Of a DNA stretch of 64,000 nucleotides, positions 1 to 64,000 are shown one piece after another. Below the pieces are notes generated by a model. That model had not been told where the DNA came from. It worked only from the letters and a program-made list of their open reading frames with translations, and searched no databases. The translations under genes and the position numbers were made by a program. Numbering within the stretch: the stretch's first letter is position 1; each line of letters starts with the position of its first letter. Where the stretch lies: NCBI GenBank assembly GCA_964016885.1, contig CAXHJY010000814.1:23194-87193 (forward strand), given 5' to 3'. This DNA comes from Eledone cirrhosa. Taxonomy: Eukaryota.

Positions 1-135
1 TATATATATGTATACATATATATATATATATATACACATGTATATATATGTATACATGTACATATATGTATACACATATATATATGTATACATGTACACA
101 TGTATATATATGTATACACATATATATATATATAC
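1..135. repeat. (TA)n/(TACA)n microsatellite
   Basis: Alternating TA with interspersed CA/TG. Confidence 0.95.
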
Positions 136-634
136 ATCGTTTATGTGAGAAAGTTTCGAAATAATTTTTTCACCCATTTTAACGATTAAGTAAAGACAGA
201 GTTATCGTTCTTGAGATTTCCTCCAAGAAAATTTCAAGGAACTGATGTCGCTAAAGCGTCAATAAATTGAGCTACCGTGTTGCATCATGGGATATCTAAT
301 GGGTCAGATTTATTCACTGGCTACTTCGTTGAACCTTGGTACTGGCTGTGCGGTAGTACGGAATGGCTTGCCAAGGGAAATAACTCGTCTAAATCACTTT
401 TTATTATACGGCTGAGGCCATGCTGGGGCACCGCTTTATTTCATTTTTTTTTTAATAACTTTCTTAATAATAAATATTTTTAATTAAAATTTTGTAGAAA
501 TGTGTATTAAAATGTGCAGATTCCGATTCTGGAGAGGGAATTAGAATATACGTTAATAGGAAATTTTAACAAGACGAGTTTACTTTTAATCTTGCATTGT
601 AGGGCTTTAAAATATTTGTACTTATTTAAACTTG

Positions 635-899
635 TGTGCATGCATACATATATATATATATATAAATGTACATATACACATACACACATACATATATATA
701 CATATACACACATACATAAACGTACATACACACATGTATATATATACATATTCATATATATATATATATGCATATATATATATACATGTGTCTATACATA
801 TATATATATATATGTATGTATATGTATATATATGCGTGTGTGTATATATATATATTTATACAGGGAATAACGAGTCTATGGCTCCATTAATTTATCATG

Positions 900-930
<31 letters not shown>

Positions 931-994
931 CACATATATGTATGTTTATATATATGTTTGTATATATATATGTATGTATATATATATACGTATA

Positions 995-1032
<38 letters not shown>

Positions 1033-1176
1033 TATGTATATATATATACGTATATATGTGTATATAAATATATATATATATATACATACATATATATATA
1101 TATATGTTAGTATGTATATAAGTATGTTTTGAAGCAGGGAGTTTGAAATTAAAGGGTTCTAAACCCCACTATCAGG

Positions 1177-1210
<34 letters not shown>
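635..1210. repeat. Compound (TA)n/(TG)n/(CA)n microsatellite
   Basis: Low-complexity alternating purine/pyrimidine; source of the spurious YIYI ORFs. Confidence 0.95.
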
Positions 1211-1213
<3 letters not shown>

Positions 1214-1254
1214 CCCACCTCAATATACATACTCGGATGTATGTATCTGTATAT

Positions 1255-1366
1255 CATGATTTATACACTGTTCACTTCCCTGACATTTGTACATTATTCT
1301 ATCTACTATACATGCACCTTTGATGAGTTATAATGCACCTGAGCACTGTACACAATTTTATTATTT
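1255..1366 (+). mobile_element. CR1-type LINE 3' UTR fragment (second copy)
   Basis: Closely matches ~3555-3660 (cctgacatttgtacattattctat...gcacctgagcactgtacacaat). Confidence 0.7.
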
Positions 1367-1721
1367 ACGAGTAGACTTGGCTGTTCTTTCTAGCATTTCC
1401 GTTGTTGTAATTAGTATTTTTTTAATTCTCAGGATGTTATTTGACTGGTGCTTCTAGCATTTTACACACTTAGTGTGTTTGCTTTGAGGGAGATCTTAGC
1501 TACTATTTCTACCAAGTTTTACCGTAATGGGGTGTGTAATTTAAGGGTTGTTAGGCTGCTATTTCTTTCAACATCTTCCTAGTTATTCTTTGAAGGAAAT
1601 TTGTTATAAATTAAGAAAAGAAAGAAAAAATCTATTACATAAATAAAAGATGTTGCAGCATATATATTATCTCTTCTTCCTCTGGATTTGAGTTCAATTT
1701 TTCACAAGTGATAATTGAGAA

Positions 1722-3497
1722 TAGCTGTCGAGATACTGCATCCTTTAAAACCTCCATGGAACAAACTACCTGCATCAGTTGTTAGCTGTCGAGACACTGC
1801 ATCCTTTAAAACCTCCATGGAACAAACTACCTGCATCAGTTGTTAGCTGTCGAGACACTGCATCCTTTAAAACCTCCATGGTACAAAATACCTCCATCAG
1901 TTGTTAGCTGTCGAGACACTGCATCCTTTAAAACCTCCATGGAACAAACTACCTACAACAGTTGTTAGCTGTCGAGACACTGCATCCTTTAAAACCTCCA
2001 TCAGTTGTTAGCTGTCGAGACACTGCATCCTTTAAAACCTCCATGGAACAAACTACCTGCATCAGTTGTTAGCTGTCGAGACACTGCATCCTTTAAAACC
2101 TCCATGGAACAAACTACCTGCATCAGTTGTTAGCTGTCGAGACACTGCAACCTTTAAAACCTCCATGGAACAAACTAGCTGCATCAGTTAGCTGTCGAGA
2201 CACTGCATCCTTTAAAATCTCCATGAAACAAACTACCTGCATCAGTTGTTAGCTGTCGAGACACTGCATCCTTTAAAACCTCCATGGAACAAACTACCTG
2301 CATCAGTTGTTAGCTGTCGAGACACTGCATCCTTTAAAACCTCCATGGAACAAACTAGCTGCATCAGTTGTTAGCTGTCGAAACACTGCATCCTTTAAAA
2401 CCTCCATGGAACAAACTACCTGCATCAGTTGTTAGCTGTTGAGACACTGCATCCTTTAAAACCTCCATGGAACAAACTAGCTGCATCAGTTGTTAGCTGT
2501 CGAAACACTGCATCCTTTAAAACCTCCATGGAACAAACTACCTGCATCAGTTGTTAGCTGTCGAGACACTGCAACCTTTAAAACCTCCATGGAACAAACT
2601 AGCTGCATCAGTTAGCTGTCGAGACACTGCATCCTTTAAAATCTCCATGGTACAAACTACCTGCATCAGTTGTTAGCTGTCGAGACACTGCATCCTTTAA
2701 AACCTCCATGGAACAAACTACCTGCATCAGTTGTTAGCTGTCGAGACACTGCAACCTTTAAAACCTCCATGGAACAAACTAGCTGCATCAGTTAGCTGTC
2801 GAGACACTGCATCCTTTAAAATCTCCATGGTACAAACTACCTGCATCAGTTGTTAGCTGTCGAGACACTGCATCCTTTAAAACCTCCATGGAACAAACTA
2901 CCTGCATCAGTTGTTAGCTGTCGAGACACTGCAACCTTTAAAACCTCCATGGAACAAACTAGCTGCATCAGTTAGCTGTCGAGACACTGCATCCTTTAAA
3001 ATCTCCATGGTACAAACTACCTGCATCAGTTGTTAGCTGTCGAGACACTGCATCCTTTAAAACCTCCATGGAACAAACTCCCTGCATCAGTTGTTAGCTG
3101 TCGAGACACTGCATCCTTTATAACCTCCATGAAACAAACTACCTGCATCAGTTGTTAGCTGTCGAGACACTGCATCCTTTAAAACCTCCATGGAACAAAC
3201 TACCTGCATCAGTTGTTAGCTGTCGAGACACTGCAGCCTTTAAAACCTCCATGGAACAAACTCCCTACATCAGTTGTTAGCTGTCGAGACACTGCAGCCT
3301 TTAAAACCTCCATGGAACAAACTCCCTACATCAGTTGTTAGCTGTCGAGACACTGCAGCCTTTAAAACCTCCATGGAACAAACTCCCTACATCAGTTGTT
3401 AGCTGTCGAGACACTGCAGCCTTTAAAACCTCCATGGAACAAACTCCCTGCATCAGTTGTTAGCTGTCGAGACACTGCAGCCTTTAAAACCTCCATG
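1722..3497 (+). repeat. 61-bp minisatellite (~29 copies) derived from a CR1/L2-type ORF2 C-terminus
   Basis: Unit agctgtcgagacactgcatcctttaaaacctccatggaacaaactacctgcatcagttgtt translates to WNKLPASVVSCRDTASFKTSM, the WNxLPxxVV..SFK motif that ends CR1/L2 ORF2. Confidence 0.9.
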
Positions 3498-3669
3498 CTT
3501 CCTGAAATTCGCCAACACTATACCTGATATTCCCCCCTCCATACACACCCACGTATACACTTTTCACTTTCCTGACATTTGTACATTATTCTATGTACTA
3601 TACATGCACCTTTGATGGGTTGTAGTGCACCTGAGCACTGTACACAATAATTTCATTATTATTATTATT
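3498..3669 (+). mobile_element. CR1-type LINE ORF2 end, 3' UTR and (ATT)n tail
   Basis: The frame continues past the last repeat as LPEIRQHYT-stop, then a UTR ending in (att)n. Confidence 0.8.
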
Positions 3670-3856
3670 GGCAGTGGATTAGCAGTATCGGTTGAGGGTC
3701 GGGCGCCATGCTTTGACGCATAGAGTTACGACCCTTTCCATTCTGAGTTCAAATCCCGCCAAGGTCAACTTTACCTTTCATTCTTGCGGGGTCAATAAAA
3801 TAAAGTACCAGTAATACACTGGGGTAATTGTGCTGGCCTTGTGCCAAAAGTAGAAC
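3670..3856 (+). mobile_element. tRNA-derived SINE with Deu/Nin-like central domain
   Basis: B-box gagttcaaatccc followed by cctttcattct..ggggtcaataaaataaagtaccag; paralogues at ~7012-7203 (+) and ~50224-50332 (-). Confidence 0.75.
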
Positions 3857-3857
3857 T

Positions 3858-4172
3858 GACTTGTGGAGTTATGTCGGACAGCTGTTGTGGCGTGTAGAAC
3901 GGATCCGGCTATCGGCCGAGTCCATAGTGAAGATCGACCCGGGGGTGCTCTCGAACCATCGGGTCGTTCAGGATTGGTGGGGTACCTGAGTGAACCCTGG
4001 GTGGTCAGCCCCCCTATTGGGGATTTTTTCTTGTATTTTTATTATTTTGTTATTGTAATTATTGTTTATACATTGTATATGTACCCCCCCCCCCCCCCCA
4101 CTGTCCCAGTCTTTTGTATTGTCCCCTATATGTCGGCCCTTGTGGCCAATAAATGAAATCATTATTATTATT
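3858..4172 (+). mobile_element. Tx1/L1-like LINE 3' fragment with internal deletion
   Basis: LWSYVGQLL..RLSAESIVKI resembles PWGYVV*LL..RLTTKSIIAI at ~62215. The UTR motifs ctattggggatttt and gcccttgtgg.caataaa are shared with 62670-62790. Confidence 0.65.
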
Positions 4173-4679
4173 ATATATACATATATATATTATCACCCGT
4201 AACTCCCAAGGGGTTGTAGGGATCCATATTGATGTAAGGCCCTTATCACAGCACAAAAAAGCTTCACCATCCCAGATCATATTTCTCTCTATGTGAGTAA
4301 GAAGAACTAAGCCCCGTGAAACTTGGGAGTCTGGTGTAGCTGGAAGAGAGGATGGTTTGGAGTTAAAGGGCTAACCCCTATATCTGAGGGTGTCGTAATT
4401 AGCAATAATATCAGAAGCTTTCTTAACTGAACCTAACCTAACCCTCTCTGTTAGCATATCTCTAATGAAATACACTGTCCCTTGTGATTTTATATTTTGA
4501 AAATGATCAAGACTTTAAAGCGATTTAATAACATAGCTTTCTCGTTATTAAGTTGGTGTTTGGAATATAACTTAAAGGTTCTTACATAAAATTATAATGG
4601 AAGGTTTTAAGATAAATATAAGCACTTTAACCCTTTCATTACCATATTTCTAATGAAAGACACTGTTGGTGTTTGGAAC

Positions 4680-4897
4680 TTAACCCTTTAGCATTTCCAT
4701 TACTTTATATATACTATTATATTTTCATGGTAAAGGCTTTACCTCACATAATTATCTCACATAATATCGAATCTATGAGATTTTGAAAGTATTTATTTTG
4801 CGAACAATACCTTAACATCAGTTTGAGTGACTGGTTACAGCCAGTTTCAACAGAGAGGGGTAGAGAATTCTGGCCGGTTTGAACATTAAAGGGTTAA
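4680..4897. mobile_element. MITE with TTAA-flanked CCCTTTA TIRs (piggyBac-like ends)
   Basis: Ends ttaaccctttagcatt ... attaaagggttaa; an inverted paralogue lies at 56072-56290. Confidence 0.8.
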
Positions 4898-6194
4898 CAA
4901 AGGTTCATACATAAAATTATAATGGAAGGTTTTTAGATAAATGAAAACACTTAACAAACAATTTTGAAATATATTTATTATAACAAACATTTGACATTAT
5001 TGTACAATATACATAGATTCTACATAATGTTATACATATGTCAACTATATTTTACAGACAAGTTATACAATGATGGAAATATCAAAAAAACATAAAAACC
5101 AAATTAAGTAATGAAAAAAAAACGGGGGTAAAGAAGGGCAGATGTGTCGTGGCGTTGCTTCATGGCTCGTAACAATAATCTTTCATGCGTGATTTAGTTA
5201 CCGGTTGACCAATCGCAAGTCTCGCATGAATATAAACAACTTCCACCCAAAGAAGACATTTCACACTTCTTTGTTGACTAAACTCTAGTTGCTGCTTTGA
5301 CTTCAAGAAGATAACATCCATTTTCCTTTCCGTGTCAACACATTGTAAAAATGTAATGGTAATCAAGAAATATTGGCTAGGGAACACTTTCTTTGTATCA
5401 AACACGTTTTTGTTTATTCACTTTTACGGCATGCCGGCACAACATTTTGTAAACCTGTTTCGGTTGTAAATAAATCATGTGAAAATATTATAAAGCCTTA
5501 TGATATTTCTGCCACCAACGAATCTGGCATACACACTAAAAAAAAAAAACGTTGGATGTGATATGGGAAAATGCTTTTCCCAAGGTTCTATCATTTTCCA
5601 CAACAACCAGTGAGTATATCTGACTTAGCTAACTCACTTGCCAACAAGTCATTTCACTTGCTTATAACTGTGTTACAGATTCTCTCCATTTGTGGCAACA
5701 AACTACAACCAAATAACAACTATTATCAACTTCTTCTATGTTACATTTACTGCTAACAAACATTCATCTTCTTGCTATTGCAACTAAACATACTTTTGCT
5801 GGTACAACAAAATAACATATCTTCCCTTTGCTAAAGATGTGGCTGTATAGGAAAGTAGTGGAAAGGACTATAAACACCATAAATAAGAAGAGGGGGTAAA
5901 GAGCTAGGACTGTTAGGAAACAGGAGTATAGTGGATACATGTGCAAAGCCTTAGTGACGTCACTTCCGCCTAAATATGGAGGCGCCAAATCTTTCCCAGT
6001 CTCCACAGAACCTCAAAGATATCCAGACACCATCATCATGAATCCTTCAACCAGCAACAACAGCAACTCAGGTCATCACTTCCAACCTGCCAAGACTGAC
6101 CAATTGGTTAACTTTCCCACGTTAAATTATTTTTTTAATGTAATTAAGTAAGAAAGATATTAACATTGAATAAATAATTGATTATTGATAAATA

Positions 6195-6720
6195 GTTGAT
6201 TATTACGAGTAATACCAAATTCAACATAAATGCACCATCATCGGAAAGAATGGCATTTATAACTCGGTATACCGAGTTTCTCTTCAACACACAATCACCA
6301 TTCCTGAAATATGTGAGAATATATGGAATACATTGTTCTACCAAGACTTTTTTAATAACCTTGTTGACAATGGATTTCACTCAGATGAGGAATATCTTGC
6401 TATTATTACAGACGACTATAATAGAAAATGTGCCGAAAAACAGTCCAACGAAGCAAATAAAAACCAACAACATCGATTTGGGACTCCGTCTCCAGCTAGA
6501 TGTGGGTCAACACTGGTGTTGTCTCCAGCTAGATGTGGGTCAACACTGGCGTTGTCTCCAGCTAGATGTGGGTCAACACTGCTGTTGTCTCCACCAGAGT
6601 CAGACAACTCCAATAAAGAGAACCGAGGAATCAATGATGCAGTCTCGTACTGATGCACCTCCGCCAGATCCTTTATAACATCTTTCGTTCCTTAAGCATG
6701 TCTTTATTATATAATTCTAT
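6195..6720 (+). pseudogene. NS1: Endogenous parvovirus-like NS1 (lineage B), helicase motif C to C-terminus
   Basis: LIITSNTKFNINAPSSERMAFITRYTEFLF aligns to LIITSNSRFNSQAPAAERQAFVTRYSEFVF (58729 ORF). After a frameshift it reads IWNTLFYQD..SDEEYLAII, and it has a gcatgtc..attatataatt 3' motif as in the other B copies. Confidence 0.8.
6488..6595 (+). repeat. 33-bp in-frame tandem repeat (x3) within the NS1 C-terminal region
   Basis: gtctccagctagatgtgggtcaacactgg..tt repeated (SPARCGSTLxL). Confidence 0.9.
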
Positions 6721-6811
6721 TGTGTTGTTGTTATTGTTACAGCTCACACCTAAGCAGGTTTAGCTAGACTCCTCCAAGGTATATCTCGGAGGTGTTTTGG
6801 GTGATTTAATG

Positions 6812-6970
6812 TTAGGGACCCCATCTCATTTCTACAGCTGAGTAAACTGGAGCAACGTGAAATAAAGGGTCTTGCTCAAGGAAACAACACATCACCCGGT
6901 CCGAAAATTGAACTCATAACCTTTCGATAGCAAGCCCAATGCTCTAACCACTAAGCAATGCGCCTTCACA
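6812..6970 (-). mobile_element. tRNA-derived SINE (CORE/Meta-like domain)
   Basis: The reverse strand has A-box gcttagtggttagagc, B-box gagttcaatt, then tccttgagcaaga..ctttatttcac.ttgctccagtttactcagctgtagaaatgag; paralogue at 13100-13267. Confidence 0.75.
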
Positions 6971-7011
6971 TAATTCTATTATCAATATTTGTACTTTCTT
7001 TCTTTATGCAT

Positions 7012-7203
7012 GTCGTGGATTGGCAGTATCAGTAGAGGGTCGGACGCCATGCTTTGCAGCACAGTTACGTCCCTTTACGGACTGAGTTCAAGACCCGCCG
7101 AGGTTAACTTTGCCTTTCATCCTTAACGGGTCGATAAAATAAAGTACCAGTAATACACTGAAATAATTGCTGGCCTTGTGCCAAAAGTAGAAACAATTAT
7201 TAT
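7012..7203 (+). mobile_element. tRNA-derived SINE with Deu/Nin-like domain
   Basis: Paralogue of 3670-3856; B-box gagttcaagaccc. Confidence 0.75.
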
Positions 7204-7341
7204 ATAATTCTCTTACCAATATTTGTAATTTTCTTATGTAATAAACTGAAAAAAAAAAAATGAAACGGTAACAAAAGAAAAAGAGGAAGAGAGAGATCAT
7301 CCAGTAAGTCGGTCTCTCTCTCTCTTCCTCTTTTTTTAAAT

Positions 7342-7855
7342 CAAGATTAGTTGTAGGCAAGAGACTACTGACAATCATCTCTACCTATGCTCCCCAAGCA
7401 GAAGGACTCTTTAACGAGCAACTTCTAGAGAAAAGATATGTGGATGTGTGCTGCATACAAGAGGTGAGATGGAGAAGTGCCCCAGCAAGGATAATTGCAG
7501 GCAAACATCTTAGCTATAATCTTCTCTGGGCAGGAAATGATGATGGGTTAGGTAGGGTAGGCATTTTACTGGCCAAGAAGTGGACTGACAAGACAGTAGA
7601 GGTAGTTAGAGTCAGTAATAGAATAATTAAGATTAGATTAGTTGTAGGCAAGAGACTGCTGACAATTATCTCTACCTCTGCTCCCCAGGTGAGCCTAGGT
7701 AAAGAAGAGAAGGAACGCTTTTACGAGCAACTTCTGGAGACAACCATAATGACAGAGGACAGAGACCTAGTCATACTAGCAGGGGACTTTAATGGTCACG
7801 TTGGTCAGCTCCAGGATGGATACACTGGGGTACATGGTTGATTAGGAGCTGGGGG
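7342..7855 (+). mobile_element. RTE-clade LINE AP-endonuclease fragment
   Basis: VDVCCIQEVRWR, VGILL, VSNRIIKIRL, IISTSAPQV, FYEQL and LAGDFNGHVG..GVHG motifs; short internal duplicate at 7342-7430. Confidence 0.9.
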
Positions 7856-8333
7856 ATCCAACATGTAGAAGACCACAAACATGTTTGCCTAGAGGCTAAA
7901 TGCTTTAAATTCCTCCATCTCCCTCCCTCCCAGCTTGTCTCCCTTCACCAAAAGGACGGTGCATTGTGCAAAACTCTTATCAAATTAGGAGTATGATATT
8001 ACATTTTACGCACAGTCAGCCAGAAATATATTTAACATATGGTTAGATGTGGGGGAATGTAACCCAATTCAAATAAATAGGCGGGAAGATAATGTTGATG
8101 GGTCCAAACATGTAAGGCGCGAAAAAAATGCTGACAAGTCAGAACATGTTTCAGAGAGAAAAAAGAATATAAATAGATGGCATCTCTGCAGCTGCAGCGC
8201 AGGCTGACAGAGGAACATTGAGGGAACGGCGTTACCCCATTTGACACAAGACTTCCACACACACAACAGACCATAAGCTACGAAGGCCTAAAGAAAAGAG
8301 ATGCGGAGATGCTGGCAGAGTTGTCGGTAAGTC

Positions 8334-8990
8334 ATGCCATTACATTTACCATTTTATAACTAGAGTGGACCATACACGACTGACGTTACTAAGAAGCCTA
8401 TTAATTTGGACGAGTGTTGCAGAGAACGGGACATTGATTACGGTAGAAATGACATATCAATAGAAGACGCAGACGAAAAACTCATCAAGTGTGCAGATAA
8501 CGTCGAAGGGGTGGCATCGTTCATAGTGAAGTCAGCCATAAAACTGAAAGAACTGATGCCACCTGCATCAACAACCACAAGAGACAACTTCAATTACAAT
8601 GTTTTGTGCGACGGTGCCAAGTAGGCACTTACACGGAGTAATCCCTAAAGGGAAGAGGCATGGTAGAACTATGCACATAACAAAGGACAGTCACGGGGCA
8701 GAAATACTTAAACACACCACTGGCTGGTTTGTTAACAAGTAATGCCATTGTCAATGGTCGATAAGCACTATAAAAAGCAAACATCCACGCCAGACTGTCA
8801 AAGCTACAAGCAGCAGCAAGCCAAGATTCAATTCAACAACGCAGTTTTCCACGACGAAACAAACACTGAAAACCAGATAGGCTACACATGGGTACACCAA
8901 TTCGAACACCCAAAGGAAATAACTTGGGATGAAGCTCCCAGAATCAACACACCAGCCAACACTCTTGTCCATGTCGAAGAGGGCAGGAAA
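8334..8990 (+). pseudogene. VP1: Endogenous parvovirus-like VP1: PLA2 domain, then probable capsid pieces
   Basis: The frame from ATG 8334 reads MPLHLPFYN*SGPYTTDVTKKPINLDECCRERDIDYGRNDISIEDADEKLIKCAD. This is the parvoviral PLA2 Ca-loop (YxGPG-like) plus DxxxxxHDxxY (H to R) and ADxxL. The capsid call for the downstream part is weaker. Confidence 0.75.
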
Positions 8991-8994
8991 AATT

Positions 8995-10465
8995 ACCTTA
9001 TGAAGGTAATCTACAAACAGCCTTCCATTCTAATATTCCACAAAGCAGCATACAGCTAAATGAAACACTGCCATGATATTCCGCATTTCCACATAATATC
9101 GTGGCACAAAGACCATCCATCAAACATACACTCTTTCCAAATGTTAAAAAGCCTAACAAAAAACAAAGGTACAAACCCATATCAACTTACAGTGCAGAAA
9201 ATATTTAACCTGTACGGGTTTTGCCAATACCTGACACAGAATGATGTAAGATGGGTTGTCGCAGCGAACAAAATAGACACCAAAAGCCAAAAACTCATGC
9301 TCAAACAACTAACAAAGACTAGCGAAGAATCAGACGATGACAAGAACAAAACACTACACACAAACAAAACAGTCCGAGGAGCCAAGTACAATTTCATTAA
9401 AAAAATGATGAAAAGATGTAACTTCACGGACATGGGCGATATCATGTGTTTGGTATTTCAGCAAAGTGAAATACCAAACACAGTGGGATAATATATCAAA
9501 ATACCCCCAACTTATTAAACATCATACAAGCTGCAGTGACAAAGACGAACATCGAAACAAAGGCAACCCGTATATGGGAACAAATACAATAAAAAAACTG
9601 AATACTTTACAACTATGACAAATACATACCATGACGTACAAACATTAGACATATAGTATATGTCTAATGTTTGTAAATATAGTATATATCTAATGGTATA
9701 TGTCATATACCATGAATGGATAGATCACAACTTTAATCATGACGACTTCAACCACCACACATTTGAAGTATGTCATAAAATCAACCCAAAGATTAATGGA
9801 CTACACATCACAGGGCCATCAAACAGCGGAAAGATCAATCCGCAACGGCCTTATGAATTGCGGCTGAATGCAATGCCAAGCATCGAACAACTTCACCTTT
9901 GGCAGTTGTATAGACAAAACCCTCATATACACAGATGAAATGTGGTTCTCCGCTAACAACATCTTGGAGGCAAAGTGCATCTTAGAAGGCACCGCCACAT
10001 ACATAAACATCAAACACCAAATCATCATCATTTTACATCCAGAATTCTCAATTGTTGTGTTCATAGTGTTTGGCAGTAGTATTTATACTGGTTGGATGCC
10101 CTTCCTAACACCAACACCAAAATGAACGAATATTAATACGGACACCGTCTCTGTCAACCATTAATGTGGGCCCTTGGAATGTCGTGCTCCACGAAATAGA
10201 CGGTTTGAAAAACCGGCTTTTTTACTATGAGACAAGACGTCACATGCCGAAATTAAAAGACTGGGGCCGCATTGACCTAAACCCCGTCATGTGGCTAACG
10301 ATATGGAAGCCATCCATAGACAAATATGTCCAAAATGCATATAACGAAACATACCTAACATCAAGATCCAAGCCAAACAAAAGATACAGAGTTAATGAAA
10401 AAGATATTCTTTCACCAAACAGGAAACAACAAATAGTAGAAGTAAGACACAACATAGAAAAATAA
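8995..10465 (+). pseudogene. NS1: Endogenous parvovirus-like NS1 (lineage A), near full-length, disrupted
   Basis: HUH motif PHFHII, FCQYL, Walker A GPSNSGK, Walker B LIYTDE, B' AKCILEG..INIKHQ, motif C RTPSLSTIN and LKNRLFYY (Arg finger). Several frameshifts and stops. Confidence 0.9.
10022..10112 (-). mobile_element. Short retroposon 3' fragment inserted in NS1 with 9-bp TSD
   Basis: Flanked by aacaccaaa (10013-10021 and 10113-10121) with a (GAT)n-type tail on the minus strand. Removing it restores IKHQNERILIRTPSLST. Confidence 0.75.
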
Positions 10466-10979
10466 TTAGAAACACCAGCAACATCTAAAATGACAGCATT
10501 CACACCAACAAAAATGACTACGCCATGCGAAATGGACCTAGAACTAGCACAGGCGTGCGTCATACACGATGCAGATATGAGTGGCTGCAGCTTTCAAAGA
10601 ACAAAAGAAGAATGGAGCCCCTTACTAATCACACCAACGTTGTGACTATCACACAAACATAAAAATTACTTCCTATGATTAAGAGCTAGAGAATATACAC
10701 CAACACCCTTCAAGAGATTTTCACTTTAACAGCAAATATTTCGAAGATTTATATAAACAAGATGCTGATCAATTTTTTTACTTATTTCTGTAACTTTAAA
10801 ATATTTTATTCTCTTCGCTGTCGCTTAATAAAAGAATTGAACTTAAATCTTGCCTTTGTTATCTTTTACATTAATATATATATGTATGTATGTATGTATG
10901 TAAAAGGTAAACAGAAATAACAACACAATCAGTACTGTATATATATATATATATATATAATGTAGGACGTGAGTTTTAT

Positions 10980-12491
10980 TGTAGAACAATGAGGCATTTA
11001 ATGATACAATCATATTTTATTTTAAATAACTCATGAAGAAAAATCATATTTTTATCACGCAAAAGTTTTACAACACATTTTATATTTATCGCTTTTTTTC
11101 AAGAAAATTCTTAAATTTTCAGATTTAAAATTCAGTAGAATGTTCTCGATTAGGTTTAAGGTAACTTCTAAGGACTATTAAAAACATTACGTCATTATTT
11201 GTCTGACGACCATCCTGTAAACATTGATAACCGTCCTGTAAACATTGACAATATGGGGAAAAATAAACTGATTGATCAAGACCTCTGTAAACGCATTGTA
11301 GACCTTCATACAAATGTTGGTTATAGAAAGATATCTTGTCAGTTAAATGTGCCATTGAGTTCAGTTGGTACTATAATTCGTCACTGGAAATCTCATCATT
11401 CCATCTGTCCTCTAATTAGTTCTGGTCGTCCGAGAAAGATAACGGAACGTGCAGCTCGGTTATTGACGAGAAACGTTGGCAGCAACGAACCCCGGTGTAC
11501 TCTTAAAAATCTTCAGGATGACCTAGAAGGAAGTGGAGTAAAAGTGAGCACAGATACAATTAGTCGCTCACTTCGTCGATATGATATCTTCTCGAGGTCT
11601 CCAAGGAAAACACCACTTCTTACGAGGAAACACGTTCTTCCTCGATTAAACTTTGCAAATGAACATCTCATCAAACCTGCATCGTTTTGGGAAGATGTAC
11701 TTTAGTCGGACGAAAGAAAATTTGAACTTTTTGGTCGAAATGCTGTGGCAAAAGTCTGGAGAAAGAAAGGTACTGAATATTCGCCAAAGAATACTATTCC
11801 AACTGTAAAATTTGGAGGTGGATCAATCATGGTCTGGGGTTGCTTTAGTGCCACAGGTGTAGGAAATATTGAAATACTAGAAGGAAGAATGGAGGTATTT
11901 ATTATAGAGGTATTTTGCAAAGGAATTTACATCAAAGTGTACATTCTCTCAGCTTAAAGCCAGGTTGGTTTTTTTCAACAAGATAACGATCCAAAGCATA
12001 CTGCAAAGCTAACACAATCTTGGTTAAGTACGAATGGAATAAATGTTCTAAAATGGCCAAGTCAGTCTCCAGATATTAACCCGATCAAAAAATTTGTGGA
12101 GAGAACTGAAACTCAGAATTCAAAAAAGGAAACCCCAAAATATCCCTGAACTAAAGAAAATTTGTTGTGAAGAATAAAAATATTAGCCAAGAAACATGCA
12201 AGAAGTTTGTAGGAGGCTACTCCAAACGCCTACAGGCTGTAATTAGCAACAAAGGTTACGCTACGAAATATTAAGAGATGATTTAATAAATGTGTTGTAA
12301 ACTTTTGCGTTATAAAAATATTGATTTTTCTTCACGAGTTATTTCCTTGTTATTTTTTTTTAAATATGATTGTATCATTAAATACCTCATTATAAGTTCT
12401 ATCAGCAGTTAAATTTTCATTACCCTAACTTTATTAAAAATTCCTAAAACCACATTTTTCCTAATATGTTGTAAACTTTTGTGGGGCACTG
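10980..12491 (+). mobile_element. Tc1-family DNA transposon, IR/DR type, defective transposase (~11253-12274)
   Basis: HTH region with SGRPRK, then [29 protein letters not shown] and [12 protein letters not shown]. Long IRs (~10990-11085 vs ~12288-12390) carry the repeated caaaagttt(t)acaac motif. The right end is ...gtggggcactg|TA; the left outer end is lost. Confidence 0.93.
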
Positions 12492-12763
12492 TATATATAC
12501 ATGAATATACGTATATATATACACATATCTGATGAGAATGCAAATATCGGATGATATTTGTTTTTGAAATGCGCATAATAAAATACATGGAACTTTTTTA
12601 ACCATCTTTATATTTCTTCTTATATACTCCAGTCCAATAAACTGTTGAGTGCTACTTATCCGATATTTGCATTGCTTTATTGTTCTACAATAAAACTCAC
12701 CTCCTACATTATATATATATATACATACATATACTGTACCGATTGTGTTGTTATTTCTGTGAC

Positions 12764-13075
12764 TGCTGGGTGCTTTTTTGCCGTGGCACCTACACGTCCA
12801 CTTTATAGTGTGGGCTGGATGCTTTTTTGCCGTGGCACCTACACGTCCACTTTATAGTGTGGGCTGGATGCTTTTTTGCCGTGGCACCTACACGTCCACT
12901 TTATAGTGTGGGCTGGATCCTTTTTTGCCGTGGCACCTACACGTCCACTTTATAGTGTGGGCTGGATGCTTTTTTGCCGTGGCGCCTCCACGTCCACTTT
13001 ACAGTGTGGGCTGGATGCTTTTTTGCCGTGGCGCCTCCACGTCCACTTTACAGTGTGCGCTGGGTGCTTTTTTTC
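12764..13075. repeat. 49-bp minisatellite (~6 copies)
   Basis: gctggatgcttttttgccgtggcacctacacgtccactttatagtgtgg repeated. Confidence 0.9.
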
Positions 13076-13099
13076 ACGACCACTTTGCAGTGGAATGAT

Positions 13100-13368
<269 letters not shown>

Positions 13369-13671
13369 TTTATATATATGTATATATGAATATAACATAT
13401 GATGACGTCATCACCAGCGAGCCAGCGCTCGCAGGGAAAATAATTATGAGATTGAAATCATTGGTTACGTGACTGACACTTTTCAAATCATCACTTATGC
13501 AGTTAAGTAACAAAAAATTAATGAAGGCACCACCAGTGCAAGGGCTGCGTCGATGTCAACTCTATGTTGTTCTATTTAAAACCAGTCCTGTTGGCAGTGC
13601 AATGTCGCAGGAACGCGGTTGCCCCTTCAGCAGGGGCGCCCCTGAACAGACGTAGACAGAAAAAAAAAACA

Positions 13672-13980
13672 TATACACCAGGAAACACATTAGACTTAGC
13701 AGCAAAACCACATGACTTGGACTACAACAATCCAGACAAATAATTTATCAACGCCACAATACGAAGCAGACCGACTGGGATAATTGCAAGCGGAGCAATC
13801 GCTGCAAAACATTATCTGGGACTTGATAACTACTTCTGGGGTACCCCAGAGCGTCAACATACTTAGCCTGACATTTCTAATAATAATCAGCCTCTACGTG
13901 ATATGGGTGAAATGGGGCCATTATCAATCGATTTCTCAGTACGGATGGCAGGGAACACATATCGGACCAGACATACCACC
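13672..13980 (+). pseudogene. VP1: Second parvovirus-like VP1 PLA2 remnant
   Basis: An unannotated frame reads YTPGNTLDLAAKPHDLDYNNPDK*FINATIRSRPTGIIASGAIAAKHYLG, matching the VP1u pattern PxNxxDxAAKxHDxxY...ADxxFIxxT...G.I......K. Confidence 0.75.
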
Positions 13981-13984
13981 ACCA

Positions 13985-14448
13985 ACACTCACCATCTTCC
14001 TTTCCTCATTACCTACCACCCCGCACCTCATGCGGCTCGTCCACGACCTCCAGTCAGACCCCTCCACCTCCACTGAACTCACACCCCTCCACTCATTCAA
14101 GCGCGAACGCAACCTCCGGAAACTTCTCATCCATAGCTCCCTTACTCCTCACACCACAGACACCATCACCCTCCACCTCCACTGAACTCACACCCCTCCA
14201 CTCATTCAAGCGTGAACGCAACCCCCGGGTCTTCCTCATCCATAGCTCCCTTCCTCCTCACATCAACACCTTCCACCTAACTCACACCACTCCGGAACTT
14301 CATCCATAGCACCCTTCCTCCGCACATCACACACACCAGCACCCTCCACCCAACACACACCCTCTATCTCCACCCAACACACACCCTCTACCTCCACCCA
14401 ACACACACCCCTCTACCTCCACCCAACACACACCCCTCCACTCATTCA
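13985..14448 (+). mobile_element. Penelope-like element fragment (RT-to-endonuclease linker) with internal tandem reiterations
   Basis: LQSDPST...PLHSFKRERNLRKLLIHSSL matches the PLE motif LQxDP...PxxxFRRxxNLRDxLVxS. Confidence 0.7.
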
Positions 14449-14449
14449 A

Positions 14450-17400
14450 GACACAAACTTTGAAAACTAAGCAACACATCAATTTATACAACAACAAACA
14501 TAGCGTTACTCTCTCCGTCACTCTTCCCTCTCTCTACAATAGATTATTCCCCCCTCTCTATAATTTAACTGCTTTACTCTCTTCATGCTTCGAGGTTTAA
14601 CACACCTCCTTATGGTTTCTTAGCTTCACTCTCTCCATCGCTCTTCCCTCTCTCTATAATAGATCTTTCCCCCCTCTTCGTTCAGAAACGCGAAAAAAAC
14701 TTTGATAATTAAGCAACACATAAATTTATACAACAGACAGTCATAACGATGCTCATACATCAAATAACAAAACTTAAAAAGCCGATAACACTACTCATTT
14801 GGCTGATAACAAAAATCAACGAAAGCAGCACTGACAGCATCATTTCAGCAGAAATACCCAACCCAAAATTGGACAGAGAACTCCACAACATCGTCACTGT
14901 TCACATGGTTCATGGGCCATGCGGGAATGGTTTCAATATGAATTCGCCATGAATTAAAGAAAGAAAGTCCACCAAGAGGTATCCTAGGCCATTCCTCCAA
15001 GAAACTCAGACGGGTGGCGTCAGTTATCCATTATACCGCTGCAGGAAGCCAACGGACAGAGGAATTGTTGTGATAACACCACATCACCACGTCGACAAGC
15101 GGTGCATTGTACCCTACTGCCCACTTCTGCTTAAAATGTTTAACGCCCACATTAACGTTGAATACTGCCACTCCGTCAAATCAATAAAGTATGTCTGCAA
15201 GTTCATCAATAAGGGGTCCGATGCTGCGTCCTTCGGTCTTACAATGCAGAACAGCCGATACATCAGCAGTAATGAAACGTTCTCACAATTCTTACACTTT
15301 ACAATATACCATAACTACCCCCCAATCAAACAGTTGGCGGTGCACCTTGAAAACGGTCAAAGAGTCTACTTCACCGCTGCTGAGATAGCAAAGGAACCCA
15401 AGGACACCACACTTACGGCATTTAAGTTATTCCAAAACGATCCCTTCGCCAAGACCCTCTTCTACTTTCAGGTGCCATCATACTACACATGGAACACAGA
15501 CAACAGAATTTGGTTTAGAAGGGTGAAAGGACAACCCGTTGACGGACATCCAGACATTAAAATGTCCCCAACCCTTGGGAGAGTGTACACCATTAATACC
15601 AACAGGAATGCTTTTAATCTCCGCCTTCTACTGCATGAGGTGGTAGGACCAACATCTTTCGACGATCTGAAAACAATCAACGGAGAGACTTGTACTTCAT
15701 TCCGCGCAGCCTGCCTTAGATGGGGTCTACTGGAAGATGGCACTCAGTGGGATGCGACATTGGCGGAGGCAGCTACAACACGCTCAGTGCGAACTCTTCG
15801 GCAACTCTTTGCGGTGCTACTGCAGACATGCGAGTTAAGCGACCCTGTATCCTAATGGGACAAATACAAAGAGGACCTTTCCGATGACAACATACACCAA
15901 GGACAACTGCTACTCCCTCATTCCGACGTACGACTCAGCGACGAATTCTTCAACAAAGATCTCATTGACATCGAGGACAAAATCCTAACTGCCGGCGGAA
16001 ATCACCTTCCATTCTATGGACTGCCAAAAGTTCAGCGAACGGGCTCAGAGAAACTTCCGAAGCGCATAATTCAGGAAACTGCCTACAACATCGATGCCCT
16101 CAAACTGTTCATCAACGAAAACGAGCCGAAATTGTTGCAGGACCAACAGCGGGCGCGACAGCAAAAAGGAATCGCCCGGGCTGTGGCGGCTTCTGGGATT
16201 GCTGCAACTCTGCTGCCCGGAGGGAGGACAGCTCATTTCGCATTTAAACTACCATTCAACACGACTTCAGACGACACAATAACCTGCAACATCATCAAGG
16301 ACTCTGACAAAGCGGAAGTCTTGATTGTGTGGGACGAATGCACAATGGCCCATAAAGGATCCCTTGAGGCGTTAGACAGGACCCTACGAGACATCAGGGA
16401 ATGCAACCGGCCGATGGGAGGAGTACCTCTACTGCTGTCTGGCAATTTTCGACAAACTCTTCCAGTTGTTCCAAAAGCCACCAGGGCCGACACTGTGGGG
16501 GCTTGCATTAAATCATCTCCCCTGTGGCAGGAAGTGACAACTTGACCCTCACAACAAACATGAGAGCCCAACTGCTCGGCGACCGCTCATCAGCAGACTT
16601 CTCAAAGGTCCTCTTAAAAGTTGGTGACAGCACTGCACCTTCAGATGCAGCTGGAGAAATGGCAGTCTCGCAAGTAAGCACTGTTGTCGACACTCTTGAC
16701 GACCTCACAGCCTCTGTCTTTCCCGATATGGCCATCAACTACAAAAACACGAGTCGTTTGTGTGATAGAGCCATATTGGCTCCCAAAAATGTCTCCGTTG
16801 CAAAAATCAATGAGGACCTTCTGCAATGCATTCCTGGAAACCTCCGTACCTACAAATCTGTTGACAAAGATGAGGTTGACGATTTTCCAACAGAATTCCT
16901 CAATTTCTTGGACCTCTCTGGACTGCCACCTCATTAACTGCGCGTCAAAGTTGGGTCTCCAGTGATGCTGTTGAGGAACCTGGAACCACCACGTCTCTGC
17001 AACGGAACACGGTTAGTGGCAAGAAACCTCCTGCCGCATGTAATTGAAGCCACAATTCTCACGGGCTGCGGCACTGGGGAAAACGTCTTCATACCCAGAA
17101 TACCATTAACTCCATCAGGTATGGAATGCCCCTGTACTCTGCGCCGACTTCAATTCCCCGTTAAACTTTGCTTCGCGGTGTCAATCAACAAGTCTCAAGG
17201 CCAAACGCTATAAACAGCATGCCTACATTTAGCCCAGCCGTGCTTCTCACATGGCCAATTATATGCCGCATGCTCAAGACTTATTCATACTTGCGCCCAA
17301 AGGCAGAACAAAAAATGTGGTCTACATAGAGGTGTTGTGACTCCTCTATTCAGCACCACTACAGTCTTGCCGGTCTGACATATGGTGAGTAGATGCTATT

Positions 17401-17451
17401 GTTGTACTTTAAAGCAATTAAACTCCGAGCAATGGCGGGCACTTCTGCTAG
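14450..17451 (+). mobile_element. Helitron (RepHel pseudogene) with intact 3' terminus
   Basis: Rep motifs: IISAEIP, MVHGPCG, AHINVEYC.SVKSIKY..K.INKG, YISSNE, VHLENGQRVYF, GPTSFDDLKT. PIF1 motifs: ASGIAATLL.GGRTAH, IVWDECTM, SGNFRQTLPV, LTTNMR, LCNGTRL, RLQFPVKLCFAVSINKSQGQT, FSHGQLY. A GC-rich subterminal segment precedes CTAG (17448-17451) followed by T. Walker A is deleted and the 5' end is unclear. Confidence 0.95.
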
Positions 17452-20400
17452 TATTAATATAATTTACTATGAATGACATTTATTGTAATTTTTATTTCCC
17501 TATGGCAATTAAAAAGAAGAAAAGTAAAATTTGATCTAAAAGAAATATGAAAATAGAAGCCAGCCATACATCCCTTACACCTCACATCACAAACACCACC
17601 ACCCCTCTACTCATTCAAGCGCAAACGCAACCTCCAAAACCACTTCATTCATAGCTCCCTTCCACCTCCTATCACAAACAGCACCACCCTCCACCTCCAC
17701 TCATTCAAGCACGAACGCAACCTCCAGATCTTCCTCATCCATAGCTCCCTTCCTCCTCACATGAAAAAAACACCACCACCTTCCAAGGCCCCAACATCAA
17801 ATCCCTCCCTGCCTGCCACTCTTTCTACTGCACCTCCTCCAGCTTTGTCTAGGGACTCATTTGAACGATATCTGGAGTCCCCTATGTCAAATGAACGTTG
17901 TTTCTCGCTAATATCAAATGAGGACACTGACTCATATCTTGCATTTATCTTAGATGAATACGAGGGAGAATTTCAAGAACAACAACCTCAAGGAAACAAC
18001 GAGCGAAATAGGTGACCAAGTGGATTGGGGACTTTGACCCCAGCTTTCACACTGAGTCAGGAATAAAAACAGACACTACCTACTCTGCTCAAGAAAAGAA
18101 CAAAGACAACGAGATTCCTAAGACGACTTCACTGATCAGCAGAAATGGGTGAAATACAGGCACCTAATAAAGTCAAACACAGAAGCACCAAGTCCCACTT
18201 TATTAACAGATTCTCAATTATAATTTTCTTATATTGCATGTCATATTAATATAATTTACTTTGTATGACATTTATTGTAATTTTTATTTCTCTATGGCAA
18301 TTAAAAAGAAGAAACAAAGAAATTTGATCTAAGAAAAATATGAAAATAGATGCCTGCCATAGCTCCCTTCCTCCTCACATCACAAATACCACCACACTCA
18401 CACCCCTCCACTCATTCCAGCAAGAACACAACCTCCGGAAACTTCTCATCCATAGCTCCCTTACACCTCACCACAAACACCACCACCATCCAAGGGCCCA
18501 AAAGCAAATCCTTCTCTGCCTGGCATTCCTCCTACTGCACCTCCTCCAGCTTTGTCTACGGACTCCTTTGAACGGAATCTGGAGTCCCCTATGTCAAATG
18601 AACGTTGTTTCTCGCTAATATCGAATGAGGACACTGACTCATCCGACGAATATCTTGCATTTATCTTAGATGAATACGAGGGAGAATTTCAAGAACAACA
18701 ACCACAAGGAAACAACGAGCAAAATAGGTGACCAAGTGGATTGGGGACTTTGACCCCAGCTTTAACACTGAGTCAGGAATACATACAAATGCTGTTTACT
18801 CTGCTCAAAAAAAGAACAAAGACAACGAGATTCCTAAGACGACTTCACCGATCAACAGAATTGGGTGAAATACAGGCACCTAATAAAGTCAAACACAGAA
18901 ACACCAAGTCCCACTTTATTAACAGATTCTCAATTATAATTTTCTTATATTGCATGTCATATTAATATAATTTACTTTGTATGACATTTATTGTAATTTT
19001 TATTTCTCTATGGCAATTAAAAAGAAGGAACAAAGAAATTTGATCTTAAAAAATTATGAAAATAGAAGACCGCCATAGCTCCCTTACACCTCACATCACA
19101 AACACCACCACCCTCTACCACACTCACACCCTTCTATTCATTCAAGCACGAACACAACCTCCGGACCCTGTTCACCCATAGCTCCCTTCCTCATCACATT
19201 ACAAACACCATCACCCTCCTCCACTCATTCAAGTGCAAACACAACCTCCAAAACCACTTCATTCATAGCTCCCTTCCACCTATCACAAACACCATCACAC
19301 TCCACCTCCACCAAACTCACAAACCTCCACACATTCAAGGACGAACGCAACCTCCAGATCTTCCTCATCCATAGCTCCCTTCCTCCTCACATCAAAAAAA
19401 CACCACCACCTTCCAAGGGTCCAACACCAAATCCCTTTCTGCATGCCACTCTTTCCACTGCACCTCCTCCAGCTTTGTCTACGGACTCTTTTGAACGGAA
19501 TCTGGAGTCCCCTATATCAAATGAACGTTGTTTCTCGCTAATATCAAATGAGGACACTGACTCATATCTTGCATTTATCTTAGATGAATACGAGGGAGAA
19601 TTTCAAGAACAACAACCTCAAGGAAACAACGAGCGAAATAGGTGACCAAGTGGATTGGGGACTTTGACCCCAGCTTTAACACTGAGTCAGGAATAAAAAC
19701 AAACGCTACCTACTCTGCTCAAGAAAAGAACAAAGACAACGAGATTCCTAAGACGACTTCACTGATCAGCAGAAATGGGTGAAATACAGGCACCTAATAA
19801 AGTCAAACACAGAAGCACCAAGTCCCACTTTATTAACAGATTCTCAATTATAATTTTCTTATATTGCATGTCATATTAACATAATTTACTTTGTATGACA
19901 TTTATTGTAATTTTTATTTCTCTAAGGCAATTAAAAAGAAGAAACAAAGAAATTTGATCTTAAAAAATTATGAAAATAGAAGACCGCCATAGCTCCCTTA
20001 CACCTCATATCACAAACACCACCACCCTCTACCACACTCACACCCTTCTATTCATTCAAGCACGAACACAACCTCCGGACCCTGTTCACCCATAGATCCC
20101 TTCCTCATCACATTACAGACACCATCACCCTCCTCCACTCATTCAAGTGCAAACACAACCTCCAAAACCACTTCATTCATAGCTCCCTTCCACCTCCTAT
20201 CACAAACACCATCACACACCACCTCCACCAAACTCACAAACCTCCACACATTCAAGGACGAACGCAACCTCCAGATCTTCCTCATCCATAGCTCCCTTCC
20301 TCCTCACATCAAAAAAACACCACCACCTTCCAAGGGCCCACCACCAAATCCCTTTCTGCATGCCACTCTTTCCACTGCACCTCCTCCAGCTTTGTCTACG

Positions 20401-23400
20401 GACTCTTTTGAACGGAATCTGGAGTCCCCTATGTCAAATGAACGTTGTTTCTCGCTAATATCAAATGAGGACAGTGACTCATCCGACAGACATCTTGCAT
20501 TTATCTTAGATGAATACGAGGGAGAATTTCAAGAACAACAACCACAAGGAAACAACGAGCAAAATAGGTGACCAAGTGGATTGGGGACTTTGACCCCAGC
20601 TTTAACACTGAGTCAGGCATGCAAACAAACACTACTCTACTCAAGAATAGAACAAAGACAACGAGATTCCTAAGACGACTTCACTGATCAACAGAAATGG
20701 GTGAAATACAGGCACCTAATAAAGTCAAACACTGAAGCACCAAGTCCCATTTTATTAACAGATTCTCAATTATAATTTTCTTATATTGCATGTCATATTA
20801 ATATAATTTACTTTGTATGACATTTATTGTAATTTTTATTTCTCTATGGCAATTAAAAAGAAGAAACAAAGAAATTTGATCTAAGAAAAATATGAAAATA
20901 GATGCCTGCCATAGCTCCCTTCCACCTCACATCACAAATACCACCACCACACTCACACCCCTCCACTCATTCCAGCAAGAACACAACCTCCGGAAACTTC
21001 TCATCCATAGCTCCCTTACACCTCACCACAAACACCACCACCATCCAAGGGCCCAAAAGCAAATCCTTCTCTGCCTGGCATTCCTCCTACTGCACCTCCT
21101 CCAGCTTTGTCTACGGACTCCTTTGAACGGAATCTGGAGTCCCCTATGTCACATGAACGTTGTTTCTCGCTAATATCGAATGAGGACACTGACTCATCCG
21201 ACAGACATCTTGCATTTATCTTAGATGAATACGAGGGAGAATGTCAAGAACAACAACCACAAGGAAACGAGCGAAATAGGTGACCAAGTGGATTGGGGAC
21301 TTTGACCCCAGCTTTAACACTGAGTCAGGCATACAAACAAACACTACTCTGCTCAAGAATAGAACAAAGACAACGAGATTCCTAAGACGACTTCACTGAT
21401 CAACAGAAATGGGTGAAATACAGGCACCTAATAAAGTCAAACACAGAAACACCAAGTCCCATTTTATTAACAGATTCTCAATTATAATTTTCTTATATTG
21501 CATGTCATATTAATATAATTTACTTTGTATGAGATTTATTGTAATTTTTATTTCTCTAAGGCAATTAAAAAGAAGAAACAAAGAAATTTGATCTTAAAAA
21601 ATTATGAAAATAGAAGACCGCCATAGCTCCCTTCCACCTCACATCACAAACACCACCACCACACTCACACCCCTCCACTCATTCCAGCAAGAACACAACC
21701 TCCGGAAACTTCTCATCCATAGCTCCCTTCCACCTCACATCACAAACACCACCACCCTCTACCACACTCACACCCTTCTATTCATTCAAGCACGAACACA
21801 ACCTCCGGACCCTGTTCACCCATAGCTCCCTTCCTCATCACATTACAAACACCATCACCCTCCTCCACTCATTCAAGTGCAAACACAACCTCCAAAACCA
21901 CTTCATTCATAGCTCCCTTCCACCTCTTATCACAAACACCATCACACTCCACCTCCACCAAACTCACAAACCTCCACACATTCAAGGACGAACGCAACCT
22001 CCAGATCTTCCTCATCCATAGCTCCCTTCCTCCTCACATCAAAAAAACACCACCACCTTCCAAGGGTCCAACACCAAATCCCTTTCTGCATGCCACTCTT
22101 TCCACTGCACCTCCTCCAGCTTTGTCTACGGACTCTTTTGAACGGAATCTGGAGTCCCCTATGTCAAATGAACGTTGTTTCTCGCTAATATCAAATGAGG
22201 ACACTGACTCATATCTTGCATTTATCTTAGATGAATACGAGGGAGAATTTCAAGAACAACAACCTCAAGGAAACAACGAGCGAAATAGGTGACCAAGTGG
22301 ATTGGGGACTTTGACCCCAGCTTTAACACTGAGTCAGGAATAAAAACAGACACTACCTACTCTGCTCAAGAAAAGAACAAAGACAACGAGATTCCTAAGA
22401 CGACTTCACTGATCAGCAGAAATGGGTGAAATACAGGCACCTAATAAAGTCAAACACAGAAGCACCAAGTCCCACTTTATTAACAGATTCTCAATTATAA
22501 TTTTCTTATATTGCATGTCATATTAATATAATTTACTTTGTATGACATTTATTGTAATTTTTATTTCTCTATGGCAATTAAAAAGAAGAAACAAAGAAAT
22601 TTGATCTAAGAAAAATATGAAAATAGATGCCTGCCATAGCTCCCTTCCTCCTCACATCACAAATACCACCACACTCACACCCCTCCACTCATTCCAGCAA
22701 GAACACAACCTCCGGAAACTTCTCATCCATAGCTCCCTTACACCTCACCACAAACACCACCACCATCCAAGGGCCCAAAAGCAAATCCTTCTCTGCCTGG
22801 CATTCCTCCTACTGCACCTCCTCCAGCTTTGTCTACGGACTCCTTTGAACGGAATCTGGAGTCCCCTATGTCACATGAACGTTGTTTCTCGCTAATATCG
22901 AATGAGGACACTCACTCATCCGACAGACATCTTGCATTTATCTTAGATGAATACGAGGGAGAATTTCAAGAACAACAACCACAAGGAAACAACGAGCAAA
23001 ATAGGTGACCAAGTGGATTGGGGACTTTGACCCCAGCTTTAACACTGAGTCAAGAATACATACAAATGCTGTTTACTCTGCTCAAAAAAAGAACAAAGAC
23101 AACGAGATTCCTAAGACGACTTCACCGATCAACAGAAATGGGTGAAATACAGGCACCTAATAAAGTCAAACACAGAAACACCAAGTCCCACTTTATTAAC
23201 AGATTCTCAATTATAATTTTCTTATATTGCATGTCATATTAATATAATTTACTTTGTATGACATTTATTGTAATTTTTATTTCTCTATGGCAATTAAAAA
23301 GAAGAAACAAAGAAATTTGATCTTAAAAAATTATGAAAATAGAAGACCGCCATAGCTCCCTTACACCTCATATCACAAACACCACCACCCTCTACCACAC

Positions 23401-26400
23401 TCACACCCTTCTATTCATTCAAGCACGAACACAACCTCCGGACCCTGTTCACCCATAGCTCCCTTCCTCATCACATTACAAACACCATCACCCTCCTCCA
23501 CTCATTCAAGTGCAAACACAACCTCCAAAACCACTTCATTCATAGCTCCCTTCCACCTCTTATCACAAACACCATCACACTCCACCTCCACCAAACTCAC
23601 AAACCTCCACACATTCAAGGACGAACGCAACCTCCAGATCTTCCTCATCCATAGCTCCCTTCCTCCTCACATCAAAAAAACACCACCACCTTCCAAGGGT
23701 CCAACACCAAATCCCTTTCTGCATGCCACTCTTTCCACTGCACCTCCTCCAGCTTTGTCTACGGACTCTTTTGAACGGAATCTGGAGTCCCCTATGTCAA
23801 ATGAACGTTGTTTCTCGCTAATATCAAATGAGGACACTGACTCATATCTTGCATTTATCTTAGATGAATACGAGGGAGAATTTCAAGAACAACAACCTCA
23901 AGGAAACAACGAGCGAAATAGGTGACCAAGTGGATTGGGGACTTTGACCCCAGCTTTAACACTGAGTCAGGAATAAAAACAGACACTACCTACTCTGCTC
24001 AAGAAAAGAACAAAGACAACGAGATTCCTAAGACGACTTCACTGATCAGCAGAAATGGGTGAAATACAGGCACCTAATAAAGTCAAACACAGAAGCACCA
24101 AGTCCCACTTTATTAACAGATTCTCAATTATAATTTTCTTATATTGCATGTCATATTAATATAATTTACTTTGTATGACATTTATTGTAATTTTTATTTC
24201 TCTATGGCAATTAAAAAGAAGAAACAAAGAAATTTGATCTAAGAAAAATATGAAAATAGATGCCTGCCATAGCTCCCTTCCTCCTCACATCACAAATACC
24301 ACCACACTCACACCCCTCCACTCATTCCAGCAAGAACACAACCTCCGGAAACTTCTCATCCATAGCTCCCTTACACCTCACCACAAACACCACCACCATC
24401 CAAGGGCCCAAAAGCAAATCCTTCTCTGCCTGGCATTCCTCCTACTGCACCTCCTCCAGCTTTGTCTACGGACTCCTTTGAACGGAATCTGGAGTCCCCT
24501 ATGTCACATGAACGTTGTTTCTCGCTAATATCGAATGAGGACACTCACTCATCCGACAGACATCTTGCATTTATCTTAGATGAATACGAGGGAGAATGTC
24601 AACAACAACAACCACAAGGAAACAACGAGCAAAATAGGTGACCAAGTGGATTGGGGACTTTGACCCCAGCTTTAACACTGAGTCAAGAATACATACAGAT
24701 GCTGTTTACTCTGCTCAAAAAAAGAACAAAGACGAGATTCCTAAGACGACTTCACCGATCAACAGAAATGGGTGAAATACAGGCACCTAATAAAGTCAAA
24801 CACAGAAACACCAAGTCCCACTTTATTAACAGATTCTCAATTATAATTTTCTTATATTGCATGTCATATTAATATAATTTACTTTGTATGACATTTATTG
24901 TAATTTTTATTTCTCTATGGCAATTAAAAAGAAGAAACAAAGAAATTTGATCTTAAAAAATTATGAAAATAGAAGACCGCCATAGCTCCCTTACACCTCA
25001 TATCACAAACACCACCACCCTCTACCACACTCACACCCTTCTATTCATTCAAGCACGAACACAACCTCCGGACCCTGTTCACCCATAGCTCCCTTCCTCA
25101 TCACATTACAAACACCATCACCCTCCTCCACTCATTCAAGTGCAAACACAACCTCCAAAACCACTTCATTCATAGCTCCCTTCCACCTCTTATCACAAAC
25201 ACCATCACACTCCACCTCCACCAAACTCACAAACCTCCACACATTCAAGGACGAACGCAACCTCCAGATCTTCCTCATCCATAGCTCCCTTCCTCCTCAC
25301 ATCAAAAAAACACCACCACCTTCCAAGGGTCCAACACCAAATCCATTTCTGCATGCCACTCTTTCCACTGCACCTCCTCCAGCTTTGTCTACGGACTCTT
25401 TTGAACGGAATCTGGAGTCCCCCATGTCAAATGAACGTTGTTTCTCGCTAATATCAAATGAGGACACTGACTCATATCTTGCATTTATCTTAGATGAATA
25501 CGAGGGAGAATTTCAAGAACAACAACCTCAAGGAAACAACGAGCGAAATAGGTGACCAAGTGGATTGGGGACTTTGACCCCAGCTTTAACACTGAGTCAG
25601 GAATAAAAACAGACACTACCTACTCTGCTCAAGAATAGAACAAAGACAACGAGATTCCTAAGACGACTTCACTGATCAGCAGAAATGGGTGAAATACAGG
25701 CACCTAATAAAGTCAAACACAGAAGCACCAAGTCCCACTTTATTAACAGATTCTCAATTATAATTTTCTTATATTGCATGTCATATTAATATAATTTACT
25801 TTGTATGACATTTATTGTAATTTTTATTTCTCTATGGCAATTAAAAAGAAGAAACAAAGAAATTTGATCTTAAAAAATTATGAAAATAGAAGACCGCCAT
25901 AGCTCCCTTCCTCCTCACATCACAAACACCACCACCACACTCACACCCCTCCACTCATTCCAGCAAGAACACAACCTCCGGAAACTTCTCATCCATAGCT
26001 CCCTTACACCTCACCACAAACACCACCACCATCCAAGGGCCCAAAAGCAAATCCTTCTCTGCCTGGCATTCCTCCTACTGCACCTCCTCCAGCTTTGTCT
26101 ACGGACTCCTTTGAACGGAATCTGGAGTCCCCTATGTCACATGAACGTTGTTTCTCGCTAATATCGAATGAGGACACTCACTCATCCGACAGACATCTTG
26201 CATTTATCTTAGATGAATACGAGGGAGAATTTCAAGAACAACAACCACAAGGAAACAACGAGCAAAATAGGTGACCAAGTGGATTGGGGACTTTGACCCC
26301 AGCTTTAACACTGAGTCAGGAATACATACAGATGCTGTTTACTCTGCTCAAAAAAAGAACAAAGACAACGAGATTCCTAAGACGACTTCACCGATCAACA

Positions 26401-29400
26401 GAAATGGGTGAAATACAGGCACCTAATAAAGTCAAACACAGAAGCACCAAGTCCCATTTTATTAACAGATTCTCAATTATAATTTTCTTATATTGCATGT
26501 CATATTAATATAATTTACTTTGTATGACATTTATTGTAATTTTTATTTCTCTATGGCAATTAAAAAGAAGAAACAAAGAAATTTGATCTTAAAAAATTAT
26601 GAAAATAGAAGACCGCCATAGCTCCCTTACACCTCATATCACAAACACCACCACCCTCTACCACACTCACACCCTTCTATTCATTCAAGCACGAACACAA
26701 CCTCTGGACCCTGTTCACCCATAGCTCCCTTCCTCATCACATTACAAACACCATCACCCTCCTCCACTCATTCAAGTGCAAACACAACCTCCAAAACCAC
26801 TTCATTCATAGCTCCCTTCCACCTCTTATCACAAACACCATCACACTCCACCTCCACCAAACTCACAAACCTCCACACATTCATGGACGAACGCAACCTC
26901 CAGATCTTCCTCATCCATAGCTCCCTTCCTCCTCACATCAAAAAAACACCACCACCTTCCAAGGGTCCAACACCAAATCCCTTTCTGCATGCCACTCTTT
27001 CCACTGCACCTCCTCCAGCTTTGTCTACGGACTCTTTTGAACGGAATCTGGAGTCCCCTATGTCAAATGAACGTTGTTTCTCGCTAATATCAAATGAGGA
27101 CACTGACTCATATCTTGCATTTATCTTAGATGAATACGAGGGAGAATTTCAAGAACAACAACCTCAAGGAAACAACGAGCGAAATAGGTGACCAAGTGGA
27201 TTGGGGACTTTGACCCCAGCTTTAACACTGAGTCAGGAATAAAAACAGACACTACCTACTCTGCTCAAGAATAGAACAAAGACAACGAGATTCCTAAGAC
27301 GACTTCACTGATCAGCAGAAATGGGTGAAATACAGGCACCTAATAAAGTCAAACACAGAAGCACCAAGTCCCACTTTATTAACAGATTCTCAATTATAAT
27401 TTTCTTATATTGCATGTCATATTAATATAATTTACTTTGTATGACATTTATTGTAATTTTTATTTCTCTATGGCAATTAAAAAGAAGAAACAAAGAAATT
27501 TGATCTTAAAAAATTATGAAAATAGAAGACCGCCATAGCTCCCTTCCTCCTCACATCACAAACACCACCACCACACTCACACCCCTCCACTCATTCCAGC
27601 AAGAACACAACCTCCGGAAACTTCTCATCCATAGCTCCCTTACACCTCACCACAAACACCACCACCATCCAAGGGCCCAAAAGCAAATCCTTCTCTGCCT
27701 GGCATTCCTCCTACTGCACCTCCTCCAGCTTTGTCTACGGACTCCTTTGAACGGAATCTGGAGTCCCCTATGTCACATGAACGTTGTTTCTCGCTAATAT
27801 CGAATGAGGACACTCACTCATCCGACAGACATCTTGCATTTATCTTAGATGAATACGAGGGAGAATTTCAAGAACAACAACCACAAGGAAACAACGAGCA
27901 AAATAGGTGACCAAGTGGATTGGGGACTTTGACCCCAGCTTTAACACTGAGTCAGGAATACATACAGATGCTGTCTACTCTGCTCAAAAAAAGAACAAAG
28001 ACAACGAGATTCCTAAGACGACTTCACCGATCAACAGAAATGGGTGAAATACAGGCACCTAATAAAGTCAAACACAGAAGCACCAAGTCCCATTTTATTA
28101 ACAGATTCTCAATTATAATTTTCTTATATTGCATGTCATATTAATATAATTTACTTTGTATGACATTTATTGTAATTTTTATTTCTCTATGGCAATTAAA
28201 AAGAAGAAACAAAGAAATTTGATCTTAAAAAATTATGAAAATAGAAGACCGCCATAGCTCCCTTACACCTCATATCACAAACACCACCACCCTCTACCAC
28301 ACTCACACCCTTCTATTCATTCAAGCACGAACACAACCTCTGGACCCTGTTCACCCATAGCTCCCTTCCTCATCACATTACAAACACCATCACCCTCCTC
28401 CACTCATTCAAGTGCAAACACAACCTCCAAAACCACTTCATTCATAGCTCCCTTCCACCTCTTATCACAAACACCATCACACTCCACCTCCACCAAACTC
28501 ACAAACCTCCACACATTCATGGACGAACGCAACCTCCAGATCTTCCTCATCCATAGCTCCCTTCCTCCTCACATCAAAAAAACACCACCACCTTCCAAGG
28601 GTCCAACACCAAATCCCTTTCTGCATGCCACTCTTTCCACTGCACCTCCTCCAGCTTTGTCTACGGACTCTTTTGAACGGAATCTGGAGTCCCCTATGTC
28701 AAATGAACGTTGTTTCTCGCTAATATCAAATGAGGACACTGACTCATATCTTGCATTTATCTTAGATGAATACGAGGGAGAATTTCAAGAACAACAACCT
28801 CAAGGAAACAACGAGCGAAATAGGTGACCAAGTGGATTGGGGACTTTGACCCCAGCTTTAACACTGAGTCAGGAATAAAAACAGACACTACCTACTCTGC
28901 TCAAGAATAGAACAAAGACAACGAGATTCCTAAGACGACTTCACTGATCAGCAGAAATGGGTGAAATACAGGCACCTAATAAAGTCAAACACAGAAGCAC
29001 CAAGTCCCACTTTATTAACAGATTCTCAATTATAATTTTCTTATATTGCATGTCATATTAATATAATTTACTTTGTATGACATTTATTGTAATTTTTATT
29101 TCTCTATGGCAATTAAAAAGAAGAAACAAAGAAATTTGATCTTAAAAAATTATGAAAATAGAAGACCGCCATAGCTCCCTTCCTCCTCACATCACAAACA
29201 CCACCACCACACTCACACCCCTCCACTCATTCCAGCAAGAACACAACCTCCGGAAACTTCTCATCCATAGCTCCCTTACACCTCACCACAAACACCACCA
29301 CCATCCAAGGGCCCAAAAGCAAATCCTTCTCTGCCTGGCATTCCTCCTACTGCACCTCCTCCAGCTTTGTCTACGGACTCCTTTGAACGGAATCTGGAGT

Positions 29401-32400
29401 CCCCTATGTCACATGAACGTTGTTTCTCGCTAATATCGAATGAGGACACTCACTCATCCGACAGACATCTCGCATTTATCTTAGATGAATACGAGGGAGA
29501 ATTTCAAGAACAACAACCACAAGGAAACAACGAGCAAAATAGGTGACCAAGTGGATTGGGGACTTTGACCCCAGCTTTAACACTGAGTCAGGAATACATA
29601 CAAATGCTGTTTACTCTGCTCAAAAAAAGAACAAAGACAACGAGATTCCTAAGACGACTTCACTGATCAACAGAAATGGGTGAAATACAGGCACCTAATA
29701 AAGTCAAACACAGAAACACCAAGTCCCACTTTATTAACAGATTCTCAATTATAATTTTCTTATATTGCATGTCATATTAATATAATTTACTTTGTATGAC
29801 ATTTATTGTAATTTTTATTTCTCTATGGCAATTAAAAAGAAGAAACAAAGAAATTTGATCTTAAAAAATTATGAAAATAGAAGACCGCCATAGCTCCCTT
29901 ACACCTCATATCACAAACACCACCACCCTCTACCACACTCACACCCTTCTATTCATTCAAGCACGAACACAACCTCCGGACCCTGTTCACCCATAGCTCC
30001 CTTCCTCATCACATTACAAACACCATCACCCTCCTCCACTCATTCAAGTGCAAACACAACCTCCAAAACCACTTCATTCATAGCTCCCTTCCACCTCCTA
30101 TCACAAACACCATCACACTCCACCTCCACCAAACTCACAAACCTCCACACATTCAAGGACGAACGCAACCTCCAGATCTTCCTCATCCATAGCTCCCTTC
30201 CTCCACACATCAAAAAAACACCACCACCTTCCAAGGGCCCAACACCAAATCCCTTTCTGCATGCCGCTCTTTCCACTGCACCTCCTCCAGCTTTGTCTAC
30301 GGACTCTTTTGAACGGAATCTGGAGTCCCCTATGTCAAATGAACGTTGTTTCTCGCTAATATCAAATGAGGACACTGACTCATATCTTGCATTTATCTTA
30401 GATGAATACGAGGGAGAATTTCAAGAACAACAACCTCAAGGAAACAACGAGCGAAATAGGTGACCAAGTGGATTGGGGACTTTGACCCCAGCTTTAACAC
30501 TGAGTCAGGAATAAAAACAGACACTACCTACTCTGCTCAAGAAAAGAACAAAGACAACGAGATTCCTAAGACGACTTCACTGATCAGCAGAAATGGGTGA
30601 AATACAGGCACCTAATAAAGTCAAACACAGAAGCACCAAGTCCCACTTTATTAACAGATTCTCAATTATAATTTTCTTATATTGCATGTCATATTAATAT
30701 AATTTACTTTGTATGACATTTATTGTAATTTTTATTTCTCTATGGCAATTAAAAAGAAGAAACAAAGAAATTTGATCTAAGAAAAATATGAAAATAGATG
30801 CCTGCCATAGCTCCCTTCCTCCTCACATCACAAATACCACCACACTCACACCCCTCCACTCATTCCAGCAAGAACACAACCTCCGGAAACTTCTCATCCA
30901 TAGCTCCCTTACACCTCACCACAAACACCACCACCATCCAAGGGCCCAAAAGCAAATCCTTCTCTGCCTGGCATTCCTCCTACTGCACCTCCTCCAGCTT
31001 TGTCTACGGACTCCTTTGAACGGAATCTGGAGTCCCCTATGTCACATGAACGTTGTTTCTCGCTAATATCAAATGAGGACACTCACTCATCCGACAGACA
31101 TCTTGCATTTATCTTAGATGAATACGAGGGAGAATTTCAAGAACAACAACCACAAGGAAACAACGAGCAAAATAGGTGACCAAGTGGATTGGGGACTTTG
31201 ACCCCAGCTTTAACACTGAGTCAGGAATACATACAAATGCTGTTTACTCTGCTCAAAAAAAGAACAAAGACAACGAGATTCCTAAGACGACTTCACCGAT
31301 CAGCAGAAATGGGTGAAATACAGGCACCTAATAAAGTCAAACACAGAAACACCAAGTCCCACTTTATTAACAGATTCTCAATTATAATTTTCTTATATTG
31401 CATGTCATATTAATATAATTTACTTTGTATGACATTTATTGTAATTTTTATTTCTCTATGGCAATTAAAAAGAAGAAACAAAGAAATTTGATCTTAAAAA
31501 ATTATGAAAATAGAAGACCGCCATAGCTCCCTTCCTCCTCACATCACAAACACCACCACCCTCTACCACACTCACACCCTTCTATTCATTCAAGCACGAA
31601 CACAACCTCCGGACCCTGTTCACCCATAGCTCCCTTCCTCATCACATTACAAACACCATCACCCTCCTCCACTCATTCAAGTGCAAACACAACCTCCAAA
31701 ACCACTTCATTCATAGCTCCCTTCCACCTCTTATCACAAACACCATCACACTCCACCTCCACCAAACTCACAAACCTCCACACATTCAAGGACGAACGCA
31801 ACCTCCAGATCTTCCTCATCCATAGCTCCCTTCCTCCTCACATCAAAAAAACACCACCACCTTCCAAGGGTCCAACACCAAATCCCTTTCTGCATGCCAC
31901 TCTTTCCACTGCACCTCCTCCAGCTTTGTCTACGGACTCTTTTGAACGGAATCTGGAGTCCCCTATGTCAAATGAACGTTGTTTCTCGCTAATATCAAAT
32001 GAGGACACTGACTCATATCTTGCATTTATCTTAGATGAATACGAGGGAGAATTTCAAGAACAACAACCTCAAGGAAACAACGAGCGAAATAGGTGACCAA
32101 GTGGATTGGGGACTTTGACCCCAGCTTTAACACTGAGTCAGGAATAAAAACAGACACTACCTACTCTGCTCAAGAAAAGAACAAAGACAACGAGATTCCT
32201 AAGACGACTTCACTGATCAGCAGAAATGGGTGAAATACAGGCACCTAATAAAGTCAAACACAGAAGCACCAAGTCCCACTTTATTAACAGATTCTCAATT
32301 ATAATTTTCTTATATTGCATGTCATATTAATATAATTTACTTTGTATGACATTTATTGTAATTTTTATTTCTCTATGGCAATTAAAAAGAAGAAACAAAG

Positions 32401-35400
32401 AAATTTGATCTAAAAAAAATATGAAAATAGAAGCCTGCCATAGCTCCCTTCCTCCTCACATCACAAATACCACCACACTCACACCCCTCCACTCATTCCA
32501 GCAAGAACACAACCTCCGGAAACTTCTCATCCATAGCTCCCTTACACCTCACCACAAACACCACCACCATCCAAGGGCCCAAAAGCAAATCCTTCTCTGC
32601 CTGGCATTCCTCCTACTGCACCTCCTCCAGCTTTGTCTACGGACTCCTTTGAACGGAATCTGGAGTCCCCTATGTCACATGAACGTTGTTTCTCGCTAAT
32701 ATCGAATGAGGACACTCACTCATCCGACAGACATCTTGCATTTATCTTAGATGAATACGAGGGAGAATTTCAAGAACAACAACCACAAGGAAACAACGAG
32801 CAAAATAGGTGACCAAGTGGATTGGGGACTTTGACCCCAGCTTTAACACTGAGTCAAGAATACATACAAATGCTGTTTACTCTGCTCAAAAAAAGAACAA
32901 AGACAACGAGATTCCTAAGACGACTTCACCGATCAACAGAAATGGGTGAAATACAGGCACCTAATAAAGTCAAACACAGAAGCACCAAGTCCCACTTTAT
33001 TAACAGATTCTCAATTATAATTTTCTTATATTGCATGTCATATTAACATAATTTACTTTGTATGACATTTATTGTAATTTTTATTTCTCTAAGGCAATTA
33101 AAAAGAAGAAACAAAGAAATTTGATCTTAAAAAATTATGAAAATAGAAGACCGCCATAGCTCCCTTACACCTCATATCACAAACACCACCACCCTCTACC
33201 ACACTCACACCCTTCTATTCATTTATGCACGAACACAACCTCCGGACCCTGTTCACCCATAGATCCCTTCCTCATCACATTACAGACACCATCACCCTCC
33301 TCCACTCATTCAAGTGCAAACACAACCTCCAAAACCACTTCATTCATAGCTCCCTTCCACCTCCTATCACAAACACCATCACACACCACCTCCACCAAAC
33401 TCACAAACCTCCACACATTCAAGGACGAACGCAACCTCCAGATCTTCCTCATCCATAGCTCCCTTCCTCCTCACATCAAAAAAACACCACCACCTTCCAA
33501 GGGCCCAACACCAAATCCTTCTCTGCCTGGCATTCCTCCTACTGCACCTCCTCCAGCTTTGTCTACGGACTCTTTTGAACGGAATCTGGAGTCCCCTATG
33601 TCAAATGAACGTTGTTTCTCGCTAATATCAAATGAGGACACTGACTCATCCGACAGACATCTTGCATTTATCTTAGATGAATACGAGGGAGAATTTCAAG
33701 AACAACAACCTCAAGGAAACAACGAGCGAAATAGGTGACCAAGTGGATTGGGGACTTTGACCCCAGCTTTAACACTGAGTCAGGCATACAAACAAACACT
33801 ACTCTGCTCAAAAAAAGAACAAAGACAACGAGATTCCTAAGACGACTTCACTGATCAGCAGAAATGGGTGAAATACAGGCACCTAATAAAGTCAAACACA
33901 GAAACACCAAGTCCCACTTTATTAACAGATTCTCAATTATAATTTTCTTATATTGCATGTCATATTAATATAATTTACTTTGTATGACATTTATTGTAAT
34001 TTTTATTTCTCTATGGCAATTAAAAAGAAGAAACAAAGAAATTTGATCTAAGAAAAATATGAAAATAGATGCCTGCCATAGCTCCCTTCCTCCTCACATC
34101 ACAAATACCACCACACTCACACCCCTCCACTCATTCCAGCAAGAACACAACCTCCGGAAACTTCTCATCCATAGCTCCCTTACACCTCACCACAAACACC
34201 ACCACCATCCAAGGGCCCAAAAGCAAATCCTTCTCTGCCTGGCATTCCTCCTACTGCACCTCCTCCAGCTTTGTCTACGGACTCCTTTGAACGGAATCTG
34301 GAGTCCCCTATGTCACATGAACGTTGTTTCTCGCTAATATCGAATGAGGACACTCACTCATCCGACAGACATCTCGCATTTATCTTAGATGAATACGAGG
34401 GAGAATGTCAACAACAACAACCACAAGGAAACAACGAGCAAAATAGGTGACCAAGTGGATTGGGGACTTTGACCCCAGCTTTAACACTGAGTCAAGAATA
34501 CATACAGATGCTGTTTACTCTGCTCAAAAAAAGAACAAAGACATCGAGATTCCTAAGACGACTTCACCGATCAACAGAATTGGGTGAAATACAGGCACCT
34601 AATAAAGTCAAACACAGAAACACCAAGTCCCACTTTATTAACAGATTCTCAATTATAATTTTCTTATATTGCATGTCATATTAATATAATTTACTTTGTA
34701 TGACATTTATTGTAATTTTTATTTCTCTATGGCAATTAAAAAGAAGAAACAAAGAAATTTGATCTTAAAAAATTATGAAAATAGAAGACCGCCATAGCTC
34801 CCTTCCTCCTCACATCACAAACACCACCACCCTCTACCACACTCACACCCTTCTATTCATTCAAGCACGAACACAACCTCCGGACCCTGTTCACCCATAG
34901 CTCCCTTCCTCATCACATTACAAACACCATCACCCTCCTCCACTCATTCAAGTGCAAACACAACCTCCAAAACCACTTCATTCATAGCTCCCTTCCACCT
35001 CCTATCAGAAACACCATCACACTCCACCTCCACCAAACTCACAAACCTCCACACATTCAAGGTCGAACGCAAACTCCAGATCTTCCTCATCCATAGCTCC
35101 CTTCCTCCTCACATCAAAAAAACACCACCACCTTCCAAGGGTCCAACACCAAATCCCTTTCTGCATGCCACTCTTTCCACTGCACCTCCTCCAGCTTTGT
35201 CTACGGACTCTTTTGAACGGAATCTGGAGTCCCCTATGTCAAATGAACGTTGTTTCTCGCTAATATCAAATGAGGACACTGACTCATCCGACGAATATCT
35301 TGCATTTATCTTAGATGAATACGAGGGAGAATTTCAAGAACAACAACCTCAAGGAAACAACGAGCGAAATAGGTGACCAAGTGGATTGGGGACTTTGACC

Positions 35401-38400
35401 CCAGCTTTAACACTGAGTCAGGAATAAAAACAAACGCTACCTACTCTGCTCAAGAAAAGAACAAAGACAACGAGATTCCTAAGACGACTTCACTGATCAG
35501 CAGAAATGGGTGAAATACAGGCACCTAATAAAGTCAAACACAGAAGCACCAAGTCCCACTTTATTAACAGATTCTCAATTATAATTTTCTTATATTGCAT
35601 GTCATATTAACCTAATTTACTTTGTATGACATTTATTGTAATTTTTATTTCTCTAAGGCAATTAAAAAGAAGAAACAAAGAAATTTGATCTAAGAAAACT
35701 ATGAAAATAGATGCCTGCCATAGCTCCCTTCCTCCTCACATCACAAATACCACCACACTCACACCCCTCCACTCATTCCAGCAAGAACACAACCTCCGGA
35801 AACTTCTCATCCATAGCTCCCTTACACCTCACCACAAACACCACCACCATCCAAGGGCCCAAAAACAAATCCTTCTCTGCCTGGCATTCCTCCTACTGCA
35901 CCTCCTCCAGCTTTGTCTACGGACTCCTTTGAATGGAATCTGGAGTCCCCTATGTCACATGAACGTTGTTTCTCGCTAATATCGAATGAGGACACTCACT
36001 CATCCGACAGACATCTTGCATTTATCTTAGATGAATACGAGGGAGAATTTCAAGAACAACAACCACAAGGAAACAACGAGCAAAATAGGTGACCAAGTGG
36101 ATTGGGGACTTTGACCCCAGCTTTAACACTGAGTCAAGAATACATACAAATGCTGTTTACTCTGCTCAAAAAAAGAACAAAGACAACGAGATTCCTAAGA
36201 CGACTTCACCGATCAACAGAAATGGGTGAAATACAGGCACCTAATAAAGTCAAACACAGAAACACCAAGTCCCACTTTATTAACAGATTCTCAATTATAA
36301 TTTTCTTATATTGCATGTCATATTAATATAATTTACTTTGTATGACATTTATTGTAATTTTTATTTCTCTATGGCATTTAAAAAGAAGAAACAAAGAAAT
36401 TTGATCTTAAAAAATTATGAAAATAGAAGACCGCCATAGCTCCCTTACACCTCATATCACAAACACCACCACCCTCTACCACACTCACACCCTTCTATTC
36501 ATTCAAGCACGAACACAACCTCCGGACCCTGTTCACCCATAGCTCCCTTCCTCATCACATTACAAACACCATCACCCTCCTCCACTCATTCAAGTGCAAA
36601 CACAACCTCCAAAACCACTTCATTCATAGCTCCCTTCCACCTCTTATCACAAACACCATCACACTCCACCTCCACCAAACTCACAAACCTCCACACATTC
36701 AAGGACGAACGCAACCTCCAGATCTTCCTCATCCATAGCTCTCTTCCTCCTCACATCAAAAAAACACCACCACCTTCCAAGGGTCCAACACCAAATCCCT
36801 TTCTGCATGCCACTCTTTCCACTGCACCTCCTCCAGCTTTGTCTACGGACTCTTTTGAACGGAATCTGGAGTCCCCTATGTCAAATGAACGTTGTTTCTC
36901 GCTAATATCAAATGAGGACACTGACTCATATCTTGCATTTATCTTAGATGAATACGAGGGAGAATTTCAAGAACAACCTCAAGGAAACAACGAGCGAAAT
37001 AGGTGACCAAGTGGATTGGGGACTTTGACCCCAGCTTTAACACTGAGTCAGGCATACAAACAAACACTACTCTGCTCAAAAAAAGAACAAAGACAACGAG
37101 ATTCCTAAGACGACTTCACTGATCAGCAGAAATGGGTGAAATACAGGCACCTAATAAAGTCAAACACAGAAACACCAAGTCCCACTTTATTAACAGATTC
37201 TCAATTATAATTTTCTTATATTGCATGTCATATTAATATAATTTACTTTGTATGACATTTATTGTAATTTTTATTTCTCTATGGCAATTAAAAAGAAGAA
37301 ACAAAGAAATTTGATCTAAGAAAAATATGAAAATAGATGCCTGCCATAGCTCCCTTCCTCCTCACATCACAAATACCACCACACTCACACCCCTCCACTC
37401 ATTCCAGCAAGAACACAACCTCCGGAAACTTCTCATCCATAGCTCCCTTACACCTCACCACAAACACCACCACCATCCAAGGGCCCAAAAGCAAATCCTT
37501 CTCTGCCTGGCATTCCTCCTACTGCACCTCCTCCAGCTTTGTCTACGGACTCCTTTGAACGGAATCTGGAGTCCCCTATGTCACATGAACGTTGTTTCTC
37601 GCTAATATCGAATGAGGACACTCACTCATCCGACAGACATCTCGCATTTATCTTAGATGAATACGAGGGAGAATGTCAACAACAACAACCACAAGGAAAC
37701 AACGAGCAAAATAGGTGACCAAGTGGATTGGGGACTTTGACCCCAGCTTTAACACTGAGTCAAGAATACATACAGATGCTGTTTACTCTGCTCAAAAAAA
37801 GAACAAAGACATCGAGATTCCTAAGACGACTTCACCGATCAACAGAATTGGGTGAAATACAGGCACCTAATAAAGTCAAACACAGAAACACCAAGTCCCA
37901 CTTTATTAACAGATTCTCAATTATAATTTTCTTATATTGCATGTCATATTAATATAATTTACTTTGTATGACATTTATTGTAATTTTTATTTCTCTATGG
38001 CAATTAAAAAGAAGAAACAAAGAAATTTGATCTTAAAAAATTATGAAAATAGAAGACCGCCATAGCTCCCTTACACCTCATATCACAAACACCACCACCC
38101 TCTACCACACTCACACCCTTCTATTTATTCAAGCACGAACACAACCTCCGGACCCTGTTCACCCATAGCTCCCTTCCTCATCACATTACAAACACCATCA
38201 CCCTCCTCCACTCATTCAAGTGCAAACACAACCTCCAAAACCACTTCATTCATAGCTCCCTTCCACCTCTTATCACAAACACCATCACACTCCACCTCCA
38301 CCAAACTCACAAACCTCCACACATTCAAGGACGAACGCAACCTCCAGATCTTCCTCATCCATAGCTCCCTTCCTCCTCACATCAAAAAAACACCACCACC

Positions 38401-41400
38401 TTCCAAGGGTCCAACACCAAATCCCTTTCTGCATGCCACTCTTTCCACTGCACCTCCTCCAGCTTTGTCTACGGACTCTTTTGAACGGAATCTGGAGTCC
38501 CCTATGTCAAATGAACGTTGTTTCTCGCTAATATCAAATGAGGACACTGACTCATATCTTGCATTTATCTTAGATGAATACGAGGGAGAATTTCAAGAAC
38601 AACAACCTCAAGGAAACAACGAGCGAAATAGGTGACCAAGTGGATTGGGGACTTTGACCCCAGCTTTAACACTGAGTCAGGAATAAAAACAAACGCTACC
38701 TACTCTGCTCAAGAAAAGAACAAAGACAACGAGATTCCTAAGACGACTTCACTGATCAGCAGAAATGGGTGAAATACAGGCACCTAATAAAGTCAAACAC
38801 AGAAGCACCAAGTCCCACTTTATTAACAGATTCTCAATTATAATTTTCTTATATTGCATGTCATATTAATATAATTTACTTTGTATGACATTTATTGTAA
38901 TTTTTATTTCTCTATGGCAATTAAAAAGAAGAAACAAAGAAATTTGATCTAAGAAAAATATGAAAATAGATGCCTGCCATAGCTCCCTTCCTCCTCACAT
39001 CACAAATACCACCACACTCACACCCCTCCACTCATTCCAGCAAGAACACAACCTCCGGAAACTTCTCATCCATAGCTCCCTTACACCTCACCACAAACAC
39101 CACCACCATCCAAGGGCCCAAAAGCAAATCCTTCTCTGCCTGGCATTCCTCCTACTGCACCTCCTCCAGCTTTGTCTACGGACTCCTTTGAACGGAATCT
39201 GGAGTCCCCTATGTCACATGAACGTTGTTTCTCGCTAATATCGAATGAGGACACTCACTCATCCGACAGACATCTCGCATTTATCTTAGATGAATACGAG
39301 GGAGAATTTCAAGAACAACAACCACAAGGAAACAACGAGCAAAATAGGTGACCAAGTGGATTGGGGACTTTGACCCCAGCTTTAACACTGAGTCAGGAAT
39401 ACATACAAATGCTGTTTACTCTGCTCAAAAAAAGAACAAAGACATCGAGATTCCTAAGACGACTTCACCGATCAACAGAATTGGGTGAAATACAGGCACC
39501 TAATAAAGTCAAACACAGAAGCACCAAGTCCCACTTTATTAACAGATTCTCAATTATAATTTTCTTATATTGCATGTCATATTAATATAATTTACTTTGT
39601 ATGACATTTATTGTAATTTTTATTTCTCTATGGCAATTAAAAAGAAGAAACAAAGAAATTTGATCTTAAAAAATTATGAAAATAGAAGACCGCCATAGCT
39701 CCCTTCCTCCTCACATCACAAACACCACCACCCTCTACCACACTCACACCCTTCTATTCATTCAAGCACGAACACAACCTCCGGACCCTGTTCACCCATA
39801 GCTCCCTTCCTCATCACATTACAAACACCATCACCCTCCTCCACTCATTCAAGTGCAAACACAACCTCCAAAACCACTTCATTCATAGCTCCCTTCCACC
39901 TCCTATCAGAAACACCATCACACTCCACCTCCACCAAACTCACAAACCTCCACACATTCAAGGTCGAACGCAAACTCCAGATCTTCCTCATCCATAGCTC
40001 CCTTCCTCCTCACATCAAAAAAACACCACCACCTTCCAAGGGTCCAACACCAAATCCCTTTCTGCATGCCACTCTTTCCACTGCACCTCCTCCAGCTTTG
40101 TCTACGGACTCTTTTGAACGGAATCTGGAGTCCCCTATGTCAAATGAACGTTGTTTCTCGCTAATATCAAATGAGGACACTGACTCATCCGACGAATATC
40201 TTGCATTTATCTTAGATGAATACGAGGGAGAATTTCAAGAACAACAACCTCAAGGAAACAACGAGCGAAATAGGTGACCAAGTGGATTGGGGACTTTGAC
40301 CCCAGCTTTAACACTGAGTCAGGAATAAAAACAAACGCTACCTACTCTGCTCAAGAAAAGAACAAAGACAACGAGATTCCTAAGACGACTTCACTGATCA
40401 GCAGAAATGGGTGAAATACAGGCACCTAATAAAGTCAAACACAGAAGCACCAAGTCCCACTTTATTAACAGATTCTCAATTATAATTTTCTTATATTGCA
40501 TGTCATATTAATATAATTTACTTTGTATGACATTTATTGTAATTTTTATTTCTCTATGGCAATTAAAAAGAAGAAACAAAGAAATTTGATCTAAGAAAAA
40601 TATGAAAATAGATGCCTGCCATAGCTCCCTTCCACCTCACATCACAAATACCACCACCACACTCACACCTCTCCACTCATTCCAGCAAGAACACAACCTC
40701 CGGAAACTTCTCATCCATAGCTCCCTTACACCTCACCACAAACACCACCACCATCCAAGGGCCCAAAAGCAAATCCTTCTCTGCCTGGCATTCCTCCTAC
40801 TGCACCTCCTCCAGCTTTGTCTACGGACTCCTTTGAACGGAATCTGGAGTCCCCTATGTCACATGAACGTTGTTTCTCGCTAATATCGAATGAGGACACT
40901 CACTCATCCGACAGACATCTTGCATTTATCTTAGATGAATACGAGGGAGAATTTCAAGAACAACAACCACAAGGAAACAACGAGCAAAATAGGTGACCAA
41001 GTGGATTGGGGACTTTGACCCCAGCTTTAACACTGAGTCAAGAATACATACAAATGCTGTTTACTCTGCTCAAAAAAAGAACAAAGACAACGAGATTCCT
41101 AAGACGACTTCACTGATCAACAGAAATGGGTGAAATACAGGCACCTAATAAAGTCAAACACAGAAACACCAAGTCCCACTTTATTAACAGATTCTCAATT
41201 ATAATTTTCTTATATTGCATGTCATATTAATATAATTTACTTTGTATGACATTTATTGTAATTTTTATTTCTCTATGGCAATTAAAAAGAAGAAACAAAG
41301 AAATTTGATCTTAAAAAATTATGAAAATAGAAGACCGCCATAGCTCCCTTACACCTCATATCACAAACACCACCACCCTCTACCACACTCACACCCTTCT

Positions 41401-44400
41401 ATTCATTCAAGCACGAACACAACCTCCGGACCCTGTTCACCCATAGCTCCCTTCCTCATCACATTACAAACACCATCACCCTCCTCCACTCATTCAAGTG
41501 CAAACACAACCTCCAAAACCACTTCATTCATAGCTCCCTTCCACCTCTTATCACAAACACCATCACACTCCACCTCCACCAAACTCACAAACCTCCACAC
41601 ATTCAAGGACGAACGCAACCTCCAGATCTTCCTCATCCATAGCTCCCTTCCTCCTCACATCAAAAAAACACCACCACCTTCCAAGGGTCCAACACCAAAT
41701 CCCTTTCTGCATGCCACTCTTTCCACTGCACCTCCTCCAGCTTTGTCTACGGACTCTTTTGAACGGAATCTGGAGTCCCCTATGTCAAATGAACGTTGTT
41801 TATCGCTAATATCAAATGAGGACACTGACTCATATCTTGCATTTATCTTAGATGAATACGAGGGAGAATTTCAAGAACAACAACCTCAAGGAAACAACGA
41901 GCGAAATAGGTGACCAAGTGGATTGGGGACTTTGACCCCAGCTTTAACACTGAGTCAGGAATAAAAACAGACACTACCTACTCTGCTCAAGAAAAGAACA
42001 AAGACAACGAGATTCCTAAGACGACTTCACTGATCAGCAGAAATGGGTGAAATACAGGCACCTAATAAAGTCAAACACAGAAGCACCAAGTCCCACTTTA
42101 TTAACAGATTCTCAATTATAATTTTCTTATATTGCATGTCATATTAATATAATTTACTTTGTATGACATTTATTGTAATTTTTATTTCTCTATGGCAATT
42201 AAAAAGAAGAAACAAAGAAATTTGATCTAAGAAAAATATGAAAATAGATGCCTGCCATAGCTCCCTTCCTCCTCACATCACAAATACCACCACACTCACA
42301 CCCCTCCACTCATTCCAGCAAGAACACAACCTCCGGAAACTTCTCATCCATAGCTCCCTTACACCTCACCACAAACACCACCACCATCCAAGGGCCCAAA
42401 AGCAAATCCTTCTCTGCCTGGCATTCCTCCTACTGCACCTCCTCCAGCTTTGTCTACGGACTCCTTTGAACGGAATCTGGAGTCCCCTATGTCACATGAA
42501 CGTTGTTTCTCGCTAATATCGAATGAGGACACTCACTCATCCGACAGACATCTTGCATTTATCTTAGATGAATACGAGGGAGAATTTCAAGAACAACAAC
42601 CACAAGGAAACAACGAGCAAAATAGGTGACCAAGTGGATTGGGGACTTTGACCCCAGCTTTAACACTGAGTCAAGAATACATACAAATGCTGTTTACTCT
42701 GCTCAAAAAAAGAACAAAGACAACGAGATTCCTAAGACGACTTCACCGATCAACAGAAATGGGTGAAATACAGGCACCTAATAAAGTCAAACACAGAAAC
42801 ACCAAGTCCCACTTTATTAACAGATTCTCAATTATAATTTTCTTATATTGCATGTCATATTAATATAATTTACTTTGTATGACATTTATTGTAATTTTTA
42901 TTTCTCTATGGCAATTAAAAAGAAGAAACAAAGAAATTTGATCTTAAAAAATTATGAAAATAGAAGACCGCCATAGCTCCCTTACACCTCATATCACAAA
43001 CACCACCACCCTCTACCACACTCACACCCTTCTATTCATTCAAGCACGAACACAACCTCCGGACCCTGTTCACCCATAGCTCCCTTCCTCATCACATTAC
43101 AAACACCATCACCCTCCTCCACTCATTCAAGTGCAAACACAACCTCCAAAACCACTTCATTCATAGCTCCCTTCCACCTCTTATCACAAACACCATCACA
43201 CTCCACCTCCACCAAACTCACAAACCTCCACACATTCAAGGACGAACGCAACCTCCAGATCTTCCTCATCCATAGCTCCCTTCCTCCTCACATCAAAAAA
43301 ACACCACCACCTTCCAAGGGTCCAACACCAAATCCCTTTCTGCATGCCACTCTTTCCACTGCACCTCCTCCAGCTTTGTCTACGGACTCTTTTGAACGGA
43401 ATCTGGAGTCCCCTATGTCAAATGAACGTTGTTTATCGCTAATATCAAATGAGGACACTGACTCATATCTTGCATTTATCTTAGATGAATACGAGGGAGA
43501 ATTTCAAGAACAACAACCTCAAGGAAACAACGAGCGAAATAGGTGACCAAGTGGATTGGGGACTTTGACCCCAGCTTTAACACTGAGTCAGGCATACAAA
43601 CAAACACTACTCTGCTCAAAAAAAGAACAAAGACAACGAGATTCCTAAGACGACTTCACTGATCAGCAGAAATGGGTGAAATACAGGCACCTAATAAAGT
43701 CAAACACAGAAACACCAAGTCCCACTTTATTAACAGATTCTCAATTATAATTTTCTTATATTGCATGTCATATTAATATAATTTACTTTGTATGACATTT
43801 ATTGTAATTTTTATTTCTCTAAGGCAATTAAAAAGAAGAAACAAAGAAATTTGATCTAAGAAAAATATGAAAATAGATGCCTGCCATAGCTCCCTTCCTC
43901 CTCACATCACAAACACCACCACACTCACACCCCTCCACTCATTCCAGCAAGAACACAACCTCCGGAAACTTCTCATCCATAGCTCCCTTACACCTCACCA
44001 CAAACACCACCACCATCCAAGGGCCCAAAAGCAAATCCTTCTCTGCCTGGCATTCCTCCTACTGCACCTCCTCCAGCTTTGTCTACGGACTCCTTTGAAC
44101 GGAATCTGGAGTCCCCTATGTCAAATGAACGTTGTTTCTCGCTAATATCGAATGAGGACACTGACTCATCCGACAGACATCTTGCATTTATCTTCGAGGA
44201 ATACGAGGGAGAATTTCAAGAACAACAACCACAAGGAAACAACGAGCAAAATAGGTGACCAAGTGGATTGGGGACTTTGACCCCAGCTTTAACACTGAGT
44301 CAGGCATACAAACAAATACTACTCTGCTCAAAAAAAGAACAAAGACAACGAGATTCCTAAGACGACTTCACTGATCAGCAGAAATGGGTGAAATACAGGC

Positions 44401-47400
44401 ACCTAATAAAGTCAAACACAGAAACACCAAGTCCCACTTTATTAACAGATTCTCAATTATAATTTTCTTATATTGCATGTCATATTAATATAATTTACTT
44501 TGTATGACATTTATTGTAATTTTTATTTCTCTATGGCAATTAAAAAGAAGAAACAAAGAAATTTGATCTAAGAAAAATATGAAAATAGATGCCTGCCATA
44601 GCTCCCTTCCACCTCACATCACAAATACCACCACCACACTCACACCCCTCCACTCATTCCAGCAAGAACACAACCTCCGGAAACTTCTCATCCATAGCTC
44701 CCTTACACCTCACCACAAACACCACCACCATCCAAGGGCCCAAAAGCAAATCCTTCTCTGCCTGGCATTCCTCCTACTGCACCTCCTCCAGCTTTGTCTA
44801 CGGACTCCTTTGAACGGAATCTGGAGTCCCCTATGTCACATGAACGTTGTTTCTCGCTAATATCGAATGAGGACACTCACTCATCCGACAGACATCTTGC
44901 ATTTATCTTAGATGAATACGAGGGAGAATGTCAAGAACAACAACCACAAGGAAACGAGCGAAATAGGTGACCAAGTGGATTGGGGACTTTGACCCCAGCT
45001 TTAACACTGAGTCAGGCATACAAACAAACACTACTCTGCTCAAGAATAGAACAAAGACAACGAGATTCCTAAGACGACTTCACTGATCAACAGAAATGGG
45101 TGAAATACAGGCACCTAATAAAGTCAAACACTGAAGCACCAAGTCCCATTTTATTAACAGATTCTCAATTATAATTTTCTTATATTGCATGTCATATTAA
45201 CATAATTTACTTTGTATGACATTTATTGTAATTTTTATTTCTCTATGGCAATTAAAAAGAAGAAACAAAGAAATTTGATCTTAAAAAATTATGAAAATAG
45301 AAGACCGCCATAGCTCCCTTCCACCTCACATCACAAACACCACCACCCTCTACCACACTCACACCCTTCTATTCATTCAAGCACGAACACAACCTCCGGA
45401 CCCTGTTCACCCATAGCTCCCTTCCTCATCACATTACAAACACCATCACCCTCCTCCACTCATTCAAGTGCAAACACAACCTCCAAAACCACTTCATTCA
45501 TAGCTCCCTTCAACCTCCTATCACAAACACCATCACACTCCACCTCCACCAAACTCACAAACCTCCACACATTCAAGGACGAACGCAACCTCCAGATCTT
45601 CCTCATCCATAGCTCCCTTCCTCCTCACATCAAAAAAACACCACCACCTTCCAAGGGCCCACCACCAAATCCCTTTCTGCATGCCACTCTTTCCACTGCA
45701 CCTCCTCCAGCTTTGTCTACGGACTCTTTTGAACGGAATCTGGAGTCCCCTATGTCAAATGAACGTTGTTTCTCGCTAATATCAAATGAGGACAGTGACT
45801 CATCCGACAGACATCTTGCATTTATCTTAGATGAATACGAGGGAGAATTTCAAGAACAACAACCACAAGGAAACAACGAGCAAAATAGGTGACCAAGTGG
45901 ATTGGGGACTTTGACCCCAGCTTTAACACTGAGTCAGGCATGCAAACAAACACTACTCTGCTCAAGAATAGAACAAAGACAACGAGATTCCTAAGACGAC
46001 TTCACTGATCAACAGAAATGGGTGAAATACAGGCACCTAATAAAGTCAAACACAGAAGCACCAAGTCCCACTTTATTAACAGATTCTCAATTATAATTTT
46101 CTTATATTGCATGTCATATTAATATAATTTACTTTGTATGACATTTATTGTAATTTTTATTTCTCTATGGCAATTAAAAAGAAGAAACAAAGAAATTTGA
46201 TCTAAGAAAAATATGAAAATAGATGCCTGCCATAGCTCCCTTCCTCCTCACATCACAAATACCACCACCACACTCACACCCCTCCACTCATTCCAGCAAG
46301 AACACAACCTCCGGAAACTTCTCATCCATAGCTCCCTTACACCTCACCACAAACACCACCACCATCCAAGGGCCCAAAAGCAAATCCTTCTCTGCCTGGC
46401 ATTCCTCCTACTGCACCTCCTCCAGCTTTGTCTACGGACTCCTTTGAACGGAATCTGGAGTCCCCTATGTCACATGAACGTTGTTTCTCGCTAATATCGA
46501 ATGAGGACACTCACTCATCCGACAGACATCTTGCATTTATCTTAGATGAATACGAGGGAGAATGTCAAGAACAACAACCACAAGGAAACAACGAGCGAAA
46601 TAGGTGACCAAGTGGATTGGGGACTTTGACCCCAGCTTTAACACTGAGTCAGGCATGCAAACAAATACTACTCTACTCAAGAATAGAACAAAGACAACGA
46701 GATTCCTAAGACGACTTCACTGATCAGCAGAAATGGGTGAAATACAGGCACCTAATAAAGTCAAACACAGAAGCACCAAGTCCCACTTTATTAACAGATT
46801 CTCAATTATAATTTTCTTATATTGCATGTCATATTAATATAATTTACTTTGTATGACATTTATTGTAATTTTTATTTCTCTATGGCAATTAAAAAGAAGA
46901 AACAAAGAAATTTGATCTAAGAAAAATATGAAAATAGATGCCTGCCATAGCTCCCTTCCTCCTCACATCACAAATACCACCACCACACTCACACCCCTCC
47001 ACTCATTCCAGCAAGAACACAACCTCCGGAAACTTCTCATCCATAGCTCCCTTACACCTCACCACAAACACCACCACCATCCAAGGGCCCAAAAGCAAAT
47101 CCTTCTCTGCCTGGCATTCCTCCTACTGCACCTCCTCCAGCTTTGTCTACGGACTCCTTTGAACGGAATCTGGAGTCCCCTATGTCACATGAACGTTGTT
47201 TCTCGCTAATATCGAATGAGGACACTCACTCATCCGACAGACATCTTGCATTTATCTTAGATGAATACGAGGGAGAATGTCAAGAACAACAACCACAAGG
47301 AAACAACGAGCGAAATAGGTGACCAAGTGGATTGGGGACTTTGACCCCAGCTTTAACACTGAGTCAGGCATGCAAACAAATACTACTCTACTCAAGAATA

Positions 47401-48207
47401 GAACAAAGACAACGAGATTCCTAAGACGACTTCACTGATCAGCAGAAATGGGTGAAATACAGGCACCTAATAAAGTCAAACACAGAAGCACCAAGTCCCA
47501 CTTTATTAACAGATTCTCAATTATAATTTTCTTATATTGCATGTCATATTAATATAATTTACTTTGTATGACATTTATTGTAATTTTTATTTCTCTATGG
47601 CAATTAAAAAGAAGAAACAAAGAAATTTGATCTAAGAAAAATATGAAAATAGATGCCTGCCATAGCTCCCTTCCTCCTCACATCACAAATACCACCACCA
47701 CACTCACACCCCTCCACTCATTCCAGCAAGAACACAACCTCCGGAAACTTCTCATCCATAGCTCCCTTCCTCCTCACATCACAAACACCACCACCTCCCA
47801 AGGGCCAAACAGCCAATCCCTTTCTGCCTGCCTCTCTTTCCAATGCACCTCCTCCAGCTTTGTCTATGGACTCCTTTGAACGGAATCTGGAGTCCCCTAT
47901 GTCACATGAACGTTGTTTCTTGCGAATATCGAATGAGGACACTGACTCATCCGACAGACATCTTGCATTTATCTTAGATGAATACGAGGGAGAATTTCAA
48001 GAACAACAACCACAAGGAAACAACGAGCGAAATAGGTGACCAAGTGGATTGGGGACTTTGACCCCAGCTTTAACACTGAGTCAGACATACCTATAAATGG
48101 TACCGACTCTGCTCAAGAATAGAACAAAGAGAATGAGATTCTGATGACCACTTCACCAATCAACAGAAATGGATGAAATACAGGCGCCTACTGAAGTCAA
48201 AGGCAGA
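17452..48207 (+). repeat. ~30.7 kb satellite: ~38 monomers (~715 bp and ~920 bp, mostly alternating, ~1.63 kb dimer), Penelope/parvovirus-NS1 chimera
   Basis: ORF track recurs every 1626-1642 bp (22617 to 43867) and every 712-715 bp where short units are adjacent. Each monomer is a PLE piece (HSFQQEHNLRKLLIHSSL..HSSYCTSSSFVYG) plus an NS1-B C-terminus (ERCFSLISNEDTDS(SDR)HLAFILDEY) and its 3' UTR. Confidence 0.95.
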
Positions 48208-48224
48208 AGCCAACCTATTAGTAA

Positions 48225-48362
48225 GGGAGGTCATACCTGTATTTTTCAGCTAGAGGTGCATAAGGATTTGTTATGTGCATCGTTTTTGCAAACTAAGACC
48301 ACAGCTGCAAAACTATTCAAACCCTTCAATGATTACATTCCAGGAAGACTTATTTGGTCTTC
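48225..48362 (+). mobile_element. hAT (Charlie/Buster-like) transposase fragment
   Basis: IFQLEVHKDLLCASFLQTKTTAAKLFKPFNDYIPGRLIWS resembles the Buster segment IFQEDVHEDMLCALLLPTNTTAAELFKSLNDYISGKLNWS; second copy at ~49725-49858. Confidence 0.75.
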
Positions 48363-48564
48363 AAAACTAAAGTATTATTTCGTTTTCCGTCACTACACAC
48401 ACATTGTGAACTTTTCTATCTTCTGTAGGAAAAAATCCTGATTTATTACAAACTCTCTATCTCTCTATTCGGCGTATGTTAAAGAAAACACAGACTTCTA
48501 ATTTCCTTTTTTCAAGGGGAGCAACCCATACAAAACCACTATCCATGGTGAGCAACTCTTTGTT

Positions 48565-48850
48565 ACATTGAAGGTCCCAACAGCCAATCCCTCTTTGCCT
48601 GGCACTCTTTCCACTGCACCTCCTCCAGCTTTGTCTACGGACACCTTTGCACGGAATGTGGAGTCCTCTATGTCAGATGGACAGGACAGCAATTGGCAGA
48701 CTGGTTCGCCAAACACCTTGATAAGGTCCTTCATTTTGAGAGCAACTTCACCACTATAGCCTCGGTGTTGCCCAAAGAGAGAGCACATCGTGTTGGGTAC
48801 GACGCTGTGTAACAAGAAGAACAACACTTGGATCTGACAACGAAATGGAG
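48565..48850 (+). mobile_element. Penelope-like GIY-YIG endonuclease fragment (un-fused relative of the satellite's PLE half)
   Basis: An unannotated frame reads GPNSQSLFAWHSFHCTSSSFVYGHLCTECGVLYVRWTGQQLADWFAKHL, matching FxCTSxxxVYxxxCxxCxxxYVGxTxxxLxxRFxEH. Confidence 0.8.
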
Positions 48851-48884
48851 TCAGCAACATAATAACCATCAAGACAAACACACA

Positions 48885-48961
48885 CAGATGGGCTGGCCAC
48901 ATCTGGAGACTGACAACAGATGGACTGGTCACATCTGGAGACAGATGTGTTGGCCACATCT
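48885..48961. repeat. Short tandem repeat (~3 copies, 25-32 bp)
   Basis: cagatgg.ctgg.cacatctggaga repeated. Confidence 0.7.
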
Positions 48962-49477
48962 AACTCAGTGACACCGTTGATGATCGGCTGTCACTGTGGT
49001 TTCATCAGTTATCTGAAAGCCAATCTACCTGATGTCTTAACCACAGTGGCCATCTTCACGACTCCCATAACACGGTCATGATGCTGCTAGGTAGGACATT
49101 AAACTGTATCCAGTGGCAAGGCTCCTGTTCAGGAGTTCAGGAGCTGTGGGGAATGTAGAGTTACCCTAACTTGTCATCATTCCCAGGTCTGCTCTGGCCC
49201 GGAGCAGTAGTATCTGTTAGGGCCCCATTTATGGGTTAAATAATTACCTTATTCGAGTGGCACCGGTAAGGTATTATCAGTCATTGAAAAAACGATGGAG
49301 AGTGTATTTAACAGCACTAGGGTTAGAGTCCCTAACTACACTGTCAAGGAACAGTCTGGTCAATATGACTCTGCTGGCTTAGAGCCACAGGGAAGGCCAG
49401 TCATTGATGGATCAGCTGCCTCTGAGACGCAACATAAAAATATAAAGAAGTCAGTTTTATCCTGCAGATGAGCCAGT

Positions 49478-49722
49478 AAAATGGGCACTCTGAATATGAG
49501 GACTGTTTGGATCCTGGAGAGGAGTTGGGTCATCTCTTTGAGGAGTGTGGTATGCAGATCCTTGCAATCCAAGAACACAGAATCCTACATGATGAGCCTG
49601 TGAAGAGAGGGATGATTGGAAAGAGGAGCCAGCTCATCACCACATCAGTACTGAGGAACACAACGAATGCTGCAGTAGGAGGAGCGCGTTTGTTGAGTAC
49701 AAGAGCCAACCTATTAGTAAGG
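49478..49722 (+). mobile_element. RTE/RTE-X LINE endonuclease N-terminal fragment
   Basis: MGTLNMRT, ILAIQEHR and LITTS..RNTTNAAVGG motifs. Confidence 0.75.
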
Positions 49723-49724
49723 GA

Positions 49725-49858
49725 GATCATACAAGTATTTTTCAGCTAGAGGTGCATAAGGATTTGTTATGTGCATCGTCATTGCAAACTAACATCGCAG
49801 TTGCAAAACTATTCAAACCCCTCAATGATTACATTCCATGAAGACTTATTTGGTATTC
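49725..49858 (+). mobile_element. hAT (Charlie/Buster-like) fragment, second copy
   Basis: Direct paralogue of 48225-48362. Confidence 0.7.
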
Positions 49859-50223
49859 AAAACTAAAGTATTATTTCGTTTTCCGTCACTACACAAACGT
49901 TGTGAACTTTTCTATTATCTGTAGGGAAAAATCCTGATTTTTTACTAACTCTTTCTCTCTCTATCAATTCAGCCTATTTCAAAGAAAATGGAAAGGGATT
50001 GTCAAGAGAGTTCCAACTGCCCACATAGGAGTTGAAGGATGATGTTGAGATTCTATTAGTTTAGCTCTTCATCTACCCACTGTATATCTTTTTTTTTCTC
50101 TTTCTTTATTATTGGTTTTCCACCTATGCATTTTACACCCACTTCTTAACTAGTTATTTGTCCCTACCCTATCTAATCTAGACGTTACCTATTCCTGATT
50201 TTACCTTATCCTCTCCTATCTCA

Positions 50224-50332
50224 TAATTGTTTCTACTTTTGGTATAGGGCCAGCAATTACCCAGTACATTACTGGTACTTTATTTTATCGACCCCGTAAG
50301 GATGAAAGGCAAAGTTAACCTCGACGGAATTT
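50224..50332 (-). mobile_element. Deu/Nin-like SINE 3' half
   Basis: Reverse complement of the 3' part of 7012-7203. Confidence 0.75.
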
Positions 50333-50344
50333 CTTTCAGGCCCA

Positions 50345-51578
50345 TTTTTTAAGGTGTTACAGATTTATAAAGAGACAGACCGGCAGTAAGAATGAAATCA
50401 AGAATAGCACAAAAAATGCCTGAAGATTATAAAAAAATAATCGAATTTCACAGGTTCATAATTAGTGCAAGAAAAAAGACTGACTTCAAACTGGATCAGA
50501 TCAGAAACATGAATGAGGTGCCACTAACGTTTGATGTGGTATCAAATAGAACAGTGGATGTTAAAGGGTCCAAAACAGTAAATGTAAAAACATCTGGACA
50601 TGAGAAAACCCATTATACTGCAGTACTGTCGTGTTATGCTGATGGAACAAAACTGACACCGCAGCTAATTTTCAAGAGGAAAACTTTACCAAGACACAAT
50701 TCCACATGGAATGTTTGTTCACATCCATCCAAAGGGGTGGACGGATGAAGAGGGAGTAAAGTTATGGCTAGATCAGGTCTAGTTAAGGCGTTCCGGTGGC
50801 CTCCTTAAAAAAACCATCCCTTCTTGTGTGGGACCAGTTTCCTGCCCACAAAACAAAGGCTATTAAAGAAAGGGTGCAGAAATTGAAAACGGAAATGGCA
50901 GTGATCCCTGGTGGTTTAACAAGCCAATTACAACCACTGGACGTATCAATCAACAAGCCTTTTAAGACATTTATGAAAGAAGAGTGGAATTAGTGAATGT
51001 GAGCCAAGGACTATGACCTAACACCAACGATTGCTCAGGTGTGCGAGTAGGTCCTGAAATCATGGAACGCTGTGAAAGCTGAATCTTTTAAAAAATGTGA
51101 CATCAGTAATGCATTAGATGACACAGATGTTGACATTCTGTTTGAAGATAGTGACACTTCGGACAGTATTGATGAGCCTGATGATTTTTCTGGTTTTGAG
51201 GCTATGGATGACTGCAGTCAGTTTTCAGGATTTGAAGAGTGAAATAGTATCCTTATACTTGTACGTTTAATATTTGCACACTTTTTAATCTTTTTCCATT
51301 GTAATTTAATTGTGACGTTTGTTTTGTCATGTCCATGTGAAATTTTTACAAATGGTAGAAACATGAAATATTTTCAGAATTTGAAGATTAAGTGACATGC
51401 TGGAGGTTACATTGAGGGCTTTTTTTTTTCATTGCATCTGTAAAGGTAACAACACCTGATGGGGCCTTGCGTCCTGGAGGCTGAAGGTTGTTTATTGTAT
51501 TTTTTTTTTCAAATTTTTGGTTGTCAAAATTAGGGTGCGTCCTCGAGGACAAAGCGTCTTCGGCGCCAGGAAATACGG
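50345..51578 (+). mobile_element. pogo/Tigger DNA transposon, 5'-truncated (DDE_1 transposase pseudogene)
   Basis: NMNEVPLTFD, KTSGHEK, ADGTKL, LLVWDQFPAH, VIPGGLTSQLQPLDVSINKPFK and SFKKCDISNALD motifs, an acidic tail, and a pogo-type end ...gaaatacgg. Confidence 0.9.
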
Positions 51579-51710
51579 TTAATTCCCACCAATATTATTT
51601 ATTTTCTTTAGGGTTAATTTCTATTGTTTCGACTGTCATACATCCTCCTACTAATAATTAGATATATTTTTTATTCCTTATCATAATACAAATTATTTTG
51701 TATATATATT

Positions 51711-52739
51711 TTGTCATTAACATCTTAGTTTATTTGAAATTTTTTTTAAAAAAGAATACTCAAATTTTGCTCACCGTACCACTTATTTATCTTCCCTGAT
51801 CACTAATGATCTCCCTTTGAAAATCACTTGCATATCCATTATAACTAGACCCTTTTTAATATCCAAGTTCCACCTTTACTGTAGGTTTATCACTTCGGTG
51901 ATGTGTTTTGATTTTTGAGTTTGTAACTGAATTCTTCTATGTTCTGCCTGGCAGAGATTCGAAATCGAATCTAAAAATTCTCGCCTCTTAAATCACGTAT
52001 TGTTAGAAAAGTAGAAAAATCTTTCACCAATGTTTTGTCAAAGGCAACCATGATAAATTTTATGTACCACTTGACCTGTGACCCCAGACATACCACAGAC
52101 ACTTGACAGACAATAAACAGATGGCCTGGCTATTGTCTCAAAAACGATAGACACGTTCTTCTAACTATAGTACATTCTTATAAATACAACCGCTTCGAGA
52201 GACAAAGTAGAGAGTAGCTGAGACAGCGACAGAAGAACAGTTCTACCAATAACAATGGAGTATCATCACGAATACAGTTATCTAGCTACCACTCTCTCAC
52301 ATTTCTTACTTGCTTGGTACAAGAGGCATACCAAGAGACCTGGAACCCAAGAGGACCGGAACAAGAGGACTTGGCATTAAACGAAATTTTAAGTGTCACT
52401 TTCAACTACGCCCAAGAAACAACGAACGTATGTGTCAAACCGTCAAACAACTGTCAACAGGAGGTATGGTAGTGGCAAACAGAACTCTCATAAACAAAGT
52501 AATATACACCAACAAAGACCTGCCAGAAATGATTTTAATAAACGTACCGCTCATCGTCAAACTGTACGGAAGTGCGACAACCCTCTACTACACATTTGAG
52601 GTCTAGTTATAATGGATATGCAAGTGATTTTCAAAGGGAGATAATTAGTGATCAGGGGAGATAAATAAGTGGTACGGTGAGCAAAATTTGAGTATTCTTT
52701 TTTAAAAAAATTTAAAATAAACTAAGATGTTAATTACAA
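51711..52739. repeat. ~140-bp inverted repeat pair (51711-51851 and 52600-52739) around a 748-bp spacer
   Basis: ttaacatcttagtttattt...cacttgcatatccattataactagacc is the near-perfect reverse complement of ggtctagttataatggatatgcaagtg...aaataaactaagatgttaa. Confidence 0.9.
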
Positions 52740-52782
52740 TCGAGTGTTACTATAACATTATACATCCATAGAAAATCATCCC

Positions 52783-53290
52783 CTGTATAGATAAAACCGT
52801 TATCTATACTGACGAAATGTGGTTCACCACAAAAAACGTTCAGGAAGCCAAATGTATATTAGAAGGAACGCCAACCTATATCAATATAAAGCACCAGAAT
52901 GAGTGAATACTAAAAAGAACACCCAGTTTGTCAACCAGCAATGTAGAACCATGGAATGTTGTTTTACAAGAAAAAGAAGCCATAAGAAACTGACTGTTCT
53001 ACTATACCATCAGATCTGAAATGCCAAAACTTAAGGAATGAGGTAGAATAGAACTAAATCCACTCTTGTGGCTCACAGTGTGGAAGAACTATATTAACAA
53101 GTGCGTAGACAATACGTACAACAAAATCTATTTGACAAAAAACAAACCCAAGAAATCTACGCACTTCGTAATACCGGATACTGACCACTTATCACCAAAA
53201 AGAAAACGGCAGCTAAACGAAATCAAAGGTCAGTTATCTAAAGCATTATTCCCTGAACAAACACTCAAAAGGCTGAAAGTATGTTGACTA
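52783..53290 (+). pseudogene. NS1: Endogenous parvovirus-like NS1 (lineage A), Walker B to C-terminus
   Basis: CIDKTVIYTDEMWFTTKNVQEAKCILEGTPTYINIKHQNE*ILKRTPSLSTSNVEPWNVV...LFYY...GRIELNPLLWLTVWK; colinear with 9907-10465. Confidence 0.88.
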
Positions 53291-53439
53291 GATCCTGAAA
53301 AAACCAGCACAAGTCTGTGTATATCACAGAAAAATAACATGTTAAACTCACCAACAAATCCTACAAACAAACACAAATTAGCGAAGACAAAGAAACACCA
53401 CACCAACGATGTCTCTAACGGACAACTCATCCACTACAG

Positions 53440-53690
53440 ATGTGGCAGTTCAAGCAGCAATTACATTAAAAATACCACCATTCTGGGTACACAACCCAGT
53501 CCTATGGTTCGCGCATAAAGAAGCTGTCACATTGAACCGGATTGTTAATGATGCAGCTCGTCTAACTCATATCATTGGTTCGTTGTCTCCAGAGATCATG
53601 ATCGTCGTCCAAGACCTGATTTTGGCACCACCCAGCTCTGTGTCATAGGACACATTCAAAGTAAACCTAATGAAGAGGACGTCAGAGATG
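53440..53690 (+). mobile_element. Ty3/gypsy-type gag N-terminal fragment
   Basis: KIPPFWVHNPVLWFAHKEA...IIGSLSPE...VQDLILAPP matches the KLPPFWxxxPxLWFxxxEA gag motif. Confidence 0.7.
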
Positions 53691-53699
53691 TGACCCTAT

Positions 53700-54397
53700 C
53701 GCCACACTCTTAATTGGCGTCTGTGAGGAGATGGATGCAGAACATATAAACCTTCTCATGTACACAGAAGTGGGCTTTCTGAAACCAGGTCCCTAGCCCA
53801 GGCATGTCAAACATGCAGCCCGCGCAAATGTTTTTACAGCGCAAGCATGATTTAGCTTTGTAATATATTTTTGCGCGTTGGATATCCTCGATGGGGACAG
53901 GACAGAAGCCTGGCAAAGCTTCCAAGACCACCTGGATGGCTGGATGAGGGGACTCCGAGCTCCTGAGCCCAGACCATCCCGTAAACCATCGAAGCAAAGG
54001 CGCAGTTCCAAAAGGGCCGATGGCCCCCGTGGTAAGAAGAGACATGAGCGCCAAGCCCCGTATTCCTGATATCAGTGGCTCTTCGAGCTAGACAGGAAAC
54101 GCCTCTTAGCTGTTATTCTGGGTGAGGACTCGCAGGGTGGGTGCCCGGTGTCGGATCAGGAAAGCGAGAGAAGGTTTTGCGGGAGATTCTCCATCCCGGG
54201 ATGCAAAGCCAGCCTCAGTTCCTACCCGTCCTCCGGACTCGTGAACAATGCCACGCTTTTATGCCCATTTACAATCCCAGAGGTCAAAGCTGCACTTAGG
54301 AAGCTGAAACCCAGATTGGTTGCGGGTCCCGACAGCATCTTCCCGAGAGCGATTCGGGCAGCCGACCCTGCGGTTCTCGCCAACGTCTTTAACTGCT
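53700..54397 (+). mobile_element. R2/NeSL-like non-LTR retrotransposon fragment (pre-RT and start of RT)
   Basis: A basic stretch, then YQWLFELDRKRLLAVILG and PFTIPEVKAALRKLK..AGPDSI..ADPAVLANVFN; GC-richer than its flanks. Confidence 0.65.
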
Positions 54398-55606
54398 CAA
54401 TAAAGAGCGTAAACGAAGGCGAACCAAAATTTATCAGCAAAAGCGACACAACTTTGTTCTTATTCAACTACTTGTCGTATATATTTACATCGAAAAAATT
54501 TAGAATGGAACAAGATATGAAAGCATACTGGCTAAACCGCTTAAACAACGATAACTTTATAAAGCTATCGTGCATCACTAGTACGATAGTGTCATGAAGA
54601 AAGTACTGGAATGTGAAAAGCTTAAAACACTTGCCAAACCATTCAAAACAAAATTTGAAGAAATTACCTGGGAATACTTCAATGGAAACAGTATATACCT
54701 CGACGTCGACACTTCACTCAAAGTCATAAGAACAATTTCAATGACTCAGAAAATTAATGAGAACAAATTCAATAAAGTTTGGGAATTGCTAACGTTAAAG
54801 GCCCAGAAACAAAATTTATTAGTTTTGAGAGGACTGCCAAATACGGGCAAAAGCATGATCACAAGATCAATAGCTGATCTTGTCAACGGTGCAGGGAACA
54901 TCGAGTTTCCCATTTCAAAATCTTATAAATGTCAAAATCAGTCTAATAGAGGAACCATCATTCACATTGAAACCATTGTAGACTTTCAAGAAACTTGCTG
55001 AAAGCGTCGACACGGAAGTAATGGTTAAATTTAAACTGGATCAAACTGTAAAAAGAACACCATTAATTATAACTTCTAACCTAACGCGAAATTCGATGCA
55101 CAAGCACCAGCTGCTGAGAGGTATGCAGTTCGAGGTTCAGTTACCATTCCTTAAACATGTGAGAAAGCGACTGGCTCCCGGTATTTGGAATGTACTTTTT
55201 TATGAATACTGTTTTTCATCATTATCAAACGGGGACAGTGATTCATCAGATGAACACTTGTTTTACATTCTAGCCGAATACAAAAAGCAGTGTGACGAAC
55301 AGCGAAAAAGATGTGCCAATACAGAGGGACGAAGTTGACTGGGGATTCCGATTAGAACTGGAAGCTGGGACACGTTGCTCTGCACACCAGAGCAACAAGG
55401 AGAATATACCTCCGATGAAGAATTTACCCAAGAACCAAAATAGGTTAAATACAGAAGACTGTTGAAATCTAACAGAGATGCTGAAAGTCCTGTCCTAATA
55501 TCAGATGAATTATAATTTTCTTTTCTGCATGTCATCATTATATAATTTCATTGCATGTTTTTTTATATTATATTAATTTCTTATATATTTGGAAATAAAA
55601 AAAAAA
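54398..55606 (+). pseudogene. NS1: Endogenous parvovirus-like NS1 (lineage B), C-terminal two-thirds plus 3' UTR
   Basis: PKFISKSDTTLFLFNYL, MKKVLECEKLKT, Walker A LVLRGLPNTGKS, KRTPLIITSN, LAPGIWNVLFYEYCFSSLSNGDSDSSDEHLFYIL; AATAAA at 55594. Confidence 0.9.
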
Positions 55607-56071
55607 GTGAGGAGAAACTCGAAGCTGGCCGGGAGGTCGGTTTCGAGTTTTTTTGGTTTTCTTTTAGCTTTTTTAAAGAAAGATGATTATTGCACCGTTC
55701 AAAGTGGTCGGGAGGGAGGTGAATGTCTATCGGCTAGTCATTCACTTCCCGATTATAACTCTGCACACTGTGCAACTCGCTAAACGAACTTTCTTTCTAC
55801 ATTACAGGCACTCAATAACAAAATGTACATGTTAAAAACAATCAATTCACATGGAAGAAGGAACTGCCCTTACAGAACATCTTTGACATTGACGTAACAA
55901 ATGACATCATGATGGAACCATCACATCCTCTATATAAAAATTCTTCTTCTGCTAATAGGTATTAAGGAAAACTAAGTACGCAAATGTATGGTGGGTCTGG
56001 AACCAGATATGACAGTCAAAAGACTTTAATAAATTGGTATTTTTATTATTGCTCCCTTTATCGTAATGTAC

Positions 56072-56290
56072 TTAACCCTTTAGCATTCAAACCGCCCCGA
56101 ATTCTCTCACTTCTTTCTGTTAAAACCAGCTCTAACTGGCCATTCAGACTGAAGTTACCATATTTTTCTCGAAATGAATAATATCAAAATCTCATAGATT
56201 CGATACTTTATGAGATAATTATGTGAGATAAAGCCTTTACTGTGAAAATACAATAGTAAATATAGAGTAATGTAAATGCTAAAGGGTTAA
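56072..56290. mobile_element. MITE with TTAA-flanked TIRs (inverted copy of 4680-4897)
   Basis: ttaaccctttagcatt ... aatgctaaagggttaa. Confidence 0.85.
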
Positions 56291-57564
56291 ATAACACATG
56301 ACCAACTACCAGTCAGCACAACGGTGAACGGAAAGATACATTGTTTAATTTGCAACAACCGCATCGCCGTACCAAAAGAGTACAACTTGAAAAGACATTA
56401 CGAAACGAACCATCGATCTTACGATAAATATGAAGGCCTGTAGTGAGTATCGACATCTGTACTTGGGGAACAAAACTAATTAGAGTTGCTTCCCCGTGGC
56501 CAGAATATAAGTGAGTGTTCTGACGTCACTCAACCTCTCTTTCGGTCCAGCTTCTCCGAGCTGTACACATCTGCTGGGGACCTCTACCATAAGGCTCAGC
56601 TCAGATGCATTTCAATCCTTCTCATAAGGATTAACAATAACAAGTCACACGTATGTTCTGTAATCATTGTAACACACAAGCACACGAATAAAGAGTAAAA
56701 CTATTTTAATAACTACGTTATTATTATTATCATGTTTGAATTAACACCAATAACCAGCTAACCAGATGAGTGAACTATATTTCATGTATATTATATTTCC
56801 AGTCTGCATCACATCATCATGCTTCCTGCCTTCCTTATGTATTCTTGTATTCCTGCCTTCTTTCATATTATATAATTTAGCATGTGGGATAACATTTGGT
56901 ATTCCAGACTCACTTGGACATAAACCCAAATCCCTTTATACTATTCGCTAAAGGCCCAATGTGTGTTTCAAGACTCAAGGAATTGAAGGCTAACTTGACA
57001 CAGCAACAGACCTGTTTTACAAAAATTCAGGCATAAAGCTGGTCTGTGGTATAAAAAGGGTAGGTGACTGTTGTTTTACAGGGCAGGAAAATGTTGTTTT
57101 ATTTATTCAGAAATCAGTGAATGATTAGTTTTTCCTAACCTTTCTTCACTTTATATTTCGTCTTTAAAACTAAAGTATGTATTATTTCCTTCTCGGCGAA
57201 GTTATTGATTGGTTTAATGACCAGAAAAAAATTAGATGAGTTTCATGCAGCAAGACATCTCTAACTACTATGCAGCCATTCCCCCATTGCTTCTGAAAAA
57301 GGCCTTACTCCTTGAGATGAGGAATTCAAGCCTTACTAGGAGGGAAGAGGACACTTTATATTTGGTTTTAAAAACTAAAGTATGTATTATTTCGTTTCCC
57401 ATCACTCAATGAGAAAATGTACACGTTCGTGTAACCTTGGATTAAAAACAATCAATTCACGTGGAAGAACTAACTAAACAAACTTTCACAAGACAAGCAT
57501 TACGCTAAACGACAACAAACACTTAATTCATTCAATGCAACTAAATATATTCATCATTAACTAC

Positions 57565-59035
57565 AGGAGAGAAAGGAAAATCTTTAGATGTTAATCTACC
57601 CGTGGATTGACAATGACGACTTTCACTGAGACGAGGATAATGAAACACTCAATGAGCAAGCCAACATACAAGTATCTAATGAAACCTTACGCAATGGTTT
57701 TTACGAGGCAAAGAATACCTATGCTAAAACTGCTGCACAGAAGATTATAGAATTTATAAGTATAGTTGGTGAGGTACTAATTTATCATCCAGCGGAATCA
57801 AGAACATGCAATAACAAGGACTGGAACATCTAAAATCATTTCCACATAGTATGGAAAAGTGTGACAAGACTGGGAGAGAACCAAAAACTCAAATGCATCA
57901 GACACATTTACAAGAAGGCCACAAGTTTAAACAGATACATTCCAGACTGTCAGAAAGTCAAGTTTCCGTCTACCATGGCTAACTATTTTTGCCAAAGGCC
58001 ACGACGTCTTCTAGTAAAAGGAAAATCCTTCATAACAGCAACTTTTGCACAGTGGTGCATGTGCGATAACATACCGAAACCCGAAGTTGCTACGACATCT
58101 ACAGCGAACAAAAAAGGAAACGACACCAAACCAAAATTTGTAACGAAGAAAGGTACAACCATGTACCTATTCAATTATTTGATGTATTTTTTCACTGAGA
58201 AAAAGTTTCGCACAGAAAAAGATATGAAGGCGCACTGGTTGAATAAGACAAACAGCGAAGAGTTTTTGACAGCGATTGCTCACACTCAATACAACATGGT
58301 GATGAAGAAGGTTTTAGAATGTGAGAAGCTAAAAACATCGTCCAGGCCATTCAAAACCAAGTTTGAGTCAATGGACTGGGACTACTTCAACAACAGTAGA
58401 CTACTCCTCGATGTAGAGACATCACTTAAGGTTGTTCGTACGATACTAATGACACAATCTATTAATGAATCAACTTTCGTGAATGACGTTTGGGACCTTC
58501 TCACTCTGAAAACGGAATCTACCGGTGCTCAGAGGACTACCAAATACAGGCAAAAGCATGGTAGCTCAATCTATTGTGGACATGTTTACACACTGTCGAC
58601 TGTACAGGAAACATCTAGTTTCCCTTTTCAAAACTTAGTAAACGTTGAAATAGGATTAATAAAGGAGCCTTCGTTTACACTAGAAACACTAGACCATCAA
58701 ATAACTTTCAGAGGGTGTCGATACGGAGGTGATGGTGAAGTTCAAGCAGGACCAAACCGTCAAAAGGACACCTCTCATCATAACATCCAACAGCAGGTTC
58801 AATTCGCAGGCTCCAGCAGCTGAGAGACAAGCGTTCGTCACACGTTATTCAGAGTTCGTTTTTACTGTCTCAAATCACTTTTTGTTACATGTCAAAAAAA
58901 GATTGAATCCTGGTTTGTGGAATATATTATATTATTCTACGAACATTGCTTTTCACTAATATCAAACGAAGACTCAGACTCAGCCAATGAACATTTATCG
59001 TTCATTCTAGAAAGAAACGAACGAGAAGCAGAACG
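57565..59035 (+). pseudogene. NS1: Endogenous parvovirus-like NS1 (lineage B), near full-length
   Basis: HUH NHFHIVWK just upstream of ORF 57861, then MANYFCQRP. After a frameshift: VLRGLPNTGKS, FPFQNL, IGLIKEP (Walker B site), RTPLIITSN and EHCFSLISNEDSDSANEHLSFIL. Confidence 0.9.
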
Positions 59036-59039
59036 ACCA

Positions 59040-59564
59040 CGTACATGGGTTAACAGAACTCATAGTTGGTTCAGCATGATGGAATACTACACATTCAATT
59101 CAACTTTCGAACCTCCAACAATTCAATTAATGAACGGACTACAGACTGAAATAAATACATATTCCGGTGCACTAAAATCACAATGGGCACCAACTAAAGA
59201 CGGTACATGGTCTCAAGAATTAGTGGTTGACAAAACGGCAAAAGAGAATACAGAGAGGTCACACTTAACACAATTTCCAATAAATCCTTCCAATCCTCCA
59301 CCGATAGCTTGCGTCGTTTGAATACCAATACTAGACTCACAAAATAACGTAGCAAAGATAACATTCATGATGACTATCACATACGAATCAGAAGTAGATT
59401 TCAAATTCATCTCTGGTAATCCGCAAATGATGGGTTGCATGGCTTGGGGCGAAGACAATGCAACATTAATGAACTCCGCAAAAATTAACTTATGTAAACG
59501 GTCTCAAGGTTTACGTAATTATGAAATAACAAGAACTGGCAAAACCAGACAAGCTCTATGTTAA
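59040..59564 (+). pseudogene. Probable parvoviral capsid (VP) C-terminal fragment
   Basis: One long frame with one stop reads PINPSNPPPIACVV*IPILDSQNNVAKITFMMTITYESEVDFK, resembling the PP motif and final beta-strand of densoviral capsids. It lies between NS1 pieces. Confidence 0.5.
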
Positions 59565-59589
59565 AGTAATATTACAATAACTATTTCAC

Positions 59590-60435
59590 CCACTTGCAAC
59601 AAGTCCATAAATCCATATCAACTCACGGCCAACAAGATCACCACACACACAAAGTCAAAATCTAATGTTAAAGCAACTCACAGATAAAGACTTCACGCCG
59701 GAAAACATGGAATCCGACAACGACGACGATAACAGATCATTGTCCACAAACAAGACAATTCGTGGAGCAAAGTACAACTTTATAAAAAAAATAATGAAGA
59801 GATGTAACTCTACGGATATGGGCGGCATCATCAGATTCTGCAAAACGACTTCTAAGGAAAAATATAGAACGCAGTGGACTAATATCTACCAAAATATGCC
59901 TAATCTTATAAACATCATACAAGCAGCCGCTATAGAAAAGACAGAATTTTTCAGTAACATAGCAAAAACTTGCAGACATCACTAGATATCTACGAGTGGA
60001 TTGAACACTACAACATTAATGACGACAACTTCAACCGCCACACGTTCGAAGTGTGCCACAAAGTAATGGCTAAAAAGAACGGGCTACACATGACAGGACC
60101 TCCGAATAGTGGCAAAAGCTACATCCTGAGGTCTATAAAAAACAGGCTCATGAACTGTAGGCCTATGCAATGCCAAGCTTCCGATAATTTCACAGCTGCA
60201 TAGACAAAACGCTCATATATACTGATGAAATGTGGTTTACCACAAACAATGTGGAGGATGCCAAGTGCATTCTAGAAGGAACAGATACCTATAAATACCT
60301 ATATTAATATAAAACACCAACAAGAAAGGATCATGAAAACAACCCCATCACTATCAACCAGCAATGTCGAACCTTGGAAAGTAGTCACACGAGAAAGAGG
60401 CCGCCAAAAGCCGTCTATACTACTACGAAACGAGG
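59590..60435 (+). pseudogene. NS1: Endogenous parvovirus-like NS1 (lineage A), middle region plus helicase
   Basis: NPYQLT, MLKQLT..TNKTIRGAKYNFIKKIMKRCN, Walker A GLHMTGPPNSGKS, IDKTLIYTDEMWF, AKCILEG, TPSLSTSNVEPW. Confidence 0.9.
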
Positions 60436-61214
60436 ATGGCACTACATAGGTTCTACAGCTGGGGAATTAAAAAAAAAAAATGGTATCTAGATAGACATTC
60501 TATGAAAATCCGTAGACTAGAGAACTTAACAACACTGGCCAATAAAATCTGGCAGCTTAAGGACACCAACCAGTAATATGGGATTAGCTGGTCGAAATTA
60601 TCGATAGCAAGGGCCTACAATAATGGAATGTCCCAATGCAGACTTTACAAAATGGAGCTGCCCCTTATTTTAAAGTATGATAAAATGCTGCTTAACAACA
60701 AAATAGAACGATTAATTTTCTGTAGGCACAAAGCAGCTACCAAGTTCTCTAACTTCAAACTGGCATAATTCGATCCAGCAATCTCAGACTTCAAGCAGAA
60801 CCACCCGGGTTTTAATGTACTAGCACCACACCACCCCACTGTTATTAGCTGTCAACCGACCAACTGGTCATTAAATCAACATCATTAAACCAACCTTTCT
60901 TTCACTCTCTCTCCCTATAACCACATCAACTCCATTAAGATAAAACAATCAGTCTGCCAGACATTAACCACCCGTATATCACTACCCCTTTCACTTTTTA
61001 TTCTCTATCTATCTCCTGATCGATAGACGTGTGTCACTTTACTGTGAAGTTTTTATGGATTTACAATACAAAAAACTGTAAGTTCATTGTTGAATTTTAT
61101 ATTGTTGTTTAGCTTGAGCCCTCATTTGGGCTTTCAGACGGTCGGTTAACCCATTTTCATTTGGAACCAAATTTGCATTTGGAAAAATTTGCTTTGAAAC
61201 CAAATTTGCAGAGC

Positions 61215-62812
61215 CACTACTGCGGAAGTTGGAGTGGATGCAGTTGGAACCAGGACTGCAAAAAGCGGCGTCGGCCTACGCCAACGACATGACAGTAATG
61301 GTGTCGAGCACCTCGCAAATCGGGGAGATTGGCAACTCGGATCGTGGAGAGGCAAACCGATGCCTTCCGACGGCCTCGTTGGACGCTGGACGAAGGGATC
61401 AGACCTCCAGGTGGAGAAAAACTGGAACGAGGTGACGGCCAAGGTGTTTGCACTCGCCCAGAAGTGGGCCGAGTGCAAACTATCCTTGAAAAGGTCGAGT
61501 GGAGGTGGCGAACGCTTTCATAGCGTCCGTCATCTACTACCGCTTGACTGTCGTGCCTTGTCTAAGTAAAACGCTCACCCAAAATGGAGCGCGTGCTCTT
61601 CCAATTCCTTTGGAAGAAGCGAGCTCCTTTGATGAGAAGATCCATTTGCTGTCAGCACCCTTCAAACGGAGGGCTGGGGTTGCCTTGGCTGACGATGCGC
61701 AAACATGCACTCAGGCTGCGGCACCTCCACGTATTCCTCACCAAACAACCGGTGTGGGCTCCGTTCGTGAGGAGAGCCTTCCCACCACTCGTCTCGCTGA
61801 CCAAGCTGCAGTCCTGGGTCAAGCAAAGACCGAGAAAAATGGGTGACTGGCACATCGAATGTGCTCAGGCACTCACAGTTCTCTGGCAAACGGACCCGGC
61901 AATCAGTGGACACTCCACCTCGTCATTCTATAGAGGGTTAGTCCGCAGCAAGTGCGACGACACTCTCGGAGAAACAAAGGCGTAGAGGAAGACCAACTGG
62001 CCAGTCTGTTCGGTAGGACCTTCCGCCCGGGACCAATGGGCAACTTCCAAAAGTCCCTGGCCTGGCAGTGCTACCGAGGAGCTCTACCAGTTCGAGACAA
62101 GCTCTACAGACATGGTGGCCCGGGCAGGGACCCTTCGAAAAAGATCTGCCCGAGATGCGTGCGCGACGAGGAAACCATCGCGCACGCATTTGTACACTGC
62201 CCGGGCATTACCGACCCGTGGGGCTATGTAGTATGACTACTGTCACAGGTTCCGGTTGACCACCAAGTCCATTATTGCAATCAAACCGCCACCTTCCTTC
62301 AAAAGTGAAGGAGAGGCAGTTTTCCTCTGTAATGGCTATGGTGAAAGAGGTTATATGGTGGACGAGACTGAAAGGGCTGAGATCAGACACCTTTCTCTCC
62401 GGCGAACAACTGGTTCTTCTTCTAAAATGATATTTGAAGAAGCGAACCAGAGTGGAGAGAGAGGTGCTGCACCCCAGCAAATTTTACAAAAGGTGGGTGA
62501 ATATGACAAGGATGGCCCGAGTGGTTGGGCCTTCTCTTTATATAAGCCTGTAGGTTGAGGAAGAAGAGGAAGAGAGGAGAGGAGTGCTCGCTCTTCGTGC
62601 TCCTGGAGATGGGGGGTTGTAGATTTTTTTTTGGGGGGGGGGGGGGGGTGCAATCCATTTGTAACGCCTCTCCTCTATTGGGGATTTTGTTTGTTTTATT
62701 CATTATTTTTCTTATACATTTTTACACGCCTTGTATGTAAACTCCCCAATTGTATGTCTCCATCTTTTGCGCCCTTGTGGCAAATAAAGAAATATATCTA
62801 TCTATCTATCTA
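61215..62812 (+). mobile_element. Tx1/L1-clade LINE, 5'-truncated (RT C-terminus, zf-RVT, 3' UTR, (TCTA)n tail)
   Basis: SAYANDMTV (YADD site), KLSLK.RVEVANAFIAS, FQFLWK, GGLGLP, AWQCYRGALPVRDKL, CPRC..EETIAHAFVHCP; AATAAA plus a tetranucleotide tail. Confidence 0.9.
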
Positions 62813-63382
62813 CTCCTTCCCCGTCCTTAGCCCTACCCCTTATGTCTCATCCTCGTATCCTCATCCCCACTCGGTCTCCTGTCCCTTACATCTTCCCCTC
62901 TCAATTTTTATATATTATTTTTTATCTTTTATCTATTTGTTATGATTTTTTATTTCTTAATTTTTATTATTCTAATCCTCTGGGATTTGATCACTACATA
63001 TGTATTTAATGTTCCCTTTCATGTCATTGTTATCTCTACGGTCATCACTACTTTACACATCCACTTACCACTGTACCTTCAACTAATACCACCACCAATA
63101 GTATTCTGTACTTATTTTTTACATCTTTATCATCTTCATTCTAACTTCTTTATTATTATCTTTTATTATCAATTGTTTTGATTCTCCAATGTATCTATAA
63201 ATAACAATGCCATGTCTTAAACCCTCCAGTATTCTAATGATTTGATCACATTGTATTTAAGGTCGAGTGACGCAACTTCGAGTGATTAGCGGCCTTTAGA
63301 CTCACCTGATCAATGAAACAATTGTTAATACTGTAAATAAAACTGTCTGTACAGCCGACCATGTTATTCTTCACTCTTTCAC

Positions 63383-64000
<618 letters not shown>

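Follow-up and report, generated by a model that had tools for sequence, protein, structure and literature searches.

Parvovirus-like sequences of cephalopods are known from the work of Francois et al. (2016; PMC5013282), who, in the portion of the study available, placed marine mollusc sequences outside the known genera and noted a transposon adjoining the octopus piece. By eye, the Octopus bimaculoides entry KOF81493 carries the motifs GLPNTGKS, FPFQNL and RTPLIITSN of the lineage called B below, and the Euprymna and Sepia ESTs carry the lineage A motif RTxCLSTSN, with ELNPxMWL in Euprymna. The available portion covers helicase fragments only, with no layout, hairpins, splice sites, stacks or young insertions. 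The viruses described here resemble monosense PLA2-bearing Parvoviridae, having two unlike hairpins ~4 kb apart, an SF3 NS1 and a jelly-roll capsid with an N-terminal PLA2. They differ in that the capsid gene comes 5′ of NS1, both on one strand, and NS1 identity to named parvoviral structural matches is at most 28%.

As a locus, the stretch recalls the EVE-rich piRNA clusters of arthropods, where, in the accessible part of the source (10.1101/396382), viral pieces including parvoviral ones sit amid transposon fragments; here the host is a mollusc, and strand bias is the one sign of a cluster. The jumbled IHHNV EVE of Penaeus monodon, as far as presented in the accessible text (PMC8982415), has rearranged, repeated parvoviral fragments and tandem units that recall the young inverted inserts and the satellite discussed below; it represents one virus in inverted pieces, whereas at least seven viruses lie on one strand here. 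Mollusc piRNA clusters reported so far span 2.7–17 kb in the accessible part of PMC11067994, below this locus in size.

Viral and transposon pieces in the window

The window, a stretch of 64,000 nucleotides from Eledone cirrhosa, contains decayed pieces of parvoviral NS1 and capsid genes. Six NS1 pieces (three of lineage A, three of B) were placed by tblastn (E 1e-15 to 1e-119), the queries being relatives with open frames in this genome. The features are as follows.

6196..6675, +, B1, lineage B NS1, C-terminal part, containing a 33-bp unit in three repeats (tblastn)
7308..7841, +, LINE-type element, endonuclease fragment (Pfam PF03372)
7873..7991, +, lineage B left-end (hairpin region) remnant (77% to another copy's left end, E 4e-18)
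8273..8333, +, decayed 54-nt mini-exon and GTAAGT splice donor, predicted NS1 first exon
8334..8564, +, lineage B capsid gene, 5′ part, PLA2-like domain (55% to B capsid, E 4e-22)
8562..8742, +, lineage A capsid gene, 3′ tail, abutting the B capsid piece directly
8743..10589, +, A1, lineage A NS1, almost complete (9 breaks, two inserts)
10911..12760, +, Tc1-type transposon with inverted ends (96% to closest copies)
13678..13836, +, short piece of lineage A capsid PLA2 region (47%, E 1.5e-8)
14700..17350, +, Helitron fragment, PIF1 helicase (91% to closest copies)
17450..48100, +, satellite of 38 monomers with a B virus tail
50371..51242, +, pogo-type transposase fragment (PF03184)
52454..52603, +, lineage A capsid gene piece
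52784..53251, +, A2, lineage A NS1, second half of helicase and tail
53382..53648, +, DUF7041 fragment, which at locus C18 is located at the start of an LTR retrotransposon
54421..55582, +, B2, lineage B NS1, middle to end, and 3′ non-coding part (8 breaks)
56291..56443, +, Spin-doc zinc-finger fragment, transposon-type protein (PF18658)
57488..57584, +, last B capsid codons and capsid-NS1 spacer, with predicted splice acceptor CAG at 57564-57566
57585..59039, +, B3, most of a lineage B NS1 (7 breaks)
59043..59586, +, lineage B capsid gene, 3′ third, and start of spacer, abutting B3 and A3 directly
59590..60434, +, A3, lineage A NS1, middle part, including the helicase (5 breaks)
61100..62500, +, LINE reverse transcriptase fragment (PF13966)

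The left-end remnant at 7873-7991 folds no better than shuffles of it (fold z 0.02), the PF08398 match of the capsid piece at 8334..8564 is weak (E 0.009), and the recognisable capsid match within 59043..59586 spans 59043-59564. Short-read contigs of one sample, which may be the sample that was assembled, agree with 52000-61000 and run through the virus-to-virus joints near 59040 and 59590 with no difference. The 23 kb of contig preceding the window gave no viral match, and 12 ORFs in it gave no Pfam match.

The two parvovirus-like NS1 lineages that the first-pass annotation observed are confirmed, with the motif sites all on the + strand. In lineage A, GPxNSGK is found at 9813 and 60096 and IYTDEMWF at 9928, 52805 and 60218, but A3 reads TTPSLST where RTPSLST had been given, and A2, credited with GPxNSGK, begins downstream of Walker A. 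In lineage B, GLPNTGKS (54831, 58534), FPFQ (54907, 58620) and RTPLIITSN (55054, 58765) are in place in B2 and B3. The full B set had also been attributed to B1, which is a C-terminal part only, from LIITSN on, and to the satellite, which has 0/3 B motifs, the viral part of its monomers being limited to the tail of NS1 and the 3′ non-coding part. The lineages are two, as proposed, but they are related: their NS1s match over ~390 residues (26% identity) and they have one unusual layout in common. Capsid pieces, the left-end remnant and the genome layout were overlooked in that annotation.

Parvoviral origin is supported by both profile and fold comparisons, in which non-parvoviral SF3 helicases score lower. 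Parvo_NS1 (PF01057) matches the open-frame relatives at E 1e-16, ahead of papillomavirus E1. In structure comparison, the best PDB match of the B NS1 model is AAV Rep68, to which it aligns full-length over 457 columns, and 46 of the 50 top viral models matching it are named parvoviral NS proteins at 12–28% identity. NS1 may carry an N-terminal HUH endonuclease: by eye, the HFHII motif is conserved, and the Rep68 alignment is full-length, but Rep_N gave no Pfam match in the NS1 of the open-frame relatives. The capsid has a PLA2 domain (PF08398) and matches the PmMDV capsid at E 1.5e-9, and the top fold matches of its model (pLDDT 59) are all parvoviral capsids. Membership of a named parvoviral genus takes NS1 35–40% identical over 80% together with clustering with genus members; by structure the best named matches stand at 12–28%, and A against B at 26%. 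Because family-wide classification rests on the SF3 domain (PMC13426907), we file both lineages as parvovirus-like with a changed layout. The suggestion that these were possibly undescribed mollusc parvoviruses is weakened by same-motif helicase fragments of Octopus bimaculoides, Euprymna and Sepia in the part of the PMC5013282 supplement available, and the proposed virome search for intact relatives gave no match in IMG/VR or JGI metagenomes, hence no free virus genome.

Capsid-first gene order and a predicted intron

A 2024 review (PMC11357303, section 1.1.1) places NS left and VP right in every parvovirus. Genome-wide, both lineages described here run instead from left hairpin to capsid to NS1, followed in lineage B by a right hairpin. 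Young copies of lineage B have a 123-bp stem on the left and a second hairpin on the right with ~4 kb between; one such element has a 19-nt GGGA-repeat stretch common to both ends, and the young copy at locus C10 contains the start of a flipped core. Lineage A left hairpins were recognised by eye, and the left ends of A and B are dissimilar. That ordinary NS-left genomes gave a false capsid-first order by way of circular or concatemeric intermediates is very improbable. In stacks a capsid gene does in places come after an NS1 (C12, C23 and the window at 59043), but hairpins lie upstream of the capsid gene and downstream of NS1, and in lineage B the capsid stop is separated from the NS1 frame by a spacer of only ~55–65 nt, free of any hairpin, that recurs in ten units of viruses with saturated synonymous sites; the artefact reading is already largely refuted. 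No account of capsid-first gene order or of multi-virus stacks was found in the literature searched (outside subscription journals).

A 54-nt mini-exon occurs at 7/7 B capsid starts examined, with a GTRAGT donor in 6/7, and CAG stands 18 nt upstream of the NS1 frame in 10/10 units. Copies of the mini-exon differ by codon position at 0.34/0.24/0.50, against 0.60/0.77/0.69 upstream of it. Since the mini-exon and donor precede the lineage B capsid gene and an in-phase acceptor follows, this gene is predicted to lie within an NS1 intron. Capsid would then be made from unspliced RNA of a single left promoter, and splicing out the capsid gene would give NS1. In lineage A, a matching donor upstream of the capsid gene was not found, and among 198 stored proteins none starts with the mini-exon peptide; five YEDLK-like matches in stored proteins are internal and likely due to chance. 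If true, a capsid-first layout with an intron-nested capsid would break the arrangement that the review calls universal and reverse the usual early-late logic of gene expression. The piece at 7873-8564 retains both the left end and the unspliced donor, so RNA-templated capture was set aside for it; at least one captured piece thus includes a viral left end.

Multi-virus stacks and strand bias

Nine loci stack several viruses, with one strand per stack. The hotspot proposed for the window therefore holds in that many viruses lie at one locus, but it is one of nine and not alone. Across four of these loci (window, C12, C2 and C18), 15/15 recognisable transposon pieces lie on the viral strand: 7 in the window, on +, and 8/8 further elements or families in the other three. 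At single-virus loci, a two-case control, the count was 0/2, and five stacks gave no transposon match within the stretches fetched. In the window, Pfam matches were found in 0/85 minus-strand ORFs, and the + strand scan covered 58 ORFs hand-picked from ~110. Transposons on the same strand as the viruses suggest piRNA-cluster-like traps, and the dense viral and transposon fragments in one orientation are what is expected of a uni-strand piRNA cluster, a nature that the sequence suggests for the window and the other stacks.

On a broader scale we consider it possible, but somewhat short of an even chance, that cephalopods host a subfamily-level clade of capsid-first parvoviruses, one lineage being intron-nested, that still enters the germ line and whose members are archived, several viruses together, in one-strand piRNA traps as an inherited antiviral memory. 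Mosquitoes appear to keep a piRNA-based viral record, and stacks of differing ages together with near-identical fresh inserts would make a mollusc piRNA record of DNA viruses directly testable. The young inserts may be assembly chimeras from active infection.

Source viruses and origin of the stack

Divergence as viruses under purifying selection, prior to integration, had been proposed in the first-pass annotation and is borne out. Since corrected dS was saturated in most pairs, pN/pS was used in place of dN/dS. Four within-lineage pairs have saturated synonymous sites (pS 0.75–0.81, pN 0.18–0.21) and pN/pS of 0.22–0.28, against neutral-control means of 0.77–0.86 and a minimum of 0.43–0.57 over 200 runs; B1 versus B2 (0.69) falls within the neutral range and B1 versus B3 (0.47) at its edge. 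Shared frameshifts, the proposed sign of post-integration duplication, were looked for, and the breaks differ between copies, which have no flanks in common. Because synonymous sites are saturated and breaks unshared, the pieces represent at least seven different viruses and not local duplicates. In the tree, A3 pairs as sister with a copy on C6, and the test rejects a window-only clade for A (p 0.042); for window-only B clades the test gave no rejection (p 0.16 and 0.39). That one A and one B insert were duplicated locally and then decayed neutrally has next to no probability: local duplication does hold for the satellite (monomers 92–100% alike), and B2 and B3 do fall within one subclade, but third codon positions differ at 54–59% and second positions at 13–20%, which together with unshared breaks and flanks refutes it for A1-A3 and B2-B3, the B1 test being weak. 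Of the "about seven captures" proposed, about seven source viruses stand, but seven separate integrations are not required because several pieces join without host DNA and the pieces scored are equally decayed; seven is an upper-range count of captures.

Our preferred reading, which we hold to be probable, is that decayed pieces of at least seven capsid-first parvoviruses are stacked here on one strand, likely at a one-strand piRNA-cluster-like locus that kept viral and transposon inserts of one orientation. End joining during infection of the germ line would have brought in the viral DNA, some pieces of it probably joined virus to virus beforehand, within a limited period ~6% neutral divergence ago; a transcript of the opposite strand would give antisense piRNAs, and selection would therefore keep this orientation only. 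It is unlikely, if still worth weighing, that the genomes of several co-infecting parvoviruses were instead linked head to tail within a single germ cell and went in as a block, in one or few events, deletions and transposon insertions later breaking it up. Joints that run directly from virus to virus (about 8563, 59040 and 59590) and the close succession of the C12 units agree with this, as does decay that is even over the eight pieces scored in the window (36 breaks in 2085 codons, p = 0.89) and in the uniformly young C12 stack (1 in 2661) yet strongly different between the two (p 3e-12), in a test blind to twofold age differences. But seven viruses would be required in one cell, the shared strand of transposons that differ in age (96% and 91% to relatives) is left unexplained, and three of four young single-virus inserts are inverted rather than head to tail. 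Less likely again is a landing pad, in which incoming NS1 binds the hairpin remnants of an older insert and guides the arriving genome to that site in matching orientation. AAV Rep directs integration at AAVS1, and the GGGA-repeat stretch at both ends of the young B element, the left-end remnants kept in the window, C12, C2 and C25, and viruses on viruses at nine loci would suit it; it does not account for transposon orientation, the left ends of A and B are unlike, and the four young inserts do not lie in older viral pieces within the 20 kb fetched.

The satellite arose later, when one captured tail was amplified locally. Its monomers mostly alternate between ~710 and 926 bp, each combining the tail and 3′ non-coding part of a further B virus with a C-rich dispersed repeat.

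Viral pieces and their identity

The window is the final 64 kb of an 87-kb contig in a 3.0-Gb genome. The first-pass annotation had seen two parvovirus-like lineages, each with its own protein motifs, at one locus; this observation is real, and its motif positions are confirmed in the sequence. Open-frame relatives elsewhere in this genome, used as queries, located six NS1 pieces in the window:

8743..10589, +, A1, lineage A
52784..53251, +, A2, lineage A
59590..60434, +, A3, lineage A
6196..6675, +, B1, lineage B
54421..55582, +, B2, lineage B
57585..59039, +, B3, lineage B

The earlier inventory was right on the motif sites but missed the capsid genes, present as four pieces and a tail, as well as a left-end remnant. 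Each of the 38 satellite monomers carries the tail and 3′ non-coding part of a seventh virus, of lineage B; the monomers are 92–100% alike among themselves, and their viral part is 64–70% identical to B1, B2, B3 and two copies on C3, another sequence of this genome. Short-read contigs from one sample matched 52000–61000, the listed mismatches being 12 single-letter differences and a 1-nt gap, and spanned the B3-capsid and capsid-A3 joints. Viral pieces are often amplified into short tandem repeats, like the satellite (window 6488–6593; stretches L050, L051 on C27; L056 on C25), and the window has minisatellites of 61 bp (1722–3497) and 49 bp (12765–13073). A 141-bp inverted pair (51711–51851 and 52600–52739, 96%) has one copy between a capsid piece and A2. 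By eye, with one relative (87%), a reverse-transcriptase-like stretch at 54070–54420 continues in frame into B2; a Pfam search of this stretch gave no match.

The proposed parvoviral origin holds: open-frame NS1 of both lineages match Parvo_NS1 at about 1e-16, and the B NS1 model (pLDDT 69) has AAV Rep68 as best PDB match and, among its top 50 viral models, 46 named parvoviral NS proteins, three unnamed and one herpesvirus U94 (12–28% identity). Capsids of both lineages carry a PLA2-like domain, and the B capsid model (pLDDT 59) finds parvoviral capsids throughout the matches listed. NS1 of A and B share 26% identity over about 390 residues. A 5.8-billion library yielded 11 NS1 relatives for each lineage, none named; the only named capsid relative is annotated in Octopus vulgaris (39%). 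An annotated capsid, P0195, lies on a 177-Mb O. vulgaris record. Distant B-type NS1 (P0006, P0008, P0009, P0010, P0011; 33–38%) occur within long ENA contigs, which points to insertion of the same clade in other hosts. PMC5013282 lists helicase fragments of both types from cephalopods and puts sequences from molluscs outside the known genera; the B helicase motifs agree by eye with an O. bimaculoides fragment in its supplement, which, together with the O. vulgaris capsid relative, makes an octopus the likely host. Family-wide classification, with six subfamilies, rests on the SF3 domain in PMC13426907.

Source viruses and time of insertion

The copies within each lineage had been proposed to have diverged as viruses under purifying selection, and four pairs (B2-B3, A1-A2, A1-A3, A2-A3) bear this out. 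Synonymous sites differ by 75–81% and non-synonymous sites by 18–21%, giving pN/pS of 0.22–0.28 against neutral control means of 0.77–0.86, and breaks (frame disruptions) fall at differing codons between copies; those of B2 and B3 near codon 337 are deletions of unequal length. The two pairs with B1, which spans the variable NS1 tail only, are weak (0.69, within the neutral range; 0.47, at its edge). Quick trees place A3 as sister to a copy on C6 (93) and unite B2 and B3 with two copies from C3 (100), leaving B1 outside that group. A window-only clade was rejected for lineage A (p 0.042); for lineage B, with three distant rows omitted, the test gave no rejection (p 0.16, 0.39). Amino-acid identity in the four good pairs is 67–70%, and since post-insertion decay inflates this distance, the viruses behind them may have differed at strain or at species level.

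Eight scored window pieces contain 36 breaks in 2085 codons, evenly spread (p 0.89), and the 17 stops among these point to a neutral divergence of about 6% after insertion; at C12, 2661 codons carry a single break. The window's transposons are 96% and 91% identical to their closest copies, which indicates that the locus received inserts at more than one time.

Gene order and predicted splicing

Searches of the same genome returned 33 matches for lineage B and 17 for lineage A (53 and 45 candidates, respectively) across many chromosomes. Wherever one lineage's capsid end and NS1 start both survive, the capsid precedes NS1 on the same strand, whereas section 1.1.1 of PMC11357303 places NS left and VP right in all parvoviruses. 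Young B copies have a 123-bp stem upstream of the capsid (z -29) and, about 4 kb further on, past the end of NS1, a second, unlike hairpin, with a 19-nt stretch common to both; on C10 three ends start with the flipped core. A-type capsid genes have inverted repeats upstream (by eye). One B element, 99.8–100% identical, occurs with differing flanks at C5:102.83 Mb, C14:8.50 Mb, C998:35–39 kb and C10:49.49 Mb (L042–L049), with inverted rearrangements at three of the four places; it represents either very recent insertions or infection-derived assembly chimeras.

Each of the seven different B capsid starts analysed has upstream of it a 54-nt frame that encodes a conserved 18-residue peptide; in six cases the frame ends at GTRAGT, 7–10 nt short of the capsid start. 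Compared by codon position, six sequences differ by 0.34/0.24/0.50 within this frame and by 0.60/0.77/0.69 within the preceding 54 nt. In 10/10 B units (capsid gene plus NS1) a CAG lies downstream of the capsid stop, exactly 18 nt ahead of the NS1 frame; two of these units have a stop adjoining this predicted acceptor, and in the eight compared the CAG is invariant among variable neighbours. Donor and acceptor agree in phase, so the lineage B capsid gene is predicted to lie within an intron of NS1. The window retains:

8273-8333, decayed mini-exon, lineage B
57564, predicted splice acceptor, lineage B

Lineage A showed no matching donor.

The one-strand stack and its origin

The viral pieces form seven blocks with other DNA between them, two containing direct A-B joins. 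All seven Pfam-matching transposon pieces are also on the + strand (58 hand-picked ORFs of about 110), and none of 85 minus-strand ORFs of at least 55 residues in the window matched Pfam. Nine loci hold at least two different viruses (window, C12, C2, C18, C25, C23, C7, C27, C3), and at each all viral coding pieces share one strand; at C12, C2 and C18, 8/8 transposon elements or families are on the viral strand. Both single-virus loci examined have a neighbouring element on the opposite strand, and three of four young single-virus inserts have inverted coding pieces. A jumbled shrimp EVE described in PMC8982415 derives from one virus, whereas several are stacked per locus here. Among publications listed in searches outside subscription journals, we found no account of parvoviruses with the capsid gene first, nor of comparable stacks in cephalopods.

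The most likely course is that viral DNA came into the germ line through end joining, some of it as pieces already joined, and that the locus, transcribed from the opposite strand as in a piRNA-cluster-like trap, retained inserts in one orientation, since these would yield antisense piRNAs. The rival readings, co-capture of several viruses from a co-infected cell and a landing pad guided by NS1, with AAVS1 as the comparison, would each leave the strand of the transposons unexplained.

At C12:9.072–9.089 Mb (L029–L030) lies a young stack of capsid-NS1 units in the order B, A, B, nearly without breaks, with Helitron and pogo pieces around them on the same strand. Transposon labels such as pogo, Tc1 and LINE are in part provisional. 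At C18:15.03–15.09 Mb (L032–L037) an A insert and a B insert flank many one-strand zinc-finger reverse-transcriptase elements, and a B NS1 is joined in frame to an LTR-retrotransposon integrase.

What the first reader, a model, noticed from the sequence alone, without database searches (positions are those of the whole stretch)
17452..48207. 30-kb satellite whose monomer fuses a Penelope GIY-YIG fragment to a parvovirus NS1 3' end
Seen: the first half of the monomer matches the PLE fragments at 13985-14448 and 48565-48850 up to ...ggagtcccctatgtca. It then switches to (a/c)atgaacgttgtttctcgctaatatc..., which reads ERCFSLISNEDTDSSDEYLAFILDEY, homologous to EHCFSLISNEDSDSANEHLSFIL (~58940) and EYCFSSLSNGDSDSSDEHLFYIL (~55204). 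The end SNTEAPSPTLLTDSQL* parallels SNRDAESPVLISDEL* (~55468-55515). The UTR aattataattttctt...gcatgtcat.ttaatataattt matches 55508-55548. Inference: a virus-derived sequence has been amplified ~38-fold as satellite DNA. If the locus makes piRNAs, this would multiply the dose of antiviral guides.
Basis: partly seen in the sequence, partly recalled or inferred. Interest (0 to 1): 0.88.

Follow-up and report, generated by a model that had tools for sequence, protein, structure and literature searches.

The report
Virus-transposon hybrid tandem repeat array
A dead scrap of a parvovirus-like gene became joined to a piece of a retrotransposon, and the pair was copied 38 times head to tail at one place in this animal's genome, most likely by ordinary repeat expansion; whether it also supplies antiviral small RNAs is untested.

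Summary
17452-48207 is 38 head-to-tail units of two kinds (about 716 and 917 bp, a 1633-bp dimer in the centre). Each unit is 246-456 bp of a Penelope-like element (linker to mid GIY-YIG) plus about 470 bp of a parvovirus-like NS1 3' end and UTR. The junction occurs only here in the genome, and RAD reads from two animals of another study span it, so an artefact is unlikely. The array grew in place: Penelope pieces on both flanks are its closest relatives, edge units are most diverged, and the viral half is broken in 36 of 36 units read. The 55-kb NS1 copy is a cousin, not the donor. Best reading: a chance junction amplified by unequal exchange; another NS1 end is tandemly amplified on contig C27 amid non-viral minisatellites. 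The piRNA-dose idea is untested: coding elements here all face one way (9 of 9), but no RNA data were available and the guides match no other virus copy well. Virus-derived arrays are known in plants. Side finding: this virus family places its capsid gene upstream of NS1, the reverse of described parvoviruses.

The parts
17452..48207 (+). Tandem array of 38 chimeric units (18 long, 20 short; 1633-bp dimer in units 6-33; last unit cut short)
   Evidence: only locus in G000
22521..22627 (+). Example short unit 7: 107 bp of viral 3' UTR (belongs with the NS1 piece of the unit before it)
   Evidence: aligns to the UTR of the C3 copy at 69%
22628..22873 (+). Example short unit 7: 246-bp Penelope-like part, linker to the Y-V of the second GIY-YIG motif
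22874..23236 (+). Example short unit 7: 363-bp NS1 C-terminal piece, stop after 44 codons, then frameshift
23344..23799 (+). Example long unit 8: 456-bp Penelope-like part with internal 87-109 bp duplications and an SphI site 79 bp before the junction
23800..24153 (+). Example long unit 8: 354-bp NS1 piece carrying the 9-bp deletion variant
13985..14449 (+). Left-flank Penelope-like piece: 5' extension plus linker; shares the loss of the Zn-knuckle linker with the units
14450..17451 (+). 5'-truncated Helitron; its 3' CTAG abuts the first unit at an A^T-type site, its 5' break lies at a short microhomology with the Penelope linker
   Evidence: Pfam PIF1 1.8e-36; family ends compared
13666..13848 (+). 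PLA2-like piece of the second (b) virus lineage, just upstream of the left Penelope piece
   Evidence: tblastn 54% over 68 aa, 2e-15
48208..48488 (+). 281-bp local duplicate of 49704-49988 (90%) that cuts off unit 38
48510..48760 (+). Right-flank Penelope-like piece; overlaps the units' last 112 bp (85-88%) and continues through GIY-YIG past the junction
54421..55650 (+). Broken NS1-like copy with 3' UTR and a GGGA-loop hairpin (55615-55650); cousin of the viral half
57561..59555 (+). Broken NS1-like copy joined to the C-terminal third of a capsid gene
6205..6675 (+). NS1 3' piece with its own small 33-bp x 3.2 tandem repeat
8334..10460 (+). PLA2/capsid N-terminal piece followed by a broken NS1 of lineage b

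Best explanation
A locally grown, non-coding tandem array. Step 1 (inferred): in a region already dense in dead transposons and parvovirus-like insertions, about 470 bp from the right end of a viral genome came to lie between two overlapping stretches of one Penelope-like copy (PLE 5' - X - V - X - PLE 3'), by DNA-level repair with a few bases of microhomology, either as an insertion with duplication or as trimming of a viral insert inside a partial-tandem PLE. Step 2 (well supported): unequal crossing-over and gene conversion between the X copies multiplied X-V, two variants formed, and their dimer then swept the centre. Step 3 (shown for the ends, order inferred): a Helitron plus a deletion removed most of the leftmost unit, and a local duplication cut the rightmost. 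The array encodes nothing. It probably lies in an antisense-transcribed, piRNA-cluster-like region and may yield small RNAs, but as a by-product, not as the cause of its growth.
For: Junction found 36 times, all in this array, 0 elsewhere. Right-flank PLE plus 15 sampled units form one clade, 97/96 support, against 7 dispersed PLE copies. Left flank and units 2, 8, 38 have 5-7 bp between two anchors where 5 of 7 dispersed copies have 57-73 bp (2 not measurable). Units i,i+2 are 98-100% alike through most of the centre, i,i+1 92-96%; unit 38 is 90% like its neighbours. L-S identity is 88.7% in the GIY part but 95.3% in the NS part, and mosaic units exist (11, 13, 15), as exchange between types predicts. 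Stop at codon 40-44 in 36 of 36 units read. No poly(A) at the viral end; it runs to the arm of the hairpin seen in other copies. An independent 108 bp x 28 array of an NS1 end sits on C27 among many arrays that did not match NS1 or capsid; 60% of that 30 kb is tandem repeat, 27% of the left 23 kb of this contig, 1.8% of 18 dispersed control loci.
Against: The predicted intact right end (...V-X-PLE 3') is rearranged, so the founding structure is inferred, not seen. The window outside the array is only 8% tandem repeat, and other virus-bearing loci (C12, C3) 2%, so a general tandem-prone setting is not true of every such locus. The microhomologies are 2-6 bases. Neutrality is not tested: the array is present in at least three animals, and the one-strand bias leaves room for function.
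Confidence: 0.7

Rival explanations
1. Selected amplifier of antiviral guides: the region is a uni-strand piRNA cluster read from the minus strand, and the array was favoured because it multiplies antisense piRNAs against the 3' end and UTR of the virus's NS1 message.
For: 11 of 84 plus-strand frames (9 elements) and 0 of 64 minus-strand frames hit Pfam (two-sided 0.004 if the 9 are independent, my arithmetic); all 17 tblastn hits listed are on plus. Antisense 5'U piRNA-like RNAs from parvovirus-like EVEs are reported in starfish and anemone, and from a rhabdo-like EVE in a mollusc (PMC6085071, passages). Yam EGV1 tandem arrays give siRNAs (PMC5014472, passages); mosquito satellite piRNA clusters exist (PMC7919454, passages).
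Against: 0 of 444 26-mers within 3 mismatches in 7 of 8 other copies, 9 of 444 in the eighth; best database protein 38% over 34 aa. SINE-like repeats in the window lie in both orientations (3 opposite pairs). In the left 23 kb only 1 of 110 frames hit Pfam, a host-type zinc finger. Being in a cluster would not show that the amplification was selected.
Confidence: 0.12
2. Penelope-made: the PLE reverse transcriptase switched template between viral RNA and its own RNA and laid down tandem copies, as for partial-tandem PLE insertions and retrozymes.
For: PLEs insert as partial tandems (PMC8557442, passages); tandem non-LTR retrozymes are PLE derivatives (10.64898/2026.07.22.740005, abstract). Both halves are in sense orientation.
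Against: No hammerhead in Rfam scans of 13000-24000 or of 4 PLE loci; a core-motif scan of 13401-49000 gave 1 loose match, in the diverged last unit. The unit holds mid-ORF sequence, not the pLTR; no poly(A); no copy at any other locus; edge divergence and a dimer do not come from one insertion.
Confidence: 0.1
3. One burst of rolling-circle copying (Helitron read-through, NS1 acting in trans, or an extrachromosomal circle) made the array.
For: A Helitron 3' end abuts unit 1; NS1 genes with long open frames exist in the genome; the 1633-bp dimer could have been a circle.
Against: Units hold no Helitron sequence, 6 of 6 other Helitron ends read are followed by TA-rich DNA and no array, the viral half stops before the terminal palindrome, and diverged edges with three or more unit variants need many rounds.
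Confidence: 0.06
4. Assembly artefact on an unplaced 87-kb contig.
For: The contig is unplaced and ends in TA repeats; no laid piece spans the array.
Against: Units differ from each other in structured ways. Contig depth in run X1 is 128-235 on units against 2.2-5.1 (5 contigs) and 9.1 (2 contigs) on the flanks; RAD runs X5 and X6 have 126 and 95 reads starting at the SphI site 45680 and crossing the junction, with both 9-bp variants (99 of 169, 82 of 130 deleted).
Confidence: 0.02

Closest known systems
Tandem endogenous geminiviral sequences: GRD in Nicotiana, EGV1 in yam (PMC5014472, passages read)
   Same: ssDNA-virus DNA held as direct-repeat arrays at one or few loci; EGV1 arrays may exceed 23 kb and give small RNAs.
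   Different: Plant geminiviruses; units are viral (rep plus origin), many with open frames. Here an animal, a parvovirus-like 3' end without origin, dead, and fused to a retroelement, with a two-unit higher-order repeat.
Parvovirus (IHHNV) EVE clusters in Penaeus monodon (PMC9357335, passages read)
   Same: Several parvoviral fragments mixed with retrotransposon pieces in one cluster, called piRNA-like.
   Different: Those are scrambled in both directions and 95-99% like known virus; the word 'tandem' does not occur in that text. Here all pieces face one way, and one is amplified 38-fold.
Penelope-like elements, Neptune/Nematis type, and PLE-derived retrozymes (PMC8557442 passages; 10.64898/2026.07.22.740005 abstract)
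   Same: C-terminal GIY-YIG with a Cys-rich linker in dispersed relatives; tandem arrangement.
   Different: The unit lacks pLTR, hammerhead, RT and the Zn knuckle, and is not dispersed.
Satellite-repeat piRNA clusters of culicine mosquitoes (PMC7919454, passages read)
   Same: Alternating two-unit repeats at one locus, proposed to amplify piRNA output.
   Different: Not virus-derived, short units, shown to make piRNAs; here no RNA evidence.
Penaeus monodon metallodensovirus and other Parvoviridae (PDB 6wh3; review PMC11357303 sections 1.1.1 and 6.1)
   Same: SF3 NS1, capsid similarity (E 5e-8 over 57 aa), PLA2 motif as in many parvoviruses.
   Different: The review puts NS left and VP right in all parvoviruses; in this family VP precedes NS1 on the same strand in 6 of 7 places where both were seen. 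The original PmMDV paper could not be read.

Membership tests
Satellite DNA / higher-order repeat array | Head-to-tail units over many kilobases | tested here: met
   38 units, 30.8 kb
Satellite DNA / higher-order repeat array | Homogenised centre, higher-order period, diverged edges | tested here: met
   1633-bp period; i,i+2 mostly 98-100%, last unit 90%
Satellite DNA / higher-order repeat array | High copy number or several chromosomal sites | tested here: not met
   One locus in the assembly; depth allows roughly 26-107 copies but is not a copy number
Penelope-like element (EN+, Neptune/Nematis type) | C-terminal GIY-YIG endonuclease | tested here: met
   Dispersed relative L052: atlas 0.95, 21 of 30 hits GIY-YIG clusters; L084 Pfam GIY-YIG only E 0.038, below cut-off; units match it by tblastn 2e-10. 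The window's own frame has no Pfam hit
Penelope-like element (EN+, Neptune/Nematis type) | CX2-5CxxC linker between RT and EN | tested here: met
   Read directly in L084, L088, L052; definition from PMC8557442. Deleted in the units and left flank
Penelope-like element (EN+, Neptune/Nematis type) | TERT-like RT domain and clade placement by RT tree | tested here: inconclusive
   The one copy read in full (L084) is 5'-truncated, with only what I recognise from memory as the thumb region; no RT tree made
Non-LTR retrozyme | Hammerhead ribozyme in each unit | tested here: not met
Non-LTR retrozyme | Arrays dispersed at many loci | tested here: not met
Parvoviridae-derived EVE (source of the viral half) | NS1 with SF3 helicase | tested here: met
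   Relatives in G000 score 58-68 bits on Parvo_NS1, cut-off 20; best solved match is an NS1. The units carry only the C-terminal end, linked
Parvoviridae-derived EVE (source of the viral half) | HUH endonuclease motif | tested here: met
   H-F-H invariant in 12 of 12 aligned proteins; motif label from my knowledge
Parvoviridae-derived EVE (source of the viral half) | Parvoviral capsid gene | tested here: met
   PLA2 domain above cut-off in 3 of 3 long frames; PmMDV capsid E 5e-8; 40% to a protein named capsid in Octopus vulgaris. Fold not predicted
Parvoviridae-derived EVE (source of the viral half) | Palindromic termini | tested here: inconclusive
   One 439-nt palindrome joins two NS1 3' ends on C998; a mirrored G-rich motif at both ends was seen by eye only
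Parvoviridae-derived EVE (source of the viral half) | NS cassette left, VP cassette right | tested here: not met
   VP precedes NS1 in 6 places; the window's 57561-59555 is the one opposite case, a broken fusion
Parvoviridae-derived EVE (source of the viral half) | Placement among the subfamilies by NS1 tree | not tested
   No named reference NS1 set was at hand
Uni-strand piRNA cluster | Dense TE/EVE fragments in one orientation | tested here: met
   9 of 9 coding elements on plus; SINE-like repeats mixed
Uni-strand piRNA cluster | Antisense precursor and 26-31 nt 5'U small RNAs | not testable with these tools
   No RNA run listed

The most novel reading that the evidence does not exclude
The region is a uni-strand piRNA cluster of a cephalopod-type host that collects insertions of an undescribed parvovirus lineage with capsid-before-NS1 gene order, and the 38-unit array is a heritable dose amplifier of antisense guides against the 3' end of that virus's message: an animal satellite DNA born from an endogenous virus and kept for immunity, with copy number as a testable resistance trait.
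Probability: 0.12. Interest if true: 0.85.

Novelty: new variant of a known kind. Interest (0 to 1): 0.5.

Why it matters
It is an unusually readable case of a satellite being born: both parents, both junctions, the flanking remains and the step from monomer to dimer can all be seen at one locus. It extends virus-derived tandem arrays, described in plants, to an animal and a parvovirus-like source (no such case came up). It offers a clean test of whether EVE dose matters for piRNA immunity, since a 38-copy and several 1-copy viral pieces share one cluster. The family behind it, with at least 20 dispersed copies and a reversed gene order, may interest parvovirus specialists more than the array.

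Tried and rejected
No RNA holder listed. X1 may be the assembly's own sample, so it shows that the repeat is in raw data but is not independent. Word-indexed search with the 58-kb NS1 N-terminal half found nothing; the unindexed search found 24 proteins, the 10 looked up all unnamed. Four scans for free viral relatives found none (viral contigs; metagenome contigs); short-pattern scans are weak, so this is not evidence of absence. The frame upstream of lineage-b NS1 has a weak PLA2 motif (E 0.016) but no solved match, so it is not shown to be a capsid. The atlas hit for the capsid (0.85) is a lead only. No structure prediction was obtained. A search for PLE copies by the flank's own 3' part found only itself, so the 7 dispersed PLE copies came and a closer copy may have been missed. 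Units 30 and 32 were dropped from the stop-codon count because the anchor peptide was absent. The idea that the 55-kb copy is the donor was rejected (49% aa against 65% for the C3 copy). A hairpin within the unit's UTR folds no better than shuffles (z 0.17). No absolute date is given: no mutation rate was measured. Earlier findings of this scan: nothing. Three paper look-ups failed (Bejarano 1996; Penzes 2020 by DOI and by PMC id). No supplements were opened; Tables S2-S3 of PMC5013282 may list mollusc sequences related to this family.
Full report
1. The observation. The window is G000:C841:23194-87193, the right end of an unplaced 87-kb contig of a 3.0-Gb genome. Cutting 17452-48207 at a shared anchor gives 38 units: 18 long (791-1013 bp) and 20 short (661-719 bp), strictly alternating from unit 6 to 33, so that 1633 bp is the commonest k-mer distance. 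Each unit holds a Penelope-like part (246-251 bp in short, 332-552 in long units), an NS1-like part (347-363 bp; 303 in the cut last unit) and 105-107 bp of UTR. One unit's second half aligns over 445 bp to 55202-55622 (score 176; best of 200 shuffles 48), to 58941-59048 (73.5; 42) and to 6379-6497 (62.5; 44); five other targets were within shuffle range.

2. Is it real? A DNA search of the genome with the viral half gave 41 matches, 39 in this array and 2 at one C3 locus at 71-76%; the exact 22-base junction occurs 36 times, all here. Four of 7 listed runs were laid on 44480-60500. In X1, contigs on the units have depth 128-235, five flank contigs 2.2-5.1 and two 9.1; the tool warns that this is no copy number, and X1 may be the assembly's source. 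In RAD runs X5 and X6, from another study, 126 and 95 reads start at the SphI site at 45680, 79 bp before the junction, and cross it; 99 of 169 and 82 of 130 carry the 9-bp deletion that 12 of the 16 SphI-bearing units carry in the assembly. The chimera and both variants are thus in other animals. No laid piece spans the array.

3. The viral half. The 55-kb frame found 43 matches in the genome, on more than a dozen contigs. Long frames among them score 58-68 bits on Parvo_NS1 (cut-off 20), best solved match an NS1, with an invariant H-F-H motif in 12 of 12 aligned proteins. A linked frame has a PLA2 domain, matches the Penaeus monodon metallodensovirus capsid (E 5e-8) and a protein named capsid in Octopus vulgaris (40%). 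That hit, and repeats I recall as octopus-like, suggest a cephalopod host; this is inference. The unit's peptide is 65% like the C3 copy and 49% like the 55-kb copy, so the donor was a separate insertion whose remainder is not in the assembly. In 36 of 36 units read it stops after 40-44 codons; 2 units were not read. It ends without poly(A), at a few bases resembling the 5' arm of a GGGA-loop hairpin that follows the UTR in other copies, which favours viral DNA over mRNA as the source (inference from 6-7 bases).

4. The Penelope half. Dispersed relatives show linker, Cys knuckle and GIY-YIG (atlas 0.95; Pfam only E 0.038), the Neptune/Nematis layout of PMC8557442 (passages). The unit runs from the linker to the Y-V of the second motif. 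Two results place the origin here. The right-flank piece, which continues past the junction, groups with 15 sampled units at 97/96 against 7 dispersed copies. The left-flank piece shares with units 2, 8 and 38 the loss of the knuckle: 5-7 bp between anchors against 57-73 bp in 5 of 7 dispersed copies, 2 not measurable, nor unit 1. The PLE and viral sides share ATG-x-AC at the junction. The array therefore sits inside the remains of one PLE copy or partial tandem.

5. The ends. Left: a Helitron (PIF1 1.8e-36) of a dispersed family ends in CTAG before the first T of unit 1; its 5' part is cut at 14450 where it shares a short motif with the PLE linker. A Helitron insertion into a leftmost unit followed by a deletion explains this. 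Right: unit 38 is cut by a 281-bp local duplicate of 49704-49988, so the founding right end is not seen intact.

6. How it grew. Next-but-one units are 98-100% alike through most of the centre (96-98.5% around units 18-22), neighbours 92-96%, unit 38 90%. Long and short types are 88.7% alike in the GIY part and 95.3% in the NS part, and units 11, 13 and 15 are mosaics (tree). Diverged edges, a later dimer and mosaics are what unequal crossing-over with conversion gives (my knowledge of satellite evolution). No hammerhead was found and there is no second locus, against a retrozyme-like route (10.64898/2026.07.22.740005, abstract only). Tandem growth is not peculiar to this piece: an NS1 end is amplified 28 x 108 bp on C27 among arrays that did not match NS1 or capsid; tandem repeats cover 60% of that 30 kb, 27% of the left 23 kb of this contig and 1.8% of 18 control loci, but only 8% of the window outside the array and 2% of the C12 and C3 virus loci.

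7. The piRNA idea. Of 148 frames outside the array, 11 of 84 plus and 0 of 64 minus frames hit Pfam, 9 separate elements; all 17 tblastn hits listed are plus. This is the layout of a cluster read from the minus strand, which would give antisense guides. SINE-like repeats are mixed, and the left 23 kb gave 1 hit in 110 frames. Antisense piRNA-like RNAs from parvovirus-like EVEs are reported in starfish and anemone (PMC6085071, passages). But guides from the array would be narrow: 0 of 444 26-mers within 3 mismatches in 7 of 8 other copies, 9 in the eighth. I put the chance that the region makes some piRNAs at about one half (judgement), and that the array was selected for dose at 0.12.

8. What is known. 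Tandem arrays of geminiviral DNA are described in Nicotiana and yam, the latter possibly over 23 kb and with siRNAs (PMC5014472, passages). Parvoviral EVE clusters are described in shrimp (PMC9357335 and PMC12287923, passages), parvovirus-related sequences in molluscs (PMC5013282, passages; no 'octop' or 'cephalop' in its main text; supplements not opened), satellite piRNA clusters in mosquitoes (PMC7919454, passages), and a totivirus-derived tandem array in yeasts (PMC13756089, listing only). Searches for a parvovirus-derived satellite in animals or for cephalopod parvoviral EVEs listed none; the library lacks most subscription papers.

9. Side finding. Capsid precedes NS1 on the same strand at C12 (twice), C998, C27, C25 and C2; in four junctions read the capsid stop lies a few dozen bases before the NS1 start. 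The window's 57561-59555 is the one opposite case, a broken NS1 joined to a capsid end. A 439-nt palindrome joins two NS1 ends on C998. A review states that all parvoviruses have NS left and VP right (PMC11357303, sections 1.1.1 and 6.1 read); a 2026 lineage has a PLA2 frame upstream but VP still downstream (PMC13426907, passages); a search for reversed order listed nothing relevant (PMC11125579 and PMC12115719, passages). The PmMDV paper could not be read, and no free virus was found to confirm the order.

10. Verdict. Real, correctly described in its essentials, and a new variant of a known kind: a single-locus, non-coding array grown in place from a chance junction of a Penelope relic and a parvovirus-like 3' end (0.7). 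Function as an antiviral amplifier is possible but unshown. Interest 0.5, part of it owed to the virus family behind the repeat.

Noticed in passing
L094, L096-L097, L092, L095, L025 (G000 C998, C12, C27, C25, C2): In this parvovirus-like family a PLA2-bearing capsid gene lies upstream of NS1 on the same strand, the capsid stop a few dozen bases before the NS1 start in 4 junctions read; described parvoviruses have NS left, VP right. One opposite, broken case is in the window (57561-59555).
   Followed up: partly
L094:6072-6520 (G000 C998): A 439-nt palindrome joins two NS1 3' ends tail to tail, as a rolling-hairpin dimer intermediate would.
   Followed up: partly
L089-L090, G000:C27:17606567-17609592: A second, independent tandem array of an NS1 C-terminal piece (108 bp x 28, 97% matches), among many other minisatellites; 30 kb away an 80 bp x 17 array interrupts a capsid gene.
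   Followed up: partly
window 55615-55650; L041:8753-8782; C12, C25 copies: A 13-16 bp stem with a GGGA loop followed by a T run lies downstream of the NS1 UTR in several copies; stems differ in sequence but stay paired (z -2.5 and -3.9).
   Followed up: partly
window 3500-17450 and 48200-63400: All recognisable coding relics (LINE, Tc1, Helitron, pogo-like, gag-like, Tx1-like, viral) face the plus strand; at the C12 locus hAT, PIF1, zinc-knuckle and viral frames all face minus (17 chosen frames).
   Followed up: partly
window 8736-10460, 52286-53140, 59611-60425; L097: A second NS1 lineage (b), about 25% like lineage a, sits beside lineage a here and on C12 and C2; the frame upstream of it has a weak PLA2 motif and no known match.
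   Followed up: partly
P0057-P0061: Five related capsid-like proteins with adjacent accession numbers on one Octopus vulgaris chromosome suggest a tandem cluster of related insertions in that species.
   Followed up: no
window 55824-56050: A further NS1 N-terminal fragment begins about 170 bp after the hairpin, without a capsid gene between.
   Followed up: no
window 1722-3497 and 12765-13073: Unrelated minisatellites, 61 bp x about 25-29 and 49 bp x 6.3, of unknown origin.
   Followed up: no
window 51711-51851 and 52600-52739: 140-bp inverted repeats (96%) enclose a lineage-b viral piece at 52286-52600, perhaps capture by a non-autonomous DNA transposon.
   Followed up: no
L044:4275-4445: A single C2H2 zinc-finger relic in the left part of the contig.
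   Followed up: no
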